Shown here one piece after another: positions 1 through 64,000 of a DNA stretch of 64,000 nt. Location of the stretch: the IMG/VR virus record IMGVR_UViG_3300022752_000035, positions 31,985 to 95,984 of that record; one strand, 5' to 3'. This stretch comes from a virus. Position 1 is the first letter of the stretch; the number at the start of each line of letters is the position of its first letter. The notes beneath the pieces were generated by a model that was not told where the DNA came from, searched no databases, and saw only the letters and a program-made list of their open reading frames with translations. A program made the position numbers and the translations under genes.

Positions 1-1
1 T

Positions 2-616
2 GCAACAAAAGTAGCAGGAGGAGCAGTAATTTCATCAGTTTTAATGAAAAAAATGTCTATTGCTTTGTCTAAAAGAGGTCATATGGCAATATTTATAAGT
101 CAAGTTCGTTCAGACATTAAATTAGATCCATATGCAGCGAATAAAGATATTCGTCAAACTACAGCGACAGGTGGAAACGCTCTTTTGCATTTTGCAAATT
201 GGATTTTAGAATTTGAACCAAGGTTTAACAAAGATCTTATTCTTGAGAAACCAAATGAAAAATATGATCCAATTAAAAATAAAATTGTTGGTCATACAGC
301 TAAACTTACAATTAAGAAATCTACAAATGAGACAACAAATCATAAAGTAGAATATCCTATTAAGCATGGACGAAAAAATGGTTCATCTATTTGGAGAGAG
401 TATGAAATTATTGATCAATTAATCGCTTGGCAATTCGTAACAGCTAAAGGAGCCTGGATTACTATTGGAGATGAATTAATAAAAGAATTAAAAAATGCTG
501 GGTTAGATTTAATTAAACAACATCAAGGTATGGATAATTTCAGAAAATATTTAGAAGAAAATCCTAAAATAACAGAATATCTTTTTGATAAATATAAAAA
601 ACTTATACCTGCATGA
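2..616 (+). CDS. recA: RecA/UvsX-like recombinase, 5'-truncated by the window edge
   Basis: Frame is open from base 2 (ATKVAGGAVISSVLMKKM...). IFISQVR and TATGGNALLHFA match RecA 'IFINQIR' and 'TTGGNALKFYA'; C-terminal GAW motif. Confidence 0.85.
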   Translation, partial: ATKVAGGAVISSVLMKKMSIALSKRGHMAIFISQVRSDIKLDPYAANKDIRQTTATGGNALLHFANWILEFEPRFNKDLILEKPNEKYDPIKNKIVGHTAKLTIKKSTNETTNHKVEYPIKHGRKNGSSIWREYEIIDQLIAWQFVTAKGAWITIGDELIKELKNAGLDLIKQHQGMDNFRKYLEENPKITEYLFDKYKKLIPA

Positions 617-1032
617 GGTTATACAGTTTAAATGGTAGACTAGTTAATAAAAATGTCTCAAAGTATTTAATTGATTGGGATAAACCAAGCCGCAGTAAAA
701 TACAATTTAATGTAAAAAAATTTTTCGAACAATATTGGAAAAATCATATTGTTTATGAAGAGTTTCCTGTTTATGGATCTTTAATGAAAGTTGATTTATT
801 AAATGCAACAAAACGAATAGCCGTAGAAGTTAATGGCAATCAACATGAAAGCTTTAATGAATTTTTTCATTCAAATTCTAGAATGAACTATCTTCAAAGT
901 ATAAAAAGAGATTGCAAAAAAGCTCAGTGGTTGGAAAAAAATAATTTTAAATTTATTGAAATTTATGAAAAAGATTTAAAAAATTTATCACTCAATTTCT
1001 TTTCTCAAAATTTCGATATTAACATATTTTAG
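613..1032 (+). CDS. DUF559/Vsr-like PD-(D/E)XK endonuclease
   Basis: YEEFPV...VDLL...IAVEVNGNQH...RDCKKAQWLEKNNFKFIEI pattern; ATGA overlap with recA. Confidence 0.65.
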   Translation: MRLYSLNGRLVNKNVSKYLIDWDKPSRSKIQFNVKKFFEQYWKNHIVYEEFPVYGSLMKVDLLNATKRIAVEVNGNQHESFNEFFHSNSRMNYLQSIKRDCKKAQWLEKNNFKFIEIYEKDLKNLSLNFFSQNFDINIF

Positions 1033-1037
1033 TGTAA
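1032..1037 (+). promoter_or_regulatory. GTGTAA putative late-promoter motif
   Basis: GTGTAA 8 nt before the GTG start at 1046; the same hexamer precedes many structural genes. Confidence 0.55.
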
Positions 1038-1045
1038 AATTTTAT

Positions 1046-1294
1046 GTGCAGAAAGATTTTCCGAAGTCATTGCTTGAAGCATTAAATGAAAACTCGTTTG
1101 GCGGATTTATTTTATTTAATTTTAATGCAGAAGGCGATCCACAAGTATTAACCAAATTTGATAATCAATTAAATGCTATGGCTCTACAACAATATGTTAA
1201 TTATTGGGCAGAAGCAATTAATTCGTTGAATATTGAATGCACAATGCAAAATATTGCAGATATTGGTAAAAAGAAGCGTAAGAAAAAAGAATAG
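1046..1294 (+). CDS. hypothetical protein with basic C-terminus
   Basis: 82-aa ORF filling the gap between genes; ends KKKRKKKE. Confidence 0.6.
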   Translation: MQKDFPKSLLEALNENSFGGFILFNFNAEGDPQVLTKFDNQLNAMALQQYVNYWAEAINSLNIECTMQNIADIGKKKRKKKE

Positions 1295-1323
1295 TTGACT
1301 AAAAATTAAATACATACTAAAAT
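1295..1323 (+). promoter_or_regulatory. sigma70-type promoter for dnaB (near-leaderless)
   Basis: TTGACT-17 nt-TAAAAT; ATG 8 nt after the -10. Confidence 0.7.
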
Positions 1324-1331
1324 TATATAGT

Positions 1332-2822
1332 ATGCCCATATATTCAGTTCAAGTAGAGCGTCATGTTTTAGGTGGTCTCATTAGAAATCCAGAAGTATTT
1401 TTTGATGTATCAAGATTTATATCTGAAAAAGATTTTTATAATGATGTGCACAGTACAATATTTTCTTGTATTAAAGATGAATTAAATAAAAATAATAAAA
1501 TAGATAAAGTATTATTAGCGCAAAAGATTAAAAATCTTGGTATATCTTTCAAGGATGAGATTGATATATTCTCTTATATTGATGCTTTAGCTTTAACTCA
1601 AATTAATACTCAAGGTACTTTAAATGCTTGCAAAGAATTAAGTAAAATTAAAGTAAGACGAGAACTATTTGAAACAGCAGAAAATGTTAAGAAATATGTA
1701 AAAGAGAATGCAGAAGATGGAATTGATTCTATTGTTTCAAAAGTTGATGAAATTTATAATAATAAAGTAACTCAATATTATCTTGAAGGGGAACCAGTGA
1801 ATCTTTTTGAAGAGATGGAAAATATTATTGAAGAGATTGGTAATAATCCAAGAGAAGAAACTGGTTTAAGAACTCCATATAACAATTTTAATAATCTATA
1901 TGGAGGTCTAAAACAAGGGAATATTTACGCTATAGTAAGTAGACCTGGACAAGGCAAAAGCACATGGCTTAATGATATATGTTACAAAACAGCCAACATG
2001 CATAATAAAAATACAAAAGCCCTTATTCTTGATACAGAAATGAGCACATTAGATACGCAAATGAGACTTGTTGCAAGTATATCTGGTGTTCCACTTTGGT
2101 TTATTGAAACTGGAAATTGGAGAAAGAATCCAGAAATGATTCAAAAAGTTAGAGATGCATGGCCAAAGGTAAAAGGTATGACTCATTATCATTATCATGT
2201 AGCTAATAAAAATGTTGATGAAGTTGCTTCAATTATTCGTAGATGGTATTATACAAAAGTCGGTAGAGGCAATCAAGCTCTTATTGCTTATGATTATATT
2301 AAGCTAACTGGAGAAAAAGTCAGCCAAAATTGGGCAGAGCATCAAGCTATTGGTGAGAAAATTGATAAACTAAAAAGAATCTCAGAAGAAATAAAATGCC
2401 CTGTAGTTACGGCTATGCAATTAAATAGAACAGGAGAAAACTTTAATAGAAATGCTCAACAAGTTACAGATGATAGCTCTGCTATTGCATTATCAGATCG
2501 TATGCAATGGTTTGCTTCATTTGTCGGAATATTTAGAAGAAAAACACAAGATGAAATTCAAGTTGATGGAGAACAATTTGGAACACATAAATTAATTGCA
2601 ATTAAAACTCGATTTCAAGGAAGAGAAGGCACAGGTCATCACGATTTAGTTCGCAGAAGAGTAGGAGAAAATGAATTTAAATATTTTAATAATTATATAA
2701 ACTTTGATGTTGGGAATTTTAATGTAGAAGAAAGAGGAACTTTAAGAGAAATTGTTGACGCAGAGAATGAAAGACTTGATTTTGATCAAGACGGATCAAA
2801 TGAAGATGGAGAATTAATATGA
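1332..2822 (+). CDS. dnaB: DnaB-family replicative helicase
   Basis: N-terminal DnaB domain (VERHVLGGLI...DFYNDVHSTIF), Walker A SRPGQGKST, LDTEM, YDYIKL, AMQLNR, KTRF. Confidence 0.92.
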   Translation: MPIYSVQVERHVLGGLIRNPEVFFDVSRFISEKDFYNDVHSTIFSCIKDELNKNNKIDKVLLAQKIKNLGISFKDEIDIFSYIDALALTQINTQGTLNACKELSKIKVRRELFETAENVKKYVKENAEDGIDSIVSKVDEIYNNKVTQYYLEGEPVNLFEEMENIIEEIGNNPREETGLRTPYNNFNNLYGGLKQGNIYAIVSRPGQGKSTWLNDICYKTANMHNKNTKALILDTEMSTLDTQMRLVASISGVPLWFIETGNWRKNPEMIQKVRDAWPKVKGMTHYHYHVANKNVDEVASIIRRWYYTKVGRGNQALIAYDYIKLTGEKVSQNWAEHQAIGEKIDKLKRISEEIKCPVVTAMQLNRTGENFNRNAQQVTDDSSAIALSDRMQWFASFVGIFRRKTQDEIQVDGEQFGTHKLIAIKTRFQGREGTGHHDLVRRRVGENEFKYFNNYINFDVGNFNVEERGTLREIVDAENERLDFDQDGSNEDGELI

Positions 2823-3475
2823 ACGTAAAATTGATATCAGTAACTCAACCATATATTGATGGCGTAAAAAATGCAGAAGATTTAGTAGCTTATTGCGCTA
2901 GAGTAAGTAATCCATCTAATCAGATGAATACTGAAACAGCGCCAAAACTATTAGGATTTTTAATTAAACATAAACATTGGTCTCCATTTGAAATGGTTGA
3001 TATGGTTTTAGAAATAAAAACAAGCAGAGCAGTTGCCGCTCAAATTCTTAGACACAGATCATTTTCATTCCAAGAATTTAGTCAAAGATATAGTCTTGCT
3101 ACAGAATTTGAAGATATTGAGTTAAGACTTCAAGGAGATAAAAATCGTCAAGTTGGAGAGAATCTTATGCCAGTAACAAGTCCAGCATATAAAAATGTAA
3201 CAAATTTAATTGCAGAATCTATTTCATTATCTCAACATTGTTATGAGACTATGATAGAAAATGGAGTAGCTAAAGAGGTGGCTAGGATGATTCTCCCATT
3301 GACCACAGAAACCACAATGTATATGAAAGGCTCATTAAGAAGTTGGATTCATTATATTGATTTAAGAACCGAACAAAATACTCAAAAAGAACATAGGATA
3401 ATTGCTGATAGATGTAAAAAAATCTTCATGAAAGAATTTCCAATCATAAGCGAAGCATTACAATGGAAAATATAA
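2819..3475 (+). CDS. thyX: flavin-dependent thymidylate synthase
   Basis: HWSPFE, ThyX signature RHRSFSFQEFSQRY, AKEVARMILP, LR...TQKEHR. Confidence 0.95.
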   Translation: MNVKLISVTQPYIDGVKNAEDLVAYCARVSNPSNQMNTETAPKLLGFLIKHKHWSPFEMVDMVLEIKTSRAVAAQILRHRSFSFQEFSQRYSLATEFEDIELRLQGDKNRQVGENLMPVTSPAYKNVTNLIAESISLSQHCYETMIENGVAKEVARMILPLTTETTMYMKGSLRSWIHYIDLRTEQNTQKEHRIIADRCKKIFMKEFPIISEALQWKI

Positions 3476-4395
3476 AAGAAATTTTATCTAATCTTGGCTA
3501 CAATCTAAAAGAGTATTCAAAAGAGTACCGCACAAAGCCTCTATATAGAGATTCAGATAATGAAAATGTTTTAGTTATATATAAAGACTCTGGTAAATGG
3601 GTAGATTTTAAGGAAAATATAACAGGTAATCTTCAAGATCTAGTTAGAATGACTTTAAATCTTCAAGATAATGTTGAAGCAAAAGAATGGATAACTCAAA
3701 AATTACCAAATACAGAAACATATACAGTTTATAAAAAGCCACAAATTAAACAGGTAAAATGCTATTCATCTGATGTTCTAACTAAACTAGTTAAAGATCA
3801 TTCATTTTGGCATAAAAGAAATATTAGTGATGAAACAATGAATATTTTTGAAGGTGGGATCTTAAAAGAAGGAAGAATGAAAGGCAGGTATGTTTTCCCT
3901 ATTTTCGATAAAGAGCGTAAACTTATTGGGGTTGCAGGAAGAGATATTCTTAATAGAAATGAAAAGATGTGCCCAAAATGGAAATTAGTAGGAGATAAAG
4001 TGAATTGGAAATATCCACTTCAAGTAAATGCAAATATTCTATCAGAGTCTAAAGAAGTTTTTCTAATTGAAAGTGTTGGAGATATGCTTAGTCTTTGGGA
4101 AGCAGGAATTAAAAATACAATTGTTACGTTTGGTATTAATTTAAATACTAGCGTTTTAAATACATTATTGATTTTAAATCCTAATAAAATTTATATTTCA
4201 TTTAACAATGATGCAAATAAAAATAATGCTGGTAATATAGCTGCAGAAAAGACTAAAGAGAAATTACTAAAGCATTTTGATAAACACCAAATTAAAATAG
4301 TTTTACCATCTAAGAAAGATTTTGGTGAAATGACTAAGGAAGAAATTTTACAATGGAAAGATATTAATTTTATGGAGCAAAAAGAGCGAAAGTAG
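3463..4395 (+). CDS. DnaG-type primase (TOPRIM)
   Basis: GRYVFPIFD...IGVAGR, LIESVGDMLSL, KDFGEM; lies downstream of the helicase. Confidence 0.8.
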   Translation: MENIKEILSNLGYNLKEYSKEYRTKPLYRDSDNENVLVIYKDSGKWVDFKENITGNLQDLVRMTLNLQDNVEAKEWITQKLPNTETYTVYKKPQIKQVKCYSSDVLTKLVKDHSFWHKRNISDETMNIFEGGILKEGRMKGRYVFPIFDKERKLIGVAGRDILNRNEKMCPKWKLVGDKVNWKYPLQVNANILSESKEVFLIESVGDMLSLWEAGIKNTIVTFGINLNTSVLNTLLILNPNKIYISFNNDANKNNAGNIAAEKTKEKLLKHFDKHQIKIVLPSKKDFGEMTKEEILQWKDINFMEQKERK

Positions 4396-4400
4396 TGTAA
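4395..4400 (+). promoter_or_regulatory. GTGTAA putative late-promoter motif
   Basis: GTGTAA overlaps the primase stop and lies 7 nt before the endonuclease ATG. Confidence 0.55.
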
Positions 4401-4407
4401 ACATTAT

Positions 4408-5163
4408 ATGGGATATATCTATAAAATTACTAATTTAATCAATAATAAAAAATATATTGGTAAAACTACGGCCAAAAATGCAATTAGAAGATGGGTAGAG
4501 CATAAAAGTAAAGCGAAAAGAGATCCTAGGACACCTATAGAATTTGCTATTAAAAAATATGGATATAAAAATTTTAAATTTGGAATAATAGTAAAATCAC
4601 GTAATAAAAACTTACCAAAATTAGAAACAAAATATATTATAAAATATAATAGTCTTGCACCAAATGGTTATAATTTAGAAATTTATCAACCTAATAGAAT
4701 TTTAACTAAAGCATCTTTAGAAAAGATGAGTAGATCAAATCAAGGTAAAAGTAAAGCAAAAAATAAAACTTCTAAATATATTGGCGTTTATAGAGATAAA
4801 AATTCTATTCACGTAGAATTAAGACACAAAAATATCAAATATAAAAAAGCATTTTCTTCTGAAGCTAAAGCATCAATTGCTTACGATAAAATGGCATTAT
4901 ATTTATACGGTAAATCTGCTATTTTAAATCATAAGAATAAAAGAAATAAATGGATAAAACAAAATTTAAAAAAATTTTATAAATATTTTATTAAAAAAAC
5001 TCCAATAGAAGAAACTAATTTATATTATGATCCTAAAAGAAAAAAATGGCAATCAAGATTAAGATTTAATAAAAAAATTTTTCATTTAGGAAGATTTCGT
5101 TCAAAAAAAGAAGCAGTCCAAGCAAAAATAAAAAAGATGAAAGAATTAAAAATTTATGTCTGA
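4408..5163 (+). CDS. free-standing GIY-YIG homing endonuclease with AP2-like DNA-binding domains
   Basis: GYIYKITNLINNKKYIGKT...R...H...E...GYN; SKYIGV...A..AYD; KKWQSRLRFNKKIFHLGRFRSKKEAVQA. Confidence 0.88.
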   Translation: MGYIYKITNLINNKKYIGKTTAKNAIRRWVEHKSKAKRDPRTPIEFAIKKYGYKNFKFGIIVKSRNKNLPKLETKYIIKYNSLAPNGYNLEIYQPNRILTKASLEKMSRSNQGKSKAKNKTSKYIGVYRDKNSIHVELRHKNIKYKKAFSSEAKASIAYDKMALYLYGKSAILNHKNKRNKWIKQNLKKFYKYFIKKTPIEETNLYYDPKRKKWQSRLRFNKKIFHLGRFRSKKEAVQAKIKKMKELKIYV

Positions 5164-6145
5164 TCAAAATAAAGTTTTATCGGCATCGAGAATAAAGACT
5201 TTAGAAATATGTTCTTGGACATATTGGAATCATTATCATAAAAAAATTCCTCAAAAACAAAATGATGGAAGTCTTAGGGGTACAATTTGCCATACAATTT
5301 TTGAACTTCTCTTGAATAAGAAGCATAAAAAACATTTTAATTCTATAATTAAAAAGAATTCTATAAAAGGCAGTAAAGCTATAGAACGATTGGTTATTAA
5401 ATTAATGAATCAGTCTCCATTAGATATGTCTAATTTTGAAGTTTTAGATGAAATGATATTAGTTGGCTTAAAGCATGATTTTTACGGAGAAGATGGTAAA
5501 ATCGTATCTCCAGAGTATGCATTTGAAATAAAGAGTGATAATCCAAAGTATCATGTTAAGGGCTTTATTGATAAGCCTATTAAAATGAAAAATAAAATGG
5601 TAATAGTTGATTATAAAAGCTCCAAGGCTAAATTTAGGGGTGATGACCTTGAAGCAAATATTCAAGCTATGATGTATAGTCTTGCGAGTAAAAAATTATG
5701 GCCTAAATTGAAGCCTATTGTAAAGTTCTTATTTTTAAGATTCCCTAAACAACCCATACAAGAGCTTGAGTTTGATGATAATCAAATAAAAGGTTTTGAG
5801 TATTATCTAGAATATGTAAATGCTCACATTAATAACTTTGATATTAAAAGCGCAGAGTCTAATTTTGCTTCTGATAATCCTAAAAACAAATGGATGTGTG
5901 GAGTTGGTAATTGGAAATGTCCATACAAAGATTCTTTCGAATATTATGTCAAATTAAATGATAAAAATGAAATTATAGAATCAAATTTTGATGGTAATTT
6001 TAAAGATGTCAAAGGATTTAAAATAGAAAAAAGAAAATATAATGGTTGTCCAAGATTTAATAATATTTCAATTAACCAATCTTCTAATGATATTCTAGAA
6101 GAAATGTCTGGAAAACCTAAAGATGATTTTGAAGATTTGGCTTGA
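5156..6145 (+). CDS. PD-(D/E)XK exonuclease, Cas4/RecB-like
   Basis: LSASRIKTLEIC, RGTICH, GFID...IVDYKS, Q...Y, C-terminal Cys cluster (MC..WKCPY..GCP). Confidence 0.82.
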   Translation: MSDQNKVLSASRIKTLEICSWTYWNHYHKKIPQKQNDGSLRGTICHTIFELLLNKKHKKHFNSIIKKNSIKGSKAIERLVIKLMNQSPLDMSNFEVLDEMILVGLKHDFYGEDGKIVSPEYAFEIKSDNPKYHVKGFIDKPIKMKNKMVIVDYKSSKAKFRGDDLEANIQAMMYSLASKKLWPKLKPIVKFLFLRFPKQPIQELEFDDNQIKGFEYYLEYVNAHINNFDIKSAESNFASDNPKNKWMCGVGNWKCPYKDSFEYYVKLNDKNEIIESNFDGNFKDVKGFKIEKRKYNGCPRFNNISINQSSNDILEEMSGKPKDDFEDLA

Positions 6146-6170
6146 CGTAAAATATTAAATATAGTATAAA
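6142..6170 (+). promoter_or_regulatory. sigma70-type promoter (leaderless)
   Basis: TTGACG-17-TATAAA; ATG 6 nt after the -10. Confidence 0.65.
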
Positions 6171-6176
6171 CGAATC

Positions 6177-6938
6177 ATGTACAATGTAATTCCATTATTT
6201 AAAAGTCATTTTTCAATAGGTAAAAGTATTTTGACTTTAGAAGAAGGAAATTCAGAAGAAAACGAGCCAGATTCAATAGTCCAAATAGCAAAAGATAATA
6301 AATTAAAAAAAGTATTTTTAGTGGAAGATTGTTTTAGTGGTTTTCTTCAAGCTTTTAAAAATCTAAAAGCCAATAATATAGATCTTATATTTGGCATAAA
6401 ATTTGTTTTCTGTGAAAATATAACCAATAAAAATGAAGAAGAACTAAAAAAACATCATAAATTAATAATATTTGCTAATGGCACAGAAGGTTATAAAACT
6501 TTAGTAAAGCTTTGGACTAAAGCAAGTGTTGAAGGTTTTTATTATACTCCAAGGTTAGATATGAATATTTTAAAAGAACATTTCAATAACACTATAAAAA
6601 TAGCAATTCCATTCTATGATAATTTTATATTTAATAATAGTTTAAAAGGATATCAATGTGTTCCATTTATAGAAAATTACAAACCAACAGTATTTATTGA
6701 GGATAATTCTTTAGTGTTTGATTCAATTCTAAAACATAAAATGAACCAATTTGCAAATTTAAATAACTTAGATACGCTTCAAACTAAAAGCATTTATTAT
6801 AAAAATAAAAAAGATTTTAAAAGCTTTCTTACGTTTAGATGTATCAATAATAGAACGACACTAAATAAACCAGAAATTGAGCATATGTCTAGCGATGAAT
6901 TTTGCGTAGAAAGTTGGCAAGAACAAAACAAAAAATGA
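6177..6938 (+). CDS. stand-alone PHP domain of DNA polymerase III alpha
   Basis: KSHFSIGKS, IFG, LIIFANGTEGYKTLVKLWTKA..EGFYYTPRLD match the DnaE N-terminal PHP domain. Confidence 0.82.
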   Translation: MYNVIPLFKSHFSIGKSILTLEEGNSEENEPDSIVQIAKDNKLKKVFLVEDCFSGFLQAFKNLKANNIDLIFGIKFVFCENITNKNEEELKKHHKLIIFANGTEGYKTLVKLWTKASVEGFYYTPRLDMNILKEHFNNTIKIAIPFYDNFIFNNSLKGYQCVPFIENYKPTVFIEDNSLVFDSILKHKMNQFANLNNLDTLQTKSIYYKNKKDFKSFLTFRCINNRTTLNKPEIEHMSSDEFCVESWQEQNKK

Positions 6939-7453
6939 AAACAATACAAAAAATAGTTAATGAATATGGAAATAAAGTTCGTCAAAGGACCGATAATGAA
7001 GATAGAGGTCTTGGATATAGAAATATGCTTTATAAAGAAGATGGACTTTATGCAATTGATCTAGATTTAATCTGTTTAAGCTTTAAAAATGATATGCCAG
7101 AAGCAAAAGCAGTTTTAGAATTAACTAGAATAGATAATTATATTTTTGAACCATCACCAAATTATTTTGCAGCTATTCTTTCCAGATATTCAGAAAGAGA
7201 TAGGCAAAAATATATTAGTGTTTGGGCTGGAAATAAATTAGGTGCAGATGTCTATATAGTAGCTTTTGCAGATAATTTAAAGTTCTTTCATATGTATAAT
7301 CTTACAAAAGATAATAAAGTTTGGATAAAGCAAACTTTTATAGAACATTTAGAGTGGCATTATAATATAAGAGAAATGAAAATTCCTTATCATATATATG
7401 AAAAAAATAAAGATCAAGAAACTATACATGATCCTTTTGAGGATATAGGATAA
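6935..7453 (+). CDS. hypothetical protein, possibly a degenerate restriction-endonuclease fold
   Basis: Likely ATG start at 6935 (ATGA overlap); IDLD...AVLELT resembles PD-(D/E)XK spacing. Confidence 0.45.
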   Translation: MKTIQKIVNEYGNKVRQRTDNEDRGLGYRNMLYKEDGLYAIDLDLICLSFKNDMPEAKAVLELTRIDNYIFEPSPNYFAAILSRYSERDRQKYISVWAGNKLGADVYIVAFADNLKFFHMYNLTKDNKVWIKQTFIEHLEWHYNIREMKIPYHIYEKNKDQETIHDPFEDIG

Positions 7454-7455
7454 TT

Positions 7456-8097
7456 ATGGACGAACATCTTTTAAGATTTGATAAAAGTAAGACTCTATTA
7501 TTTATAGATTGTGAGACTTTTAATCTATGTTTAAATTATTGTCATAATAGACCTTGGCAAGTAGCGATGATTAAATGCCAAGGCGATAAAATTATTGATT
7601 CTAAAGATGTTTATTTGAAATGGAATACTCATCTTAAAGTAAGCAAAGATGCAGCAAAAATCACAAGATATGATCCAAAAAATATAGAAAAGCATGGAAT
7701 TTCACCAGAAACTTTTTTTCCTACTATGAAAGATTGGATAGAAAAAGCAGACTATATAGTAGGCCATAATATTCTAGGATTTGATCTTTATATATTGTCT
7801 GAATATTATAAATTTATGGGATTAAAACCTTTTGATTTTATATCTAAATCTATAGATACAAATTTATTATATAAAGGAATTAAAACTTCAAATGCCTTTG
7901 ATTCAAAAAAAGACAGTCTTCCAGAATATATGTATAAACTTTATCATACTAAAGTGAAAAATGTTAGGACTAATCTTACAGCTGCAGGAAAAGATTTGGA
8001 TATACAACATGATTATGATTCTTTACATAATGCTCTTTCAGATCTTGAATTAAATTTTAAAGTATGGAATAAAATTAAATATATGGTTAATATTTGA
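7456..8097 (+). CDS. DEDDh 3'-5' exonuclease (DnaQ/epsilon-like)
   Basis: IDCET, GHNILGFD, HNALSD. Confidence 0.88.
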   Translation: MDEHLLRFDKSKTLLFIDCETFNLCLNYCHNRPWQVAMIKCQGDKIIDSKDVYLKWNTHLKVSKDAAKITRYDPKNIEKHGISPETFFPTMKDWIEKADYIVGHNILGFDLYILSEYYKFMGLKPFDFISKSIDTNLLYKGIKTSNAFDSKKDSLPEYMYKLYHTKVKNVRTNLTAAGKDLDIQHDYDSLHNALSDLELNFKVWNKIKYMVNI

Positions 8098-8126
8098 TTG
8101 CATTTTTATTAAACAACACATATAAT
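8098..8126 (+). promoter_or_regulatory. sigma70-type promoter (leaderless)
   Basis: TTGCAT-17-TATAAT; ATG at 8133 is 6 nt after the -10. Confidence 0.7.
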
Positions 8127-8132
8127 ACTTTT

Positions 8133-8384
8133 ATGGCATCAATGGATTTTATATACGATATTTTGCAAAAATTTGAAAAAGAAAAGATTGATTATCTTTT
8201 GATTACTTTGCAGCATGGAAAAACCACTAGTAAAGCTGATGTTTTTTATTCATTAGAAAATGAAGAGAAATCTTTTGCAGCCTTAAAAGAAGGTCTTTCT
8301 GAATTTCAACAGAACTTAGATAAGTCAGTAAATAAATATAAAAAGAGACGCAAGAAGAAAAATAGTGATGACGAAGACTTTTGA
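8133..8384 (+). CDS. hypothetical protein
   Basis: Start moved to ATG 8133 (MASMDF) on promoter position; basic/acidic tail. Confidence 0.6.
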   Translation: MASMDFIYDILQKFEKEKIDYLLITLQHGKTTSKADVFYSLENEEKSFAALKEGLSEFQQNLDKSVNKYKKRRKKKNSDDEDF

Positions 8385-10905
8385 TTTTGTTAATTCATTT
8401 AGTAAAATTGATTTACCTTTATATGGAGTAAGACTGCCAGAATTTAAAGTCAAGACAGAACATAAAAGTAATCTAGGCTTATCAGAAGACGCATCAAATA
8501 CAGAGTTTTTAAAAAAATTAGCTTATTCTAACTTACCAACTGGTAAAGAATATAAGAAGAGATTAGACCATGAATTTGAAATCATAGAAGATTTGGGGTT
8601 TATTGATTATATAATTCTTGTTTGGCTAGTTATTAATTATTGTAAAGAAAATAAAATACCAACAGGATTAGGAAGAGGAAGTGCCGCTGGCAGTTTAATT
8701 TTATATCTTATTGGGGTTACAAAGATTGATCCTATTAAACATAATCTTTATTTTGAAAGATTTATATCTAAGATTAGAGCTAAAAAGCAAGTTGTTGATG
8801 GGGTAACATACTTAGATGGTAGTTTAATGTGTGACGTAGATTTGGATATCTGCTATTATAATAGACATAAAGTTATAGATTTCTTGAATCAAATATTTCC
8901 TAATAGAATTAGTAAAATTTTAACATTTAACACTTTGAGTGGAAAACTATTAATTAAAGAGTGCGGAAAAATAGTTGATGAAAAAAGTGAAACAGAAATG
9001 ACAGGAGTCAGTTCTCTTATCCCAAAAATATTCGGACAAGTTAAAGATATTTCAGAAGCATATGAAGAAGTGGAAAAATTTAAAGAATGGTGCGATGAAA
9101 ATTCAGAAATATATAGCATAGCCTTAAAACTTCGTAATCTTATTAAAAATAAAGGAGTACATCCTTCTGGTGTTCAAATTTCCCATAGTCCATTATCAGA
9201 AACTTGCCCATTAGAATTATCTTCTGATAAAGAATCAGTTAGTGCATTTGATATGAATGATATAAGTCAATTTAATGTCAAATTAGATTTGCTAGGATTA
9301 AGAAGCGTTTCAGTAGTTTATGATGTATGTAGTATGATTAATAAAAATATTGAAGATATAGATATTGAAGATAATTTTATATATCAGCAATTACAAGACC
9401 TTAGAAGTCCTCATGGTTTATTCCAGATCGAAGCAGATACTAATTTTAAAGTATGCAGAAAAGTTAGACCTAGAAATTCAGAAGAATTAAGTGCTGTATT
9501 AGCACTTGCTAGACCTGGAGCTTTGCAGTTTGTAGATCAATATGCTAAATATGTTGAAACAGGAGAGTTTCAATCTATTCATCCATTTTTTGATGATATT
9601 TTGAAAAGAACTGGTGGAGTAGCACTTTATCAAGAGCAATTGATGCAAATGGCTCATAAGATTGGATTCACACTAGATGAAGCAGAAATTCTTAGAAGAA
9701 TTGTAGGAAAGAAAAAGGTTGAAGAAATTAAAGCGTGGAAAGAAAAGATTGAAAAGAAATGCGCAAAGAATAATTTACCAAAAGAAGTAGGAGAGGTTTT
9801 GTGGAAAATTTTAGAAGATTCTGCCAACTATTCATTTAACGCAAGCCATAGTCAAAGTTATGCAGCTTTGGCAGCAATTACAATCTATCTTAAATTTAAA
9901 TATCCTAAAGAGTTCTTCTTGTCTTTATTAAAGATGACAAGATTTGAACCAGATCCAATTAATGAAATTTCTAAAATACATAAAGAAATGGATTTATTTA
10001 ATATCAAGTTATTGCCACCTCATATCGTAAAATCTGAAATGGATTTCAGCGTAGAAGAGAAAGATATTAGATTTGGATTATTATCAATTAAAGGTATTTC
10101 TGATAAATCAATAGAAAGACTAAATAATTTTAGGAATAAATATGCTACAAAATTTGATGTATTTAAATCTGCTCAACAAGCTAAATTATCTATTAGAGTT
10201 TTATCACCTTTGATTCAAGCTGGAGCATTGGAAAATTTTAAACAATCAAGAAGCAAAGTCGTGTTGGAAGCCCAATTATGGAATATACTTAATCAAAATG
10301 AACAAAAATATGCTATGACATATGGCGAAAAGTTTGATTATGATTTATTCAAAATAATTAAATTTTTAAATACTACAAAAGATGAAAAAGGTAAATTTAT
10401 TATTAAAGAAAGTAGATTAGACACAATAAGAAAAGCTTATGCTCCATATAAAAAGATTTATGAACAAAATAGTAAAAATGAAAGATTTGCGAATTGGTAT
10501 TATGAGAATAAATTGCTGGGTTATACATATAATACAACATTAAAAGATATTTTCTCAGATCAAAAACCAGATCTCCTTAATATAAGAGAAGTAAATGAGG
10601 CTCCAGAAGGTTTACCTGTATTATTTATTGGTGTTATAAAAGATCAATATCTTGGAATAGCTAATAATAGTAAAAAGACTAGATATTTAAGACTTAATGT
10701 GCAAGATGAAACATCCACAATTAATGCTCTTATATTTAATGATAAGATAGAAGAATGCAAAGAGATGAATAATCATTTACCTGATGAAAATAATATAGTT
10801 ATAATAAGAGGTAGAAAAAAGAGCGAAGATTCTGTCTTTGCAGATTTAATAGCTGTTCAAGACCATAAGATATTTATGAAACTTGGAGAAATTAAAGAAA
10901 AATAA
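8365..10905 (+). CDS. dnaE: DNA polymerase III alpha catalytic subunit lacking PHP
   Basis: GRGSAAGSL, LYFERF, catalytic DVDLD, GVHPSG, KLDLLGL, RPG, YQEQ, YSFNASH, IRFGLLSIKGI, C-terminal OB fold. Confidence 0.93.
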   Translation: MMTKTFDFVNSFSKIDLPLYGVRLPEFKVKTEHKSNLGLSEDASNTEFLKKLAYSNLPTGKEYKKRLDHEFEIIEDLGFIDYIILVWLVINYCKENKIPTGLGRGSAAGSLILYLIGVTKIDPIKHNLYFERFISKIRAKKQVVDGVTYLDGSLMCDVDLDICYYNRHKVIDFLNQIFPNRISKILTFNTLSGKLLIKECGKIVDEKSETEMTGVSSLIPKIFGQVKDISEAYEEVEKFKEWCDENSEIYSIALKLRNLIKNKGVHPSGVQISHSPLSETCPLELSSDKESVSAFDMNDISQFNVKLDLLGLRSVSVVYDVCSMINKNIEDIDIEDNFIYQQLQDLRSPHGLFQIEADTNFKVCRKVRPRNSEELSAVLALARPGALQFVDQYAKYVETGEFQSIHPFFDDILKRTGGVALYQEQLMQMAHKIGFTLDEAEILRRIVGKKKVEEIKAWKEKIEKKCAKNNLPKEVGEVLWKILEDSANYSFNASHSQSYAALAAITIYLKFKYPKEFFLSLLKMTRFEPDPINEISKIHKEMDLFNIKLLPPHIVKSEMDFSVEEKDIRFGLLSIKGISDKSIERLNNFRNKYATKFDVFKSAQQAKLSIRVLSPLIQAGALENFKQSRSKVVLEAQLWNILNQNEQKYAMTYGEKFDYDLFKIIKFLNTTKDEKGKFIIKESRLDTIRKAYAPYKKIYEQNSKNERFANWYYENKLLGYTYNTTLKDIFSDQKPDLLNIREVNEAPEGLPVLFIGVIKDQYLGIANNSKKTRYLRLNVQDETSTINALIFNDKIEECKEMNNHLPDENNIVIIRGRKKSEDSVFADLIAVQDHKIFMKLGEIKEK

Positions 10906-10906
10906 C

Positions 10907-10935
10907 TTGATTTATTAATTAAGTAATGATAATAT
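10907..10935 (+). promoter_or_regulatory. sigma70-type promoter (leaderless)
   Basis: TTGATT-17-TAATAT; ATG 7 nt after the -10. Confidence 0.5.
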
Positions 10936-10942
10936 ATAATAT

Positions 10943-11527
10943 ATGATACAAATTTATAAACCCACACCTCGCAATACTGGCACAGCTTGTAGCTTTTCTT
11001 TTAATAATCTTGATGGTAATTTTTATTTAAATTTAATTAAACAAGCCTCTTGGAATGATCAAAAAAAGATAGGTAGTTTTTCGGAAAACGCTCAAAATCC
11101 AGAGAAAAAAGTGGTCGTTAAATTATCTAAAATAGAGGTTTGTGGTATTTTGGATGCACTAGATCATAATAGAAACGCAGATTTTTTTCATAATTCAGAA
11201 AACCAAAAGCTAGGAATTAAGTTCTCTCCATATATTAGAGAAGAAAAGCAAATTGGTTTTAGTTTGAATGTAATCAAAAACTCAAAAATGCAAACTGCAC
11301 AACCAGCGGTTAGTTTTCTTATTGGTTTTACTTTTGCAGAAGCTAGGCTAATTGCAGAATATATCAAGTTCGGATTAGGTCATATTTTCTCAACAGAGAG
11401 AAGCGAAGAGATTAAAAAATTAAAAAACGCTAAAAGCAAAGCTATAGAAAATAAAAAACAAAAAGACGAAGTTGAAGATACAATAGAAGAAGGTAATTTA
11501 TCTGAACAAGAAGACGATCTTTGGTAA
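10943..11527 (+). CDS. putative ssDNA-binding protein (Whirly/PC4-like) with acidic tail
   Basis: Two beta-strand/helix repeats (VKLSKIEVCGI; GFTFAEARLI), acidic C-terminus EQEDDLW, replication context. Confidence 0.45.
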   Translation: MIQIYKPTPRNTGTACSFSFNNLDGNFYLNLIKQASWNDQKKIGSFSENAQNPEKKVVVKLSKIEVCGILDALDHNRNADFFHNSENQKLGIKFSPYIREEKQIGFSLNVIKNSKMQTAQPAVSFLIGFTFAEARLIAEYIKFGLGHIFSTERSEEIKKLKNAKSKAIENKKQKDEVEDTIEEGNLSEQEDDLW

Positions 11528-11532
11528 AAATA

Positions 11533-13452
11533 ATGCGTAAGAAGATCGTTTTTCAATCTGACTTCGCTTTGGCTAAGACAGGCTTTGGTAGAAATTCTAA
11601 AGCTATACTTAAATATTTATATAAAACTGGTAAATATGATATTGTACATTATTGTTGTGGTATGCAGAAAGGCAATAATCAATTAGATAGAACTCCTTGG
11701 AAAAGTTGCGGTTCATTACCAAATACTCAAAAAGAAGTAGAAAAATTAAATAAAGATCCTCATTTGGCTAGAATGGCAAGTTATGGGGCTTATCTTTTAG
11801 ACGAAGTTATTAAAGAAGAAAAGCCAGACGTTTATATTGCTGTCCAAGATATTTGGGGAGTAGATTTTGCGATAGATAAGCCTTGGTTTAATAAAATTAA
11901 TTCTGTTATTTGGACAACTCTTGATTCTTTGCCAATTTTAGATTCAGCAGTTAAATGCGCTCCAAAAGTTAAAAATTATTGGATATGGAGCGATTTTGCA
12001 ACACAAGCTCTTCACAAATTAGGTCACAAACATGTACAAACTGTTCACGGAGCATTAGATACGCAAAATTTCTATAGATTATCAGATGAAGAAAAGGATA
12101 ATTTACGAACAAAGTTTAATATAGAAAAAGATAAATTCTTAGTTGGTTTCGTATTTAGAAATCAATTACGCAAAAGCGTTCCAAATTTGCTCGAAGGATA
12201 TTCAATCTGGAAAAAAGAAAATAACATAAAAAATGCTGGCTTACTTTTACATACTCATTTTAGCGAAGGTTGGAATATCATGAAGCTCGCTGAAGAATAT
12301 GGAATAGACAAAAAAGAAATATATACAACATATATATGCAAATCTTGTGGAAATTATGAAGTCAAAAATTTTACAGGTCAAGATATAGATTGTAATTTTT
12401 GTAATAATAAAAAATCACAAACTACCACTAACGTATCAATAGGAGTAACAGAAGAACAGCTGAATGAGGTATATAACTTAATGGATGTATATTGTCATCC
12501 ATTTACGAGCGGAGGTCAAGAGATCCCAATTCAAGAAGCTAAACTTACAGAATTAATTACTTTAGTTACTAATTATAGTTGCGGAGAAGAAATGTGCAAA
12601 GATGAAGCTGCAAGTTTTGCGTTAGAATGGGCAGAGTATAGAGAACATGGAACAGAGTTTATAAAAGCTTCTACATATCCAAAATCTATAGCAGAAAATT
12701 TAAATAAAGTATATAAAATGTCAAAAGAAGATAGAGTAAAGTATGGCAAAAAAGCTAGACGATGGACAATAGATAATTATTCTGTAGAGATAATAGGTAA
12801 AAAAATAGAAGAATTTATAGATTCTTGCTCTTTCATTGATAAAGCTTTCTCTTTCAAGATAGAAGAAAAAGATCCATACCATTCTGTCCCTGAGATTAAA
12901 GATGATGGAGCGTGGGTAAAATATTTATACGAAAATATTTTAAAAACTAAAAATATTCCATCAGAAGATGAAGGTTATAAATATTGGATGGCAGAATTAC
13001 AAAAGGGAACAAAAAGAATTGATATAGAAAATTATTTTCGTCAAGTAGCATTACAAGATAATAATAAAAATAAACAAATTTCTTTTGAAGATCTTCTAGA
13101 TAAAGATGATGCTGGCAAAAGAATATTATATGTTATGCCAGAAAGTATTGGAGATGTATTTTTATCTACAAGTTTATTTAGATCTATTAAAGATCAATAT
13201 CCAAACCATAATCTTTATGTCGCTACAAAATCAGATTATTTCGATGTTTTAGAAGCCAATCCATATATACATAAAGTTATAGAATATATATCTCAAATGG
13301 ATAGTCTTCCTTGGCTGGAGGGAATCAGTACTCATAAAGGTTACTTTGATATTGCATTTTTACCTTATGCTCAAACTCAAAGATTCTTAACATATTTACA
13401 TAATGGTAAAACAAATATAGCTTATAAGGATTATAAATATGCATCTAGTTGA
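11533..13452 (+). CDS. GT-B (GT4-like) glycosyltransferase with Zn-ribbon insert and a C-terminal GT9-like N-lobe
   Basis: TGFGR, RNQLRK, YNLMDVYCHPFTSGGQEIPIQEA; CKSC..CNFC; C-terminal ESIGDVFLSTSLFRSIKDQYP...LEANPYIHKVI. Confidence 0.8.
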   Translation: MRKKIVFQSDFALAKTGFGRNSKAILKYLYKTGKYDIVHYCCGMQKGNNQLDRTPWKSCGSLPNTQKEVEKLNKDPHLARMASYGAYLLDEVIKEEKPDVYIAVQDIWGVDFAIDKPWFNKINSVIWTTLDSLPILDSAVKCAPKVKNYWIWSDFATQALHKLGHKHVQTVHGALDTQNFYRLSDEEKDNLRTKFNIEKDKFLVGFVFRNQLRKSVPNLLEGYSIWKKENNIKNAGLLLHTHFSEGWNIMKLAEEYGIDKKEIYTTYICKSCGNYEVKNFTGQDIDCNFCNNKKSQTTTNVSIGVTEEQLNEVYNLMDVYCHPFTSGGQEIPIQEAKLTELITLVTNYSCGEEMCKDEAASFALEWAEYREHGTEFIKASTYPKSIAENLNKVYKMSKEDRVKYGKKARRWTIDNYSVEIIGKKIEEFIDSCSFIDKAFSFKIEEKDPYHSVPEIKDDGAWVKYLYENILKTKNIPSEDEGYKYWMAELQKGTKRIDIENYFRQVALQDNNKNKQISFEDLLDKDDAGKRILYVMPESIGDVFLSTSLFRSIKDQYPNHNLYVATKSDYFDVLEANPYIHKVIEYISQMDSLPWLEGISTHKGYFDIAFLPYAQTQRFLTYLHNGKTNIAYKDYKYASS

Positions 13453-14617
13453 AACATATGCTCTTAATTGCGGCTTAAAAATTGATAAGCCATTTATATA
13501 TGAAAAATATTGTCCAATTCCATTTGATAAATATATATCATTCCAACCATGCAGTAAATATACATCAAAAAGTTATGATTATTGGCAAGAAGTTATTAAT
13601 CAAATTTTACCACAACTTAATGAAAAAAATATTCACATTATTCAAATAGGTGGTAAAGATGAAAAACCAATAGAAAATTGTTATCATCTTCAAGGAAAAA
13701 CAAATATTAATCAAGCGGCTTATATTATAAAAAGAGGATTGTTGCATTTTGGTGCCGATAGTTTTGGAGTCCATGTAGCAAGTTATTATGATAAACCAAT
13801 TGTTGCATTATATTCTAATAGTAGACCAGAAAATGCTGGTCCATATTTTAGCTCTAAAGATAACATTAAAATTTTGGAGATAGACAAAAAAAATAGAAAG
13901 CCAAGTTATTCAGCCGAAGAATCTCCAAAAACTATTAATGAAATCGATCCAATAGATATAGCAAATGCAGTTTTAAGATTTTTAGATTTAAATAAAATTA
14001 ATATAAAAACAGTTCATTTGGGTGATGATTACAATAGAAAACTAATTGAATCTGTACCTAATGCAATTATAGCAGATATATCGAAATTAGGAGTTAATTC
14101 TTTGATCATGAGAATGGATTATGAATTTAATGAAGAAGTTCTAGAAGAGCAATTAAAAAGAAATAATTGCTCAATTGTAACATCTAAACTAATTAAATAT
14201 GATATATTAAATAAATATAAAGATAATATTTCTCAAATTATTTATAATATAGATGAAAATCATGATGTTGATTTTGTAAAAAACCTCAAGAAATTAGGCA
14301 AACCATTTGTAACTTCTAGCTTCTTATCTGAAGATTTTATAGAATCAATCAAATTAGAATATATGGATTTCTGTCAAATTTTAAAGTTAAATAAAACTAC
14401 AAAAAAAGACGTTAAGAATTTAAAAGAAAATATTAATAATTTATATTATAAATGTAATAAAATTACAATTAGTCAAGGTAAAATATATAATTCTAAAGCA
14501 GCTTATTTAAATAATATTGAATTTCAACATAAACCTATAAAAATTATAGATATACCAGAATTTTGGGAAGAAGCTAAATACTTCTATCTTTTCGAGTTGA
14601 CAAAAGATCAAATTTAA
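13439..14617 (+). CDS. GT9 (heptosyltransferase-like) C-lobe protein
   Basis: KSYDYWQEVI, IIQIGG, LQGKTNINQAAYII, GADSFGVHVAS..KPIVALYS. Confidence 0.78.
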   Translation: MHLVETYALNCGLKIDKPFIYEKYCPIPFDKYISFQPCSKYTSKSYDYWQEVINQILPQLNEKNIHIIQIGGKDEKPIENCYHLQGKTNINQAAYIIKRGLLHFGADSFGVHVASYYDKPIVALYSNSRPENAGPYFSSKDNIKILEIDKKNRKPSYSAEESPKTINEIDPIDIANAVLRFLDLNKINIKTVHLGDDYNRKLIESVPNAIIADISKLGVNSLIMRMDYEFNEEVLEEQLKRNNCSIVTSKLIKYDILNKYKDNISQIIYNIDENHDVDFVKNLKKLGKPFVTSSFLSEDFIESIKLEYMDFCQILKLNKTTKKDVKNLKENINNLYYKCNKITISQGKIYNSKAAYLNNIEFQHKPIKIIDIPEFWEEAKYFYLFELTKDQI

Positions 14618-14625
14618 AGTATGAT
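14597..14625 (+). promoter_or_regulatory. sigma70-type promoter (leaderless)
   Basis: TTGACA-17-TATGAT; ATG 6 nt after the -10. Confidence 0.78.
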
Positions 14626-14631
14626 TCACTA

Positions 14632-15420
14632 ATGGAAGAATCAATTTCAATTAATAGTTCAGAACTTAATAAAATTACTTCAATCACAGATAATAGCCTT
14701 ATGAATGAATCAAAAGTCGTACCACCAAAGCTCTTTATAAGAAATAATTATGGTTTATTAGAAAATGATAATATTAATTATGTATTTAATGATGATGGAT
14801 CTATTAATTGGAGAGCTATGGTTAAAAGTCAATATCTTGTACCTAATCGTCAAAGGACACAAGAAACAGATGTATCTAAATTAGAAGATAAAGATTTGCT
14901 TATTCTTCTTGGCGGTATTAAAGAGCTCGCTCAAATCAGAGGTTTTACAAGCGTTGAATATAATGTAGTTACAGCAACAGATAATTATTTTGCTACATCT
15001 TGTAGAATTACTTGGATTCCAAATTACGAAACAGAAAATCGCCCAGTTGTATTTGAAGCGCTTGCAGATGCTTCTCTAGTCAATACTAAAGATTTTGCTC
15101 GTTATTTTTTAGCAGCGATTGCAGAGAATAGAGCTTTTGTTCGTTGTGTACGTAATTTCCTAAAAATTAACATTGTATCACAAGAAGAGCTAGGTGATGC
15201 AAAGTTGGGTCTTGTAGCCAAAGAAGATGCTGAAAAAGAAAATCCAATGAATCCCACTGTTTTATTGGAGAGAATTATGCAAGAAAAAAATATTTCTTTT
15301 GAAATTCTAAAGAAAAAACTTATTAAAGAAAAATTTGATGGTGCAGATAGTTTCAATTCAATAAAAGATGTTCCAAAAAGTAAAGTTTTTGAATTGATAG
15401 AGAGACTTAAAAAAATCTAA
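14632..15420 (+). CDS. Rad52/Sak-like ssDNA annealing protein (putative)
   Basis: GGIKELA...EALADA...AIAENRAFVRCVRNFL resembles the Rad52-fold 'A.T.A..RA.R' helix. Confidence 0.5.
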   Translation: MEESISINSSELNKITSITDNSLMNESKVVPPKLFIRNNYGLLENDNINYVFNDDGSINWRAMVKSQYLVPNRQRTQETDVSKLEDKDLLILLGGIKELAQIRGFTSVEYNVVTATDNYFATSCRITWIPNYETENRPVVFEALADASLVNTKDFARYFLAAIAENRAFVRCVRNFLKINIVSQEELGDAKLGLVAKEDAEKENPMNPTVLLERIMQEKNISFEILKKKLIKEKFDGADSFNSIKDVPKSKVFELIERLKKI

Positions 15421-18400
15421 GTTTTAACACATAAAACTCCGCCACTTAACCAAACTCCTCCTTTCGGAATAAATGAATTCGTTGTTGGAAGTTTTGTCAA
15501 ATCAAAAACTATTGGTGAATGATTTGGATCTTGACCAGTTATATAAATTCCATTAGCAAAATTCAAAAACAATGTATTTTCTTGAGATATGTTTTTTACT
15601 CCAGTTGAAGCATCACTTAATACAATTGACCCAGAATTTTTAATGGTTATATTTTTTCCTAGAGCATTACTATAAGAACCACTGATTAAATTATTTGTTC
15701 CACCTAAAACGTTAGAGTATGTACCAGATACTATATTTAAACTGCCACCAAGAATAGAAGAAAAAGAATCGCTATAAATGTTATTATTATTGACGATTAA
15801 ATTACCTGATCCTCCTACGATATTAGTATATTGTAAATTTCCAGTTACTAGATTATTACTTCCCCCTAATACTGTACAAAATGCACTTTTTGGATATTGG
15901 TCATTAGGATTAAAAATATCTATAATTTTATTTGATCGTCCACCAGGAATTAAATTAAAATCTCCTATGATAGTATTATTAACTCCTCCAGCTATACTAG
16001 ATACAAGACCTTTGATATAGTTTCCAGTTCCACCACCTATAGTGGAACTTCCAATATCACTGAATCCAAAAGCGCCTAATCTTGCATAATTGAATGTACT
16101 TAATACAGATTTAGCAATGTTTAAATCTTTTTCCAAATCAGAAGCTATATATTCATATATTAAACCAGTCATTTGGTTCACAGATAATGGAGCAGATAAA
16201 CTAAAAGAAAATCCATCGTTTCCTGTATTGCTAATATTATGCAAATATATTTCGTCTAAAGATGAATAAGCTCTTCCAAAAATTTTTGGAGAAAGATTAA
16301 ATTTATCAATAAATTTAATATTTATATCTCCAGTAAATGATGCACTATTATCAATTAATATATTTTGTTGGACATCAAAAAGACCAGATCCAGTATTAGA
16401 AAATATTATATAGTTAATTTTTATTCTATCTCCTGTAGCAATATTGTCTGATAATTGTATATTTAATCCAGTTTGATAAATATTTTTCAACCTTTGCAAA
16501 TAAATATTATCATTATTTATATTTTCTATAGACAAAAAGACTTTTGGTGAATCATAATTTAAATAATTATTAAAATTTATATTTAATTCATTATTTAAAA
16601 ACCCCGTGTATGTCAAAGAATTAACATTTATCTTGGTGTTATCTATATTAAATTCTCCAGTTCTATATATAGAGACATTAACTTGCGCATCTTGATCAAT
16701 AGGTCTAGAAGTATGGAAATAAAAACCTGTTGAACTTTTTCCTGAAATAAAATGAGAGTAAATATTTTTAGAAGAATTTCCACTTTGAATAATATTACAT
16801 AATGGCGCATATCCAGTATCCAAAATGCCAGATAATAAATTTATATAAAGAAGATTTTCTCCAGATTTTAATCCTGTTTGATAAACTTGTATATTTTCTC
16901 CAGAGTATTTCCCAGTAAATCCTAAAGAATTGATATTTATATAATGATTGTTGTCTTTTAACTCTGCGCTTAAAGTCAACCTTAAATCTGAAGTATTACC
17001 AGATATAGCTCCCAGAGGAAACCAATTTATATTATTATCGTATATATTAAAAAAGTTAATTCCTTTTCTTTCCAAAGGAATATCATATCTATACCCTGTT
17101 CCAGTAATTAATTTTTGGAAAGGATATACTTTATTAATTTCTAAATGTACTCCATCATTCAATTCTGCACCAGTAAAAAATCCTTTAATTCCAACGAAAT
17201 AATCAAGCAAAACATTTTCTTCTAAAACATTTGGAAAATCTATATAAAACCCAGTTCTATTTAATCCACTTATGTTTATAGATTTATAAACTCCATTATT
17301 TCCAATTAGATTAGGCATGATTATTAATTCGTTTGAATTAACAAAAGGTTGAGTAAAATTAATTTTATAAGTTTTTGATCCTAAATTTAATCCAGTTCTT
17401 TCCGTTTTAAATTCGCAGACACTATTTCCCGTTCCTATAAATGATCCAGAATAAAGATTGGGAGATAGAAGACTGATCCAATTATATATCTTTATTTTAT
17501 TATCGTTATTAATATTTGGATATACATCTAAAACATAATCAATTGTAGTGATATCAGAAATTTTATCTACTTTATAAATATTATTATTACTTTCTATATT
17601 AGTAAGAATCGCTAGTTCATCTGTAAATAATTGAGATGGATATTCTATTAAATATATATCAGCTTCATTATTAATATTTTTAATAAACATTTGATTCGCT
17701 ATAGATGAAAGACCAGTTGAAGTTGCATCAATTGTATTTCCAAATCCCCCAACTATATTACAAAAAGACCCTAATAATGTATTGTTTTCTCCACCGCCAA
17801 TCGTTGAATTATCACTAAAAAAAGATTTTACTGTAGAAATTACATTATTTTTTCCAGCGATAATACTAGATCTTCTTGATCCACTGATCAAATTATTTGT
17901 TCCAAATATAAATACATTGTCAGTTTTTTTATCTATTTTATTATTTATTCCTAAAGCTACAGAAGAATCAGCCTCAACAATATTATTTGCATTTTTTATA
18001 TTTTTAGAAGTAGTTACTACTCCAGATAAAGGCCCCAAAATATCTAAACCTTGACCATCAAACTTAATATATCCGTCTTCATTGCCAACTCTAAATTTTG
18101 GTTTATTAAAATTATATCTATTATCATAACCTAAATAAAATCCACTGCCTTCATCAACATTTTTGTCATTTACAGTTTTAATATAGCCACTTAATATACC
18201 TTCTTGGCCTATATTTAAAGCGTTGGTTATATTTGATTCTTCAGCTAATAATATCTGAGTTGCGGTTGCAGCAAATTCATTAGTGAATGGTATCCAATTT
18301 GGATTTCCAGCTTGAGGCTCAGAGTCTATATTAGTATAAGCTGCATACCAATGATTGACTCCTTCTCTTGAATATTTTACAACATCTCTTCTTAAATTAC

Positions 18401-20891
18401 TTCCCACATATCCTATTCCATATTTCCAAGGCCCTCTATAAGTAATTCCTGGCCCGCTTAACGATCTTCCAGAATATCCTACAGCAAGATTAAGTATCAT
18501 TCCTTCGTTAGGTCTTTCACCATCTAAAGCTCTTATCTTTAAATAATAGATTCCTCCAACTAATGGTTGACCAAATATTTGATTTGCACTATTTAAATAT
18601 GTTTCTAAACCCGTTGGCCAGTCACCTTCGCCCACACCAGAAATAGTTGTTGGAGAAAATTCAAATCTTGTAGCTCTAGAATTAGTTTGTATTTGATAAA
18701 AAAATGCATTTTCTAAAGGAGTACTAACATATCCAGGACTTGTAAATATATCTGAATTTGGAGGTCTAAATCCACTTATTGCAGAAACTTTAACATTTTT
18801 ATTTTTTGTGATAAGCTCATTTTCGTATCCAATTCCAGTATCATAATAATTATTAAATAAAAATAATTCTCCTTTGCCAGTAATATCTCCTCCAAGTTTA
18901 GCTTCAAAAACAGTATATCCACCTGTATTATTTCCACCAATTCCATTGGTTCCTGTGATTTGCGTTAAATTTTTATTAACTATTTCTAATGGAAAATTTT
19001 TTATCTCTTTATATCCTAAAAGATTTTGAGTACCAGAATAACCGCTGAAATATATTAAATTTGCATTAGAAGCATTGATTCCAGATATTCTAATATAACC
19101 TAAATTATTATATAATGTATTAGAGGATGAGCAATCATAAATAGTAGGCAAAATATCAATAGACTTATTAGAAGGTAATATATAACTTTCATCAAAACGA
19201 TTTCTTTTAATTTTAATTCTAGCTTGAGGATTTCTCACTTCTCTTGGGACTTTAAATCTTATACCAGTTGCAGAATTACTTATTTTAATTCCACTTATTA
19301 AATAATCATTTGGTGCATCAACATTTCCAGTTATACCTAAGAAAAATACTTCAGAATCAGTTAAATTACCATAATCTCCAGAAGTTCCACTAGAACTATA
19401 AATTTCCATTTCATCTAAATATTTAGCGGCTTGTATTCCAGATAAATATCTTATATTAATGTTATTTTCTGATAGTCTTACTGTAGATACTAAAAGATTG
19501 TTTGTAGAAGGAGATTTAATTAAAATACCAGAATTTGGAAAATCAACAGAAAATATTTGAAGTGAAGTTGTTGTATAAGCATTTGGTAATACAAATGATG
19601 CTCTATCTGCAGCAGAATTTATTGTGATATCTTTTTTCAAAACATTTGGTTGACCAAGATTAATATAATTTATACGCTGTAAATATTTTCCACTTATCGT
19701 TATTAATGCTCCAGTACCCGCAAGAACATCATTTGGAGAAAAACCACTAGCAATTAAAGGAGGATAAAAAACATTTAAAATATTTTTAGTTTTATCTGAG
19801 CCATATTTACCAGAAACAGTGATATAATCTGATGAACTATAATTAGGTATATCAAAATATAATCCTGTATTTTCTATTAGAGAATAATTAGAAATGCTTT
19901 GATCTCCAATTTTTAAATCAGTAAAAAATGATAAATTATCTCCAGTTAAAACGATTTGAGTTGATTCTATTAATCCTGTCGTTGGATAAAAACCATAAAT
20001 ATTGGGGTAACCAGAGATATAAAAATTATCAAATTTTGTTCCACTATTAATCCCCCTAAATTTTAAATTTTCTATAATTCCACTTTGATTTCTTCTTATA
20101 TTATAAGGAACTTGGAACTCTATAAATTGTAAAGATCCAGTATTTTCATATTTTTCATAAAGGAAATTTATTAGACCATTTTTTCCATTTCCTATATTTG
20201 GGATAAATTCTACCCCAGTCGTTTGATTAGGCACTGTAAAAATTCCAGAATTAGTTATATCAAAACTGCCTAAAGATCCATTAATTCCAGTTGTAGATAC
20301 TGTTAGTATGGCGTATGAATTAGTATCATATTTTTTAAATCCTTGTAAATAAAATGTATCGCCTATATTATAACCAGATCCATAATTTTGAATATTTCCT
20401 CCAGTAACTCTATATAATCCTGTTTCTATAAAAGATGGATTTACTTTATTTCCACTATTATCTATAAAAGATAGATTTGCTCCTGGATTTAAATTATATC
20501 CAGAAATTTTAACGTACTCTCCTGGTAGAACATTTTTATTATCAAAACCACTTATGATTGGCTGATCTAAAATATTTAGATTAATGTAATTTGATGAAAC
20601 ACTTGCGTCATTATAAACGTAAACTTTATATTTAGATGGAGTAATTCCAGATATGGTGAAACCAACTAAATTATCTCCTAAAGTATTATTAATCCCAGAA
20701 ATATTTTTATTATTTAATCCATCAATAGAAAAATCATATGAAGAATTGTAAATATTTTGTCCAGAGATTTTTATTATGTTTTTCTTAAATTGTTCTCCAG
20801 ATATAAAAATAGTTTCTCCATTAATCGCTATAAATCCAGTAGGAGGAGAAATTACTGGTTGAGCAGATTGTATTGTAAATAACACGCTCAT
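15417..20891 (-). CDS. large tail fibre/adhesin: IPT/TIG repeats, Ig domain, CBM-like module, lectin-like repeats, YadA-head-like GGxxN repeats
   Basis: PIISGF...VKISGYNL; WPTGL...IFGQP; YRGPW; repeated STIGGGxxN, SIAGGVNN and VLGGSNN. Confidence 0.72.
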   Translation of the reverse strand: MSVLFTIQSAQPVISPPTGFIAINGETIFISGEQFKKNIIKISGQNIYNSSYDFSIDGLNNKNISGINNTLGDNLVGFTISGITPSKYKVYVYNDASVSSNYINLNILDQPIISGFDNKNVLPGEYVKISGYNLNPGANLSFIDNSGNKVNPSFIETGLYRVTGGNIQNYGSGYNIGDTFYLQGFKKYDTNSYAILTVSTTGINGSLGSFDITNSGIFTVPNQTTGVEFIPNIGNGKNGLINFLYEKYENTGSLQFIEFQVPYNIRRNQSGIIENLKFRGINSGTKFDNFYISGYPNIYGFYPTTGLIESTQIVLTGDNLSFFTDLKIGDQSISNYSLIENTGLYFDIPNYSSSDYITVSGKYGSDKTKNILNVFYPPLIASGFSPNDVLAGTGALITISGKYLQRINYINLGQPNVLKKDITINSAADRASFVLPNAYTTTSLQIFSVDFPNSGILIKSPSTNNLLVSTVRLSENNINIRYLSGIQAAKYLDEMEIYSSSGTSGDYGNLTDSEVFFLGITGNVDAPNDYLISGIKISNSATGIRFKVPREVRNPQARIKIKRNRFDESYILPSNKSIDILPTIYDCSSSNTLYNNLGYIRISGINASNANLIYFSGYSGTQNLLGYKEIKNFPLEIVNKNLTQITGTNGIGGNNTGGYTVFEAKLGGDITGKGELFLFNNYYDTGIGYENELITKNKNVKVSAISGFRPPNSDIFTSPGYVSTPLENAFFYQIQTNSRATRFEFSPTTISGVGEGDWPTGLETYLNSANQIFGQPLVGGIYYLKIRALDGERPNEGMILNLAVGYSGRSLSGPGITYRGPWKYGIGYVGSNLRRDVVKYSREGVNHWYAAYTNIDSEPQAGNPNWIPFTNEFAATATQILLAEESNITNALNIGQEGILSGYIKTVNDKNVDEGSGFYLGYDNRYNFNKPKFRVGNEDGYIKFDGQGLDILGPLSGVVTTSKNIKNANNIVEADSSVALGINNKIDKKTDNVFIFGTNNLISGSRRSSIIAGKNNVISTVKSFFSDNSTIGGGENNTLLGSFCNIVGGFGNTIDATSTGLSSIANQMFIKNINNEADIYLIEYPSQLFTDELAILTNIESNNNIYKVDKISDITTIDYVLDVYPNINNDNKIKIYNWISLLSPNLYSGSFIGTGNSVCEFKTERTGLNLGSKTYKINFTQPFVNSNELIIMPNLIGNNGVYKSINISGLNRTGFYIDFPNVLEENVLLDYFVGIKGFFTGAELNDGVHLEINKVYPFQKLITGTGYRYDIPLERKGINFFNIYDNNINWFPLGAISGNTSDLRLTLSAELKDNNHYININSLGFTGKYSGENIQVYQTGLKSGENLLYINLLSGILDTGYAPLCNIIQSGNSSKNIYSHFISGKSSTGFYFHTSRPIDQDAQVNVSIYRTGEFNIDNTKINVNSLTYTGFLNNELNINFNNYLNYDSPKVFLSIENINNDNIYLQRLKNIYQTGLNIQLSDNIATGDRIKINYIIFSNTGSGLFDVQQNILIDNSASFTGDINIKFIDKFNLSPKIFGRAYSSLDEIYLHNISNTGNDGFSFSLSAPLSVNQMTGLIYEYIASDLEKDLNIAKSVLSTFNYARLGAFGFSDIGSSTIGGGTGNYIKGLVSSIAGGVNNTIIGDFNLIPGGRSNKIIDIFNPNDQYPKSAFCTVLGGSNNLVTGNLQYTNIVGGSGNLIVNNNNIYSDSFSSILGGSLNIVSGTYSNVLGGTNNLISGSYSNALGKNITIKNSGSIVLSDASTGVKNISQENTLFLNFANGIYITGQDPNHSPIVFDLTKLPTTNSFIPKGGVWLSGGVLCVKT

Positions 20892-22597
20892 TCAAATAAT
20901 CCTCCATCTTCAGTCATCATCTGTATAGTGTATCTTCCAGTAGGTATGTTACTCAATGGAATATACCCGCTTAATAAATTTTTATTGATAATTCTAAATG
21001 AAGTTTGAAAGGTGCTTTTATTTTCTTGATAAATATTGTCAGAATATCTAAATTTAACAAAACAACTATCATATTGATAAGGACTATCAATTAATATTGG
21101 TTTTTTAAAGCTTTTACCTTGAATCATTATATTACTGCCTCGATATCCACTATTAGGTAATACTGCCAAAGGCATTGGAGTTTCAGAAAACGCGCTAATA
21201 GAAGTTTTCGATATCCCTGTTTGATTTATTAATATTACATTACCATTAATATAATATTCAGAATTTGGTATTTTAAATGACATACTATTTTTATCTTTAA
21301 TTATTACGTCTTCTAACGGAAGCCTTTCTTGAAATGTGTTTGCATTGCCTGTTAACAAATAAATTTTTTTGTAATAGGAATTTTTTCCATTATAAATGAA
21401 TGTAGATAAATCTGTGCCAGTGTTATCTATCGTGAAGTAATTTAAACGGAAGGATTTATTATTAGCAGCATTTGGAATCGCTATATCGAAAGAATTTTTT
21501 TGCAGATTATATATATTCGTTGCGGAAAAAGTTGTGCCTATATCTACATTATTAATTTTTTCAATGCTAGTAAATAGAAATGGTGGATATAGATTATTAT
21601 CTACGCGATTTATAGGATCAAAATAAATTGTTTGACTCGAATAATTTGGATCTATATCAACATAACTTCTTTTAAAAAATCCAGAGTCAAAAATAAATCC
21701 ACTAGAATTGATTAGTAATACGTTTAAATTTGTAGCATATCCAAAAGCATTTTCAATAGTCAAATCAAATGATCCCGTAGTTTTATTACTTATATAGCTA
21801 TCATCATGATCTGCTCCGCTTTGCACAATATTATAAAAAATAGCATAATCTGTATTATTTAATTTTCTAGGAAGGTCTATAGTATAATTTAAATAACCTG
21901 ATTGTAACGGAGTTGTAAAAGCTTGAAATTCATCATTAAGTACGCCTGATGACATAGAGAGTAAATGATTTTCATAATATTTTTGTAGTAAATTACCAGG
22001 AATATCATATTTTATTTGGATAGATTTTCCACTGCTATAATTAAAATCATTTATATTTAAAAGTTTATAATCTTCGATCTCTGCTCTTAAATTAATATTT
22101 TGCACTAAATTTATATCTCCCACGCCAGTCTTTGTTGACATTGGAATATTAAAAGTATTTTTTTCTCCGCTAAAATAATAATTAATATCATCTAATATAG
22201 GTGTCGCTAAAATATATCCACTAACTATAGAAGTTAATACTTTTCCACTTAAATTAATGATAGATCCCTCTGATCCATTTTTCGGGTCAAAATCTTGAAT
22301 TGTAAAAATTGGTAAAAATGGTAAATTATTTTGGCCAGTAATTTCAAAGCTATCTGACGATATGACTAATTTACCAGTATTTGGATCTGATGGCACAATA
22401 AATTCCATTTTTTGAGTTCCATTCACGAGCGCAAAATTTATTTTTTCTCCAGCGAAAAAAAGATTATCAACATAATCCAAATCTTCACCATAAATTGAAA
22501 CGACCTGCCCTAACATTCCAACTGGACTAGACGTAGAAGTAATCTTAGGATTAGGAGGAATATACTTGAAAAGTCCTGTTGATGTAATAAGTCCCAT
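20888..22597 (-). CDS. IPT/TIG-domain tail protein
   Basis: PKITS...VSIYGEDL...FIVP; FDPKNGSEGSIINLSG; PNSGYRGSNIMIQG. Confidence 0.7.
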   Translation of the reverse strand: MGLITSTGLFKYIPPNPKITSTSSPVGMLGQVVSIYGEDLDYVDNLFFAGEKINFALVNGTQKMEFIVPSDPNTGKLVISSDSFEITGQNNLPFLPIFTIQDFDPKNGSEGSIINLSGKVLTSIVSGYILATPILDDINYYFSGEKNTFNIPMSTKTGVGDINLVQNINLRAEIEDYKLLNINDFNYSSGKSIQIKYDIPGNLLQKYYENHLLSMSSGVLNDEFQAFTTPLQSGYLNYTIDLPRKLNNTDYAIFYNIVQSGADHDDSYISNKTTGSFDLTIENAFGYATNLNVLLINSSGFIFDSGFFKRSYVDIDPNYSSQTIYFDPINRVDNNLYPPFLFTSIEKINNVDIGTTFSATNIYNLQKNSFDIAIPNAANNKSFRLNYFTIDNTGTDLSTFIYNGKNSYYKKIYLLTGNANTFQERLPLEDVIIKDKNSMSFKIPNSEYYINGNVILINQTGISKTSISAFSETPMPLAVLPNSGYRGSNIMIQGKSFKKPILIDSPYQYDSCFVKFRYSDNIYQENKSTFQTSFRIINKNLLSGYIPLSNIPTGRYTIQMMTEDGGLFE

Positions 22598-22602
22598 ATG
22601 CT

Positions 22603-23574
22603 TTATGCTAAAGTTAGCATCCTTATTTGTTGATTTGTTATATTCTTAACTCTAGGAACAACAGCAGTGATTGTATTTCTATTATTTATTACAAAACTAT
22701 CAGCTTCATATTCTCCAAAAAATACTTGAGCCACATAATTAAAGTTAGTACCATTTATTTTAATTTTATCTTTATAGCGACCAGATGTAGGAGTAAAATC
22801 AGTTATAGTAGCTTCTTCAATAACATTAAACTGTCTAATAGTCAACTCGTTAGTCAAGAATTCTTCAGATTTTGCTTGAAAAGTTTTTTTAGTTAAAAAT
22901 CCAGTCACGCCATATCCTTGAGTTATAAGAGATGTTCCAAAAGGCGCAGTACCTAACACAACTCCAACTCGTGATCCAGAGATTTCTAATAATGGATTTA
23001 AATTATCACAAGTTATATTTAAAGTAGTCTCCTTTAATCCAAAAACTCCTCTTCTTTCATAAGTATCACCAATATACATTTCTGGTCTTATATCAGTAGA
23101 ATAACTGTAATTAGCGTTTAAATAGGAGCCAGTTAAATTTTGATTATTAAAATTACTAATGCTAATTTCATTAACATGTACAATAGATTCTGAGTAATCT
23201 GCATTATCATATACTGGAGAAAAAGATCCAGTAGGAGATCTAAAAAATAAAATCTCTGTTGTACAGACTATCGGATTATGCGGTGCAAATCTAGCGTTAA
23301 AACTTTTTATATAACCAGTTTGTTGAATTCCACCAAAATCAAATTTTACGCCATCATCTAAATACAATAAATTTTTAATTGGATCTTGTCCAGTATAATA
23401 ATAACTAAAACTGAGTGATCCTTGAATGGTATTATCTGGTCTAACATCTTCAGCATGTCTTTGTCCAAGTTCTATGTATGGACTAATTTGAGCCTCATAT
23501 GACATTTGAGCCTCAGTAGCAATAATCAATTGATTATTTATTTTTAAACTTACATTTTTTCCATTATAAAACAT
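22603..23574 (-). CDS. tail-tube-like protein with C-terminal IPT domain
   Basis: Duplicated tube motif (AQMSYEAQISPYIELG; ANYSYSTDIRPEMYIG), then ITDFTPTSG...IKINGTNF. Confidence 0.6.
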   Translation of the reverse strand: MFYNGKNVSLKINNQLIIATEAQMSYEAQISPYIELGQRHAEDVRPDNTIQGSLSFSYYYTGQDPIKNLLYLDDGVKFDFGGIQQTGYIKSFNARFAPHNPIVCTTEILFFRSPTGSFSPVYDNADYSESIVHVNEISISNFNNQNLTGSYLNANYSYSTDIRPEMYIGDTYERRGVFGLKETTLNITCDNLNPLLEISGSRVGVVLGTAPFGTSLITQGYGVTGFLTKKTFQAKSEEFLTNELTIRQFNVIEEATITDFTPTSGRYKDKIKINGTNFNYVAQVFFGEYEADSFVINNRNTITAVVPRVKNITNQQIRMLTLA

Positions 23575-23575
23575 A

Positions 23576-24406
23576 TTAATAATACTGTACTATTGTTTTT
23601 GTTGATCGAACAATATCGTCTAAATTAGATTCAATAGTAGAGTTATTAATAAATGCATCTGGCATTTCTATAGTAAAGCTATTTGAATCTAAGAGTCCAG
23701 ATATTTGAATTTTTAGAGGTATATTTTCTCCAGTATAAACTAATTTTGTAAATAAATTTTCCGTCATATTTATAGTTTCTTGAGCTCTAATTGGTTTTAC
23801 TTCGATTGGAGTTTGTTGACCTAAAGCATAAATTGGTGTTAAATTACATGTGAATGTATAAGTTAAATTATACAAATCTCCAGTTAATTCACTTGCTGTA
23901 CCTTTAGCAAATATATTTCTACCAGAGACTAAATTAGTTTTAGAACTATGAGCAATACTATCTGCAGATGCATTGTTTGGATTAACTAAATCTCTAGGAG
24001 TTTGAAATAAAGTATTTGTTATAACTGGTTCATAAGTCACATAACTTACTTGAGCAGTAACAACGTTATTTGGTTCAATTTTAAAATTATAATTATTTAA
24101 ATAGCATTTTTGACCAGTTACTCCTGCAAATCCTATTGTAACTCCATTATAATTACTTGGAGCAGAAATAAAATTTTTAATTTCTTTAACAGTAGTAAAA
24201 GCTGGGTCTCCAGTAGGATTAATTAAATATGAAATTTGAAAAGTACTAGAACTTGGACCCGTAGTAATCTGTTTTTTAAATGGCTTTCTTTTGCCTAAAG
24301 TATAAACTGGACCCATAGTTATATCAGAATTAAAATTAGCAGAAATAGCCAAAACTCCAGTATTATTAATCTTTATCTCGCATTGATCGTAATATATTCT
24401 AGCCAT
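23576..24406 (-). CDS. tail-tube-like protein
   Basis: SANFNSDITMGPVYTLG and NLTYTFTCNLTPIYALG resemble motifs in 50125..51225. Confidence 0.6.
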   Translation of the reverse strand: MARIYYDQCEIKINNTGVLAISANFNSDITMGPVYTLGKRKPFKKQITTGPSSSTFQISYLINPTGDPAFTTVKEIKNFISAPSNYNGVTIGFAGVTGQKCYLNNYNFKIEPNNVVTAQVSYVTYEPVITNTLFQTPRDLVNPNNASADSIAHSSKTNLVSGRNIFAKGTASELTGDLYNLTYTFTCNLTPIYALGQQTPIEVKPIRAQETINMTENLFTKLVYTGENIPLKIQISGLLDSNSFTIEMPDAFINNSTIESNLDDIVRSTKTIVQYY

Positions 24407-24433
24407 ATTCCTTTCTCCTTTTACCTCTTTAAA

Positions 24434-24439
24434 TTACAC
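24434..24439 (-). promoter_or_regulatory. GTGTAA putative late promoter
   Basis: 27 nt upstream of ATG 24406; leader AGGTAAAAGGAGAAAGG. Confidence 0.6.
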
Positions 24440-25245
24440 TATCTTGATACAGTACTTTCATAAGTTAACTGCATTAGAGCGCTACCATCTACATCAGTAT
24501 TGTAATCTTCTCGGGTTAATAAAGCGTCTGCGATATTAAAAGAATTAACAATATGAGATGAATTATTTTTCTTTAAATTAATATCAAAATTGTAAATATT
24601 TTGTTTTTGAGGATAATCAAATAAACTTTTATTTTGGTAATCATGTAAAGATATAGAAAAACTTGTCGTTATAACAATTGGATACTGTAATTTAACATCT
24701 ACAGGCTTAACAGATGTAGCATCAAAAATTGGCAATCTATTGCATTTTATATTAATATTTAAATTATTAATTTTTTCAGCTTCTAATTCATTAAAATTCA
24801 GCTCTATATCTCCAGGATTTACAATATTTAACTTACTTTCTTCCATAATAAATGGTAGTTTTGGAGAAGATATATTACCAAAATCACTATAAAAATTCCA
24901 TTTTGTAGTTAAAGTAGGTATAGTACCTACTCCACAAGAAAATTGATATTCGGCCATATATCCACTATTCATACCAAAAGTGTTATTATCGTACTGAATT
25001 TTAAAATTTACCCCATTTTCGCCAGTATATTGAATAAACTGATCAGAATTTATAAATAAAGTCTCTAAATTTAATGCTCCTATAAATGCTCCTATAGGCG
25101 CTATATTTAAATGATTATTATTTGAACCCAAATATTTAATATTTTCTATAGGCAAATCATAACTGGCTGAAATAGATTGAGCGCCTGTTATGGGCGTATC
25201 ATTAATATAAATCCTATTAAATTCTCTTGTAAATCTTGATAACAT
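24439..25245 (-). CDS. tail-tube-like protein
   Basis: QSISASYDLPIENIKYLG and NLNINIKCNRLPIFD..LQYPIVITTSF parallel the major tube protein. Confidence 0.62.
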   Translation of the reverse strand: MLSRFTREFNRIYINDTPITGAQSISASYDLPIENIKYLGSNNNHLNIAPIGAFIGALNLETLFINSDQFIQYTGENGVNFKIQYDNNTFGMNSGYMAEYQFSCGVGTIPTLTTKWNFYSDFGNISSPKLPFIMEESKLNIVNPGDIELNFNELEAEKINNLNINIKCNRLPIFDATSVKPVDVKLQYPIVITTSFSISLHDYQNKSLFDYPQKQNIYNFDINLKKNNSSHIVNSFNIADALLTREDYNTDVDGSALMQLTYESTVSR

Positions 25246-25258
25246 ACCTTATGCCTTG

Positions 25259-25290
25259 TAATAATTACACCCCTTTAAGTGTAATTATTA
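25259..25290. promoter_or_regulatory. divergent late-promoter pair forming a perfect 12-bp inverted repeat
   Basis: TAATAATTACAC-ccctttaa-GTGTAATTATTA between divergent genes. Confidence 0.75.
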
Positions 25291-25310
25291 ATATAAAAGG
25301 AGCAAGGTTT

Positions 25311-25787
25311 ATGCAAGGAGTATATGAAGAATTATATACATTTTTAGTGTCAAAGAATGTAGAGGAAACAAAATTGTATTGTTTTAAAGATTGGCTTACG
25401 TGGTATATTGATAATAATCTTTATCACGTTCAAAGAAATGAAAATGGGCAGATAGAAAAAGTATTTTTTATTCGAAGGTTAAACTCTAATGATATCAGTG
25501 AATTTCCAGATTATATTCATCCAGATCTTCCAAATATAGATAAAATTACAAAATATTACCTGCATAGGCCTGAAGGAAACGTCTTTTATGGAGAATTATT
25601 AATTGATGATAAAAACAATGATGATTTAAAAGTAGAAAATTTAAATTTTGCTTTTACTTGGGCTATTAACAAGTTCAATCCACCCATCATTGATCCATCA
25701 TATATACTTTTATATTATAAAAAAGGCCACAAAGTTAAGATGAATATGAAAGATATAGAAGATATTATTTCAAGATACAGAGGATAA
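25311..25787 (+). CDS. hypothetical protein (first gene of tail-tip operon)
   Basis: Start moved to ATG 25311 after AAGGAGCAAGG. Confidence 0.6.
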   Translation: MQGVYEELYTFLVSKNVEETKLYCFKDWLTWYIDNNLYHVQRNENGQIEKVFFIRRLNSNDISEFPDYIHPDLPNIDKITKYYLHRPEGNVFYGELLIDDKNNDDLKVENLNFAFTWAINKFNPPIIDPSYILLYYKKGHKVKMNMKDIEDIISRYRG

Positions 25788-25792
25788 AACAT

Positions 25793-26389
25793 ATGGGAAT
25801 GGGCACTCCAAATATTTCAAGGTCTTTTGGCTCCGAAGATACTGGATCTATAAATGACGGAATGATTACATGGGCAAATAAATCTTTAGGATATAATTTT
25901 TTAAAAAATGATATAATTAAATATAAAGGAGATTTTTGGTATTGCATTAAAGACCATTTTAAAAATGTAGAAAGTGAACCAGGTACAAACTCAGGTAATA
26001 CATATTGGGGAGGAGTAATAGTCCTTTCAAATAATATGTTAATTACAAAATTTATCTGGACACCTTCTTATACATCTGCTATTCAACATAAACCAAGCGT
26101 TACAACAATTAGATTTGGTAATGGATATGAGCAAAGAATTTCTAAAACCATTAATCCTGATTTAAAAACGTTACAATTAAATTTTGATCAAAGAAATTCA
26201 AGAGAAGCTAGAGCAATTATACATTTTTTAAAACAAAGAGCTGGCGTTCAAGCTTTCGCTTATAATCCAGGAGATATTTATTCTGAACAGAGTTATAGAA
26301 CAAAATATGTTTGTAGAGAATGGGAAACTAATTTTACATTTAAAGAAAATTATTCTGTCCGTGCAAAATTTGAAGAAGTTTCTGCTTGA
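25793..26389 (+). CDS. lambda gpM-like minor tail protein with N-terminal CBM-like module
   Basis: F.W.P...PSVTTIRFGNGYEQR...IN...IIHFLKQRAGVQAF...YVCREW...AKFEEV. Confidence 0.85.
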   Translation: MGMGTPNISRSFGSEDTGSINDGMITWANKSLGYNFLKNDIIKYKGDFWYCIKDHFKNVESEPGTNSGNTYWGGVIVLSNNMLITKFIWTPSYTSAIQHKPSVTTIRFGNGYEQRISKTINPDLKTLQLNFDQRNSREARAIIHFLKQRAGVQAFAYNPGDIYSEQSYRTKYVCREWETNFTFKENYSVRAKFEEVSA

Positions 26390-26410
26390 TGAAAGAAATG
26401 GAGAAATAAT

Positions 26411-28717
26411 ATGGGAATGGGAGAAGTGCCTAATCAAGCTATGCAAGCAAGTGAATATTTTTTGCAAGCGCTTGAGGCTCAAAGATCAATCAATTCGCAT
26501 ATTCATGAGATAGAACCAACAACGCCAGTATTTTTATATGAAATTGATTTAAATGAGATTAAACCTGCAACTATTTCTTATCCAAACAGAAATGGGCCCG
26601 TTAAAGATGGGGTGATAAGAATACATAATGATTTTAATCTTTTTAATATTAATCGAGGAATTATAAAATGGAAAGGTAATCTTTATTTTCCATTTCCTGT
26701 TTATGGTGAACAATTTGATATAACTTCGAATGGCACAATTCCAACTCCTAAAGTTAAATTTTCTAGTCAATTTTTAGATGATGAATTTAATTCATTCTAT
26801 AAATATATAAGAATGCAAATTCAAGAACTAAAAGATATTGTAGGTTCTAAAGTCACAAGAAGAAAAACATTTGTTAGATATTTAAGCCCAGATAATTTTC
26901 CCGCAGGAGTAAATCCTTTTAATACTTTTACAGATACTCCATGGGCATCAAGAGATGGAGAAGCGCTTACTGTAAGATCGTTAGAAAGAGTACCAATTGA
27001 TTTTGCAAAATGGTTAGTTTATACTATCAAATCTATACAAAGTTCAAATAAAATTTTCACATGTCTTCGTACAGACGATAGATTAAAAACTTTAAATATT
27101 AATTTACAAAAACAAATCTATAACTTAAATTCTTTAGATTTTTTTAACTTATTTATTAATGATGATATTAATTTAAGTCCAGACGTATTAGACGCATTTT
27201 CTTCTGATATTTTTATTATTCAATCTAATAATACTTATACAAATATTATTCCTGTCGCTCAAAATGAATTTAAAAAAATAAATACAAATACACCAATTAA
27301 GGTTTTATGTTATTATAGCTTAAGGAATTTCAGTAATACAAGTAGTGCTTTAATAAATTATCCTGTTACTTTTTCTGAATCTAGCTCTGAATTAATGACG
27401 CTTCTTTCTTTTAGATCAATAAATGAAACTATTGCAGAAAAATTTAATTATTCTATATCTACCCAAACCTCAACAAGTTTTACTACTCTATTTTCAAAAT
27501 CTTTAAATGGTAATTTTGATATTAATTATCTAACAATTCCAACGGGTGTTTATACTGGAGTGAATCCATATTCAAATGAAGATGCAAAATTTATTGGATT
27601 AAAACTAAATCCAAATTTTGGTTCTGCTACGTCTGGAGAGTATGATATCGTTTTTCCAGTAACATTTTCGAATGTACCAAAAATATTATTTAATAGTTGG
27701 GGAAGTGCAGGGTTCTTATATGATCAATATTTAAAAAATATTACTTCTACAGGATGTACATTTGTAGCAACTCATACAGGAAACAATGCTCAATTACAGA
27801 CTCAAAATATTAATTTAATTGCAACAGATTACATAACAGACCAACTTACGCCACCAAATAATACTCAAATATATACAGCGTATCAAAATATGGCAAAGAA
27901 TAATTTAAACGAAATAAATCAAAAAAGAATTGATATTTATGAAGTGGAATTAACTCCAGATATATACTATATTGATAGAAAAGTGCAAGAAGATTCTCAA
28001 AATGTTATTTATGAATTAGCTTCATTACTTGATGTCGAAGGAGTAAAATTACCAGGAAGAATTTTATTATCTAAAAATTGTCCATTTACTTATCGTGGCG
28101 AAGGATGTTTGTATGAACGATATGATAGATTAACTGTAGTTCATTCTGGGGTGTATGGAGGGATTGGCTCGGTAATTAATGCAAATTCTACAGCAAATTC
28201 AAATGGTATATCAAAATCTAACTTATCTTTTTCTCAGCAATGTCATGGTCTTCAATCTGCCCCGCCTGTTGCAAACGCTTCGGATAATTCATTTTCTCAA
28301 TATAGGCAAGGAGATTGGAGAGATCGAGGAACATGGCAACAAGGTATAACTTATTATTATGGAAATTATATATATATAGAAAAAAATTATATAAAATATT
28401 ATTTTGTGTGCAAACAACAGCACACAGCCGATTTAATTAATTGTCCACCAAATTCTCAATTCTGGGAGTCTGATACGTGTTCAAAAACTTTAGTTGGTTG
28501 TAGAGCTAGATGGAGAAATAATCCAAATTTTACTAAAAATTTATTATCTGTTAATCATGTTTTTGGTAATAATCAAATTGTTGATCCTTTATTGAAAATA
28601 GAAGTAAGTGCTCCCAAAGATGTTAATGGTACTCAATTAATGGGTGTTTTACCTTTTGGTGGATTCCCATCTGTAGAAGGAAAATTCCAATCTCAACAAA
28701 GTATGCCAGGAGTTTAA
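26411..28717 (+). CDS. lambda gpL-like tail-tip protein with large insertions
   Basis: LYEIDL, RRKTFVRYL..NF, YYIDRK..E..YELAS, CPFTYRGEGC, DTCSKTLVGC, LPFGGFP. Confidence 0.87.
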   Translation: MGMGEVPNQAMQASEYFLQALEAQRSINSHIHEIEPTTPVFLYEIDLNEIKPATISYPNRNGPVKDGVIRIHNDFNLFNINRGIIKWKGNLYFPFPVYGEQFDITSNGTIPTPKVKFSSQFLDDEFNSFYKYIRMQIQELKDIVGSKVTRRKTFVRYLSPDNFPAGVNPFNTFTDTPWASRDGEALTVRSLERVPIDFAKWLVYTIKSIQSSNKIFTCLRTDDRLKTLNINLQKQIYNLNSLDFFNLFINDDINLSPDVLDAFSSDIFIIQSNNTYTNIIPVAQNEFKKINTNTPIKVLCYYSLRNFSNTSSALINYPVTFSESSSELMTLLSFRSINETIAEKFNYSISTQTSTSFTTLFSKSLNGNFDINYLTIPTGVYTGVNPYSNEDAKFIGLKLNPNFGSATSGEYDIVFPVTFSNVPKILFNSWGSAGFLYDQYLKNITSTGCTFVATHTGNNAQLQTQNINLIATDYITDQLTPPNNTQIYTAYQNMAKNNLNEINQKRIDIYEVELTPDIYYIDRKVQEDSQNVIYELASLLDVEGVKLPGRILLSKNCPFTYRGEGCLYERYDRLTVVHSGVYGGIGSVINANSTANSNGISKSNLSFSQQCHGLQSAPPVANASDNSFSQYRQGDWRDRGTWQQGITYYYGNYIYIEKNYIKYYFVCKQQHTADLINCPPNSQFWESDTCSKTLVGCRARWRNNPNFTKNLLSVNHVFGNNQIVDPLLKIEVSAPKDVNGTQLMGVLPFGGFPSVEGKFQSQQSMPGV

Positions 28718-28718
28718 T

Positions 28719-29465
28719 ATGGAATTTAATTCTCAAATTAAAAATTATATTAAAAATCTAGCTGTCAAAAAATTAGAAGAAGAAGTTTGTGGGTTTATAT
28801 ATTTCGATGAAAAAAATTATAAATTTGAAATTTATCCATGTAAAAATAGAGCAGAAAATAAAAAAGATAATTTTACAATATCTCCACAAGACTATTTAAA
28901 TTGCTCAAATTTAGGTAAAATTATAGCTTGTTATCATTCTCATATAAATGAAAATATTGAATTTAGTGAGATAGATAAAAATAATAGTAATATTTATAAT
29001 ATACATTATATACTATATAATATTAAATATGATATTTTTAATATTTATACTCCAAATAAAGAAAATAATCCATATGTTGGAAGACCTTTTATACTTGGCA
29101 AATCTGATTGTTTTACATTAATGCAAGAATATGCATGGAAAGAAAAGAAAGTCAAAATTGAATTTCCAAAAGAATTAATTTACCCAAGATATTTAGAAGA
29201 TATCAAGGATTTATATGAAAATAACTTTAAAAATCAAGGTTTTTTGAAATTAGATAAAAACGTTAAACTTCAAAAATTTGATGGTCTTATGATGCTTTTC
29301 CCAGCTATTTCAGATAAATTTCCAACACATGCCGCAGTTTATATAGGAGATGGCCTTATTTTGCATCAACCATTTAATTCTTTTTCTTGTGTAAATATAT
29401 ATGATAACTTTTTAAAAAAACATACTAGCTATGTTTTAAGGTATAAGGAGCTTATTAATGGTTAA
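28719..29465 (+). CDS. lambda gpK-like tail assembly protein (JAB/MPN + NlpC/P60)
   Basis: EEVCGFI...YHSH.......SEID (JAMM motif); GRPFILGKSDCFTL...HAAVYIGDGLILHQ. Confidence 0.88.
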   Translation: MEFNSQIKNYIKNLAVKKLEEEVCGFIYFDEKNYKFEIYPCKNRAENKKDNFTISPQDYLNCSNLGKIIACYHSHINENIEFSEIDKNNSNIYNIHYILYNIKYDIFNIYTPNKENNPYVGRPFILGKSDCFTLMQEYAWKEKKVKIEFPKELIYPRYLEDIKDLYENNFKNQGFLKLDKNVKLQKFDGLMMLFPAISDKFPTHAAVYIGDGLILHQPFNSFSCVNIYDNFLKKHTSYVLRYKELING

Positions 29466-30768
29466 AGTAAAATTACATGGATTTTTAGGCCAAGAAATTG
29501 GAGAAGAATGGAATCTAAATGTCTCTAGCGTTGCAGAAGCATTTAGAGCTATAGAAGCAAATACAAAAAAATTAACTAAATTTTTTATTAATCAATCTGA
29601 GAAAAATGCAAAATATGAAATATTAATTAATCATCGTCCTTTATGGGTACCAAAAGCAGAAGAAATGCCAACAGATTACAAAGATGTAAATAAAAAACAT
29701 TTTGCAAAATTATATGAATCCGAAATGTTTATGAATTTTGGTTCAGAGTTAAAAACTATAGATATTATACCAATATTAGAAGGAGCTGGTGGTGGAGGGG
29801 GTGCGGCTGGAGGATGTTTTCCAGCTGGAACAAAAATATCTACTCCACAAGGAATTAAAAATATTGAAGATCTTAAAGAAGGCGATGAAATTTTATCTTT
29901 TGATAAAGAGAAAAATATACAAATAGATATGATAGAAAAAGTCTTTGAACATGAAAATAATAAAATTTTAAAAATTACGTTATGGGATGGTTCAATAATA
30001 AGAGCTACAGGAAATCACTGGTTTTTTAATGAATATAATAGATTTACTCCTTTAGAAAATTTTAAAATTGGAGATGTCTTAATACATAAAAGTGGCGACG
30101 TTATGCCAATTGAAAAAATAGAAGAAGATGGAAATGAAAAAGTCTATAATTTTCATGTTTTAAAAAATCATACATATATAGCTGATAATATTTTAGTGCA
30201 TAATGGAGGAGGAGGAAAAGGAGGAGGTGGAGGAAAAGGTGGTGGTGGAGGAGGATTTAAAAGTATTTTTGCTGTATTTTTAGCTATTATTTTAGCTCCA
30301 GTTACAGGAGGCGGCTCTCTTGGTATATTAGGGATGTTAGCTCCTGCAATTTTAGGATTAGTAGCTCTTGGAGTATCAATGTTATTAATGAAGCCGCCAC
30401 CAATGGTAAGTCCTCAACAAATAGCGAATCCTTCAGCGGATTTTGAAGCTTCTCCAGATTCTGGAGGAGGAGAACCATCTTATACATTTAATGGTCCAGT
30501 CAATACAGTAGGTGAAGGTGGACCAGTACCAATTGGTTATGGAAGATTAATTATAGGAAGTCAACAGATTTTTAGTTCATACGATCAATTATATCGTATA
30601 CAATCAAGAAGTAATACATATGAAAGCGATGGTAAAGCGCCAATAGGCGCAGGAGCAGGGGAAAAAAACTATCCAACAAAAAGTTTTTATTTTACTCATG
30701 TTGGTTATCCAATAAACATTCAAGATGTCCAAGGAAATTCAATGTCAGATAGCTCATTATCAATTTAA
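29458..30768 (+). CDS. lambda gpI-like tail assembly protein (ubiquitin-like N-domain) containing a Hint domain
   Basis: VKLHGFLG...SVAEAFRAI...IDIIPILEGAGG; hydrophobic segment; SYTFNGPVNTVGEGGPVPIGYGRLIIGS. Confidence 0.87.
   Translation: MVKVKLHGFLGQEIGEEWNLNVSSVAEAFRAIEANTKKLTKFFINQSEKNAKYEILINHRPLWVPKAEEMPTDYKDVNKKHFAKLYESEMFMNFGSELKTIDIIPILEGAGGGGGAAGGCFPAGTKISTPQGIKNIEDLKEGDEILSFDKEKNIQIDMIEKVFEHENNKILKITLWDGSIIRATGNHWFFNEYNRFTPLENFKIGDVLIHKSGDVMPIEKIEEDGNEKVYNFHVLKNHTYIADNILVHNGGGGKGGGGGKGGGGGGFKSIFAVFLAIILAPVTGGGSLGILGMLAPAILGLVALGVSMLLMKPPPMVSPQQIANPSADFEASPDSGGGEPSYTFNGPVNTVGEGGPVPIGYGRLIIGSQQIFSSYDQLYRIQSRSNTYESDGKAPIGAGAGEKNYPTKSFYFTHVGYPINIQDVQGNSMSDSSLSI
29815..30204 (+). other. 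Hint (intein-like/BIL) domain, 130 aa, inside gpI
   Basis: CFPAGTKI...ATGNH...VYNFHV...TYIADNILVHN, followed by Gly. Confidence 0.9.
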
Positions 30769-30771
30769 TTT

Positions 30772-33700
30772 ATGCCAAAAAAATGTAAAGATTGTGATCC
30801 AAATAAATATATCGAAGGGATAGCCTGGAGAGGAAAAAATGGCATTTCTTATGATGGTTATACTATATATAATGATGTTGGGAAACCGCTTGCATCAGAT
30901 TCAACATTGGCAGATGTAAACGATTTAGTAGATGCTTATAATCCAATTTTTTCTCAAAGCACAACCTATCCAAATCCATTACCAGAGTCTCCCACGAATG
31001 GTGTAGAAATAACTGGTATAGATCGAGGCCAAGGGTTTTGGTTTGTATGGAGTTTTATAAATGGTTTAGTCATGTATGGTACGCCTGGAGTTGGAGTAAA
31101 TGCTGCAAGTATAATTAGCTCAGGAACAGCTTCGGCAAGACTAGGTCAAGGCTTTTCTTTTAATGTACTTTTAGATCAAGTAGCCTCATATTTAACTTAT
31201 ACCGATTTTGGTGTCCTTGCAGACACAAATACAGATGATAGACTAAGATTTAGCAATACAAATAGTAATACAATACCATTTATCAAGACTAAAATTAATT
31301 ATGTAGGATATTATACTGGAATTATTCAGTCCGTCTTAAATGGAAATAGATATGTCAAAATAAATAATGTGACTCAATTAGAAACTTTTAAGGCTTATAA
31401 AAGTTTAACAATAAAATGTACAGATGCAGAAGGCAATGACCCAATATATGTTACTAGTGCACCAACTATACATGTTTTTAAAAACCAAAGTTTTTCTTAT
31501 TCTTTGACTACAAATTTAGCATCAAATAAATTTAATGCTTATTTAGATCAAAGTTCTTTAAATATTTTAGCAAATTTAGGACTAGCATGGAATCCTAGTT
31601 CTAAAACCATAACAGGAGTAGGTTCAACAAATTTAAGTTCAGAGATAAAAAATACAAATTTAAATTTTACTATTTATGGGCCAAATGCAGACGCAGGAAA
31701 TAGAATAAGTTTTAGTTTAAATTTATTATATGGAGCACAAAATACTCAAACAGTATTACCAACGGTTAGCGCTACAACATTTAATCGAGTTGTAGGTACA
31801 AAATTTGAGCAAGGATTAGCAGGCTTAAATAATAAGCATACAATTATAGGAATTTCTTCTTTACCAGAAGGATTAGTTTTTAATTCTACTAGTAAATCTA
31901 TTACTGGAACACCAAAACATGCGGGTACTTTTTATGCATATGCAAGCTGTTCTAATGCTAGAGGATCTAGCTCGAAAGTGACATTAACTTTTAATTTTAG
32001 TCCATATTCACTCAATAATGATAAATCTCAAAGCACTTTTCCAAGTAAAATAAATTTACCTTCATGGGATTTTAATGCTATAAAAAATAATAAAATTGTC
32101 TTAGATCTATATACTACTGGAGATGATATTATATATTTTAAAAAAATTAATACAAATGAATTTGAAACTATAAGAAAAAATGGGGAACCAAATAATATCA
32201 CAAGTAGAGGAGGAAGGATTTCTACAACATCTTTTTCTCCTGGTCAAGGACAAGAAGGCGAAACTTGTTTTTGGATTAAGATTGATGATCCAACTAAAAC
32301 AAATGTTAAAAATCCAGAACTTGATATCTCTATAGAAGGAAATTATGCAATACAATATTATTCTACGAATCAAAAAGATTTAGTAGGAAATGTTTGTTAT
32401 ACTCCAGACGTTAATGCAAGTGGTCCAGCATCTACTCCATTTATACAAAATTTAACAGTAACCGCAACAGATACAATTAAAACAGCTTTTAGCGCAAATC
32501 CAGCCGAAAATATGCCAACCATAACGGTTAGCCCCACTCAAGTAGAGCATCAGGTCGTATTTGATCTTGGAAATTTGGGTGTGGGTGTTACTCCAAATTT
32601 TTCTACAGTCACTATAGTAAAACAGAGATTATCTGGACGAGAAGTAGTCACTGTGACTCCAGGATCACAATATAGAAGTACCATAGAAAATAGCTCAATA
32701 TTTGCTCGACAAAGATTATCTAAAAGTGGACTTTTAAAATATCCAAATGGAATTCCTGCCTCAGAAGGCACATATACATTTTACGTTATTCTTGCTGATA
32801 CATGCACTTTTAATAAAAGCACGCAAAGATTTAGTTTATATATAAATACATATACGCCAAGAGCAGGAGATGTATATTCTTGTAAATATAGAAGTACATG
32901 TTTTCCAGCTGGCACAAAAATACATACTCCACATGGAGATAAAAATATAGAAGATTTAAAAGAAAATCAAGAAGTTTATGGATATGATGAAGATCAGAAT
33001 TTAGAAATATGTAAAATATCTCAAATATTTGACGAAGGAAAAGATCCTCAACCAATTACTAAAGTAACATTAGAAGATGGATCTACTATAAGATGCACAA
33101 AATCTCATCCATTTTTAACAGAAAATAATGAATATAAATTCCTTATAGATTTAAATATTGGTGATTATTTAATGACTTTTAATAAAAAGAAATTAAAAAT
33201 TATCAACATTGAAAACGATGGATTTGAACTTGTGTATAATTTTGAAGTAGAAAAATATCATAATTATATTGCTGATAAAATTTTTGTACATAATAGAGGT
33301 GGAGGAGGTAGAAGAAAGGATAATAAAGAATATTATCAAGATTATACATTACCAAATTCAACTGTACCGAGCAACTGTGTTAAAGTAGTCAGTAGAGCAG
33401 GAGATCGTCAACAAGTAGATAATTATGGTTATAGATATGCAAATAAGTTAAAAGACACAAAAGATATAGGAATAACATCTTTAACAAATATATCTTTATT
33501 AGATATTCTTGGAGAAGGTCCTATTGAGGGAATTGTAGACTATGATATTGTGCCTAATGACGGAGCTCAAATTGGTGATATAGGATATAAAAATGGAGTG
33601 AAAATAGTCAAATATGAAGGTCCAGCATCAATAGTAAGATCTATTTATTGGAATGAAATACCTGTTGCAGATAATACATATCCAGTTAAAGGTTCTTTGA

Positions 33701-36246
33701 ATTTTGAATTTATAAAATTAGCATATGATTATGGTGATGGCGCGCCAAGACATACAGTAATTGAAGAGTTAAAAAATATAAAATTAGAAGAGTCTTTCTA
33801 TGCCAGAAAAGTTAATAATGGTCAATATATACAATCTCTTGTATTAAAAAATGATACTACAGGACAAACTTTAGCAAATGAAATAAAACTCCCAAGAAGA
33901 CTAACAAGCACAAAAGTTGTTGGAAATAAACTTTTTGGAAAAAGGAAATTTCAAGACGGAAGTTCTAAAACTTATAAAAAATCTTTAACAATTTTAACAA
34001 AAGATTTATATGGACTAAGGCTTCATTTAAAAGCTTTAAGTTTATTTAAAAGTGTTGTTGACATGACTATTTGGGATAGCGCCGATCAAGCTTCAAAAAA
34101 CGCAGTAAGTGGCAGAACAGATCGATTGGAAATGACATTTTATCTTTATCTAAAAAGAATAGATTATATTCCAAACGTTGGCAAACAAGTTACAATTATA
34201 CCTAATCCAGATTATACAGGAGTATCAAATGGAACATTTACAATAAGCGAAGAAGCATATTATAATAATATATACAGTAAACAAAATGATGTATTAATTT
34301 TATTCTGGCCACCAGATTGTCCAAATCCAAATAATAGTAATCCTAATTGTAATGGCCCAGATGGATACAAAAGACAACCAGCAAATTATACAGAATTTAT
34401 TAATGGAAGAACAACTTATTCTCATAGACACGACGGAGCAATATATACGGTCTATGCTTTAGACGTCAATAGATTACAAAAAGATTTCCGTACATCTTTA
34501 CAAGATTATATCAATAAACAACAAAGTTCATTAGACGGAGAAGCGAGAGATTATGGTAAATTGACAATTGCTGGAAAATTAAATCAAGGACCATATATAG
34601 AAACTTTTGAATGGACAGGGTTAGATAGATATACAAAATCTACTACAGTTGGTTGGGAAATAGAAATTGAACCAGTCTACGAAGAAAGCGTTGATCCAAA
34701 TATAGTAATAAAAAGTTCTATAGATTCAATAACTGAAATATATGACGATTTATTAGTTTTACCTCATACCGCTGGGGTTTTAACTACATTTGATTCAAGA
34801 TATTTTACTAGTATACCTCAAAGAGCTTATGATACAAGATTGCTTAAAGTTAAAATTCCAAGTAATTATAATCCATATTCAAGAACTTATAATGGAATTT
34901 GGGATGGAAATTTTAATTTAGGCTGGACGGATAATCCTGCATGGTGTTTTTATGATTTAATAACTAATAGAAGATATGGATTAGGAAAATATGTTGATCC
35001 AAATCTTACTGATAAATGGACATTATATGAAATTGCTCAGTATTGTGATCAATTAGTAAGTTCTGGTGGTTCTGGAGATGGAAAAGAACCAAGATTCACA
35101 TGTAACGTATTAATTAGCACTAGAGAAGACGCTTATAAAGTTGTTAATGACATGGCAAGTATTTTTAGAGCCATTGTATTTTATAACGCTGGATTAATAT
35201 TCACCTCTCAAGATAGACCAAAAGAACCAATTTATATATTTAATAATAGTAATGTAAAAGATGGGGAATTTACATATAGCAATACAAGCAAAAGGGTAAG
35301 AAGAAATGTCGCTTTAGTTAGGTATAATGATAAAAATAATTTTTATAAACCAGCGGTAAAATATGTTGAAAGTAGAGAAGGATTAATTAGATTTGGAATA
35401 AAAGAGATGGAAGTAAGTGCCTTTGGTTGCACAAGTGAAGGTCAAGCAGAAAGATTAGGCAAATGGACATTGCTATCTGAAAATTTAGAGTCTGAATTAG
35501 TAAATTTTGAAACAAGTTTACCTGCAATGTATTTAAAACCTGGAGATATTGTATATATACAAGATCAAAATCGTCAAAATAAAATTCTTGGTGGAAGGAC
35601 TTATGAAGTAAGTAGAAATTATGCAATTTTAGATGTAAGATATGAAGATATTTCTGGATTTTTACCAGCGATAAATAGTTGTAATTTTAATATTTTAACA
35701 CCAGCAGGTAATATTGAAATCGGTACAGAAACAGGAAACGCAATTGTAAAATTAACTTCGGAAAATAAATTATTTAGCGTGGTAGGAGATAATGGACAAA
35801 GAATTTTAAGTTCAGGGTTAAGTACATCTTTAATTAGAAAAAAACAAATTCAAACAGTAAAATTTGAATCAAATTATACTATACAAGATCCAATGGATAC
35901 AAATATTTTTAGTAATAACATTAGCATGCAAAATACAGGTAATTTCCAAGGATATACCAGAATAGACTTTGGTGGACAATATTTAGATAACACAGAGCAC
36001 ACTTTAATGCAGAATACTGTTTGGACGATAGAAATTAATCCAGAAAATTATGATTATAATAAAAGTCCAAGCGTTTCTGGATTTAGTAATCCAGGCGTCA
36101 AATATCCAGGAGCATCATTAGAACCCTATATGGATAAAACACAAAAATTTAGAATCTTAGATATTGAAGAACAAGAAGAGTATAGATATAAAATAACTGC
36201 GCTTCAATATGATGAAAGTAAATATGATCTAGGGGATAATATCTAA
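30772..36246 (+). CDS. lambda gpJ-like central tail/hub protein with N-terminal Ig region and Hint domain
   Basis: LDILGEGPIEG, KVKIPSNYNP..R.Y.G.WDG.F...WTDNPAWCFYDL...RYGLG, EPRFTCN, AFGCTSEGQA.R.GKW. Confidence 0.9.
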   Translation: MPKKCKDCDPNKYIEGIAWRGKNGISYDGYTIYNDVGKPLASDSTLADVNDLVDAYNPIFSQSTTYPNPLPESPTNGVEITGIDRGQGFWFVWSFINGLVMYGTPGVGVNAASIISSGTASARLGQGFSFNVLLDQVASYLTYTDFGVLADTNTDDRLRFSNTNSNTIPFIKTKINYVGYYTGIIQSVLNGNRYVKINNVTQLETFKAYKSLTIKCTDAEGNDPIYVTSAPTIHVFKNQSFSYSLTTNLASNKFNAYLDQSSLNILANLGLAWNPSSKTITGVGSTNLSSEIKNTNLNFTIYGPNADAGNRISFSLNLLYGAQNTQTVLPTVSATTFNRVVGTKFEQGLAGLNNKHTIIGISSLPEGLVFNSTSKSITGTPKHAGTFYAYASCSNARGSSSKVTLTFNFSPYSLNNDKSQSTFPSKINLPSWDFNAIKNNKIVLDLYTTGDDIIYFKKINTNEFETIRKNGEPNNITSRGGRISTTSFSPGQGQEGETCFWIKIDDPTKTNVKNPELDISIEGNYAIQYYSTNQKDLVGNVCYTPDVNASGPASTPFIQNLTVTATDTIKTAFSANPAENMPTITVSPTQVEHQVVFDLGNLGVGVTPNFSTVTIVKQRLSGREVVTVTPGSQYRSTIENSSIFARQRLSKSGLLKYPNGIPASEGTYTFYVILADTCTFNKSTQRFSLYINTYTPRAGDVYSCKYRSTCFPAGTKIHTPHGDKNIEDLKENQEVYGYDEDQNLEICKISQIFDEGKDPQPITKVTLEDGSTIRCTKSHPFLTENNEYKFLIDLNIGDYLMTFNKKKLKIINIENDGFELVYNFEVEKYHNYIADKIFVHNRGGGGRRKDNKEYYQDYTLPNSTVPSNCVKVVSRAGDRQQVDNYGYRYANKLKDTKDIGITSLTNISLLDILGEGPIEGIVDYDIVPNDGAQIGDIGYKNGVKIVKYEGPASIVRSIYWNEIPVADNTYPVKGSLNFEFIKLAYDYGDGAPRHTVIEELKNIKLEESFYARKVNNGQYIQSLVLKNDTTGQTLANEIKLPRRLTSTKVVGNKLFGKRKFQDGSSKTYKKSLTILTKDLYGLRLHLKALSLFKSVVDMTIWDSADQASKNAVSGRTDRLEMTFYLYLKRIDYIPNVGKQVTIIPNPDYTGVSNGTFTISEEAYYNNIYSKQNDVLILFWPPDCPNPNNSNPNCNGPDGYKRQPANYTEFINGRTTYSHRHDGAIYTVYALDVNRLQKDFRTSLQDYINKQQSSLDGEARDYGKLTIAGKLNQGPYIETFEWTGLDRYTKSTTVGWEIEIEPVYEESVDPNIVIKSSIDSITEIYDDLLVLPHTAGVLTTFDSRYFTSIPQRAYDTRLLKVKIPSNYNPYSRTYNGIWDGNFNLGWTDNPAWCFYDLITNRRYGLGKYVDPNLTDKWTLYEIAQYCDQLVSSGGSGDGKEPRFTCNVLISTREDAYKVVNDMASIFRAIVFYNAGLIFTSQDRPKEPIYIFNNSNVKDGEFTYSNTSKRVRRNVALVRYNDKNNFYKPAVKYVESREGLIRFGIKEMEVSAFGCTSEGQAERLGKWTLLSENLESELVNFETSLPAMYLKPGDIVYIQDQNRQNKILGGRTYEVSRNYAILDVRYEDISGFLPAINSCNFNILTPAGNIEIGTETGNAIVKLTSENKLFSVVGDNGQRILSSGLSTSLIRKKQIQTVKFESNYTIQDPMDTNIFSNNISMQNTGNFQGYTRIDFGGQYLDNTEHTLMQNTVWTIEINPENYDYNKSPSVSGFSNPGVKYPGASLEPYMDKTQKFRILDIEEQEEYRYKITALQYDESKYDLGDNI
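32899..33294 (+). other. Hint (intein-like/BIL) domain, 132 aa, inside gpJ
   Basis: CFPAGTKI...CTKSHPF...VYNFEV...NYIADKIFVHN, followed by Arg. Confidence 0.9.
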
Positions 36247-39200
36247 TGAATAATCCAACAACATTGCCATCAACAGAAATAGATATAGTTAATATAACAA
36301 AAAATACAAAAGGTTTTAAAATTAGAATAAATCCTATAGAAAATTTAGAAAACATTGAAGCTTATAATATTTATTTAAGTAATTATACATATAGTCTTGA
36401 ACCAAATAGTAACAGCAATAATTTTTTAATTAAACAATTACCTTTTTTAGAAAAAGATCAGTATTTTTATCATATTCCTAAAAATACAGGCTTTTATTAT
36501 TTAACGATTTTCTCTAAAAATGAAGCAGGGTTAGAATCTTCTGGAGTATTATTTACTGGAATTATACCATATCAATCTTTAATTAAAGAAATCAGTATTA
36601 AAAATCTTAATTATTACACAAGTGGAAATATGCAATTAGTTGAAAATCCATTAAATGAAGTAATTTTAAACGAGCCTTATTTATTGCTCGGATATCAATT
36701 GAATTATTCTTCTCCAGTAGAACAAGATTATATAGAAAATCGAGGATTTTATTATCAAGATTTTGTGCCTTATTTTAAAGACCAATATATTAGAGTTTAC
36801 AACCGAGTAATCCCTGCTTTGGAGGCTAATAGTGGAATTTTATTTGATCAAACATTGTTACGTAATACTTCTAACGATGTTTTTACTGCGCAGAGCGTTG
36901 GAAACTCTATAAATAAAAATGTATTTGTTAATGAATTAATTTCTACCCCAGACGTTAAAATTATTCGTTCTCCATCTTATTCATCTATACCATCAGAAAA
37001 TGATAGATATTTTATTTTTGACTATGCTCATAATCATGAGTCTTTTTTAAATGCGAATAGTAAATATATAGAAGGTTTAGATAATAATAATACTATACTT
37101 TTTAATCCAGACGGAGATAATGCAGTAACATTTTTAGATAAATTACTTAATCAGACGGGGATAATTGGAGAGAGACCAACATCTTACGTCAAGATACAAG
37201 AACCTGGTTATTATAATGCTTATTATATAACAGCCGAAGCAATTGATGAAAATGGATTTTCGTCTGCAGGAGGTAATATTAATAACCCCAATGACTTAGA
37301 AAGATATACGAACCAAAATGGATACCAAATAATCAAAGTAAAACATAATACTATTCCAAGAAATAACATTATTAAGATGTTTAAAAATTATCAAAGAGGA
37401 GATAATAATAAAATAATGTTTGAAATTAAAGGTGAAATACCAATTGATATTGGTTTGGAATCAGTTGTAATTATTCCTCAAAAATATGAAGAAAATATAA
37501 ATAATAAACAAAGCAAATCATATTCTGACGATTTTATATATTTAAGAAATTTAAATAAAATAGAAAATAATGTTGAGAAAAATTATTCTGTTGAATTAAT
37601 AGACGCTCAAAGTGAAACAAAATATAGAATAACAACTTATTTAAATCCAGATAGTGTTTTATTAAAAGACAATATTTTCTCTGCGAAAATTTATTATTTA
37701 AATGCTTTACAAAGTTATTCATTAGATTTATATCTAGAAAGAGTCGGATACTCTAATGAAGGGCTATTATATTATATACAAAATACAGATATAATTGACA
37801 AATATATAACTTTAAATAAGTTCATTAAAGATAATAAAAATTATACATCTACAATTGCTGCTAGTTATCAAGGGCTTGTATACTTTTTCACACCAGAAAG
37901 TTTTCCATATATAGCTTGGCCAAATCAAAATTATAGAGATCTTCACCTTAAAAAAGGTGGCGCAAGAATGTTAGATTTTGAATATGATGGAGTAGCTTCT
38001 GGACCAGAATTCTTTGATTATTTCCCATTAGCTCATGCTCAAGAAAATGATAACTTTTTAGTAGGAGATAAATATAAAACTACATATAGATGTTTAGATT
38101 CTTATAAATACATTGGTAATACTAATTATGAATTTTTAACTCCAGAAGATGTTCCTGTTTCTGGAATTTATGGTAGTGATAGTTATCTTGGATCTTATGA
38201 TCCTGGCAACATCGGAGATATGGAATCACCAAATACTGCGGACTTTAAAAGTGTTAATTATGATTTAAATTATTTTAAAGCTAAAAATATTCTTGCAGTT
38301 AAATTTATTAGTGCAGGAATACAAAAAGATGATGCATATGCTATTATTGAATTTGTATTGGATATCCCAGATGCAGAAGACTTTATAGTTCAAGGAATAT
38401 CTGGAACTGATACCATTTTAGAAAAAGGCATAAAAGAGATAAATGGAGTAAATCATCATTACTTTGTAGCGAAATTTGTATCATCATGCGGGGTTGATGC
38501 TGATCCAGTATTAAATAATATACCTATAGATCAAAAAAATATTGTAGATTCTAAAAAGATGATATCGTTCTTAGTTTATCCTACTAAATTTAAAGTTATA
38601 GAAGATCCTGATGATGTTCCATATTTTGGAGATATATACTTATTAGCCACAAGTTCAGATAATAATCAATTTAGTATTTTAAAAGAATGCTTATATACAA
38701 CGTTGAATAATAATTCAGATTGTGTAAAAGGCTGTTGTGTAGATAGTACTGATCCAATTAATTTCAGAACACCATATAAACAATTTTATGTTTTATCTAA
38801 ATTTATAAGTAATCAAACTGGAAATAATTATCCTTTTGGCAAACTTGGTGAAACAACTAATTATGTTTTTGGCTCATTATCTTGGAGATATAAAGCTTTA
38901 GATTATAGTTCTTCTATACATCAAATTCAATATAAAAAGCCAACAATATCTACAAATATGTTAAATTTTGGCATAGTATGTTATCCAGAACATAATGTGG
39001 CATTAGATAAAATATTAATTTATATGAAAAAAGTTGAAGATATAAATAATATTTCTTGGAAAGGCTCAGACTTAATTGATTCTTATACTTTTGATGATAT
39101 AGTTAAAACGTATCCAATTTATTTATCTGTTCCAGATTTTTCATTCTCTAAAAAAGGAACTCAATTATTTGATAAAATAGCAAAAGACTATGATAGTTGG

Positions 39201-39302
39201 ATTAAAAACGGACAAACATTTGCTGTAAGAATATATTTAGTTGATAAAAGCGGAGATACATTATCTCAAGATTTTGCTTTTATTAATAACGAAACTATTT
39301 AA
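36246..39302 (+). CDS. tail protein with FN3-like N-terminus (probable gpJ continuation)
   Basis: TAATG-coupled to gpJ; IEAYNIYLS...YYLTIFSKNEAGLES FN3-like pattern. Confidence 0.55.
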   Translation: MNNPTTLPSTEIDIVNITKNTKGFKIRINPIENLENIEAYNIYLSNYTYSLEPNSNSNNFLIKQLPFLEKDQYFYHIPKNTGFYYLTIFSKNEAGLESSGVLFTGIIPYQSLIKEISIKNLNYYTSGNMQLVENPLNEVILNEPYLLLGYQLNYSSPVEQDYIENRGFYYQDFVPYFKDQYIRVYNRVIPALEANSGILFDQTLLRNTSNDVFTAQSVGNSINKNVFVNELISTPDVKIIRSPSYSSIPSENDRYFIFDYAHNHESFLNANSKYIEGLDNNNTILFNPDGDNAVTFLDKLLNQTGIIGERPTSYVKIQEPGYYNAYYITAEAIDENGFSSAGGNINNPNDLERYTNQNGYQIIKVKHNTIPRNNIIKMFKNYQRGDNNKIMFEIKGEIPIDIGLESVVIIPQKYEENINNKQSKSYSDDFIYLRNLNKIENNVEKNYSVELIDAQSETKYRITTYLNPDSVLLKDNIFSAKIYYLNALQSYSLDLYLERVGYSNEGLLYYIQNTDIIDKYITLNKFIKDNKNYTSTIAASYQGLVYFFTPESFPYIAWPNQNYRDLHLKKGGARMLDFEYDGVASGPEFFDYFPLAHAQENDNFLVGDKYKTTYRCLDSYKYIGNTNYEFLTPEDVPVSGIYGSDSYLGSYDPGNIGDMESPNTADFKSVNYDLNYFKAKNILAVKFISAGIQKDDAYAIIEFVLDIPDAEDFIVQGISGTDTILEKGIKEINGVNHHYFVAKFVSSCGVDADPVLNNIPIDQKNIVDSKKMISFLVYPTKFKVIEDPDDVPYFGDIYLLATSSDNNQFSILKECLYTTLNNNSDCVKGCCVDSTDPINFRTPYKQFYVLSKFISNQTGNNYPFGKLGETTNYVFGSLSWRYKALDYSSSIHQIQYKKPTISTNMLNFGIVCYPEHNVALDKILIYMKKVEDINNISWKGSDLIDSYTFDDIVKTYPIYLSVPDFSFSKKGTQLFDKIAKDYDSWIKNGQTFAVRIYLVDKSGDTLSQDFAFINNETI

Positions 39303-42300
39303 TTAGCGACCTAAGTCTCGTCCTTTGCTTCCTTGATATAATACTCCGCCTGGACGTTGTTCTTCTACAATAACTTTCAATATTTGTTGTCTTAGTAATT
39401 CTGCTAATACTCTGGATCTTTCCATAGTCTTTTTGAACTTTTCTTGATCTGTTTCTTGATTGGTTCCAGAATTTTGATCTTCTTGTTTCGTTGAATCTGT
39501 TGTTTTACCATTTTGATCAACGTTAACATTTATACTAATATTATTTGTTACTCCTCCTGCTCCTGTTGTATCAGAAGTAGTTGCACCACCATCTTCTCCT
39601 TGAGCTTTAGTTCCTTTATTTTGTTCTTCAATTCCTTTATTTAATTGTTCTAAGGATTTTACTAATTTTGTAATAGATTCTACAAACTGATTTCTAGAAT
39701 TATCTTGTTGATTAGAAGCTCCACCACCGACAGAAGGTAATGCTGTTCCAACTGGCCCACCTTCTGCAAATCCATTAATTTGACCTCTGTTTAATCTATC
39801 AAAAAATGGTTGTCCAAAACGATCTACTGTGTCTTTTCTAATAACATATTCTCCGCCCATAAGCATAGCAGGAACATCATCTTTAGCTGAACTTCCTCCG
39901 TAAATCATTCCTCCTGTTGCTCTACTTGCCCAACTTGGAGTGATTCCTAATCTACTTCCAGTAGAAAACCAATTACTAAAAACACTTCCTAAAGAATTAA
40001 ATCCAGATTGATAACCTAGTCCACCAAATCCACCAAAATATTGGCTACCAAATGCATATGGGCTATAAGTATTTGGCGTCATTGGAAATTTAAACATATT
40101 AAATGCAGACAAAGATGAAAATGGACTAGCGCCAATATAATTTAAATAGTTATTAAATCCTCTTTCTCCAAATGCAGAATATCTATTTTTGAAGTTATTA
40201 CCATAAAATGATGAAAATCTTGATGCTAATTTTCCGTAATCTCCTTTATTTTTTAGATCATATAAACTTCCAATACTTTGATATAAAGTAGGAGCATTTC
40301 CAGAAGTTTGATTTACAATATTTTGTAAATTTTGGAAAAATGGCAGGATTTGATCTGGAGATATTTGATTGATTCCTAAAAAGTCTTGTTGAGTAATAGC
40401 TTGAGCAACTGCTTGGGTAGTTTGTGGAGTGACTTTAGTGCCTCTTAAATAATCTCCCATAGCAGGAGATGGAAAACTCATTCTAGTTTGATATCCAGCA
40501 TTAGGATTAAAAATACTTTTTTCATATAAATTTCCGCCTAAATTATATAAAGCATTATAACCTTTACCAGCTAAATTTTTCATTCCACCTAAACTAGCCA
40601 TCAATGCTCCACCAATTCCACCAGCTCCTCCTCCAATCGCTGGCATTTTTATTCCAGCATTAGAAATTGTATTTGTAACGCCACCTTGAGGAATATTAAA
40701 TGGAGTGGCATTTAATCTATTAGTATTGAAAGCAGCAGAACTACCAGTAAAGGTAGGAGTATTAGTTGATTTTAAGAAGTTTGTTACAACATTAGCACTT
40801 CTTGCTTGATTTGCAAATGGGTTAGGCTGTATTCCTATGGTATTTATTCCATTAGTTATACTATTTGTTGGACCAGAAAAAGCTGTTAATGGAAATGATT
40901 GTTTTGATGGTAATCCAAAACCAGCCATAACAGCAGGAGTATTTGTACCAGCTATATTTCCTGCTGGAATACCCATATTCATTGCTGCAATTTTTGTTGC
41001 ACCAGTTTTATTTAATTGAAAATCAAAATGAGTTCCAGTCGCTCCAGGAGTTTGAGGCCCTTCAAAATTTAAAGAATAATCTTTTTCAGAAAGACCCATG
41101 CTAGATAAATAATCTTTAATTTGCTGTTTACCAGCTGTATAATCGTTTAATGTAAAGTCTCCTTTAAATCCAGTTCTATGAGATGTTCCTGGAGCTCTGA
41201 CTCCAGCATGATAAAGATCATTCATTGCAGTTAATCTGTTGAAATTAGAACCTAAAGCTCCTTGAATTCCACTCATTAAATTTAATAATTCTGGACTATT
41301 ATATCCACCACCAAAAGCTTGACCACCCATTTTTTGTAAATCTGCATACGTACTATTAGTTGTTAATCCCATTTGAGCTAATGTGTAAGTATTTCCATCT
41401 GAACCTTTAACTCTTAAATTTAAAGCGCTCGCTGGAAGATATTGATTTGCCATACCACCAACTTGATAACCACGAACTAAACCACCTTTTGCGTAACCTC
41501 TGCTATAACCAAAAGGGTTTGTATTTTGATTTAAGAAATCATAAACAAGATTTCCACGCCCAGGAGCAATAGGAGCTACAGGAGAAGCAAAATTTAAAAG
41601 ATAATCTTGTTGAGCATTTTGAGTATAAGTTTGAAAACCTGCTGGCGCGCCTAATCCAACACCAAATTGAAATCCGCCGATACTAGAGGTTGGAGCAAAA
41701 TTTTGTCCTCCCATTCCTCCGCCAAATCCACCTTGATTTCCAAATTGTGGAAATAATTGAGCTTGTTGAGCGAATGAATCTCCATATCCTGTTCTTTGAC
41801 CTCTTTCAATTGCATCGCTTATAGCTTTTTTCTGATCATCTGTAAGCTTATTACCTACTATTGCTCCACCAGGTTGACTAGAAAATTGTGAGAATTTTCC
41901 TCCTAAAATATCTTGAAAAAGTCCTACTCCTGTATTAAGTACTCCACCTAATATGCCTCCAAGTCCTCCCCCGCCACCTCCCCCGCCAAAACCACCTAAA
42001 AATGGACCAGCAAGATTCATACCAAAGTTCAATAATCCACCAATTAACATATTTGATTTTGCTCGATTATATTGATCCATCCTTTGTTTATTTATTTCAT
42101 CCGCTTGTCTTTGAGCTTCTTTTCTTTGTTCTTCAACTTGACGATATTGTTCATTATATCCTGTTTTAAAATTAGCTACTTGCTCTTGGTAACTTTGCAT
42201 TCCTAAAAATCTTTGAGTTCTTAGAGCGTTCATTGGATTATTCTCATCCATTAAACTTCTACTACTTAATAGATCTGATATATTAAATCTTCCTGTTAAA

Positions 42301-45300
42301 GCTGGGACATTACTTAATTCTTCTGGAGCATTTACTGTAGTTTTAAATGCTTCTGGCATATAATTTTCAATTAATTTTTGTCCATCAGGACCATAGAAAT
42401 CATAACTATTATTTAGTAATGCATTAACGCTTCCACCGCTAGCATATCCTTTTATCATTCCACCTCTATTAAGCATATTTAAAGCGTCTATACCATATTT
42501 ATTAACTGCACTTTTTCTTAACACATATTCGCCATCTGTAAGCATCGCTGGAATATCATCACGAACTCCACTTCCACCTTGAACATGACCACCAGAACTA
42601 TATTTACGAATTATCCCACCTTGAGCTTTTCCTCCAAATAATCCTCCAAAAAGACTACTTAATATTCCACCTCCACCGCCTTCGTTATAACCTCCACCTC
42701 CAGTTAATCCACCAAGCAAACTTCTCATACCAATACTAAATTGTTCTTTAATAATTTGTTGAGATATACTTAATAACATATCTTGAAAAGCTTGATCTGC
42801 TGTTTTTGTTCCATCAACAAATGCGCCAAATGCATCTTCGAACCCAGTTTGTAAATTATCAGCAAGATTTGCAAAAGATTTATTAATTTTATCTGCTGTT
42901 GTAGCAGCATTATCACCAAAACGATCAAAGAAAGAATTAAGTGGATCAAATCCTTCTTTAAAATTACCTTGTTTTAATGATCTTTCCATTAAACTTTGAC
43001 GAGCTGCAGCTCTTTCATCAGAAAACATATATTGAGAATTTTTACCAAATTCAATTTTATCTATTGCTAATTTTAATCTTTCAAAAGCTTGAGTAGTTGT
43101 AATAGCTCCACTATTCCAATCTTTCTGTATCTCTGCGGCCTTTTGAACATATTCGCTTAAATATTTTACTCTATCTGCGCCATAACCTAATTCATCACTT
43201 AATTGTTTATATCCTGTACTAAATTGTTCACCAAAAGCTTGGCTTTTACCAACGCTTAATTTCTGTTCTATTGAATTATAATCTATATTACCTAAAGCAG
43301 CAGAAGTAATTCCTCCAGGAAGAGAAAATTGCCTTTGTAATGCTTGAAGATCTGTAATAGGTTTTATACCTTGAGTAAATTTAGCAGTTTCTTCTGCTAG
43401 TGCTTGTGCATATTTTTCTACGCTTGTTTGATGATCTTTCCAAGCTTGTATATATTCTCCTAATGTTCCTTGTTGATCTACTTTTTGTAATTCTTCTGCT
43501 ATTAATTTAGAATATTCTCCAGTACTAACTAATCCATCTACTAAATTCTTGATTCCATTTATACCTCCTGATTGATAGGCTGCTTGAAGTTTTCCAATAT
43601 CAACACTACCTATAGCTTCTCCTGTTTTACTAAAGTTAGCAAAAAGATCAGATAATTGTTGTCCAGCAGTTTGTATGTAACCTCTATAACTCATTTGATC
43701 TGTTTGACGCATTCCTTTAATTTTTTCTTGTGGAGTTTTTAAGAAGTCACTAGTGAAAAAATCATACCATTTTTCACCTGCTAAATCATTTATTTTTTGA
43801 GTTGTGCCTAATAGTCCACCACCAGCCGCAAGTCCTTTTGATTCTCTTTGAGCTTTAATTTGAACTTCACTTATTTTTTGTCTTAATTCTGCAGTATCAC
43901 CTATTTTTCTATAAAGATCAACGATTTCATCTCCAGCTCCTGGAAGCGCTTGATTTAATTGAGTAATACTTTTAGCAAAATCTTGCTCAGATTTATTTCT
44001 TAAATCTAATCTTGTTTTTGCATCTAAATCTGATCTGCCTTCTATTGAACTTAAAGTTTCTAAAGATACTGATAAATTTTGAGTCGCAGCAGAAATACTA
44101 TTAAATTTTTCTGTTGAAGTTTCTATAGATTTTGCAACATCTGGCATGATATCATTTAATTTTTGAAATACATCATAAGCCGCCATAATACCACCAACTC
44201 CAGCACCAATAGCTGCCCCAGGCAATCCACCAACAGTAAATCCTAATCCAGCATAAGAAGCTGTTGTTCCAAGTCCAGATATTCCAGCTTTAAGGGCTCG
44301 TCCTCCACGAGTGCTTTCGTCTCCAATAAATTGAGCAGCTGTATCTGTTAATAATGGTGCGGCTAATGCAAGTCCAGCTCCATATCTACTAAAAGCTCTG
44401 CCAGCGACTCCGCCAATTCCACCTACAAAACTTCCACCTTTTCTAGCAAATATTGGAGTTTGAGCCGATAAAGTTTGTCTTTGAGATGTTTCTTCTCTTA
44501 ATAATGAAGTTCTTTGAGATTCTAATTCATTTAATCTTGCTCTATTTTTCTTTGAATTTTTTGAAAGAGCTAATATTTCAGATTCTACTCTTCCTCTTTC
44601 ATTTAAGATTGCTCCTAATCTTTGCTCTTCAACTTTATAATTAGATCGAGCTTGATTTCCTCCAAATCCTTGTAAAATATAAAATAAACTCATTGGGTCC
44701 ATAGCCGCAAAATTAGGTATAAATCCTGCAGACATCATACTTTGCATTTTCTTAGAATTTTGAATAGCATTACCAATTCCCTCTGGATGATCTCTCATTA
44801 CTGCTGCAAAATTTGGTTGAGTTTTACCATCTCTAACATATAATCCAAGTCCAGGTTTAAAATCTAATACTCCTCTTCCACCCATCTTTTCTTCAGTACT
44901 TAAAGCTCGATCTAATGGAGAAAAATTAGGAATAAAACCAAGAGCTTTTGTTTTACCTTTAGTCTTTAATGGATATCCCTTACTGGATGCGATTTTATCC
45001 GCCATACTATTTGCTTGAGATGGATTTAAAGCATTCTTAACTTCTCCAAGAGAAAACATCGCCAAAGGTCCTGCGCCTTTAAAAGTTGTTGAAAGTTTTT
45101 TTAATTCATCCGAGCTAAGATCTAACGGAGCATTAGGATCATCTACTGCGCTAAATATTGCTGATTTTAATCCTGCTTCAAAAATACCTCCAATTGCAGC
45201 TTCTATTGTAGAACGATTAAGATTCGCATTAACATAGTTATCAAATCTTGCATCATCTACTAAATCTTTTGGTTTTAAAGCTGCCTTATCTATAAATGTA

Positions 45301-47645
45301 TAAACTTGTCCTTTTATAGCCTTTTGGACATCTTCATATAATTGCGCACCTAATCCACCATTAGGTCCTGGGAAACCAAACGTTGAGAAAGTGAATTCTG
45401 GAGTATCATCTCCACGTTTACCACTATGTTTTAAAGCTTTAGCTGTTGTAGAACTTAAACCTCCTCCACTAAAAGCAGGATAAACTAATACTGCTCCAGT
45501 TTTTTCAATCTCTTCTTGACTTAATGCTCCTTTTCCTCTAGCAAGTACAGATTTTTCTGTTTGTTGTTTATAATATATTAAAGCTTGATCTTTATTTGCT
45601 GTTGGTCTTAGGAAATAACCTCCGCGAGAACTTCCATAAACTTGGTCTGCAAATGCAGGAGATTTGCGTAATGTATCATACATATCACCGCTAATAGGTT
45701 GTGCACCTTTCGTAACAATTCTATTTAAAGAGGCTGCAAAATTAGGTATAAATCCTTTACTAGCATAAGGATCAATACCATATTTATTTTTAAATTTTTC
45801 TTTATAATTTTTTCCTGCATCACTATTTTCTGGAGGCATAATTCCAGGTTGAGATAATCCAGAGAATTGTTTTACTGTTTCTGCATCGTTATAAGTTACT
45901 CTTCCATAATTTGGAATACTCATAGAGCGAACATTTCCAGGCATATATCCACCAGCGATTGCTCCCATAACTTCTCTATTAGTACTAAAATTAGGTATAA
46001 AACCTTGACTCTTTGTTCTAGCTGTTATAACTCCTTTTTCAGAAGTAACTCCTCTACCCATTAATCCTCTTGTTAAGCTTGTAGCAATAGCTGTAGATTG
46101 TTGACGAGCTTGAGATTGAGCTTGAATTACAGTCAATATATCTTTTTCAACTTGTAAAAGTGAAACTTGTTTATTTAAAATATTTTGAATTAATTGAGGA
46201 TTTTGAGCTAGAATATTATTAATACGTTCTTGAATTTGTGCTTGAGCTTGAGCCTCTTTATTTAATCCTAAAACTGTTCTAACTGCATCTGTTGTGAATT
46301 TAGCAAGATTACCAAATATTTTTATAAAAACTCCAATTAAAAGCGCGAGTCCTGGTCCAGAAATAAAACTTCCAATTCCTTCAAAAATTCCTTTACCAAT
46401 TTTACTTCCAACAGAATCGCCTTTAACATCAAAAGCTTCTAGAGCACTATTAATTCCACCTAAAACTTTTTCTATAGCTGGTGCAAAACTTAATCCACCA
46501 ATATCACTTCCTACTCTAGTTAAATTTGCTACAGTTTTATTTAAAAGAGCAGATAAAGTTTTATTTAATTCTTCGTTTCTTCGTATAGCTTCATCTGTTG
46601 CACCTTGAGAAATCTTTAATGCATTTCCATATACAGAATATTGTTTACTTAAATCTCCTAAAGCAGCTTTTAAAATATTAATTTGGAAAACGCCACCAAC
46701 TAATTCTGCTACTTGAGCTTTTTGTGCAGATCCTAATTCATCAAATTTACTTGCTAATCCAGTTAATACTTGAATCGCAGGAGCAGTATTTCCATTAAGA
46801 TCTCTAACAGCTACTCCAAGAGCTTCTAATTGATCTAATACTTCTGTTCTTTGAACTCTTGTGAAAATAGTTTTTAACGAATTTCCAATTACTGCGCCAC
46901 CTCTTGCTGTAGTCTGATTGACGCTTGCAACAATTGCTAATAATTCATCAAAGCTAACTCCAACATCTTGAGCTGAACTGCCAACACGTTTAAGAGCTTC
47001 TGCAAGATCTGCAGAGCTAACAGCAAAAGCTGCATCAACACTTGCTAATTTATTAACAATTTGCGTTGAATCTAAAGCGGTATTATTAAATGAATTAATT
47101 GAAGCAGTTAGAGCTTCTACGCTTGAAGCTGCATCTAAACCAGAAAGACGAGCAAGTACTAATGCATCACTAGTTCTTTTTAAAGTTTGTTCTACTGTTA
47201 AACCTTGACGAGCTAACTCACCAGCAGCGGTAGCGACAGTTGAGAATGCTTGACCACTATTTTTAGCTATTTCAAATAATTTGTCACCAAATTGTCCAAG
47301 AGTTTTTTGACTAGCTCCTAAAATAACATTAATATCTGTTAATGATTTTTGGACTTCTATTGTGCTACTAATTAAAGATGTAAAAGCTTTTTGTATATTA
47401 TATATTGCTCCTGCTGAAGCACCGAATGCAATAACACGAGCATTAGAAGCGTCTAGTGATTTTTGAAACTCATTTGCTGCCCCAGTAATTCTACCTAATG
47501 GTTGAGTAAAAGCTTTTGCATTAATCCCAGCGCTAAAATTAAAACCTTTACTTTCTAATCGTTTTAAAGCCGCCGATACATCCCTTTCCATTTGGGATGT
47601 ATTTGCTGATAAATTGACTTGTAGATCTCCTATATTTCCAGCCAT
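39303..47645 (-). CDS. tape measure protein (TP901-type core) with extra domains
   Basis: ELARQG...AFAVSSADLAEALKRVGSSA...TARGGAVIGNSLKTIFTR; 2780 aa; downstream of chaperones and tube. Confidence 0.9.
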   Translation of the reverse strand: MAGNIGDLQVNLSANTSQMERDVSAALKRLESKGFNFSAGINAKAFTQPLGRITGAANEFQKSLDASNARVIAFGASAGAIYNIQKAFTSLISSTIEVQKSLTDINVILGASQKTLGQFGDKLFEIAKNSGQAFSTVATAAGELARQGLTVEQTLKRTSDALVLARLSGLDAASSVEALTASINSFNNTALDSTQIVNKLASVDAAFAVSSADLAEALKRVGSSAQDVGVSFDELLAIVASVNQTTARGGAVIGNSLKTIFTRVQRTEVLDQLEALGVAVRDLNGNTAPAIQVLTGLASKFDELGSAQKAQVAELVGGVFQINILKAALGDLSKQYSVYGNALKISQGATDEAIRRNEELNKTLSALLNKTVANLTRVGSDIGGLSFAPAIEKVLGGINSALEAFDVKGDSVGSKIGKGIFEGIGSFISGPGLALLIGVFIKIFGNLAKFTTDAVRTVLGLNKEAQAQAQIQERINNILAQNPQLIQNILNKQVSLLQVEKDILTVIQAQSQARQQSTAIATSLTRGLMGRGVTSEKGVITARTKSQGFIPNFSTNREVMGAIAGGYMPGNVRSMSIPNYGRVTYNDAETVKQFSGLSQPGIMPPENSDAGKNYKEKFKNKYGIDPYASKGFIPNFAASLNRIVTKGAQPISGDMYDTLRKSPAFADQVYGSSRGGYFLRPTANKDQALIYYKQQTEKSVLARGKGALSQEEIEKTGAVLVYPAFSGGGLSSTTAKALKHSGKRGDDTPEFTFSTFGFPGPNGGLGAQLYEDVQKAIKGQVYTFIDKAALKPKDLVDDARFDNYVNANLNRSTIEAAIGGIFEAGLKSAIFSAVDDPNAPLDLSSDELKKLSTTFKGAGPLAMFSLGEVKNALNPSQANSMADKIASSKGYPLKTKGKTKALGFIPNFSPLDRALSTEEKMGGRGVLDFKPGLGLYVRDGKTQPNFAAVMRDHPEGIGNAIQNSKKMQSMMSAGFIPNFAAMDPMSLFYILQGFGGNQARSNYKVEEQRLGAILNERGRVESEILALSKNSKKNRARLNELESQRTSLLREETSQRQTLSAQTPIFARKGGSFVGGIGGVAGRAFSRYGAGLALAAPLLTDTAAQFIGDESTRGGRALKAGISGLGTTASYAGLGFTVGGLPGAAIGAGVGGIMAAYDVFQKLNDIMPDVAKSIETSTEKFNSISAATQNLSVSLETLSSIEGRSDLDAKTRLDLRNKSEQDFAKSITQLNQALPGAGDEIVDLYRKIGDTAELRQKISEVQIKAQRESKGLAAGGGLLGTTQKINDLAGEKWYDFFTSDFLKTPQEKIKGMRQTDQMSYRGYIQTAGQQLSDLFANFSKTGEAIGSVDIGKLQAAYQSGGINGIKNLVDGLVSTGEYSKLIAEELQKVDQQGTLGEYIQAWKDHQTSVEKYAQALAEETAKFTQGIKPITDLQALQRQFSLPGGITSAALGNIDYNSIEQKLSVGKSQAFGEQFSTGYKQLSDELGYGADRVKYLSEYVQKAAEIQKDWNSGAITTTQAFERLKLAIDKIEFGKNSQYMFSDERAAARQSLMERSLKQGNFKEGFDPLNSFFDRFGDNAATTADKINKSFANLADNLQTGFEDAFGAFVDGTKTADQAFQDMLLSISQQIIKEQFSIGMRSLLGGLTGGGGYNEGGGGGILSSLFGGLFGGKAQGGIIRKYSSGGHVQGGSGVRDDIPAMLTDGEYVLRKSAVNKYGIDALNMLNRGGMIKGYASGGSVNALLNNSYDFYGPDGQKLIENYMPEAFKTTVNAPEELSNVPALTGRFNISDLLSSRSLMDENNPMNALRTQRFLGMQSYQEQVANFKTGYNEQYRQVEEQRKEAQRQADEINKQRMDQYNRAKSNMLIGGLLNFGMNLAGPFLGGFGGGGGGGGLGGILGGVLNTGVGLFQDILGGKFSQFSSQPGGAIVGNKLTDDQKKAISDAIERGQRTGYGDSFAQQAQLFPQFGNQGGFGGGMGGQNFAPTSSIGGFQFGVGLGAPAGFQTYTQNAQQDYLLNFASPVAPIAPGRGNLVYDFLNQNTNPFGYSRGYAKGGLVRGYQVGGMANQYLPASALNLRVKGSDGNTYTLAQMGLTTNSTYADLQKMGGQAFGGGYNSPELLNLMSGIQGALGSNFNRLTAMNDLYHAGVRAPGTSHRTGFKGDFTLNDYTAGKQQIKDYLSSMGLSEKDYSLNFEGPQTPGATGTHFDFQLNKTGATKIAAMNMGIPAGNIAGTNTPAVMAGFGLPSKQSFPLTAFSGPTNSITNGINTIGIQPNPFANQARSANVVTNFLKSTNTPTFTGSSAAFNTNRLNATPFNIPQGGVTNTISNAGIKMPAIGGGAGGIGGALMASLGGMKNLAGKGYNALYNLGGNLYEKSIFNPNAGYQTRMSFPSPAMGDYLRGTKVTPQTTQAVAQAITQQDFLGINQISPDQILPFFQNLQNIVNQTSGNAPTLYQSIGSLYDLKNKGDYGKLASRFSSFYGNNFKNRYSAFGERGFNNYLNYIGASPFSSLSAFNMFKFPMTPNTYSPYAFGSQYFGGFGGLGYQSGFNSLGSVFSNWFSTGSRLGITPSWASRATGGMIYGGSSAKDDVPAMLMGGEYVIRKDTVDRFGQPFFDRLNRGQINGFAEGGPVGTALPSVGGGASNQQDNSRNQFVESITKLVKSLEQLNKGIEEQNKGTKAQGEDGGATTSDTTGAGGVTNNISINVNVDQNGKTTDSTKQEDQNSGTNQETDQEKFKKTMERSRVLAELLRQQILKVIVEEQRPGGVLYQGSKGRDLGR

Positions 47646-47667
47646 AATACCTTTTTCCTATCATAAA

Positions 47668-47673
47668 TTACAC
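47668..47673 (-). promoter_or_regulatory. GTGTAA putative late promoter
   Basis: 22 nt upstream of the TMP ATG; leader TAGGAAAAAGG. Confidence 0.62.
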
Positions 47674-47719
47674 ATTTATTGGAAAAATATTCGGCTAGTA
47701 TATATAATAATATTTCCTC

Positions 47720-48730
47720 TTATAATCCATGCAATTTAATAAGATCTTGCATGTCTAATTTGCCACCCTTTTTAGCCGCTTCCTTATTAAGATCAATTCC
47801 TACCGATTCATTATCATTTTTAAGGCCTAATCTCTTCATGTCTTCTGCTGTAGCACCTACTATAGATGTGGCTACATTATCCTTTTGAGCCACCTTACTA
47901 TTCTTATTAAGTACTTCATCAACATTTTTAGATCCTTCATACCATTCAATAAGTTTATCTGGATCAGTCATTAAATATTCTGGAGGTTTAGTCTTAGCAT
48001 TACTTAATATACTTTTAAAATACCTGCCATAACTGAATAATTCAATTTGATAAAAGCTTAATTCTACAAGAGGTTTACCATAAAATATATGAGGATTATC
48101 TTGACTCAAATAGAATATATTAGAAAAATATCCAGCAAGACTTATCTTTTTTAAATTTCTATCATTAAATCTACCATTTACTTCATTATAATTCTTAATT
48201 AAAACCATTATTTCCTTATTATCCAGATCCTCGTAATCTGATTCTTTAAAGAATTTCTCTTTTAAAGACTGGTCCTTAAATAAAGAAACGTACATATAAT
48301 ATTCATTAATCTTCTTAAATGTATAATCCTCTGATGTAAATCCTATTAAATCTTTCTTTTCAAATTTTAAATTCTTTAATTCTAATTCGTTTTTTTCAAT
48401 TTCAGCGTTAATTTGATCAAGTTGATTTTTAAGGAATAATTTGGTTTTTGTATTTCTTAAATTAATCAAGAAATTTTCTAATTCTTTAATTCTTTTATCT
48501 TTAGACTCTTCCCACAAACCTTCTTTTATTAAATATTCTTCTTGCTCTTTTTCAGTTGGCAATCCCATTTCTTTAGCTTTTTGGAAAAATTGCTCATTAT
48601 AAATATCTATTTCAGCAGAATCTTGATTATTAATGTGTTTAAAGAATAAAGTCCCAAAACCTTCGATATTCTTTTTAGAATATCCTTTAATGATCTCAGA
48701 AAATAAAATCTTTAAATTGTTTTCGATCAT
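47720..48730 (-). CDS. probable tail assembly chaperone
   Basis: Helical and charged; directly upstream of TMP. Confidence 0.5.
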   Translation of the reverse strand: MIENNLKILFSEIIKGYSKKNIEGFGTLFFKHINNQDSAEIDIYNEQFFQKAKEMGLPTEKEQEEYLIKEGLWEESKDKRIKELENFLINLRNTKTKLFLKNQLDQINAEIEKNELELKNLKFEKKDLIGFTSEDYTFKKINEYYMYVSLFKDQSLKEKFFKESDYEDLDNKEIMVLIKNYNEVNGRFNDRNLKKISLAGYFSNIFYLSQDNPHIFYGKPLVELSFYQIELFSYGRYFKSILSNAKTKPPEYLMTDPDKLIEWYEGSKNVDEVLNKNSKVAQKDNVATSIVGATAEDMKRLGLKNDNESVGIDLNKEAAKKGGKLDMQDLIKLHGL

Positions 48731-48733
48731 TCA

Positions 48734-49534
48734 TTATGAATCTGATTTTTTAGCTTCTTCTTTAGTTTCTGCTACAGCTTGTTCAATAGCTGAATCCTCA
48801 GAAGAAAATGCTGCGAGTCTTTCAAATTCTTCTTGAGAAGCAGCACGACCAACGTACCAAAAGCTTACAAAATAAGCCAATTTACGACAAACTAAATTTT
48901 CAAATTCTGTACCATTTTCTTCCATATCGTCATAAATCTTTAATTTGCTTTCAAATTCTCCATGACCAAAAAATGGAAGTTCATTTCCTTTATCGTCTAT
49001 CATATAAGACAATTGCAATACCCACCAAAGGATAGTTTTATTTCTGGCACGATTCTCAGCAGTTTGATCAAAAAGACTAGCTTGGGCACTTTCAAAATCT
49101 TGAATTTGTGTTCTAAGCTCTGTGAGTTCAAGAATAACTTGTTGATATCTTGCTTTTTCTGCTTCTGATCTTTCAGACTCGTCTTTGATACTTAGTTTTT
49201 GAAATTCGTTTTGCTTCTCAAAAAGTGCAACATAAAAAGTTGCATAAACGTTCTTTTCTTCTTCACTTAAAACTCCACCATCATTTGTAAATCTTTTAGC
49301 TAATAAAGCTCTTGTTAATAAGCCAGCTTTAATACCTTCTGATAAACGAACTCCATAAAAAAGTTCAGCTTCATCAAATAAAGAACGAGTTGGCTTGCGA
49401 AGAAAAACTTTGACTAATTCTTTCTTTTTTATTTTCTTAGTAGTTTTGACTTCTTCGCCTTTTTCATTTTTAGAAATTTCAATTTCTTCTACTTCTACTT
49501 CCTTTGGAACATTAAATTCAAATAGTTTTTTCAT
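48734..49534 (-). CDS. probable tail assembly chaperone
   Basis: VFLRKPTR, coiled coil, position between tube and TMP. Confidence 0.5.
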   Translation of the reverse strand: MKKLFEFNVPKEVEVEEIEISKNEKGEEVKTTKKIKKKELVKVFLRKPTRSLFDEAELFYGVRLSEGIKAGLLTRALLAKRFTNDGGVLSEEEKNVYATFYVALFEKQNEFQKLSIKDESERSEAEKARYQQVILELTELRTQIQDFESAQASLFDQTAENRARNKTILWWVLQLSYMIDDKGNELPFFGHGEFESKLKIYDDMEENGTEFENLVCRKLAYFVSFWYVGRAASQEEFERLAAFSSEDSAIEQAVAETKEEAKKSDS

Positions 49535-49793
49535 ATGCCTTTTTCCTTTCGATTGATTCTATATAATTTTTAATTTTTTTAAATTGGACTCTACCACCTA
49601 ATAGATTAATGAAGCCTTTACGTTTTTCTTCATTCCAATTATCATATACATTCTTTAAAAAATTTTGACTTGTCACTACTTCAAAAGTAGGATTTAAAAT
49701 GCCATAACTTCTTAAAGATCTTTGGACTGTTTGCAATCCTAAATTGCCTTTAATAATATCTTCTTCAGAATATTTGAAATACATTTTTTTCAT
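49518..49793 (-). CDS. hypothetical protein
   Basis: 91-aa ORF overlapping both neighbours. Confidence 0.6.
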   Translation of the reverse strand: MKKMYFKYSEEDIIKGNLGLQTVQRSLRSYGILNPTFEVVTSQNFLKNVYDNWNEEKRKGFINLLGGRVQFKKIKNYIESIERKKAYEKTI

Positions 49794-50023
49794 TTTTTCA
49801 AATCAAAATCTAATTTAGCAATATCTTCCTCTATCTCTCTTATGGTATCATTACCATAATCAAGTACTCTTTTACGATACTTTTGATATGCTTCATCACT
49901 ACTATTATACTTTGAAGCATGAGCATCTTCAAGAATAAATAAGAACTGTTTATATAAATTAGTTATTTTTCTACGAAGTTGAAATATAACATATTCCTTT
50001 ATTTTAGGATCGCCTTTTTCCAT
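49790..50023 (-). CDS. hypothetical protein
   Basis: 77-aa ORF with its own GTGTAA motif (50058-50063) and a triple AAGG leader. Confidence 0.65.
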   Translation of the reverse strand: MEKGDPKIKEYVIFQLRRKITNLYKQFLFILEDAHASKYNSSDEAYQKYRKRVLDYGNDTIREIEEDIAKLDFDLKK

Positions 50024-50064
50024 AGATTTACCTTTTAACCTTTTGCCTTACTATATATTACACC

Positions 50065-50102
50065 AAAAAAATACCCCGTCAAGGTTGAACCTGACGGGGT
50101 AT
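50065..50102 (-). terminator. intrinsic terminator after the major tail tube gene
   Basis: ATACCCCGTCAGGTTCAACCTTGACGGGGTAT hairpin followed by a T-run. Confidence 0.88.
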
Positions 50103-50124
50103 CTTATATAAGAATTATTATCTA

Positions 50125-51225
50125 TTAAGCGCTAACTACTCCACTCATCATTAATCCACGATCATTTTGATTTGGACCGCCGATTTGAGTAGAGAAGTTT
50201 AGAGTTACAGATTTATTATCACCGATAGAACTGCTAAATTCTTGGCTATCTAATTTAGCACGTTTTAAGAAGTATTTAACTTGTGTGCTTCCATCTGTTG
50301 GATGTTTTAAGGCAACACTAACATCGTAGTTTTTATCGTTTTTAATAATATCTGCTAGATTACCAGTTGTTAGATCGCCAAGTAGAGCTTGTACTTGCAT
50401 GCTAACAGTAACTGGGAATTGAATCTCTCTTGCGAAAGCGAATTTACTTCCAAGCTTTTGTAGAGGATTACGTGTTAGATCGAAATTTAATGTATAACTT
50501 TGGATCTTAGCGTCAGAAACGGTTGTGCCACCTTCGCCATATTCACTAATATCTACTGTGATATCTCCTGGGCGAAGAGCACTTACGCCTGTAGCTGCAA
50601 TAGAACTTACGGCTGTTGGCAATGCGTATTTAACTCCTGTAATTTTACTTCCATCTGTAGGAACTACTGCAGGAACATAATTACCTGTTGTACCTGCATC
50701 AAAAGCCATGTTAAGAGCTTCTACATTAACTGTAACAGTTGGAAAATTACCTACAGAACCTTCTGTGGAATAAGAACTGATGAATCCATTTCCAATACCT
50801 ATAACATTTTGATTAGCTGCACCAGTAGCAGTACCTTGAGCGTCCGCTCCTTCTCCTACTGTACGAATAAAGTAATTTCTTTCATCAGCAGTTTTGTTTA
50901 AAATTCCAGAAATGCAACTTACTTGGTCGCTATCAAAAGGACCAAATCCTAAAAGTTTTTCATTTCCAAAACTGTTTAAAATATAACTGAAATCAAGTGA
51001 TACTGTTGGAGATTCGAGAATAACACGATCAATAGCTGCTAATTCACCAAATTGATTAACGTCTTGACGAGCAATGTTAAAACTGTAATTAGCACTTTGA
51101 ACACGATGTAGTTGATTAACTAAATTTCCACTTAGATTTTGTTGATCTGTAAAATGATTGCCTGTTGCTGGACTTGGTCCTGCGTAAAGGGCTTCTGATT
51201 GATAAATAATTCTATTTCTAGACAT
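50125..51225 (-). CDS. major tail tube protein
   Basis: RVQSANYSFNIARQDVNQFG and IQSYTLNFDLTRNPLQKLG; AGGAG SD, GTGTAA at 51252-51257, terminator downstream. Confidence 0.78.
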   Translation of the reverse strand: MSRNRIIYQSEALYAGPSPATGNHFTDQQNLSGNLVNQLHRVQSANYSFNIARQDVNQFGELAAIDRVILESPTVSLDFSYILNSFGNEKLLGFGPFDSDQVSCISGILNKTADERNYFIRTVGEGADAQGTATGAANQNVIGIGNGFISSYSTEGSVGNFPTVTVNVEALNMAFDAGTTGNYVPAVVPTDGSKITGVKYALPTAVSSIAATGVSALRPGDITVDISEYGEGGTTVSDAKIQSYTLNFDLTRNPLQKLGSKFAFAREIQFPVTVSMQVQALLGDLTTGNLADIIKNDKNYDVSVALKHPTDGSTQVKYFLKRAKLDSQEFSSSIGDNKSVTLNFSTQIGGPNQNDRGLMMSGVVSA

Positions 51226-51277
51226 ATTAGATTCTCCTATATTATCTTTTATTACACTTAAATTTAATCAAATTCTA

Positions 51278-52129
51278 TTAAATTCTTGGGTTTCTGTATA
51301 CCTCTAGCTCAAAATCTATAAATGCTGATATAGCATCAGGATTAAGATCTTGATATTGGCTTCTATTTGCCACATTTTTGCTAATATATACATTTTTAAT
51401 ATAAATACTATTAGATGATCCTGCTCTTCCAGTAGTTAATAATTCATAATTATAACCAGATTTTAAACCATTTAAACTATTAAATGGCATTTCATTAGGC
51501 TGAATTATTGGAATATAAGTTCTAACAACATCTTTAAATATGCTAGTAACTCCATCCATACTATATATAGAGTCAGATATAACTATCGCTCTTACATTAA
51601 TATTTGTGCTATCTAAACCTCCAAAAGCTAATGGCTCATTATTACCACCATTATTTTTAAGATATATGGCTGGATAAGTTTGAGCATTAATAGGCAATCC
51701 AGTTGGATTTTCTATTGTTTTTGGATTTAGATTAAATTTAGTTTCAAATAATATTTTTTCTTCATTTTCGTTTGTAAGATAAATGCCGTAATCTTTAACA
51801 GCATAGCTTCCGCTAATAGTTGGATTATCAAGCTCTGAATCAAAGTAAATTTGACCTTGATCAGCATTAATTGATACTAAACCGCTTTGTCCAGTTGTAA
51901 TAAAATTATTATTTAAATAAACTCCACTTATAATATTAGCCCCAGTTATAGATTCGTCTCTTATTAAATTCTTAAAAGGTGCTCCATAACTATAATAACC
52001 ATTATATATATTTGTAATAGGATAAAATTCGCTAACATGATTATTAAAAGCTTCTCCTTTTTTGACTAATGTATGATCAAACCAAAGCGTCATGCTACTC
52101 ATTAAAATATTTTCAAATTGTGGCTTCAT
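51278..52129 (-). CDS. probable tail terminator/completion protein
   Basis: YPAIYL...AFIDFELEVYR; immediately upstream of the tube gene. Confidence 0.5.
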   Translation of the reverse strand: MKPQFENILMSSMTLWFDHTLVKKGEAFNNHVSEFYPITNIYNGYYSYGAPFKNLIRDESITGANIISGVYLNNNFITTGQSGLVSINADQGQIYFDSELDNPTISGSYAVKDYGIYLTNENEEKILFETKFNLNPKTIENPTGLPINAQTYPAIYLKNNGGNNEPLAFGGLDSTNINVRAIVISDSIYSMDGVTSIFKDVVRTYIPIIQPNEMPFNSLNGLKSGYNYELLTTGRAGSSNSIYIKNVYISKNVANRSQYQDLNPDAISAFIDFELEVYRNPRI

Positions 52130-52743
52130 ACATTTATTTTAATATTAACTTTTGAATAAAATTTTTTCAATATTTGTTTCATGTATGGGGTAGGTTTAAA
52201 GCTTCCACTCCTAACTTCAGATTCAGATTGTATACCAGTTGAGGATCTACTATTTTTAATAAATTTTCTAAATATATAATAACTAAATCCCGAAATTCCC
52301 TTTTCTATGCCTCTTACCCAACTTCTACCGCCTTCAAATGGCATTGGTGTTACAGATTCAATTTCTTCAAGTGTTGGACCAGAAACAGAAAAATTTATTT
52401 TTAGATTTTTATTATTAACAGATATATCAGGTTTATTACTAATTTTCACAGAGTTTTCTAAAATTTCTTTTACTGCCTCTGTTGGATTCGAACCTTCTTC
52501 AAATCCAATATAACTAAATAAATTACCTTGTCCAGCTAAAGTATTTGAAATATTTGAAGCTTCTGGCCCATTTTCAATTTCTTTAGTAACTGGATGGTTT
52601 TTATATTCATTTAACATTTCTTGTTTATTTTTTTCAACGTATTCTTCAACTAAGCTATAAACTTCTTTACGAATAAAATTAGTCATTTTAGAGTTTTTAG
52701 CGATTGCTTCTGCAATTTTATTTTGATTTAATTTAACTTTCAT
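52126..52743 (-). CDS. probable neck/tail completion protein
   Basis: Synteny; C-terminal FKPTPYM is HK97 gp10-like. Confidence 0.45.
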   Translation of the reverse strand: MKVKLNQNKIAEAIAKNSKMTNFIRKEVYSLVEEYVEKNKQEMLNEYKNHPVTKEIENGPEASNISNTLAGQGNLFSYIGFEEGSNPTEAVKEILENSVKISNKPDISVNNKNLKINFSVSGPTLEEIESVTPMPFEGGRSWVRGIEKGISGFSYYIFRKFIKNSRSSTGIQSESEVRSGSFKPTPYMKQILKKFYSKVNIKINV

Positions 52744-53186
52744 TATGAAGCGGATTCTAAAAAGAAAACAAAATGGTCCAATGTAATAAATTTTTTAAGA
52801 GTATAATCTGTGATAACATTATATGGCTTATTATCAATCATAATTTTTTCAGTTTTTCCATGGCCTACAATAAAATCTTTAGCTTCTTTTTCAACTTTTA
52901 TTTTAACAATACCTTTACTTACTCTGCTTTTTAATTCTGGTAATAATTCAAGATCTTGTTTTGGATTATATTTAACTTTAGCTTGAAATGCGCCGCTGAC
53001 TGGTATATAAGTGATATTATTTTTAATTGCAGCCTCACCATATCCAGGAAGTGAATTTGTAGAAAGTTGATTGATTATTTTTTTAGGTTCTTTGTAGATT
53101 ACTATTTCTCTAGAGAAGGTATCAAAAAGATCACCTAAAACTCCTGTTGCATTTGCTATCTCAATCGCTGATAATAAACTTGGCAT
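52743..53186 (-). CDS. probable head closure/stopper protein
   Basis: Synteny; beta-rich, IMIDNKPYNVI. Confidence 0.45.
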   Translation of the reverse strand: MPSLLSAIEIANATGVLGDLFDTFSREIVIYKEPKKIINQLSTNSLPGYGEAAIKNNITYIPVSGAFQAKVKYNPKQDLELLPELKSRVSKGIVKIKVEKEAKDFIVGHGKTEKIMIDNKPYNVITDYTLKKFITLDHFVFFLESAS

Positions 53187-53704
53187 TAGATTGTTGACCT
53201 TAGATAAATTTTACCTGCATTATCTCCTTGATAAATGCCAGCGACAGTATCATCGCCAGCAACTTGAAGAGGTTTAGCTTCATTAAGATTATAATTTTTA
53301 GTCAGAACTGTTAATTCATCATTAATTTGTTTTCTTAATGCTGCATAATTTTTAGCAAGTTCATTTTTATTAATTTTTGTTACAGAACTTCCTTCATCAC
53401 TTATGCTTACTACGCTATCTTGTGTCGCAGCATATAAAGCGTTACGAAATAGTCTTTCATAAAAGTGAATACCATAAATCATTTTAAATATGCTTTTTTC
53501 TATATCTCCAAAAACATCTCCTGAGTCTTCTGTAGCAGCTATCTCAAGAGTGTCTTCTGTTATATAAAATCTTTTATTAATTAAAATATTAAGATCACCA
53601 ATATTACTTCTTAACCAATAAGCTATAGTAGGAATACTAATGTCAACTGGTTCACCTAATTCATCATATAATTCAGTAGCTATGTCTACAATTTTAATGC
53701 TCAT
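53186..53704 (-). CDS. probable head-tail adaptor
   Basis: Helical with VVSISDEGSSVT; GTGTAA 10 nt upstream (53715-53720). Confidence 0.5.
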   Translation of the reverse strand: MSIKIVDIATELYDELGEPVDISIPTIAYWLRSNIGDLNILINKRFYITEDTLEIAATEDSGDVFGDIEKSIFKMIYGIHFYERLFRNALYAATQDSVVSISDEGSSVTKINKNELAKNYAALRKQINDELTVLTKNYNLNEAKPLQVAGDDTVAGIYQGDNAGKIYLRSTI

Positions 53705-53726
53705 ATAATAAATATTACACTTTAAA

Positions 53727-56700
53727 TTAATAGCAATATACTCTAACAGTATCTCTAAGCCCTGATGGATTTATAGTAAAAGCTGGCGTAAATAAAGAGC
53801 ATACTACAAAATCCCCAATATTCAATGGAACTGGCGGAGTAATTAATCCAGTAAAATTATTAGGAATATTAGTGTTTGTACTTAAAATAGATGTACTAAT
53901 TACTCCTAGAGTATTTGTTGTTGCATTAATAAAATATCCTGTAGAATTTAAAGCTGGTGAAGGTAGTGAAGTTCCTGCTATATGTTGCCAACTAGCTTTT
54001 CTTGCTGTACCGCTTTCTAATACTTGAATATATCTTCTATTAGGACCAGAAGCATTAAAACCTAAATTACCTGGTGCAAAATAATTATGACCACCACCAA
54101 TTGCAGGTTGATCACTAGTATGGTCAAATGATAATACAAAGAAATTATTTGAAGATGCAGCAGCTTCTCCAACAAGAAGAACTCCAGATCCATTCACAGT
54201 TGGTCTTGTATTTAAAGAAACATTACCTGTTATATTAACAGATATTCCAGATAAATTTAAAACATCAATTTCATTTAAATTAAAATTATTGAAAATTCCA
54301 GTACCAGAAACTTGAATATTGTTGATGAAAGTTTTATTTCCGCTGATAATTTGATTACCTGTAGTATAAATAATTGTGTCAGGTAAACTTGCTGCTTCTC
54401 CGCTAAGAAGAACTCCTGTTCCATTCACAGTAGGACGATTAGTAAATTGACCATTAGATTTTGTAACATAAGTATTTGATGCGTTTGTAGAGGTTAAATA
54501 AGCACTAAGGTCTACGCCCGTAATAAATCCGCTAGGATTATTTTTTGTATAGTAATTCGAAAGGTCTACGCCCGTAATAAATCCGCTAGGATTATTTTTT
54601 GTATAGTAATTTGAAAGGTCTACGCCTGTCAATACTTGATTTCCGCTAATATAAATATTACCATCTACTACATTTAATCCACTAGTATTAACAATTACCT
54701 TATCCATAGCTAAACCACTTCCAATATTAGTAGTTCTAAATGATATATAAGTTCCTTGTCCAGTATAACCTTGTCTAACTACCCAATCTTCTGCTGCTAA
54801 TGATCTTATTGCAGCTCTACTATTTGATGAGTATTGATTTAATCCAGAAATATAACCTCTTCCTTGCAAATTAAATAAAACATCATCTTTTAAAACTCCA
54901 GAAAGACCAGTTGGAATTCCTCTTGCTCTTCTCATTAATATTTGAGGACCATTAATTCCATAAGCATCAATTGATATACCTGCATTTTCATTTGTATTTC
55001 CAGCTATATTTAAACGAAAATCTAAATTTGATGTATCATATCCATTTCCAGTATAAGCATTAAGAGATATAGTATCTGCAAAAGTTTTATCTCCACTTAT
55101 AGTTTGTTTTCCTTTTGTTAATACTAAATTTGGATTATTTATGCTACCGCCAACAGTTAAATTATTTGTTATATTTAAATTATCATTAAAATAAGCTGAG
55201 CCACTTCCTCTTATATTTCCAGTTACAATAATATCATTTTGGAAAAGTGCATTTGAGATGAAGGTCTTAGCTCCTGCAATATTTTGTGGTCCAGTTAATT
55301 GAACATAATTCGTAAGATCTACTCCAGTAATAAATCCGCTAGGATTATTTTTCGTATAATAATTCGTAAGATCTACTCCAGTAATAAATCCGCTAGGATT
55401 ATTTTTCGTATAATAATTCGTAAGATCTACTCCAGTAATAAATCCGCTAGGATTATTTTTCGTATAATAATTCGTAAGATCTACTCCAGTTAAAACTGGT
55501 TTTCCAGAAATATAAATACTTCCATTTCCAGTAACATAAACATTTCCATCGATTAAATTAATATTTGTTCCAGAAAATTGAAAATCACTAATATTGCTAA
55601 GGTCTACAGCATTAAATATGCCAGTGCCTTGAACTTCTAAATTATTTATAAAAATTTTATTTCCACTAATAGTTTGATCGCCAGTAGTAAATATTATATT
55701 GCTAGATGAAGAATTTATATACCCACTAAGATTATTTATATTTGTTTGTAATGTATCGCCAGTATTTGTTAAATTAGTTATTGTACTAAATCTATTATTA
55801 GCATAACCACTATAATCGCTAAGATCATGATAACCCATTACTTCATCAAGAGTAGAAACATCTGTTAATCTTGTCCCTTGACCAAAATGCCAAGTTTTTG
55901 TTATATTATCAAAACCAAAAATAACTCCAGTATCATTTATACCAGTTAATCCTTCTCCAGTAACAAAGAAAATTCCTCCATCAGTTAAACCTCCAGTAAG
56001 ATTTAAAAGTAAATAAGGACTTGATATATTATTATTTGTTGTATTTAAAATTGTTTCTGTACCCGTTACATAAAGACTATTAATATAAACTTTATCTCTA
56101 AATATTTTGATTCCGTCTATACCTTGATTACCGTATAATAAAACAGAATCTCCACTTAATGCATTTATAGCATTATATAAATTAATCCCAGAAGAATTTA
56201 AAGTGCCACTTAAAGAATTAATTTTATTATTTAAAGTAGTTCCTGTTAAATCAAGATTTGTAATAGTAGAAAAAGTAGAATTAATATCTCCAGAAAATCC
56301 AGTAAATTGAGCATTAAGAACTACTGCGTCATTATTTACTAAAACTGTATTTCCATCTATTATAACAGAGCTTGTTCCAATTTTAATTCCACTTATAAAA
56401 TATCCACTGCCATAAACATAAAGATCATTTCCAATTATAGTATTAGAACCTGAAAATGTTTTCTGTCCTAAAATATTTTGATCTCCATATAATAGAACAG
56501 AATCACCGCTTAACGAATTAATCGAATTGGTTAGGTCGATTCCAGAAGCGTCTAACGCACCGCTTAACGAATTAATCGAATTGGTTAGGTCGATTCCAGA
56601 AGCGTCTAACGCACCGCTTAACGAATTAATCGAATTGGTTAGGTCACCACTTATTAAAATTCCAGTACCATTTACAGTAGGGCGAACTCCAAAAGTAATT

Positions 56701-57461
56701 TCATTTCCAGAAACTACAAAAAGATCATCTTCAGTTTCATCTCCTACGATGATACTATCTATAAAATTTTTATTACCAGATATTATTTGATCACCTGTTC
56801 TGTAAACAATTGTTTCTGGTAAATTTGCGACTTCACCACTTAGCAATACTCCCGTTCCATTTACCATTGGTCGATCTTTAAAAAGAGTCGTACCACTATT
56901 TGTAATTCTTAATCTTTCTATTCCATTGCTAGGATTTGAAGATGTATAAAATATTATGTCTCCTCCTTGCCAATTATATTGCTCAAGATTATTATCTTGT
57001 ATTCCAAAAAATACTCCTTGACCAGCTCCACTATGATTTAAAATTTCTAACCATGTAGCAGGAGAATTAGATTGAACACTTAGTGAATATGAAGAATTGG
57101 GATCTACCACTCCATTTTCATCATTTCCAATTATTAAACGACCGCTTTTAACTTGATTGCCAGTTGTAAAAATTACATTATTATTTAATTTATTAAATTT
57201 AGATTCAAAATATCCACTATTACCAGAAATATAAATTGTATTAATACTATTGTCAAATATATAAACTCCATCTAATCCTGTTAAGAATAAATACTTTCCA
57301 GTTAAATTATTAATCTCTGCATTTAAGCCTTGATCTCCTTTTTCTCCTCTAGGACCTTGAGAACCAGGAATTAAAACATTAGCAGAAAGAATTTGAGTTG
57401 GAGATGTTACATCAACAGATACAGCATTAGGCAGTGTTACATCAACGTTTATTTCTGACAT
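53727..57461 (-). CDS. repeat-rich fibre protein (head, neck or tail fibre)
   Basis: Short collagen GXY run; repeated TGxQxISGxKxF and RPxVNGxGVLL motifs; 18-aa tandem repeats. Confidence 0.75.
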   Translation of the reverse strand: MSEINVDVTLPNAVSVDVTSPTQILSANVLIPGSQGPRGEKGDQGLNAEINNLTGKYLFLTGLDGVYIFDNSINTIYISGNSGYFESKFNKLNNNVIFTTGNQVKSGRLIIGNDENGVVDPNSSYSLSVQSNSPATWLEILNHSGAGQGVFFGIQDNNLEQYNWQGGDIIFYTSSNPSNGIERLRITNSGTTLFKDRPMVNGTGVLLSGEVANLPETIVYRTGDQIISGNKNFIDSIIVGDETEDDLFVVSGNEITFGVRPTVNGTGILISGDLTNSINSLSGALDASGIDLTNSINSLSGALDASGIDLTNSINSLSGDSVLLYGDQNILGQKTFSGSNTIIGNDLYVYGSGYFISGIKIGTSSVIIDGNTVLVNNDAVVLNAQFTGFSGDINSTFSTITNLDLTGTTLNNKINSLSGTLNSSGINLYNAINALSGDSVLLYGNQGIDGIKIFRDKVYINSLYVTGTETILNTTNNNISSPYLLLNLTGGLTDGGIFFVTGEGLTGINDTGVIFGFDNITKTWHFGQGTRLTDVSTLDEVMGYHDLSDYSGYANNRFSTITNLTNTGDTLQTNINNLSGYINSSSSNIIFTTGDQTISGNKIFINNLEVQGTGIFNAVDLSNISDFQFSGTNINLIDGNVYVTGNGSIYISGKPVLTGVDLTNYYTKNNPSGFITGVDLTNYYTKNNPSGFITGVDLTNYYTKNNPSGFITGVDLTNYVQLTGPQNIAGAKTFISNALFQNDIIVTGNIRGSGSAYFNDNLNITNNLTVGGSINNPNLVLTKGKQTISGDKTFADTISLNAYTGNGYDTSNLDFRLNIAGNTNENAGISIDAYGINGPQILMRRARGIPTGLSGVLKDDVLFNLQGRGYISGLNQYSSNSRAAIRSLAAEDWVVRQGYTGQGTYISFRTTNIGSGLAMDKVIVNTSGLNVVDGNIYISGNQVLTGVDLSNYYTKNNPSGFITGVDLSNYYTKNNPSGFITGVDLSAYLTSTNASNTYVTKSNGQFTNRPTVNGTGVLLSGEAASLPDTIIYTTGNQIISGNKTFINNIQVSGTGIFNNFNLNEIDVLNLSGISVNITGNVSLNTRPTVNGSGVLLVGEAAASSNNFFVLSFDHTSDQPAIGGGHNYFAPGNLGFNASGPNRRYIQVLESGTARKASWQHIAGTSLPSPALNSTGYFINATTNTLGVISTSILSTNTNIPNNFTGLITPPVPLNIGDFVVCSLFTPAFTINPSGLRDTVRVYCY
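54507..54626 (-). repeat. 54-bp tandem repeat, about 2.2 copies
   Basis: Encodes SNYYTKNNPSGFITGVDL. Confidence 0.92.
55305..55490 (-). repeat. 54-bp tandem repeat, about 3.4 identical copies
   Basis: Unit ataattcgtaagatctactccagtaataaatccgctaggattatttttcgtata; encodes TGVDLTNYYTKNNPSGFI. Confidence 0.95.
56504..56645 (-). repeat. 54-bp tandem repeat, about 2.6 identical copies
   Basis: Encodes DLTNSINSLSGALDASGI. Confidence 0.95.
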
Positions 57462-57465
57462 AACT

Positions 57466-57810
57466 TTATCTCGTAGTTTCTGGTGATACTATAAATTTTC
57501 CAAGCATTAATTTTATGGTATTTCCTGTTGGAATACCAGATGGAAACCTTTCTATATCATAAACAAATTGTCCTACTGGTAAATCTTTAGTAATTGTAGA
57601 ATCTATGGTTATATTAATCGTTCCAGAAACATGACTTATAATATTAGGATTTAAATCTAATAAAATTCCTGTAGAACCATATCCATTTCTAACTTGCCCA
57701 CGGACATCATATCCGCTTAGGTTAAGTCTATTATTATCAGTATCTTTTACTGAGAGAGTTGCTTGAAGAAAATCGCCTTGATATGTAGATATATTATAAT
57801 TAGTTGCCAT
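57466..57810 (-). CDS. small Ig-like structural adaptor (BppU-N-like)
   Basis: YQGD...NLSGY..RGQVR...G.I.I.I...T..LP.G..VYDIE; GTGTAA 8 nt upstream. Confidence 0.6.
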   Translation of the reverse strand: MATNYNISTYQGDFLQATLSVKDTDNNRLNLSGYDVRGQVRNGYGSTGILLDLNPNIISHVSGTINITIDSTITKDLPVGQFVYDIERFPSGIPTGNTIKLMLGKFIVSPETTR

Positions 57811-57847
57811 AGTAATAATTACACATGGCAGAAAAAATTAAGCAGAA

Positions 57848-58195
57848 TTAATCTGATAATAATTTTCTTACTTTGGCTTCTTTTGTTTCGTCTTTATTTT
57901 CTTGTTTTCGGACTGGTTGATATTTTGTAACATGTTTTTTAAATTCTGCAATCAATCTTTTAACAAGAAGTTCTCGGCTATCAATTGGAACAAGTCCTAA
58001 TTTTGCAGCATGATTTTGAAGATCACTTTTATTCATTTCTGCTAATTGTTGAGTATACTCTGAAACATCGAGGGTTTTATATTTTGAAAGACCATCATCA
58101 CCCCAAAGCTGATCTAAACTTTGAACTGTTTCTTTACTTTCATCTTTGCCATGAGCTTGATGAAGATCATTTAATTTTAATTTCTTTTTTGCCAT
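57848..58195 (-). CDS. hypothetical protein with Rho-N/HeH-like helical motif
   Basis: MNKSDLQNHAAKLGL...SRELLVKRL. Confidence 0.5.
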   Translation of the reverse strand: MAKKKLKLNDLHQAHGKDESKETVQSLDQLWGDDGLSKYKTLDVSEYTQQLAEMNKSDLQNHAAKLGLVPIDSRELLVKRLIAEFKKHVTKYQPVRKQENKDETKEAKVRKLLSD

Positions 58196-58241
58196 ATTTT
58201 TGCCTTTAACCTTATTATATTAATAAACTATATTCTTTTCC

Positions 58242-58282
58242 AAAAAAAGAAAACCCCCCAAGGGTTAACCTTGAGGGGTCTT
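58242..58282 (-). terminator. intrinsic terminator after the major capsid gene
   Basis: AAGACCCCTCAAGGTTAACCCTTGGGGGGTTTTCTTTTTTT. Confidence 0.88.
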
Positions 58283-58302
58283 CATAACCGATTAGATCAG
58301 AA

Positions 58303-59463
58303 TTATGATTGTGATCCAAGAACGATACCACCGACTGCGCGAGCGTCCAAGCAAACGCGACCTTCTTCTACGAATCCATAGAAGCCTGTCTTGTCTTGGC
58401 GAGCAGCATAGAATTGGTCGTCTGGTAGGACAACAAATTGACCACCGCTCTCGGCTTGGCGAGCTACTGGGCGTACGAATGCATCACGTGTTCCATCAAC
58501 AGCTACGATGAGTTCGTCAGAATTAGTTGTGAAGTTTCCGTAGAAACCATCAGTATCAGTTGGAGTACCAGAAGCAGTACTGTTCCAAACTGATGCAAAT
58601 AGACTGTTGTATCTTTGGTTTAGGCCAAGTTCAAGTAATTCATGGATTGTGATACCATAAATTTCTTCTGTGCCTGCGCCACGATAGATATCTTCACGAA
58701 CACTATTTGGTACGGAAGATTGACCAGTTCCACTTGTTGGGAATATTGGATTATAAGCAAATGCTCTGATAGCAGCTTTAACTTCTGGACTAACATAAAT
58801 GTCTGTTACTCCGCGAGTTTCAGCAGCTGTACCACCAGCAAAGCTTTGACTAACTCTTTTCATACGAGTTACGAGTCTGTTTAGATCTGCTAGTGTGAAA
58901 TTAGCAGCAGAAGTACCGCCATCAACTAAATGACGGAGACTTCCATTACTACCTACGGTAGCAGCTTTACCATTTTTTGTGGCAGCTTCAGCAACAGCTT
59001 TGAGAACTACGGCCCAAGCATTACGTTCTTGTTTTATAAGAACTTCTTGGGTCATGCGCTCGATAGCTTTACTTACTACATCAAGACGGCTCTTGCGAGC
59101 ATAACGCTTGTGGAAACTAACAGCACTATCCAAACGATAGGTACTGAATTTCATCTCTTGTACTGGAACGTCAACAGTAGAAGTTGGAAGACCACCTGCT
59201 ACATTTTGACTCCATACGGAGATTAAACCAGCATCTTCGTTGTAGTATAGATCAAGAGGAATAGAAGGACTATCATCTTCATCATATGCCATATCTGTAT
59301 AAAGAGAGGCTGATAGAGCGGTTTCGTTAAGAACCTTTTGAACAACTGGTCCAATAAAAGCTGCAAAAGCTTCTAGAGCTTCACGACTTTCTGTACCATT
59401 ACGAGAACCCATAGCTTTGATGAGTTCAACTTGCTCTGGTGTATTTTTTAATTTTAATTTCAT
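58303..59463 (-). CDS. major capsid protein
   Basis: 386 aa, after protease and decoration genes; AGGAG SD, biased codons, terminator; DIYVSPE and GFYGFVEEG are HK97-fold-like. Confidence 0.82.
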   Translation of the reverse strand: MKLKLKNTPEQVELIKAMGSRNGTESREALEAFAAFIGPVVQKVLNETALSASLYTDMAYDEDDSPSIPLDLYYNEDAGLISVWSQNVAGGLPTSTVDVPVQEMKFSTYRLDSAVSFHKRYARKSRLDVVSKAIERMTQEVLIKQERNAWAVVLKAVAEAATKNGKAATVGSNGSLRHLVDGGTSAANFTLADLNRLVTRMKRVSQSFAGGTAAETRGVTDIYVSPEVKAAIRAFAYNPIFPTSGTGQSSVPNSVREDIYRGAGTEEIYGITIHELLELGLNQRYNSLFASVWNSTASGTPTDTDGFYGNFTTNSDELIVAVDGTRDAFVRPVARQAESGGQFVVLPDDQFYAARQDKTGFYGFVEEGRVCLDARAVGGIVLGSQS

Positions 59464-59483
59464 TTAAGTTTTTCTCCTATGAA

Positions 59484-60041
59484 TTAGAGCTCTAGTTTGA
59501 GTAGAGCAAAGCCATCTGAATCAGTGGCTCCTAGGAACTTGCCAATTTCAGCGCGACCAGCAGGAACTGTGGCTGCACCAGAGATTGTACCGTTACCATT
59601 TGCGAAAGCCTTGTCGCCAGCGCTAATAGCAGCAGCCTTGTAAAGAACAAGACCTTTGGTTAGAACTGGAACAGCTTGACCTGAAGCTACTGCACTTAGT
59701 TCAGCAGCACGAGCTGGCTTGTAAATTAGATATTCACCGTTATCGTCAGTTAAACGAACATCGTTTAAAGCAATACCGAGGATAGCAGCATCACCTGTTC
59801 CAGCCTCTGTAACGCGTGGTGTTAAAACGTGATATTGACTAACTGTGCCATTATAAGTTGCAGCATGTGGATTTGCAACTTGAGTAATGCCACCATTAGC
59901 ATCAGTGTTACTCCAACCAGTACTTACTTTTACAAGTGTTCCTTTGTTGGTTGTGCCATCAAACGCAAACAAATTGACGACATCATGTTCGTCATAGCTG
60001 CGAAATGGCTTAATTAGTGTTGTATTTGAGCTATATGCCAT
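59484..60041 (-). CDS. capsid decoration/cement protein
   Basis: LGIALNDV...VPVLTKG...IGKFLG beta-tulip-like pattern; between scaffold and MCP; AGGAG SD. Confidence 0.65.
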   Translation of the reverse strand: MAYSSNTTLIKPFRSYDEHDVVNLFAFDGTTNKGTLVKVSTGWSNTDANGGITQVANPHAATYNGTVSQYHVLTPRVTEAGTGDAAILGIALNDVRLTDDNGEYLIYKPARAAELSAVASGQAVPVLTKGLVLYKAAAISAGDKAFANGNGTISGAATVPAGRAEIGKFLGATDSDGFALLKLEL

Positions 60042-60060
60042 ATATTTTTTCTCCTATATG

Positions 60061-61569
60061 TTATGATACATTGAAACCTTCAATGCTAAAGGCTTTCTTG
60101 TACCTTTCGTACAAGGAAGGTTCATTAGCAGTGGCAGTAGCAGGAACATCAGTTACTTGCTGAATGCCATTGTCTAAAGCTTGATTGACTACTTCTTTAG
60201 CATCAGAAGCTACTACTTCAGAGGCTTTAACTTCAGCTACAACTTCTGTAGCCATAGTTTTCTCTTTCATATCAGCTTCTTTTGCCATTTTTGCTTTTTT
60301 AGCAGCTTTATTTTTTTCTTTCATAAGAACTGCCATCTTATTTTTATAAGCAGCAAAAGTTTCATCATTTAAATCTTTGATATCTGATGCGAGAACTTGA
60401 CGATCTTCGTCAGATAGTTCATATTCCTCATCAAAAGAGGCCATACGAACATTGAAAACTTCTTCACGAATCTTAGCAGCTTTTTCCTCTTCAAGAGCGG
60501 CTAGAGAATTTTTAACTTTCTCTAGTTCTTCTTTCATTGAGGTATAGTCTTTTGTAAGAACTTCATATTTTTCATTAGCAGATTTAATAGCTTCTTCTTT
60601 TTCTTTTCTTTCAAGATCAAAAGCCTCAGAAGCTTTTTTAATTTCTTCTGAGATAAATTCTGCTACTTGGGAAGCTTGAATCTCTTTAAGTGATTCAGCT
60701 GTAATATCTTCGATTTTGGTTATTTTCATAATATTATTAGTATTCTTAGTTGAATTTACATTTAAATCTTCATTTTGTGAAATATTAATTTCATTTGCTT
60801 CTGTAGCCATAACATTAGATAAGTCTTTTTCTTTCTCTTCTACTGCTACTCCTACTACATCTGCTGCTGGTGTTCCAGTCAAACCTATACCTAGTGGTAT
60901 AATATTACCTGTTACTAATCTATATATTTTTTGTCCATTAGGTAGTATGCCTGTGCCACCAAAAGCTCTAGATTTAGATTTTAATTTTTCCATTTCATCA
61001 GCATCTTCTACGACTCTGCCTTCCATAATATTCTTTTTATCATTATCAAGAAGAACAAATTGATATTCATTAAATCCAAGCTCCCAACTTGCGCTTACTC
61101 TCATATAATTTGGACTAGTAGGATCATTACTCTCTTCAACAAGATTAGCTATATCTTTATTTACAACTTTCCACATAACTCCACCAAGAGCAATATTAAA
61201 TGGATCTTTACTATTTATTGCTTCTTGTTCTGTCATTGGCTCTTCAGAGCCAAATGTATTAAATCCGTAATTTAAAATACAACCAACTACTTGAGTACGA
61301 TTATGCTCAAGATTAATTGGTTTATTAACAAAATATTTTGCAATCTCTACTGCTGTTTTATTATCTACAACATCACCATTACGATTAACTCTGCCAGCAA
61401 CAAAAGCGTTTGTTGAAATTGGAAGTAAATCTATATTTTTATCGGTATCAATATTTGGAAGAAATGTCCTTAGACTATCTAATGAAGCTAAGCTAAGATG
61501 CAAATCTTTTTCCTCTGAAACTATACATTTTAATTCAGAGCTAAAAATTGTTGTATATTTTGTTTCCAT
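60061..61569 (-). CDS. prohead protease fused to a coiled-coil scaffold
   Basis: NRNGD, KPINLEH...VVG, ASWEL, GIGLT..PA; C-terminal E/K/A-rich coiled coil. Confidence 0.75.
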   Translation of the reverse strand: METKYTTIFSSELKCIVSEEKDLHLSLASLDSLRTFLPNIDTDKNIDLLPISTNAFVAGRVNRNGDVVDNKTAVEIAKYFVNKPINLEHNRTQVVGCILNYGFNTFGSEEPMTEQEAINSKDPFNIALGGVMWKVVNKDIANLVEESNDPTSPNYMRVSASWELGFNEYQFVLLDNDKKNIMEGRVVEDADEMEKLKSKSRAFGGTGILPNGQKIYRLVTGNIIPLGIGLTGTPAADVVGVAVEEKEKDLSNVMATEANEINISQNEDLNVNSTKNTNNIMKITKIEDITAESLKEIQASQVAEFISEEIKKASEAFDLERKEKEEAIKSANEKYEVLTKDYTSMKEELEKVKNSLAALEEEKAAKIREEVFNVRMASFDEEYELSDEDRQVLASDIKDLNDETFAAYKNKMAVLMKEKNKAAKKAKMAKEADMKEKTMATEVVAEVKASEVVASDAKEVVNQALDNGIQQVTDVPATATANEPSLYERYKKAFSIEGFNVS

Positions 61570-61580
61570 ATTATTTACCT

Positions 61581-62171
61581 TTATAATTCAAAACCGTAAA
61601 TTTGTATATCATCACTTTCATCATCTAGATAAAGTTCTTCTGCGCTATTAAAATCAAAATCATTTAACTCATAATTTTTAATATCTTCATCTGCTTGATT
61701 AAAATCTTCATCACTTGGTTCAAATGATGTATCAATTTCATAACTTTTGCTTGATGCTTTAGCTATATCATTATCAGCTTTTCTATAAGCATCTTTTACT
61801 GGTTTACCGCTAACCATTTTTAAAAACATATTAACTCTTGCCATTGCCCATTGACCTCGTGTTTTTCCTGGTCTATGAGAAGATGAAAATGCACCTGCAC
61901 CACGACGATATACTTTTTTTAATTGACTAAGAGAAACTTTTTTCTTATTTTTACTATTATGCTCTTTGACTTTATTTTTAAGAGCTTCTATTACTTTTTT
62001 AGAAAATTCAATAGCTTTATCAGTAGAAGTTCCAGCGCTGCCTGGTTTATTTTTAGACGATCCTTTTCTCTTTTCGCCTGGTTTAGCAGGAGTTTGAGCG
62101 GATGATTTGGGACCAGGTCTAGCAGCTTTAATAGGTTCAAAGCCGAAATTCTCGGGATTGTCTATACTCAT
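61581..62171 (-). CDS. hypothetical head-module protein (basic core, acidic tail)
   Basis: LKKVYRRGAGAFSSSHRPG...QWAMARVN; GTGTAT motif variant 9 nt upstream. Confidence 0.6.
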   Translation of the reverse strand: MSIDNPENFGFEPIKAARPGPKSSAQTPAKPGEKRKGSSKNKPGSAGTSTDKAIEFSKKVIEALKNKVKEHNSKNKKKVSLSQLKKVYRRGAGAFSSSHRPGKTRGQWAMARVNMFLKMVSGKPVKDAYRKADNDIAKASSKSYEIDTSFEPSDEDFNQADEDIKNYELNDFDFNSAEELYLDDESDDIQIYGFEL

Positions 62172-62213
62172 TTATATAATATACACTTATAAGATAATTA
62201 AAACTAATTAAAA

Positions 62214-62360
62214 TTAAGGAATATATCCTTTAGTCGCATCTTCTGCGCTACCCATAGTTGCGCTATCTGGATATTTTGTAGGTAATTCTCTACTTTGATT
62301 ATTTGTTTCAGAGCAAGATATTAATAAAAATAATGGTAGTATTAATATTAATTTTTTCAT
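62214..62360 (-). CDS. 48-aa lipoprotein (missing from the ORF track)
   Basis: MKKLILILPLFLLISC-SETNNQSRELPTKYPDSATMGSAEDATKGYIP*; lipobox LISC; GTGTAA 10 nt upstream. Confidence 0.78.
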   Translation of the reverse strand: MKKLILILPLFLLISCSETNNQSRELPTKYPDSATMGSAEDATKGYIP

Positions 62361-62379
62361 TATATATTAATTACACATT

Positions 62380-63219
62380 TTAATAAATTGTATATTTTTT
62401 ATTCAAATAAGATTCTACTGTTGATATTTCAGTATCACTTAAAGCTCTACTATATAATATTATTTCATAAATATAAGTTTCTAAACATGCTTCTGCATTA
62501 TAAGTTGGATTAGTATTATATTGAAATGGTGATGCTCCAATATAAACTGGAGCAGAATTTGTATACTGCAAACCTGCTTCTCCACTTGATGTATTTCTAA
62601 GAGCTCCATTATATCTTAATTCTCTAGAAGTATTAGAATTATATCTCGCGGCTATTAATCTTTTAGTATTTAAATTTAATCCTGTGCCAGTTGTATAAGT
62701 AATTGCAGTATCATTATTATTATAACTTTCTAAAGAATATACTATTCCATTATTGTCCATTGATATTTGTATTTTTCTTCTTTTTGAATCTTCCGTACTT
62801 TTAGATATTATTGCTCCACTTTTTCCTCTAGCGACCACAAAAATAGTATATGGAGTTGTTAAATTCAAAGAAGAACTTGCACAAGCTAATACTGTTGCAT
62901 CTGGAGCAGAGTAAGTATTACTAGCGGTAAATTTTAAAGTATTACCAACAACAGTTGGTAAAACATAAGATCCTCCAATTCCTATAGTTGATCTATCAAC
63001 AAAATTTCTATTATTGCCGCTTTGATCTTGCCAAGTTGTTACTCTATTACTAACATTTAAAATTATTCCAGTATCACCTTTTAACCATAATTCAAGATTT
63101 GCTAATTCATTTGGTAATTGATTTGGTGAAACAATTTTATCTGTGGATATTGATCCTAATTTGATTGTTGATTTAAAATCTATTTTTCCAGGACCTGATC
63201 TGCAAGATAAATTACCCAT
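62380..63219 (-). CDS. LamG/concanavalin-A-like domain virion protein
   Basis: LELWLKGD...WQDQSGN...IYEIILYSRALSDTEI..VESYL..KY; GTGTAA 9 nt upstream. Confidence 0.72.
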   Translation of the reverse strand: MGNLSCRSGPGKIDFKSTIKLGSISTDKIVSPNQLPNELANLELWLKGDTGIILNVSNRVTTWQDQSGNNRNFVDRSTIGIGGSYVLPTVVGNTLKFTASNTYSAPDATVLACASSSLNLTTPYTIFVVARGKSGAIISKSTEDSKRRKIQISMDNNGIVYSLESYNNNDTAITYTTGTGLNLNTKRLIAARYNSNTSRELRYNGALRNTSSGEAGLQYTNSAPVYIGASPFQYNTNPTYNAEACLETYIYEIILYSRALSDTEISTVESYLNKKYTIY

Positions 63220-63236
63220 AATATAAATTTACACTA

Positions 63237-63923
63237 TTACGAATTTTTAAAAACTTCTTTTATAGCTTTATCAGATTGTTCTAATTTATTAATTGGAGAT
63301 GTTATTAATGATTCTTCTATTAATTTAGCTTCAGCATCTCGTCTTCTGCTCATTCCTTTTTCTATACTTCCACCAATCCATATTCTTTTCATGGATCTAA
63401 TTTGATCTGCAATTTGAGATAAAGTTTTTTGATCAAAATTTTGTGATTTAGCCATAATATCTCGAATAATTTTCATCTCTCGTCTACGATCGCCTTCGAG
63501 CGCGGAACCACGATTAAATACTAGACTTACTAATCCACCTTTTGCATCTTCTGGAAGCTTATCAAAATTAGGAAATGTATTTTGAGTAAGTTCATAAAAT
63601 TTTTTAACAGTTTTATTCATAAAAACTTTTACTGATAATTCCCAAGGTATATTTATATCTTTTAATCTCTTGGTAAGTTCCTTAGCTTGATAACCTTTTA
63701 TTCCTACAACTCGATAAAGACGATCAAATGTATCTTTAGGAAGATCTTGCCAATCATTTGTAAATTCTGTTTTATTTACATATCCAGCATCATATCCTAC
63801 TCCTATTGTGACTCCACTTTGTTCTCCTGGCCATGTTGGATTTTTTAAAAATTTATTATAATAATTTTCTCCTCCACCAACTTCAAAATCAAATATAAGT
63901 TTTAAAGATTTATCGTTTAACAT
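63237..63923 (-). CDS. endolysin (lysozyme/pesticin-like muramidase)
   Basis: FE...WPGEQSGVTIGVGYD, LVSLVFNRG, GMSRRRDAEA. Confidence 0.83.
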   Translation of the reverse strand: MLNDKSLKLIFDFEVGGGENYYNKFLKNPTWPGEQSGVTIGVGYDAGYVNKTEFTNDWQDLPKDTFDRLYRVVGIKGYQAKELTKRLKDINIPWELSVKVFMNKTVKKFYELTQNTFPNFDKLPEDAKGGLVSLVFNRGSALEGDRRREMKIIRDIMAKSQNFDQKTLSQIADQIRSMKRIWIGGSIEKGMSRRRDAEAKLIEESLITSPINKLEQSDKAIKEVFKNS

Positions 63924-64000
63924 TAATTATTAATTTTATCTATTGTTTTATCTAATATATTATCTGCAGGAACTTTTTCTTTTAACCAAGAATTCATTAC
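63923..64000 (-). CDS. 3' end of a gene coupled to the endolysin (truncated by the window)
   Basis: Open frame VMNSWLKEKVPADNILDKTIDKINN*; its TAA overlaps the endolysin ATG. Confidence 0.5.
   Translation of the reverse strand, partial: VMNSWLKEKVPADNILDKTIDKINN

Follow-up and report, generated by a model that had tools for sequence, protein, structure and literature searches.

According to Freeman et al. 2023, the mycobacteriophages Che8, Corndog and Myrna reportedly glycosylate their virions with phage-encoded glycosyltransferases (GTs), and the modified proteins are said to be capsid and tail-tube subunits with Ser/Thr-rich C-terminal extensions. In E. coli, the adhesin TibA carries hyperglycosylated Ser residues on a repetitive beta-helix, with one mapped heptosylation site at Ser-Gly. 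Its GT-B enzyme TibC resembles WaaC, carries a finger formed by four Cys and binds the beta-helix as substrate (PMC4358343). In eukaryotes, IPT domains are a known glycosylation target, being O-mannosylated by the ER-resident enzyme TMEM260 at the sequon Px6Px3Px2GGx3T, for which no description places the acceptor directly before a Gly (bioRxiv 10.64898/2026.09.21.753134). Among phage receptor-binding proteins, TP901-1 BppL consists of a helix (residues 17-30), a linker (31-39) and a prism (40-63), the latter built on a six-residue repeat whose last position is polar (PMC3893620).

The window analysed here is a stretch of 64,000 nts from a viral record of 96 kb, which is 63% complete (CheckV), and the genome is therefore probably about 150 kb long. 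The initial annotation had proposed for this window a virion-wide enrichment of Ser or Thr followed by Gly, hereafter (S/T)G, as a possible modification sequon for the GTs of the phage.

The (S/T)G excess within the window and among homologues

For each protein, the composition-corrected expectation of SG+TG was derived from 1000 within-protein shuffles. Six ORFs lie above it, nearly threefold, with 207 sites observed and 75 expected when pooled (Table 1). The hand counts made earlier were reproduced exactly (19 sites in residues 1-305 of the 1824-aa fibre, 5 in the 114-aa protein and 7 in the 846-aa DnaE), and the 1244-aa fibre is as dense in (S/T)G as had been described. The proposed check of SG+TG against the reverse pairs, corrected for composition, leaves the excess in place, GS+GT being at expectation in both fibres (29 in the 1824-aa and 24 in the 1244-aa protein) and never in excess. 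In each of three separate sets, no well-populated dipeptide is more enriched than SG and TG, and the pairs scoring between them each occur only once or twice. Positions -1 and -3 relative to the sites are hydrophobic. In this class of fibres, 45-55% of the Gly residues are preceded by S or T and Asn-Gly is avoided, which provides a cheap signature for modular fibres in metagenomes.

Table 1. Coordinates of the features in the window, with their counts or matches
Feature	Position	Strand	Observation
GT4-like glycosyltransferase, 643 aa	11521..13452	plus	PF00534, 26.6 bits (cut-off 26.4)
GT9 C-lobe protein, 392 aa	13439..14617	plus	PF01075, E 4.2e-13
1824-aa fibre	15417-20891	minus	SG+TG 85 observed / 31.2 expected, z 11.3
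569-aa protein	20888-22597	minus	SG+TG 20 / 6.3, z 6.2
TIG/IPT protein	22603-23574		
276-aa protein	23576-24406	minus	SG+TG 8 / 2.8, z 3.7
gpJ-like tail-tip protein	30772..36246	plus	PF13550 and Hint domains
Tape measure protein, 2780 aa	39303..47645	minus	PF10145, E 3.8e-30
283-aa protein	51278-52129	minus	SG+TG 8 / 2.9, z 3.4
1244-aa fibre	53727-57461	minus	SG+TG 81 / 29.6, z 11.4
Array similar to the 54-bp repeat	54507-54634		inside the 1244-aa fibre gene
54-bp tandem repeat	55305..55490	minus	perfect, 3.4 copies, inside the 1244-aa fibre gene
Array similar to the 54-bp repeat	56504-56645		inside the 1244-aa fibre gene
114-aa protein	57466-57810	minus	SG+TG 5 / 2.1, z 2.4; not significant over 47 ORFs
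Presumed capsid ORF, 386 aa	58303-59463		no family match

Contrary to the earlier claim, the bias is not virion-wide. Apart from the two fibres, it reaches at most four small tail proteins: by the same shuffles, the remaining 24 ORFs of the virion block hold 127 pooled sites against 132.9 expected. No ORF stands out for SG+TG in the remaining 32 kb of the viral record, where one 266-aa ORF has a z of 3.2 that rests on only three sites. The gpJ-like protein contains 20 sites against 21.8 expected (z -0.45, every window below 1.7) and favours D, A and E before Gly. Because its first ~700 residues, Ig-rich according to the initial annotation, are unbiased in windows, Ig folds as such do not require the bias. 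Likewise, no excess was found in the tape measure (z -2.0), in the lambda-type tail-tip proteins gpL (z -0.35) and gpI (z -0.96) or in the presumed capsid ORF (z 0.05). The IPT protein does not belong among the enriched proteins where it had been placed, its 7 SG+TG being equalled by 7 GS+GT, and no Pfam or PHROGs match identifies the tail terminator and tube named with it. The suggestion that the bias spans unrelated folds is correct for the several module types within the biased proteins, namely Ig-like arrays, a beta-sandwich region, helix ends and beta-prism segments, but it does not extend to gpJ, the tape measure and the presumed capsid ORF.

Judged from the sequences, the bias is a family trait of both fibres. 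All 33 of 33 homologues of the 1824-aa fibre, at 41-70% identity, show it (z 6.7-14.7), as do nearly all of the 120 homologues of the 1244-aa fibre (median z 8.5). Of the 85 sites, 47-55 (55-65%) are positionally kept at 43-46% identity, while new sites in homologues are merely 1.3-1.6 times expectation. S or T before Gly is retained in 80% of homologue residues, versus 61% for other S/T. The bias is not generic to fibres, because those of T4 and T5 lack it and favour Asp or Asn before Gly.

Modules that carry the excess in the two fibres

In the 1824-aa fibre, residues 1-720 are made up of Ig-like domains in tandem, IPT-type motifs being present in some of them, and residues 1190-1610 form beta-sandwich domains with no clear solved relative. 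The excess lies within residues 1-800 and 1201-1600, the latter having 24 of 32 Gly preceded by S/T, and is absent from residues 801-1200 and 1601-1800. AF2 models of parts of the protein reached pLDDT values of 78, for the all-beta model of the region of residues 1-720, and 83.6. For the N-part, Foldseek retrieved titin, PirB, plexin A1 and GhpA (E 1e-12 to 1e-13), which shows an Ig-like fold for the predicted structure and not IPT specifically. Residues 1-720 of the window protein match no Pfam family at E 0.01, including PF01833 (TIG), and PF01833 matches only 3 of 21 homologues. According to DSSP, (S/T)G is not significantly concentrated at strand ends in the two AF2 models, and a simple "strand-end" picture is not demonstrated for this protein on such predictions. 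A match to the UspA1 head repeat was also found (E 5.8e-5). The gene of the 569-aa protein, which has no Pfam or PHROG match, is directly upstream, a neighbourhood kept in loci L001-L005. The 276-aa protein is minor-tail-like (phrog_290 'minor tail protein', E 2.2e-5), and the 283-aa tail-region protein matches no Pfam or PHROG family.

The 1244-aa fibre is composed of helix-end, linker and beta-prism modules of the BppL_N type, of 18-aa repeats and of RPTVNG(S/T)G units. It passes the cut-off of PF18338 (BppL_N) with 72.6 bits versus 25.8 (E 1.3e-20), a family present in nearly all of the 120 listed homologues, and it aligns to TP901-1 BppL chains over chain residues 11-59 (E 0.004-0.012). 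In TP901-1 BppL, S31-G32 follows the helix and T39-G40 and T51-G52 lie at the ends of six-residue prism segments. Every 200-aa window of the 1244-aa fibre has a z of 2.7-5.9, and spacings of 14, 6 and 12 residues between sites dominate, the six-residue spacing occurring 10 times. Among 802 prism motifs, site 1 is T in 69%, Y in 13%, F in 7% and S in 3%, and site 2 is S in 68%, G in 10%, N in 8%, D in 3%, A in 3% and T in 2%. S and T rarely exchange, and this composition fits presumptive strand formers at site 1 and turn formers at site 2. The 114-aa protein, encoded just before the fibre, a position kept upstream in 11 related loci, matches phrog_1084 (E 2e-18) and also phrog_3304 'L-shaped tail fiber protein assembly'.

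The reading that we favour, and consider rather probable, is that (S/T)G is a recurring structural element of the modules from which the fibres are built, and not a signal over the whole virion. In the 1244-aa fibre, the pair would end short helical segments (L-S/T-G) and, as in the TP901-1 stem/neck, mark corners of the beta-prism with its six-residue segments (G-x-x-x-x-S/T). In the 1824-aa fibre, part of the sites would belong to IPT-type Ig domains, in the words P-x-I-S/T-G and hydrophobic-x-hydrophobic-S/T-G-x-N-hydrophobic, and the others to further beta domains. Gly would give the backbone turn and the small hydroxyl residue before it would be the polar closer of a strand or helix. The large numbers would come from modules repeated many times, partly through very recent 54-bp duplications, and this AT-rich lineage would put S/T where T4, T5 and its own gpJ put Asp, Asn or Ala before Gly. 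The counts, the conservation across the family and at individual positions, and the similarity to a solved module are observed directly, and a hydrogen-bonding role for the hydroxyl before Gly is inferred. Several observations count against the structural reading: strict patterns, in five module types, place 38 of the 81 sites of the 1244-aa fibre, over half of which fall outside them, and residues 1201-1600 of the 1824-aa fibre are biased in a fold without a solved relative. The DSSP result on the AF2 models, the unbiased Ig-rich part of gpJ, the unbiased T4 and T5 fibres and the lack of hits to a long homologous fibre in genomes shown to be GT-less weigh on the same side. If it is true, the finding is an ordinary one, in which a striking dipeptide bias can arise from repeated fibre modules, and it calls for caution against reading dipeptide biases as modification signals without chemistry.

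The glycosyltransferase pair and competing explanations

The 643-aa GT matches the phrog_2170 glycosyltransferase (E 3.9e-15) and has a DUF4214-like stretch (E 0.002). Its CxxC-x14-CxxC knuckle (C273/276/291/294) keeps the four Cys in 14-16 of 16 homologues at 42-83% identity, and homologous open frames of ~630-665 aa are found in many related records. The end of this gene may encode a GT9 N-lobe, as was suggested earlier. The gene of the 392-aa protein overlaps it by 14 nts, and the PF01075 match covers profile positions 102-232 of 247, i.e., the C-lobe alone of the two Rossmann lobes, and the chain continues for ~240 aa without a recognised fold. The family of this protein has at least 439 members, and the only solved structure matched by the family profile is the LPS heptosyltransferase WaaF (1PSW, E 9e-5). 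TibC was not among the matches when all PDB chains were searched with the sequence (E up to 1) and with the family profile (E up to 10). Conserved in the lineage, the pair lies on the strand opposite to the fibres, in a replication block with DnaE and a Whirly-like protein; its genes lack the GTGTAA motif, which precedes several structural genes, and terminate 800 bp away from the 3′ end of the gene for the 1824-aa fibre.

In viral record G007 and in the Streptomyces phages Wentworth and Gibson, a BppL_N fibre is directly followed by a GT (PF13524) and an FkbM methyltransferase, and the fibre of this unrelated GC-rich lineage has 45 (S/T)G versus 23 expected. G007 (behind locus L068) was discarded as a GT-less candidate on account of the PF13524 gene that follows its fibre gene immediately. 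Genomes shown to lack GTs yielded no long homologous fibre, and every such fibre in fairly complete records is accompanied by some GT. PF00534, PF00535 and PF13524 were not found in TP901-1, two Helicobacter prophages and Flavobacterium phage 11b, in which 0-2 prism modules were found by pattern count and z is -0.7 to 3.2.

The excess is highly unlikely to be an artefact, whether of amino-acid composition, local patches rich in S/T/G, internal repeats or a word at the DNA level. Three 54-bp tandem arrays (two perfect, one matching at 95%), with two (S/T)G in each encoded 18-aa unit, do add sites in the 1244-aa gene and inflate its raw count, but the excess outlasts their removal (50 observed vs 20.8 expected with internal repeats collapsed, z 7.5). 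It also survives within-protein shuffles and 200-aa windows, is directional (85 vs 29 and 81 vs 24 for SG+TG vs GS+GT), draws on seven different S/T codons before Gly and is kept by homologues at 41-70% identity, on which grounds this explanation was rejected. Asn-Gly and Asp-Gly are prone to deamidation and isomerisation, and long-lived extracellular fibres might avoid them for chemical durability and take Ser/Thr-Gly instead, a proposal that we hold to be doubtful. NG and DG are at 0.30 and 0.54 and at 0.68 and 0.75 times expectation in the two window fibres, versus 1.2-1.3 and 1.3-1.6 in T4 gp34/37 and T5 pb1, and no X-Gly pair is depleted as strongly as NG in the 1824-aa fibre (z -3.9), NG being scarce across the remaining proteome as well (z -3.3), so that some selection against these labile pairs may exist. 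However, in gpJ, from the same virion, NG and DG stay at 1.1 and 1.5 times expectation, and the sites at helix ends are left unexplained. Durability is compatible with the structural reading, for which it names a selective force.

It is also conceivable, though unlikely, that (S/T)G is, at some sites at least, an O-glycosylation acceptor for the GT pair, which would give sugar-coated distal fibres and might be likened to the hyperglycosylation of beta-helical adhesins by the TibC/AAH heptosyltransferases. The bias is strong, directional and restricted to the most exposed appendages, the T4 and T5 fibres are unbiased, and the GT pair is conserved lineage-wide and close to the 1824-aa fibre gene; the GT and methyltransferase that follow the homologous fibre of G007, Wentworth and Gibson and the conserved knuckle of the 643-aa GT, reminiscent of the TibC four-Cys finger, point the same way. 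One mapped heptosylation site of TibA, Ser313 in Q-N-S-G-G, is itself a Ser-Gly (PMC4358343). Against this, the GT9-like protein finds WaaF and not TibC among solved structures, the GT genes lie on the strand opposite to the fibres, within the replication block, and lack the GTGTAA motif, T is not enriched at +3, and the presumed capsid ORF and gpJ of the virion block have no excess. Moreover, S and T are position-specific, with F, G, N, D or A in their place in roughly one prism motif out of three, and the motif is also present in the solved TP901-1 BppL, a protein which we take to be recombinant, of a phage in which no GT family was found; (S/T)G belongs to modules that fold without a glycan. 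(S/T)G as a glycosylation sequon for the phage GTs, as first proposed, is a possibility of low probability. In its fullest form, this reading would have a widespread siphovirus lineage of the sea, uncultured so far, carry dense O-glycosylation at the Ser/Thr-Gly turns of its distal fibres, added by two conserved chains acting as a complex (the GT4-like enzyme with the Cys4 knuckle together with the split GT9-like one). It would be the phage counterpart of TibC/AAH, with the same logic in Streptomyces phages, and we give this scenario little credence. If the sites are glycosylated, an abundant marine lineage would have both a novel sequon and a novel phage system for glycosylating proteins, with a bearing on host recognition and virion persistence.

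Comparison with known glycosylation systems and fibres

Like the mycobacteriophages, this phage has its own GT genes, but its presumed capsid ORF is unbiased and its GTs lie in the replication block. As in the action of TibC/AAH on TibA/AIDA-I, a heptosyltransferase-like C-lobe and a GT with a Cys4 knuckle are present, with the difference that the knuckle is in the GT4-like and not the GT9-like enzyme, while the four-Cys finger of TibC is an iron finger in the catalytic domain. Bacterial autotransporter heptosyltransferases (BAHTs) modify Ser only, whereas the phage fibres are enriched in both S and T before Gly. A dodecamer and a heptose supply are features of the BAHT systems of which the phage GT pair gave no sign. 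The N-part of the 1824-aa fibre resembles IPT/TIG domains (PF01833) in its tandem Ig-like arrangement and its IPT-type words (P-x-I-S-P-x-T-G ... I-S-G-x-x-F). To our knowledge, TMEM260 and the soluble GT-B type enzymes of the phage share no homology.

Residues ~969-1019 and 1600-1750 of the 1824-aa fibre align with the heads of the trimeric autotransporter adhesins YadA/UspA1 (3NTN, 3PR7), and it is precisely in these UspA1-like segments that the (S/T)G excess is missing (z 1.1-1.4). With the stem/neck of the receptor-binding proteins of the lactococcal phages TP901-1/Tuc2009 (2F0C, 3EJC, 3D8M, 4V96), the 1244-aa fibre appears, by sequence alignment, to share the order of helix bundle, linker and beta-prism. 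The second prism corner is Ala in TP901-1 and Ser in the window fibre. TP901-1 has one module in 163 aa and no overall excess (z 1.4), whereas the 1244-aa chain of the window contains many copies, mixed with other repeats.

Size and spread of the (S/T)G excess

Expected numbers of Ser-Gly and Thr-Gly pairs (SG+TG, or (S/T)G) were obtained from 1000 shuffles of each of 47 ORFs, with the reverse pairs (GS+GT) as a control. The initial annotation had described a virion-wide enrichment of (S/T)G from hand counts, which proved correct on recount. The excess itself withstood composition correction but its virion-wide spread did not: the bias is real and large, and is a property of the fibres rather than of the virion. 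Six ORFs, namely the two fibres and small neighbours, together contain 207 SG+TG against 74.9 expected, whereas the remaining 24 ORFs of the virion block are at expectation (127 against 132.9). In the shuffles, gpJ, gpL, gpI, the tape measure and the 386-aa ORF, which has no family match and is the presumed capsid, were at or below expectation. In the 32 kb of the record outside the window no ORF stands out; a 266-aa ORF there reaches z 3.2, from only three sites.

Features of the window, with (S/T)G counts where obtained
Feature	Position	Strand	SG+TG observed	SG+TG expected	z	Remark
1824-aa ORF (fibre)	15417-20891	-	85	31.2	11.3	
1244-aa ORF (fibre)	53727-57461	-	81	29.6	11.4	
569-aa ORF	20888-22597		20	6.3	6.2	
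276-aa ORF	23576-24406		8	2.8	3.7	
283-aa ORF	51278-52129		8	2.9	3.4	
114-aa ORF	57466-57810		5	2.1	2.4	not significant over 47 ORFs
TIG-domain protein	22603-23574		7			GS+GT likewise 7
gpJ-like protein	30772-36246					1824 aa
1018-aa protein	36246-39302				4.3 (residues 1-200)	encoded after gpJ
386-aa ORF	58303-59463					presumed capsid
DnaE	8365-10905	+				replication block
GT4-like protein	11521-13452	+				643 aa
GT9-like protein	13439-14617	+				392 aa
262-aa protein	14632-15420					
54-bp array in 1244-aa fibre gene	55305-55490					100% matches, 3.4 copies
54-bp array in 1244-aa fibre gene	56504-56645					100% matches, 2.6 copies
54-bp array in 1244-aa fibre gene	54507-54634					95% matches, 2.4 copies

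None of the enriched proteins departs from expectation in GS+GT (29 in the 1824-aa and 24 in the 1244-aa fibre), hence patches rich in Ser, Thr and Gly cannot account for the excess. In each of three separate sets, SG and TG take the top two places among the well-populated dipeptides; in the remaining proteins SG is slightly depleted. Windows of 200 aa located the excess along the whole length of the 1244-aa fibre and, in the 1824-aa protein, in residues 1-800 and 1201-1600 (Ser or Thr precedes 24 of the 32 Gly in the latter segment), with none in residues 801-1200 and 1601-1800. When the later copies of internal repeats were removed from the 1244-aa fibre, 50 sites were left against 20.8 expected (z 7.5). 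Shuffles, windows, repeat collapse and the GS+GT control thus rule out an artefact of composition, patchiness or repeats. A DNA-level word was also ruled out as the cause, since Gly is preceded by seven different Ser and Thr codons and its own codon use is unaltered. The sole codon shift is that TCA and ACA are rarer before GGA, which implies avoidance of the Shine-Dalgarno-like word AGGA inside genes; across the six enriched ORFs, in which Gly is mostly GGA, the under-use of TCA and ACA is accompanied by over-use of ACT, AGT and AGC. At the protein level, Thr shows no enrichment at position +3, and the word [S/T]-G-x-T is not in excess.

Several local patterns were observed besides. The 1244-aa fibre gene contains three 54-bp tandem arrays, in which 18-aa units were duplicated in frame very recently; the length of this fibre probably varies in the population. 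The 1018-aa protein is biased in its first 200 residues, where five of nine Gly follow Ser or Thr, and unbiased in the rest. Outside the window, a very Ser-, Thr- and Gly-rich 897-aa protein (G000:C1:13722-16415) has the reverse pattern, with 53 GS+GT versus 34 SG+TG (about 36 SG+TG expected).

Fibre modules and comparison with other fibres

The 1244-aa fibre matches Pfam BppL_N, a beta-prism module (E 1.3e-20), and its commonest site spacings are 14, 6 and 12 residues. By strict patterns, 38 of its 81 sites fall in five module types, and most others lie in the pattern hydrophobic-x-hydrophobic-S/T-G. Over 802 prism motifs, site 1 is occupied by Thr (69%), Tyr (13%), Phe (7%) and Ser (3%), and site 2 by Ser (68%), Gly (10%), Asn (8%), Asp (3%), Ala (3%) and Thr (2%). 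Exchange between Ser and Thr is rare at these sites, and the two spectra fit a strand residue at site 1 and a turn residue at site 2.

The 1824-aa protein itself has no Pfam match. Its first 720 residues were modelled by AF2 as tandem Ig-like domains (pLDDT 78), Foldseek matched this part to titin, plexin and GhpA, and IPT-type words (PF01833, an Ig-like domain) occur in several domains; PF01833 is matched in 3 of 21 homologues. Residues 1190-1610 give a confident beta-sandwich model without a clear solved relative, and UspA1-like head repeats coincide with segments free of excess. DSSP assignments on two AF2 models did not place (S/T)G significantly at strand ends, leaving that location unsupported. 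The gpJ-like protein has exactly the same length of 1824 aa, which is probably a coincidence; the two proteins differ wholly in the families they match, in their domains and in their dipeptide pattern.

The trait is confined to particular fibre families. The notion that every beta-rich fibre shows it is ruled out by T4 gp34, 35, 36 and 37, T5 pb1 and the TP901-1 tail proteins, which have no excess (z -1.5 to 1.5). Similarly, that every Ig array shows it is ruled out by the first 700 or so residues of gpJ, described as Ig-rich from sequence alone, which are unbiased in 200-aa windows. Asp and Asn are the favoured residues before Gly in the T4 and T5 fibres and in gpJ of the window, while the two fibres have 0.3-0.5 times the expected Asn-Gly and about 0.7 times the expected Asp-Gly. 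Part of the trait may be a lineage habit in which Ser or Thr replaces Asn or Asp at Gly turns. Asn-Gly is depleted throughout the proteome: outside the fibres 61 pairs occur where 88 are expected (z -3.3), and the depletion is deepest in the fibres and the tape measure, at 0.27-0.54 of expectation.

Glycosyltransferase genes and their surroundings

The record comprises 95,984 bases and is 63% complete (CheckV); the window is its last 64 kb and has a G+C content of about 29%. It encodes a replication block on the plus strand, a 2780-aa tape measure and a lambda-type tail tip with gpL, gpK (JAB and NlpC/P60 domains), gpI and gpJ (Hint domains). The related contigs derive from metagenomes, some of them marine, and tblastn against cultured phages with both fibres, one prism module and the presumed capsid ORF gave no matches.

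Both glycosyltransferase (GT) genes are conserved across the lineage and lie downstream of DnaE and a Whirly-like protein. The GT4-like protein matches PF00534 at its cut-off and phrog_2170 with E 3.9e-15, whereas only the C-lobe of GT9 was recognised in its neighbour (E 4.2e-13). The 643-aa enzyme carries a CxxC-x14-CxxC knuckle (C273, C276, C291, C294) and further conserved cysteines (C325, C354, C359); each of the seven is shared by 14-16 of 16 homologues (42-83% identity), a pattern suggestive of a metal-binding insert. When the GT9-like protein and its family profile were run against all solved chains, WaaF, an LPS heptosyltransferase, was the only match, and TibC was not recovered; Atlas look-ups with the GT9 C-part, and likewise with the 262-aa protein, produced nothing that could be built on. 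As regards DNA glycosylation as a role for these enzymes, no thymidylate-synthase-type hydroxymethylase was found in the 96-kb, 63% complete record.

From the end of the GT block it is 800 bp to the 3′ end of the convergent 1824-aa fibre gene, and the 262-aa gene lies between them. A homologue of the 262-aa protein with 70% identity (L035:8440-9195), on a more distant contig, is encoded convergently with the gene of an (S/T)G-rich fibre of 2493 aa; Atlas features (scores 0.88-0.89) hint weakly at single-strand annealing proteins, as a lead only. The word GTGTAA, of which the entire window has only 16 copies, lies 7-27 nt upstream of the start codons of nine ORFs (1046, 4408, 23576, 24439, 39303, 50125, 53186, 57466 and 62380; strand-aware). 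It is absent upstream of the GT-block genes, though present before several structural genes.

Probable structural dipeptide or possible modification site

SG+TG reached z 6.7-14.7 in each of the 33 sequences homologous to the 1824-aa protein, at 41-70% identity, and the median z was 8.5 over the 120 homologues listed for the 1244-aa fibre; GS+GT was flat in both sets. Within the 1824-aa family, 80% of homologue residues keep a Ser or Thr that precedes Gly, versus 61% for other Ser or Thr; at 43-46% identity, 47-55 of the 85 sites have not moved. New sites arise at only 1.3-1.6 times expectation, hence fixed positions mainly carry the excess. This weak excess of new sites speaks against a density-maintaining turnover in the style of a glycan shield. 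We consider (S/T)G to be probably a dipeptide with a structural role in the repeated modules of the fibres.

That (S/T)G is a sequon for the GTs of the phage, as the initial annotation proposed, seems unlikely. Circumstantial support for a fibre-GT link comes from gene order in Streptomyces-phage relatives: in Wentworth and Gibson a glycosyltransferase gene directly follows the homologous fibre gene, Wentworth also has an FkbM methyltransferase, and Wentworth gp31 contains 45 SG+TG versus 23 expected. The sampled related records are mostly fragments, and only one (G007) is rated 100% complete. PF00534, PF00535, PF01075 and PF13692 were not found in it, but its use as a complete GT-less relative was ruled out by a PF13524 glycosyltransferase and then an FkbM methyltransferase directly after the fibre gene. 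TP901-1, two Helicobacter prophages and Flavobacterium phage 11b, in which PF00534, PF00535 and PF13524 were not found, have z -0.7 to 3.2, but only 0-2 prism modules by pattern count. The PF13524 and FkbM-type genes behind a BppL_N-repeat fibre (L068:3836-6101 in G007 and L095:11614-13858, Wentworth gp32-gp34) belong to a GC-rich Streptomyces-phage lineage and are a candidate cluster for fibre or glycan modification.

Among known systems, the IPT-domain sequon of the eukaryotic TMEM260 uses a different residue than (S/T)G. To our knowledge, TMEM260 is unrelated to the GT enzymes of the window. By analogy, TibC and TibA provide a closer precedent for a sequon than the phage glycosylation cited in the initial annotation: TibC is a GT-B enzyme similar to WaaC, bears a four-Cys finger and attaches heptose to the beta-helical adhesin TibA; of the two sites mapped, one is Ser313, within Q-N-S-G-G (PMC4358343). 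For the structural reading, the comparison is with the TP901-1 receptor-binding protein, with which the 1244-aa fibre aligns across helix, linker and neck. The TP901-1 prism is built on a six-residue repeat with a polar residue closing each segment (PMC3893620); S31-G32 lies directly past the helix, and T39-G40, A45-G46, T51-G52 and N57-G58 lie at segment boundaries. In contrast to TP901-1, the fibre of the window holds many copies of the module, with Ser or Thr at the helix-end and segment-boundary places.

Follow-up and report, generated by a model that had tools for sequence, protein, structure and literature searches.

A type-A bacterial intein-like domain in the linker of a lambda-type gpI tail-tip protein, with predicted self-processing

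Bacterial intein-like (BIL) domains have been described in secreted proteins of bacteria, in polymorphic toxins and in the BUBL loci of ciliates. In polymorphic toxin systems, pretoxin HINT (PF07591) is a self-cleaving domain that releases the module downstream of it. Classical inteins have Cys, Ser or Thr at the +1 position and occupy conserved parts of the active sites of enzymes for replication or packaging. One example of the type-A BILs is that of Clostridium thermocellum (PDB 2LWY; Amitai 2003, Dassa 2004 and Aranko 2013, as cited in PMC4031507). Type-A BILs mostly cleave and splice a little, via aminolysis; in splicing, the freed N-terminal amine attacks the thioester, and the 2LWY BIL is among those reported to ligate without a side-chain nucleophile at +1 (PMC4031507). 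In the BUBL locus of Tetrahymena (PDB 6Y75 and 6TMM; Dassa 2004 and Chiarini 2021, as cited in PMC8616854), BIL2 lies between two ubiquitin-like (Ubl) domains and forms Lys-isopeptide conjugates without ATP. Ubl domains are also part of the gpI/gpK module of phage lambda (the TAPI and TAPK families of Iyer, Burroughs and Aravind 2006, PMC1779556), where JAB is predicted to free the Ubl at its C-terminal Gly (PMC1779556). The literature that we searched contained no report testing this predicted JAB cleavage of the gpI Ubl. In lambda virions, gpI is visible only through its C-terminal part (residues 101 or 135 to 223), which plugs the lumen; cryo-EM maps never show the gpI N-domain, and virions lack gpK (PMC10721106, PMC11101478).

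The locus described here lies in a window of 64,000 nucleotides, the whole stretch of DNA that was analysed, from an uncultured freshwater phage. It shares with lambda the gene order M-L-K-I-J and the gpI/gpK module itself: a Ubl with a C-terminal Gly, a Gly-rich linker and a C-part (the features of the TAPI family) and a gpK whose JAB and NlpC/P60 sites are both intact. Unlike lambda, it has a Hint domain in the gpI linker, and its gpL (768 aa) and gpJ (1824 aa) are far larger. The gpI-like tail-tip protein precursor (positions 29458..30768, plus strand, as are all tail-tip features given below; 436 aa; phrog_32, E = 3.8e-24) overlaps the 3' end of gpK with its 5' start. It consists, from N to C terminus, of a ubiquitin-like domain, a Gly/Ala spacer, the Hint, a Gly/Lys linker and a lambda-type plug part. 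The first-pass annotation had reported such a Ubl-Hint gpI next to gpK; the open reading frames and residues are as it gave them, and the Hint is far beyond chance. Because bridging contigs from three runs in two studies span the Ubl, the Hint and the C-part with zero differences, gpI is not an assembly artefact.

The Ubl domain of gpI (29458..29784), of the ThiS/MoaD beta-grasp type, covers residues 1-109 and ends at G109. Its ubiquitin-like nature, proposed in the first-pass annotation, is borne out by an AF2 model (pLDDT 91.4 for residues 1-112), for which VIA-align ranks only SAMP1, MoaD, CysO or Urm1 among the top 24 matches (Z 5.6-8.0, over the whole domain, with Z 7-8 reached for SAMP1 and MoaD). 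With the same model, the best Foldseek match had E = 0.017, and none reached 0.001. G109 is the family's conserved C-terminal Gly and is invariant in 40 gpI sequences. The Ubl is not fused directly to the Hint, as had been thought: ten Gly and Ala residues part G109 from C120, and the Hint therefore lies inside the gpI linker. This N-side spacer, AGGGGGAAGG (29785..29814, residues 110-119, read from the sequence), places G119 at -1. The residues just before the Hint are ...PILEGAGGGGGAAGG, and those just after it are the C-side linker GGGGKGGGGGKGGGGGG (30205..30255, residues 250-266; Gly at +1, Lys at +5 and +11), followed by hydrophobic helices. Close relatives carry Hint-less gpI alleles (P0029-P0033; exteins 64-72% identical) with a single continuous poly-Gly/Lys linker, of which AGGGGGAAGG is a part, in which the C-side linker has its counterpart and which runs unbroken; relative to these alleles the Hint insertion is exact, and the alignment across the site is scar-free.

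The C-part of gpI (30256..30765) begins with two hydrophobic helices (residues 275-282 and 288-309 in the AF2 model), which are followed by a conserved plug and beta-strand region (…KPPP…GEGGPVPIGYGRL…). It matches the tail assembly protein I chains 9l9p_A (E = 1.1e-7) and 25vf_9 (E = 1.5e-5) and, weakly, lambda gpI itself (8iyk_I, E = 0.075); the Pfam family Lambda_tail_I (PF06805) gave no match to gpI at E up to 0.01. This part corresponds to the region of lambda gpI that forms a trimeric plug in the tail-tip lumen (PMC10721106, PMC11101478).

The gpI Hint (29815..30204, C120-N249, 130 aa) is a type-A BIL domain with a complete catalytic set, and from its sequence we predict autocatalysis. 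PT-HINT (PF07591) is its best Pfam family (E = 4.6e-11; 43.6 bits, cut-off 27.7), and its best sequence match among solved structures is the C. thermocellum BIL 2LWY (E = 1.2e-12). In AF2, residues 120-249 have a pLDDT >90. Foldseek returned 67 matches with E up to 0.001; those listed are inteins, BIL domains or Hedgehog domains, with 2LWY first (TM 0.86, rmsd 1.7) and the conjugating BIL2 of Tetrahymena BUBL (6Y75) second, although the identity to BIL2 is only 23%. The second rank of BIL2 is a counterpoint to plain cleavage. The gpI Hint shares with the type-A BILs the fold, Cys1, the TxxH motif (block B, T184-G-N-H187), a terminal His-Asn (H248-N249), a size of ~130 aa, and the lack of both a +1 nucleophile and an endonuclease. 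Type-A BILs reside in bacterial secreted or surface proteins, whereas here the hosts are phage gpI and gpJ, and the sites are poly-Gly linkers at module boundaries, unlike those of known type-A BILs. In contrast to pretoxin HINT systems, gpI has no toxin module, and the part that would be released is a structural component of the virion.

The catalytic residues are retained across 55 unique related Hints with identities down to about 30%. Cys1 and the block-B His are kept in all 55 and the block-B Thr in 52; the terminal His-Asn occurs in 54, the single miss being an artefact of how the sequence was cut. Cys, Ser or Thr at +1 was found in 0 of the 55, and in 40/40 unique Hints from related loci this residue is G, K, R or M; in P0001-P0028 it is G. 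The first-pass annotation held that the gpI Hint could not splice canonically, and the residues agree: the Cys, Ser or Thr of canonical class 1 inteins is replaced by Gly250 in gpI and by Arg842 in gpJ. The phage mini-intein gp41-1 (6QAZ) resembles the gpI Hint in fold, size, Cys1 and terminal HN (31% identity); unlike mini-inteins, the related Hints lack a +1 nucleophile and the gpI site is a low-complexity linker. The absence of an endonuclease, and of a +1 nucleophile from all 55 sequences, led us to reject a canonical mobile intein.

The Hint has a GC content of 24.6%, similar to the phage as a whole, and a dN/dS of 0.04-0.28, in the same range as the Ubl and the gpI C-part, although the ratios are rough because dS is near saturation (0.7-1.2). 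The dN/dS values bear on whether the gpI Hint is an inert or retained passenger, either left unprocessed or a decaying intein relic. The flexible linker could tolerate an extra domain outside an assembly intermediate, but the catalytic residues are kept in 55 sequences, dN/dS matches the low values of the host domains, and the C-part must by homology fit the lumen as a trimer, where we infer that there is little room for three 130-aa domains (PMC11101478). A passenger is most improbable.

A second Hint, in gpJ, was left out of the stretch that the first-pass annotation covered. The gpJ precursor begins with an Ig-rich module of 709 aa (30772..32898) that has a weak, sub-threshold match to He_PIG (E = 0.004; 18 bits, cut-off 24). 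The BIL-like Hint follows (32899..33294, C710-N841; Thr at -1, Arg at +1; Intein_splicing, E = 4.3e-12), preceded by non-Ubl sequence, and then the canonical gpJ part, the central tail fibre or hub (33295..36246, residues 842-1824; phrog_31, E = 1.5e-126; Phage-tail_3). With the gpI Hint as query, no Hint beyond the gpI and gpJ pair was found in the 96-kb contig. A minus-strand ORF (15417-20891) also encodes 1824 aa and is unrelated to gpJ. In the relatives L011 and L017, the modules that flank the gpJ Hint site are separated by a stop codon and the start of a new gene, so that the N-terminal module is a gene of its own. The L011 stop falls exactly at the position of the gpJ Hint (the ORF ends ...AGDVYSCRYT and stop), and the separate ORF of L017 ends ...AGDVYSCWYDQRVDGKY and stop. 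In other relatives, the two gpJ modules are fused directly, without a Hint. Cleavage appears sufficient at the gpJ site, given that L011 and L017 make the flanking modules from two genes.

The gpJ Hint is a paralogue of the gpI Hint (49% identical) and belongs to a separate, site-specific Hint lineage; P0027, which was wrongly cut, was left out of the Hint tree. The two Hints are paralogues in neighbouring tail-tip genes, and the lambda products of these genes are in contact (PMC10721106). They might work together to cross-link gpI and gpJ, with the N-terminus freed by one Hint capturing the thioester of the other. Such pairing is exceedingly unlikely: the gpI and gpJ Hints are separate site-specific lineages rather than a co-inherited pair, and single Hints occur in many relatives (gpI only in ~16 loci, gpJ only in ~10). 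All four possible gpI/gpJ Hint combinations occur among related loci. Paired cross-ligation was rejected on the grounds that single-Hint phages are common.

The explanation that we consider probable is that the type-A BIL in the Gly/Lys linker of gpI removes itself after translation, most likely by plain self-processing while the tail matures. Judging from the catalytic residues, which are conserved, and from the chemistry published for BILs, an N-S acyl shift would convert the G119-C120 junction to a thioester. Cyclisation of Asn249 would then release the C-part with an N-terminal GGGGK. Most of the thioester would be hydrolysed; in some molecules the alpha-amine of the freed Gly may attack it instead and join the linker again. 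What counts would be the Hint-free C-part, which by homology with lambda gpI would form the trimeric plug in the tail-tip lumen. The Ubl head would be an assembly-stage appendage, which the Hint, the gpK JAB or both would free; the JAB active site is predicted to lie around the G109 tail. We suspect that the gpJ Hint plays the same role between the 709-aa Ig-rich module and the gpJ core.

Splicing of the BIL type could instead be the main outcome. In this case, the alpha-amine of Gly250 would attack the G119 thioester after cyclisation of Asn249 and restore a continuous gpI, and gpK would then treat the Ubl as in any lambda-type phage. Ligation would restore precisely the linker of the Hint-less alleles, Cys1 and TxxH are conserved throughout, and the direct fusion of the two gpJ modules in some relatives is consistent with a joined product. 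With Gly at both -1 and +1, steric hindrance is lowest and the pair is the best suited to aminolytic ligation, so that splicing could predominate in gpI; type-A BILs including 2LWY can ligate without a +1 side-chain nucleophile (PMC4031507). However, the published type-A BILs yield mainly cleavage products (PMC4031507), the gpJ modules are separate genes in two relatives and ligation is therefore dispensable there, and the gpJ N-terminal Hints of relatives, whose N-extein is a leader of ~20 aa, would merely re-attach that leader. We regard splicing as the main outcome, together with this fate of the Ubl, as rather unlikely. Cys1 and TxxH are still conserved in Hints with the ~20-aa leader, which shows that the thioester step itself is under selection. 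C-terminal cleavage alone fails to explain the conservation of Cys1 and TxxH, unless both steps are mechanistically coupled.

In the extein tree, Hint presence and type changed (by gain, loss or replacement) about four times within the clade, with Hint-less rows in two places and Hint subtype 2 likewise in two; in this tree P0014 is mis-scored as Hint-less despite Pfam Hint domains, and the fragment P0026 and rows beyond P0060 are left out. The Hint-less alleles, the repeated changes on the extein tree and the occurrence of all four gpI/gpJ combinations indicate that the Hint is dispensable. Among the best 150 representative clusters (50% identity) of the gpI family, a Hint is present at the gpI linker site in only 2. 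The first-pass annotation had suggested that homologues be surveyed for Hints at this same site: relatives do carry them in the same gpI linker, but related Hints are also found in gpJ and in poly-Gly linkers of other tail proteins. The clade is known from metagenomes only. A tblastn search of 50,697 phage records found no full-length gpI relative in cultured phages, and only separate matches to the Hint or the C-part. Hint-less joins were found in 0 contigs in four freshwater or lake runs; contigs drop rare variants, so this count does not speak for the absence of such joins. The sequencing runs include none from RNA. As part of the same self-processing reading, and with the same likelihood, the gpI and gpJ Hints are probably long-resident optional cassettes that are not essential to assembly and in which selection keeps catalysis intact.

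The tail assembly protein gpK (28719..29465; 248 aa; phrog_30, E = 1.8e-53) has both peptidase domains of its family, with the JAMM motif and the NlpC/P60 Cys-His-His triad that characterize TAPK. Its JAB (JAMM) domain (28761..29024; motif E22, then HSHINENIEFSEID) matches Pfam Prok-JAB over residues 15-102 (26.8 bits, cut-off 25), and residues 122-240 match NLPC_P60 slightly below the cut-off (21.5 bits against 23). Among 30 homologues, E22, H73, S83 and D86 are invariant and H75 nearly so, in keeping with the intact JAMM motif recognized in the first-pass annotation; C131 and H204 of the NlpC/P60 domain are likewise invariant and H216 nearly so. A predicted complex of gpK with the Ubl scored 0.62, against 0.00 for the best of three controls. 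Runs share at least 95% of contacts, partner pLDDT is at least 83, and JAMM residues 22, 73, 75, 83 and 86 contact Ubl tail residues 104-112. The mark that this score passes was reached by 58/80 solved complexes and 2/110 mismatched pairs, counts that hold only roughly because the alignments were our own. JAB-ubiquitin complexes have already been solved, and the gpK-Ubl result may therefore reflect likeness to those structures.

The first-pass annotation proposed that the Hint, the Ubl and JAB form an E1-free conjugation system, in which the Ubl-Gly thioester would be passed to the epsilon-amine of a Lys (K254 or K260, or one in another tail or host protein) and JAB would act as the isopeptidase. 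Like BUBL, gpI has a beta-grasp Ubl immediately N-terminal of a BIL, here after the 10-residue Gly/Ala spacer, and a thioester could activate the Ubl without E1 or ATP. A system of this kind is already known, since a Ubl-BIL that works without E1 or ATP has been published for Tetrahymena BUBL (PMC8616854). In favor of conjugation, BIL2 forms such isopeptide conjugates (PMC8616854) and is the second-best structural match of the gpI Hint, the domain before the Hint is a genuine MoaD/SAMP-type beta-grasp, Lys occurs 1-11 residues downstream of most Hints of the family, and the tail of the Ubl is gripped by JAB in the predicted complex, a prediction that may echo solved complexes. However, Lys is common anyway in an AT-rich genome, the linker lysines are also present in Hint-less gpI alleles, and a gpK with its JAMM intact is also present in loci that have no Hint, while some Hint-bearing phages have no gpK. 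JAB is predicted to hold the conserved Gly of the Ubl, and the thioester would lie 10 residues beyond this Gly. BUBL is eukaryotic and has a Ubl on both sides of its BIL, whereas the part downstream in gpI is a membrane-active plug; unlike BUBL, the gpI Hint is optional among close relatives, is rare in the wider gpI family and has been repeatedly gained or lost, and Hints of its family are found with no Ubl before them, in gpJ and in other tail proteins. Relatives without Hints argue against an essential ubiquitin-like ligation system. The first-pass interpretation is partly supported: of the fates that had been proposed for the Gly~Cys thioester, hydrolysis and attack by the freed Gly are realistic, and a dedicated conjugation system with JAB as deconjugase is unsupported. 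The idea of E1-free conjugation is chemically sound but lacks specific support here; we regard it as very unlikely as the activity of this gpI. A full cycle, in which a BIL2-like Hint would transfer the Ubl without E1 or ATP to Lys residues of the gpI linker, the tail tip or the host envelope and the gpK JAB would reverse the transfer, has a slim chance indeed of being correct. If true, it would be a viral, self-contained ubiquitin-like conjugation cycle serving as an assembly checkpoint.

In a partial search of the literature, we found no description of a BIL or Hint domain in phage tail-tip proteins, and only papers on terminase or RNR inteins and on toxins. The relatives of this phage amount to an unusually clean natural experiment: one and the same junction is bridged by a Hint, fused directly or split between two genes, and these three forms argue for a role of the Hint as a self-cleaving linker. 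The natural Ubl-Gly-BIL fusion of gpI resembles the way in which ubiquitin thioesters are made in the laboratory, and is a compact candidate for probing E1-free conjugation beyond ciliates. The locus also allows the removal of the Ubl head in lambda-type tail assembly, and the agent of that removal, to be tested.

The insert in the gpI-like protein of the window (29458-30768, +) is a Hint (Hedgehog/intein-fold) domain by every test used. The protein reads MVKVKLHG...TIDIIPILEG(109)AGGGGGAAGG / C120 FPAGT...ILVHN249 / GGGGKGGGGGKGGGGGG, followed by hydrophobic helices and then the conserved ...KPPP...GEGGPVPIGYGRL... part. The Hint exceeds the family cut-off of Pfam PT-HINT (E 4.6e-11), and its best PDB sequence match is 2LWY, a 'bacterial intein-like domain' (E 1.2e-12). 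Residues 120-249 are modelled by AF2 with pLDDT >90 throughout, and Foldseek ranks 2LWY first (TM 0.86), BIL2 of Tetrahymena BUBL1 second, and then the gp41-1 intein. The N-terminal domain, modelled separately (pLDDT 91.4), is a genuine beta-grasp, or ubiquitin-like (Ubl), domain: in VIA-align, its 24 best matches are without exception SAMP1, MoaD, CysO or Urm1 (Z 5.6-8.0) and cover residues 1-110, reaching the C-termini of the matched proteins. Sequence, Pfam, PDB, AF2, Foldseek and VIA-align thus uphold the Ubl-Hint gpI, with C120...N249 and Gly at +1, of the first-pass annotation. That annotation also had the Hint fused directly to the end of the Ubl, which we refine. The conserved terminal Gly is G109, invariant in 40 sequences and ten residues ahead of C120, so the Hint sits within the linker and not at the Ubl terminus. 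Contigs from three runs bridge the junctions between the Ubl, the Hint and the C-part (the end of gpI that forms the plug in lambda) with zero differences, which rules out a chimeric assembly at gpI.

From 80 IMG/VR loci and the protein database we obtained 55 unique related Hints. Cys1 and the block-B His are present in all 55, the block-B Thr in 52, and the terminal His-Asn in 54, the single miss being a cutting artefact of the extraction script. Position +1 holds G, K, R or M, and none of the 55 has C, S or T there or contains an endonuclease. Judged on these residues, the family is by definition that of type-A bacterial intein-like (BIL) domains (Cys1, TxxH, His-Asn, no +1 nucleophile, no endonuclease). 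Type-A BILs reportedly form an N-terminal thioester and cleave at the C-terminus via Asn cyclisation (PMC4031507, citing Amitai 2003, Dassa 2004 and Aranko 2013). The same article reports mainly cleavage products, along with some ligation by attack of the freed amine on the thioester (PMC4031507). The protein search for close gpI homologues yielded 28 Hint-bearing clusters, which share 51-90% identity with the window and each have Gly at both -1 and +1.

Close relatives can lack the Hint. In five clusters (P0029-P0033; 291-299 aa), whose exteins, the host sequences flanking the Hint, are 64-72% identical to those of the window, Ubl and C-part are connected through a single unbroken linker, ...EGAGGGGGGGGGKGGGGKSGGGKGG... 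This linker carries the lysines too, which therefore belong to the linker and not to the Hint. The site hosts two Hint subtypes, of 130 aa and about 147 aa. On the extein-only tree, in which P0014 was mis-scored, the Hint-less rows occupy two positions, in one of them alongside subtype-2 row P0028 (support 99%), and subtype 2 is likewise split between two positions; the Hint state has thus changed about four times in this one clade. A more distant lineage (L036-L039, L047 and P0132) carries a Hint 32-35% identical at the same gpI boundary, with the junctions ...VPVLQGAG/C...VHN/KGLLGIIL... and a hydrophobic helix directly after. Across the whole gpI family, Hint insertion is rare: in a search with a Hint-less query, only 2 of its 150 best representatives at 50% identity have a Hint between Ubl and C-part. 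Many representatives of the family reach lengths of 600-1600 aa, with the gpI part N-terminal and then a large C-terminal extension (P0120, P0131, P0136, P0138, P0145, P0146, P0126 and P0230 are among the long proteins), and the Hint profile found no match in these extensions. Pairwise dN/dS of the gpI Hint against nine relatives is 0.04-0.28, a rough range because dS is near saturation, and one shared with the Ubl and C-part; its GC of 24.6% resembles that of the phage. We therefore regard the gpI Hint as an old resident under purifying selection, and reject the notion of a decaying relic.

The window belongs to an IMG/VR virus contig (95,984 bp; CheckV completeness 63%; GC about 28%), and the stretch is represented in runs from freshwater and lake-water metagenomes of two studies. 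Pfam and PHROG annotation identifies a lambda-type tail-tip module on the plus strand (25793-36246 of the window), in which gpI is accompanied by gpM-like (25793-26389, +; PF05939), gpL-like (26411-28717, +; PF05100), gpK-like (28719-29465, +) and gpJ-like (30772-36246, +; 1824 aa) proteins. The gpL homologue has 768 aa versus 232 aa in lambda, and its Phage_tail_L match comes as two separate segments, implying a large insertion; gpL-like ORFs of more distant relatives measure 354-491 aa (stop-to-stop lengths). A tape-measure-like protein (39303-47645, -; 2780 aa, PF10145) is encoded on the other strand, convergent with the M-L-K-I-J block, an unusual order for a lambda-type tail module. A DNA polymerase III alpha-like protein (846 aa; PF07733, PF17657, HHH_6) is encoded at 8365-10905 (+).

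We consider the comparison with other Hint sites to be the most informative evidence. The gpJ of the window contains a second Hint (C710-N841; 32899-33294, +), 49% identical to that of gpI, with Thr at -1 and Arg at +1. At this site the Hint follows an N-terminal module of 680-1370 aa with the conserved flank ...RAGDVYxCxYxxT/C. The flanking modules are joined through the Hint in the window and L004-L009, among others, and fused directly via a variable linker in L003, L010, L013-L016 and L019. They are two separate genes in L011 (L011:5679-10874) and L017 (L017:9322-14294), indicating that two free proteins are viable at this junction. The upstream ORF of L011 ends ...TPRAGDVYSCRYT at its stop, exactly at the ...TPRAGDVYSCKYRST/C position of the window, and the downstream ORF starts with the counterpart of the window sequence after the gpJ Hint. 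Elsewhere (L041-46, L048, L053-54 and L078), gpI is Hint-less and a Hint stands at the N-terminus of gpJ, after a leader of 17-25 aa. In the L041-46, L048 and L078 group (e.g., L041:6901-13543), gpJ begins with a leader of about 20 aa, the Hint, KGG and poly-Pro, and gpL and gpI have no gpK between them. L053 (L053:60-1738) has two tandem gpK-like ORFs, neither with a recognisable JAMM motif, upstream of its gpI and gpJ. These leaders resemble the last Ubl strand (...EIQRIDIVQGEGGGG/C in L053 versus ...LKRIDIVPVLEGAG in gpI of the same phage); either the Hint may have been copied from a gpI site along with part of its flank, or the family may prefer that N-flank. The same Hint family also occurs in poly-Gly linkers of other, probably tail, proteins (P0095-P0111), several of which carry PF05268 (Gp38-type adhesin); their +1 residue is G in most and K in several (P0096, P0099 and P0110). 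Related loci have both the gpI and gpJ Hints, either alone, or neither, and each site has a separate lineage on the Hint tree. The gpI and gpJ Hints of the window thus represent neither a recent duplication nor an obligate pair.

The first-pass annotation was right that gpK keeps a full JAMM motif (E22; HSHINENIEFSEID); gpK also has an NlpC/P60 Cys-His-His triad, and in 30 homologues the residues of both are invariant or almost invariant. The Ubl of gpI, with its conserved terminal Gly, and the Gly-rich linker were described by Iyer et al., who predicted that the gpK JAB domain frees the Ubl at that Gly (PMC1779556). A predicted gpK-Ubl complex supports putative binding: it scores 0.62 (best of three controls, 0.00), at least 95% of contacts recur between runs, partner pLDDT is at least 83, and JAMM residues 22, 73, 75, 83 and 86 contact Ubl 104-112 with G109 central. 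Among solved complexes 58 of 80 reach the score mark, and among mismatched pairs 2 of 110, a rough calibration since our own alignments were used; the pass may reflect likeness to solved JAB-ubiquitin complexes. Should the prediction hold, the JAB cut would lie about 10 residues upstream of the Hint, and the Ubl could detach with or without Hint action. In lambda, cryo-EM reveals the gpI C-part (starting at residue 101 or 135 and running to 223) as a trimer that plugs the tail-tip lumen beneath the tape-measure C-terminus, with two hydrophobic gpI helices proposed to enter the outer membrane; the gpI N-terminal domain was never resolved, and the virion lacks gpK (PMC10721106, PMC11101478, PMC12617516). 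A protease also cuts gpH, the tape-measure protein of lambda, within a glycine-rich region (PMC12617516); the JAB or NlpC/P60 domains of gpK would be obvious candidates for this step, a proposal not seen in the part of the literature covered.

The first-pass annotation had envisaged an E1-free conjugation system, in which the Hint thioester could, among other fates, attach the Ubl to another tail or host protein. The chemistry is sound and published: in Tetrahymena BUBL loci, BIL2, flanked by two Ubl domains, links the Ubl that precedes it to lysine residues in other proteins, with no need for ATP (PMC8616854, on Chiarini 2021 and Dassa 2004), and this BIL2 is the second-best structural match to the gpI Hint. 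One observation sustains the idea: Cys1 and TxxH persist when the N-extein is no more than a short leader, which suggests that the thioester step matters in its own right. Even so, the comparative pattern argues against a dedicated system in the phage, which we consider very improbable: close relatives can do without the Hint, its family also follows non-Ubl sequence, and the JAB and linker lysines are independent of it, gpK with intact JAMM being found at Hint-bearing and most Hint-less loci alike.

The catalytic set of a type-A BIL is complete in the gpI Hint and subject to purifying selection; the Hint occupies a flexible linker at a module boundary and is dispensable in close relatives. 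We propose that after translation the Hint would form a G119~C120 thioester and N249 would cyclise, releasing the C-part with a GGGGK N-terminus to assemble as the luminal plug. The thioester would be hydrolysed or partly captured by the freed Gly amine, and the Ubl would depart via the Hint route and/or JAB cleavage. Self-removal dominated by cleavage is the outcome that we somewhat favor; ligation as the main outcome seems unlikely. Solely the fate of the thioester separates the competing readings.

Previous work already covers the type of domain, the gpI/gpK module and the chemistry of Ubl-BIL fusions. In the part of the literature covered, we found no published description of BIL domains in phage tail-tip proteins or of a BIL interchanging with a gene boundary. 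Cutting by the Hint at both ends would reproduce the two-protein state of the gpJ junction, and this one junction occurs in three natural states: Hint-linked fusion, direct fusion and separate genes.

Follow-up and report, generated by a model that had tools for sequence, protein, structure and literature searches.

A BIL-like Hint domain between the Ig-rich module and the core of a phage gpJ-type tail-tip protein

What does a Hint domain do in the middle of a phage tail-tip protein? Hint and BIL domains have been described in polymorphic toxins and in proteins that bacteria secrete, and inteins in the replication and packaging enzymes of phages. In the 64,000-nucleotide stretch of DNA analyzed here (the window), one such domain lies within the gpJ-type protein of a lambda-type tail-tip module. 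The window is part of a linear IMG/VR virus record of 96 kb, which is estimated to be 63% complete. The phage is uncultured, and its stretch occurs in public sequencing runs from freshwater and lakes, among which no RNA dataset is listed. The tail-tip genes and their large neighbors are as follows.

26411-36246, + strand: lambda-type tail-tip module in the order L-K-I-J
26411-28717, + strand: gpL homolog, 768 aa, carrying a large insertion
28719-29465, + strand: gpK, with JAB and NlpC/P60 domains
29458-30768, + strand: gpI, 436 aa
29815-30204, + strand: paralogous Hint within gpI (residues C120-N249, Gly at +1), 49% identical to the gpJ Hint
30772-36246, + strand: gpJ-type tail-tip protein of 1824 aa (open frame, PF13550, phrog_31)
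36246-39302, + strand: large ORF of 1018 aa directly after gpJ, with no Pfam or PHROG match
39303-47645, − strand: tape-measure gene, 2780 aa
15417-20891, − strand: large ORF of 1824 aa, with no Pfam or PHROG match

The frame at 30772-36246 reads without interruption through 1824 codons when translated, and its product belongs to the gpJ type. Pfam places Phage-tail_3 (PF13550) at residues 1450 to 1604 with 67.2 bits, which is above threshold, the PHROGs profiles assign the C-terminal two-thirds of the protein to "central tail fiber J" (phrog_31, E = 1.5e-126), and homologs of gpL, gpK, and gpI precede the gene. The L-K-I-J order is shared with the systems of the lambda gpJ and T5 pb3 hubs, as is homology to gpJ from residue ~870 on. 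Lambda gpJ, however, has neither the 700-aa N-terminal module nor the Hint, and the window differs further from the lambda module in carrying an insertion of ~350 aa in gpL and a Hint in gpI. The parts of the window gpJ (residues 1-709, the N-module; C710-N841, the Hint; then the J core) are laid out as listed below.

30772-30969, + strand: N-terminal peptide, residues 1-66, with CxxC and PNKYxEG (from conservation, pLDDT, and hhalign)
30970-32898, + strand: Ig-rich body of the N-module, residues 67-709 (from AlphaFold, Foldseek, and phmmer)
31756-32004, + strand: He_PIG-type repeat, residues 329-411 (from phmmer)
32899-33294, + strand: mini-Hint without endonuclease, C710-N841, 132 aa (from PF14890, phmmer, and AlphaFold/Foldseek)
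33295-33510, + strand: post-Hint linker and lineage-specific start of the core, residues 842-913, starting RGGGGRRK
33511-36243, + strand: gpJ core from GEGPIEG on
35119-35583, + strand: Phage-tail_3 within the core, residues 1450-1604

The hallmark gpJ motif GEGPIEG first occurs at residue 914, which is 72 residues past the Hint. The intervening segment (residues 842-913) is found in Hint-less and split relatives as well, and from about residue 870 onward the protein can be aligned with the outgroup gpJ core.

The original prediction placed a Hint between an Ig-rich N-terminal region and the gpJ core, and this arrangement is confirmed by translation, Pfam, phmmer, and AlphaFold/Foldseek. The He_PIG-like repeats that it named in the N-terminal region remain below threshold in Pfam (PF05345, 18 bits at residues 322-407, where the cutoff is 24 bits), and they are backed by phmmer repeat matches and by an Ig-like AlphaFold model. 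Specifically, residues 329 to 411 match hundreds of multirepeat proteins in phmmer searches of the full library (E down to 1e-49), the N-module outside these residues is confined to a small family, and precomputed PF05345 matches exist in relatives. The AlphaFold model of the N-module, built from a 34-row alignment (mean pLDDT of 78), consists of disordered residues 1 to 66 followed by chained β-sandwich domains. With the whole 709-aa model as its query, Foldseek returned generic Ig-repeat matches only, namely cadherins, titin, Robo, the Bacteroides surface glycan-binding protein SGBP-B, Gram-positive adhesins, and a phage tail protein. Because the model is of the Ig type, the Foldseek matches agree with it, and a He_PIG-type repeat is present, "Ig-rich adhesin-like" is a fair label for the predicted structure of this module.

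The N-module is the fast-evolving part of gpJ, and conservation within it is highest in residues 1 to 66, where 27% of the alignment columns are invariant, those of CxxC and PNKYxEG among them, versus 7 to 11% across the remainder. Despite this conservation, the segment is predicted to be disordered (pLDDT of 34-49). Segments that are conserved yet disordered are typical of peptides that fold upon a partner, and we infer that residues 1 to 66 form a candidate docking peptide. The closest gpJ proteins without the module also begin with the sequence PNKYxEGL (hhalign, 24 columns, P = 7.6e-5, which is suggestive). Since this peptide is common to the N termini of module-less gpJs, the N-module seems to have expanded behind a peptide that ancestrally formed the gpJ N terminus, and it does not look like a foreign pro-region. 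An invariant CxxC (C5 and C8; window positions 30784-30795) sits in the same disordered peptide and is missing from the outgroup gpJs that have the PNKYxEG peptide. The three CxxC copies of a trimer could bind metal.

The Hint itself is flanked by Thr709 at the −1 position and by Arg842 at the +1 position, with which the sequence RGGGGRRK begins. Pfam Intein_splicing (PF14890) matches residues 724 to 807 with 46.5 bits (cutoff 35.8), and PT-HINT (PF07591) matches residues 717 to 839 with 23.2 bits, under its cutoff of 27.7. The expected blocks are present as CFPAGT (block A, including Cys1), T-K-S-H (block B), VYNFEVE..HNYIA (block F), and VHN (block G, ending in N841). None of the 15 aligned gpJ Hints deviates at Cys1, the block B His, VYN, or HN, and in two of them the block B Thr is replaced by Asn. 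When phmmer was run against PDB sequences, the domain matched the DnaE intein (E = 1e-8) along with the gp41-1 and DnaB inteins, and it matched the Clostridium thermocellum BIL domain 2LWY over its full length (E = 3e-5), which is no better than the matches to true inteins. AlphaFold predicts a HINT fold for residues 700 to 863 (pLDDT of 88.3, pTM of 0.81). Foldseek relates this model with a probability of 1.00 to the DnaB mini-intein, 2LWY, the Tetrahymena BUBL BIL2 domain, gp41-1, and Hedgehog (1AT0), and its superposition on 2LWY (TM of 0.85, rmsd of 2.2 Å) is as close as those on true inteins.

Each of the 16 Hints of the family has R, G, I, or M at the +1 position, and none has C, S, or T. 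The original prediction took the Arg at this position to exclude classical splicing. Class 1 trans-esterification is indeed ruled out by such a residue, whereas splicing of the BIL type remains compatible with it (PMC7664689). The residues that follow vary among the 16 Hint-bearing relatives (RYGAN, GAYRG, MGYSP, IGNLS, and others), and Gly makes up 37% of positions +1 to +5 in a hand count of the first 15 family Hints. This Gly-rich stretch is missing from the linkers of Hint-less relatives and is similar to the Gly linkers that flank the gpI Hint and the N-terminal Hints of other gpJs. Judged from these sequences, the Gly-rich residues may travel with the Hint cassette rather than mark the terminus of a J protein. 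The idea that processing exposes a canonical Gly/basic gpJ N terminus thus loses ground, both through the variability of the post-Hint residues and because the PNKYxEGL peptide of the nearest module-less gpJs aligns to the start of the N-module instead of to residue 842. Nothing decisive on the position of the gpJ N terminus was found in the lambda tail-tip literature. As a separate observation, a conserved Cys-pair motif (…IGTVQC-GKWGCQI…) follows the Hint in seven relatives (P0009, P0019-21, P0023, P0026, and P0042) and is present neither in the window gpJ nor in Hint-less relatives.

A protein search of 5.8 billion sequences recovered relatives that contain both the N-module and the core, with 42 to 68% identity, and their junctions were aligned between the conserved sequences GDVYSCxY and N.TLTSS.VP.NC. 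Three natural states are evident. The Hint bridges the two parts in 16 sequences (the window protein, P0005, P0009, P0019-23, P0025-28, P0030, P0031, P0042, and L007). The parts are directly fused in ~19 protein clusters that lack a Hint and instead have a short linker, whose length and sequence depend on the lineage. This fused state is the commonest in nature, and no obvious cleavage motif is seen at the junctions of these ~19 clusters. In the third state, represented by four to five clusters, the N-module is encoded by a separate gene and the core carries its own ATG. A search for shorter proteins yielded standalone N-modules of 675 to 697 aa in four clusters, from several contigs of independent sources, which terminate 5 to 14 residues past GDVYSC.Y. 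The gene split is real, because the DNA of the L005 locus has a TAA followed two bases on by the core ATG in a different frame, and that of L084 has two in-frame stops followed by an ATG. The core encoded by split genes starts within about 10 residues of where a cleaved core beginning with Arg842 would start. The Hint-less allele was found in none of the contigs from four freshwater and lake DNA runs, which is uninformative since contigs drop rare variants. One "joint" reported in these run contigs was discarded, as it reflects no more than the likeness of the gpJ and gpI Hints over their initial 67 nt.

These states bear directly on the proposal that the protein is processed to release its N-terminal region. 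Such a release is plausible, given that the separate N-module gene of relatives ends within 5 to 14 residues of the N-terminal junction of the Hint. Processing as a necessary maturation step, on the other hand, conflicts with the ~19 related clusters that join the N-module to the core directly. In our view, the gpJ Hint is probably a self-processing cassette of the type-A BIL-like kind, intact and free of an endonuclease, which cleaves the two parts of the protein from each other and which is itself optional. Most likely, a thioester would form at Cys710 by an N-S acyl shift after translation, hydrolysis would then release the N-module, and cyclization of Asn841 would free the core. The products would be two separate chains and a discarded 132-aa Hint, and each of the two chains would start and end within about 10 residues of the corresponding separate-gene protein of sister phages. 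Were any of the protein spliced, it would be the counterpart of the fused, Hint-less relatives. The Hint would be able to remove itself because it is catalytically intact and under selection to remain so, and it would be optional because other sister phages function with the parts fused and without a Hint, such that the site tolerates either outcome. As the cleaved and the fused forms are both viable, a Hint without an endonuclease can persist in this linker and can be lost imprecisely. It would be kept because it removes itself, and not through any need for it in tail assembly. The N-module would probably be kept on the virion by residues 1 to 66, its conserved N-terminal peptide.

That cleavage prevails over splicing is inferred here, as is all of the Hint chemistry. 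With BIL domains that lack a +1 nucleophile, cleaved products predominate (PMC7664689; PMC7765530). What counts against cleavage is that the junction nucleophiles are both conserved, a pattern that is equally compatible with splicing. In a noncanonical splicing reaction, the amine of Arg842, once liberated by Asn cyclization, would attack the thioester at Thr709, and the N-module would be ligated to the core. This outcome would regenerate the fused state that is commonest in nature, and the predicted fold is as near to the true inteins as it is to 2LWY. Splicing in the absence of a +1 nucleophile was reportedly described by Dassa et al. in 2004 (J Biol Chem) and by Aranko et al. in 2013 (FEBS J). 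Nevertheless, we regard splicing as unlikely to be the main outcome, both in view of the cleaved products that the two reviews give for such domains and because a bulky +1 residue (R, I, or M), as found in nine of the 16 Hints, should disfavor aminolysis.

The evolutionary record of the Hint also argues against its being an inactive relic, one that has ceased to process and that the mature protein retains as a spacer. A linker that tolerates widely differing lengths and sequences could accommodate such a relic, but C1, the block B His, VYN, and HN have been retained in 15 of 15 Hints at an identity of only 45 to 75%. Moreover, dN/dS is 0.27 to 0.30 for the gpJ Hint (two pairs), where the N-module gives 0.26. 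The gpJ Hint evolves under purifying selection, and we find the relic explanation hardly credible.

The distribution of the Hint within the family is patchy. In a tree of the gpJ cores, the basal lineages all bear a Hint, and in a crown clade of 16 proteins only the window protein and its sister P0005 have one, such that at least four gains or losses are required. P0025 and P0029 have near-identical cores, one with the Hint and one without it, and the junctions are imprecise. With all basal lineages bearing it, the Hint could originally have been functional rather than neutral. The window gpJ Hint shares 75% identity with its P0005 counterpart, 45 to 61% with other gpJ Hints, and 49% with the Hint of its own gpI. 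A tree of the Hints separates those of gpJ from those of gpI weakly (80/48), and because the gpJ Hints group so weakly, the tree would fit vertical persistence with losses and regain by recombination alike. An origin of the gpJ Hint by recent copying from the adjacent gpI gene was rejected, given the 49% identity and the separate groups in the tree. Base composition was likewise considered as a sign of recent horizontal acquisition and proved uninformative: the GC content of the gpJ Hint is 23.7%, its flanks are at about 30%, and the gpI Hint is equally low at 24.6%.

The original prediction had called the gpJ Hint the second of two, and a first one is indeed nearby, at residues 120 to 249 of gpI. 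It passes the PF07591 threshold with 43.6 bits, and it occurs in all 11 related loci that were examined. With a dN/dS of 0.04, it evolves as slowly as gpI itself, in contrast to the optional gpJ Hint. Its position is exactly between the ubiquitin-like domain of gpI, which ends in ...EGAGGGGGAAGG, and the Gly-rich/TM/plug part of the protein. At the DNA level, the gpJ and gpI Hints are alike at their ends: 57 of 66 nt (86%) are identical at the start (32899-32964 versus 29815-29880) and 50 of 66 nt (76%) at the end, whereas identity in the middle is about 55%. This likeness of the ends could support recombination between the adjacent gpI and gpJ genes.

Hints also occur elsewhere in the gpJ proteins of more distant relatives. 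Some have a related Hint at the extreme N terminus, within an IIxGAGGGG leader, and have Hint-less sisters (L033, L034, and L072). Some of the more distant gpJs (P0189-P0192) have two tandem N-terminal Hints with GGGGKGG between them (…RGAGG/C…VHN/GGGGKGG/CFPAGT…, where slashes mark the boundaries). The N-terminal Hint of the gpJ at L075:9944-10600 has Thr at +1, and for this domain classical splicing is possible. It carries IRGAGGGGG on both flanks in the manner of a duplicated target site, and its Hint-less sister L072 has a single copy.

The universality of the gpI Hint is among the facts that favor an adaptive polyprotein, wherein the gpJ Hint would be a domesticated maturation domain, the single chain would secure 1:1 stoichiometry or coassembly, and cyclization of Asn841 would be required to free the N terminus of the core for the hub. 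That the gpI Hint is present in 11 of 11 loci and so strongly constrained indicates that Hints can become fixed in the tail-tip module. Every basal lineage of the gpJ family is Hint-bearing, the catalytic residues show no variation and evolve under purifying selection, and the Gly-rich residues after the Hint resemble the N termini of ordinary gpJs (GAGGGGKGGGG). Even so, the ~19 fused Hint-less clusters and the four to five split clusters indicate that neither cotranslation nor cleavage is required, the sequence after the Hint is not conserved, and the conserved ancestral N-terminal peptide is at residue 1 and not at residue 842. We therefore regard the adaptive polyprotein as doubtful. As a description of the predicted chemistry, the term "autoprocessed polyprotein" used in the original prediction is reasonable; the necessity of processing, the canonical N terminus, and the likeness to toxin delivery that came with it are all weakened.

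The neighboring gpI Hint also bears on a conceivable thioester capture reaction of the kind known from Hedgehog and ciliate BUBL proteins, by which a nucleophile of a tail protein or a small molecule would attack the Cys710 thioester and relocate the N-module covalently. The fold of the gpJ Hint matches those of Tetrahymena BUBL BIL2 and Hedgehog, and another Hint, that of gpI, lies behind a ubiquitin-like domain in the adjacent gene. We nonetheless judge this reaction to be highly improbable, since Hint-less and split relatives persist although they are incapable of such a step, and the minimal 132-aa Hint has no sterol-recognition or acceptor-binding extension. It is also very unlikely that the Hint acts either as a regulated switch, such as a redox- or assembly-dependent one that determines whether an adhesin is tethered or released, or as a cross-linking ligase. 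In the ligase version of this joint proposal, to which the same low probability applies, a different tail-tip protein would capture the Thr709 thioester, perhaps in concert with the Ubl-Hint of gpI. If true, this would amount to a covalently cross-linked tail tip built without ATP.

A self-processing cassette that is probably removed by cleavage is best filed, among known systems, as a type-A BIL-like domain that would excise itself from a tolerant linker. Of the traits of type-A BIL domains, which also include family-specific sequence motifs reportedly defined by Amitai et al. in 2003, this class assignment rests on the HN ending, the non-nucleophilic +1 residue, the hypervariable region, and the lack of an endonuclease. 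The features shared with type-A BIL domains are a mini-Hint with Cys1, TxxH, and a C-terminal His-Asn (VHN/R), the lack of a +1 nucleophile and of a homing endonuclease, and a location where a variable, adhesin-like protein is hypervariable; by analogy, N- and C-terminal cleavage would be expected here. Unlike the bacterial secreted proteins that host BIL domains, the host here is a hub protein J of a phage virion tail tip, and by sequence the gpJ Hint is at least as close to class 1 mini-inteins (DnaE at E = 1e-8, gp41-1, and DnaB).

Those phage mini-inteins (terminase, helicase, and portal; gp41-1) share with the gpJ Hint the fold, the catalytic blocks, a PF14890 match above threshold, and polymorphism for presence or absence at one site among homologs. 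However, a +1 Cys, Ser, or Thr is lacking in 16 of 16 gpJ Hints, the domain sits in an unconstrained linker rather than in a conserved active-site motif, and its loss is imprecise (P0025 versus P0029). A classical class 1 intein was rejected, as the +1 residue does not fit and neither do the site and the manner of absence, despite the PF14890 match. The original prediction had also compared the protein to pretoxin-Hint delivery. Pretoxin-HINT domains (PF07591) do share the HN ending, the non-nucleophilic +1 residue, a position behind a large N-terminal region for delivery or adhesion and ahead of a C-terminal module, and a predicted autoproteolytic release, and the PF07591 threshold is passed by many relatives and by the gpI paralog. 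The comparison describes the putative chemistry, but it does not extend to the cargo: the gpJ Hint scores 23.2 bits where 27.7 are needed, a structural gpJ core follows it rather than a toxin or other delivered cargo, and an immunity gene is absent here.

A BIL-type Hint in a tail-tip structural protein is without precedent in the literature and the deposited phage genomes that were searched. A full-text literature search found no description of a BIL-type Hint in a virion tail-tip hub protein, and among 50,697 GenBank phage records related Hints occur only in helicase, terminase, and portal genes and in no tail protein. The locus provides a natural three-way comparison at one junction (fused, Hint-bridged, and split gene), which directly shows where a sloppy self-processing domain can survive and suggests how a Hint can make a gene fusion behave as two genes. 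BIL chemistry with Arg, Gly, Ile, or Met at +1 could also be tested in a simple manner with the gpJ Hint family. To phage biologists, the locus points out a detachable Ig-rich gpJ module that has its own conserved N-terminal peptide.

Several features of the surrounding genes are observations in their own right. The Phage_tail_L match of the gpL homolog is interrupted by its insertion of ~350 aa (roughly residues 170-515), for which no family match was found. The protein is 768 aa in length here and 767 to 805 aa in relatives, compared with 232 aa for lambda gpL. The 1018-aa ORF that directly follows gpJ may encode a fiber. The ORF at 15417-20891 equals gpJ in length at 1824 aa, apparently by coincidence. 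Finally, the tape-measure gene converges on the tail-tip module from the − strand, whereas in lambda it lies upstream of M-L-K-I-J on the same strand.
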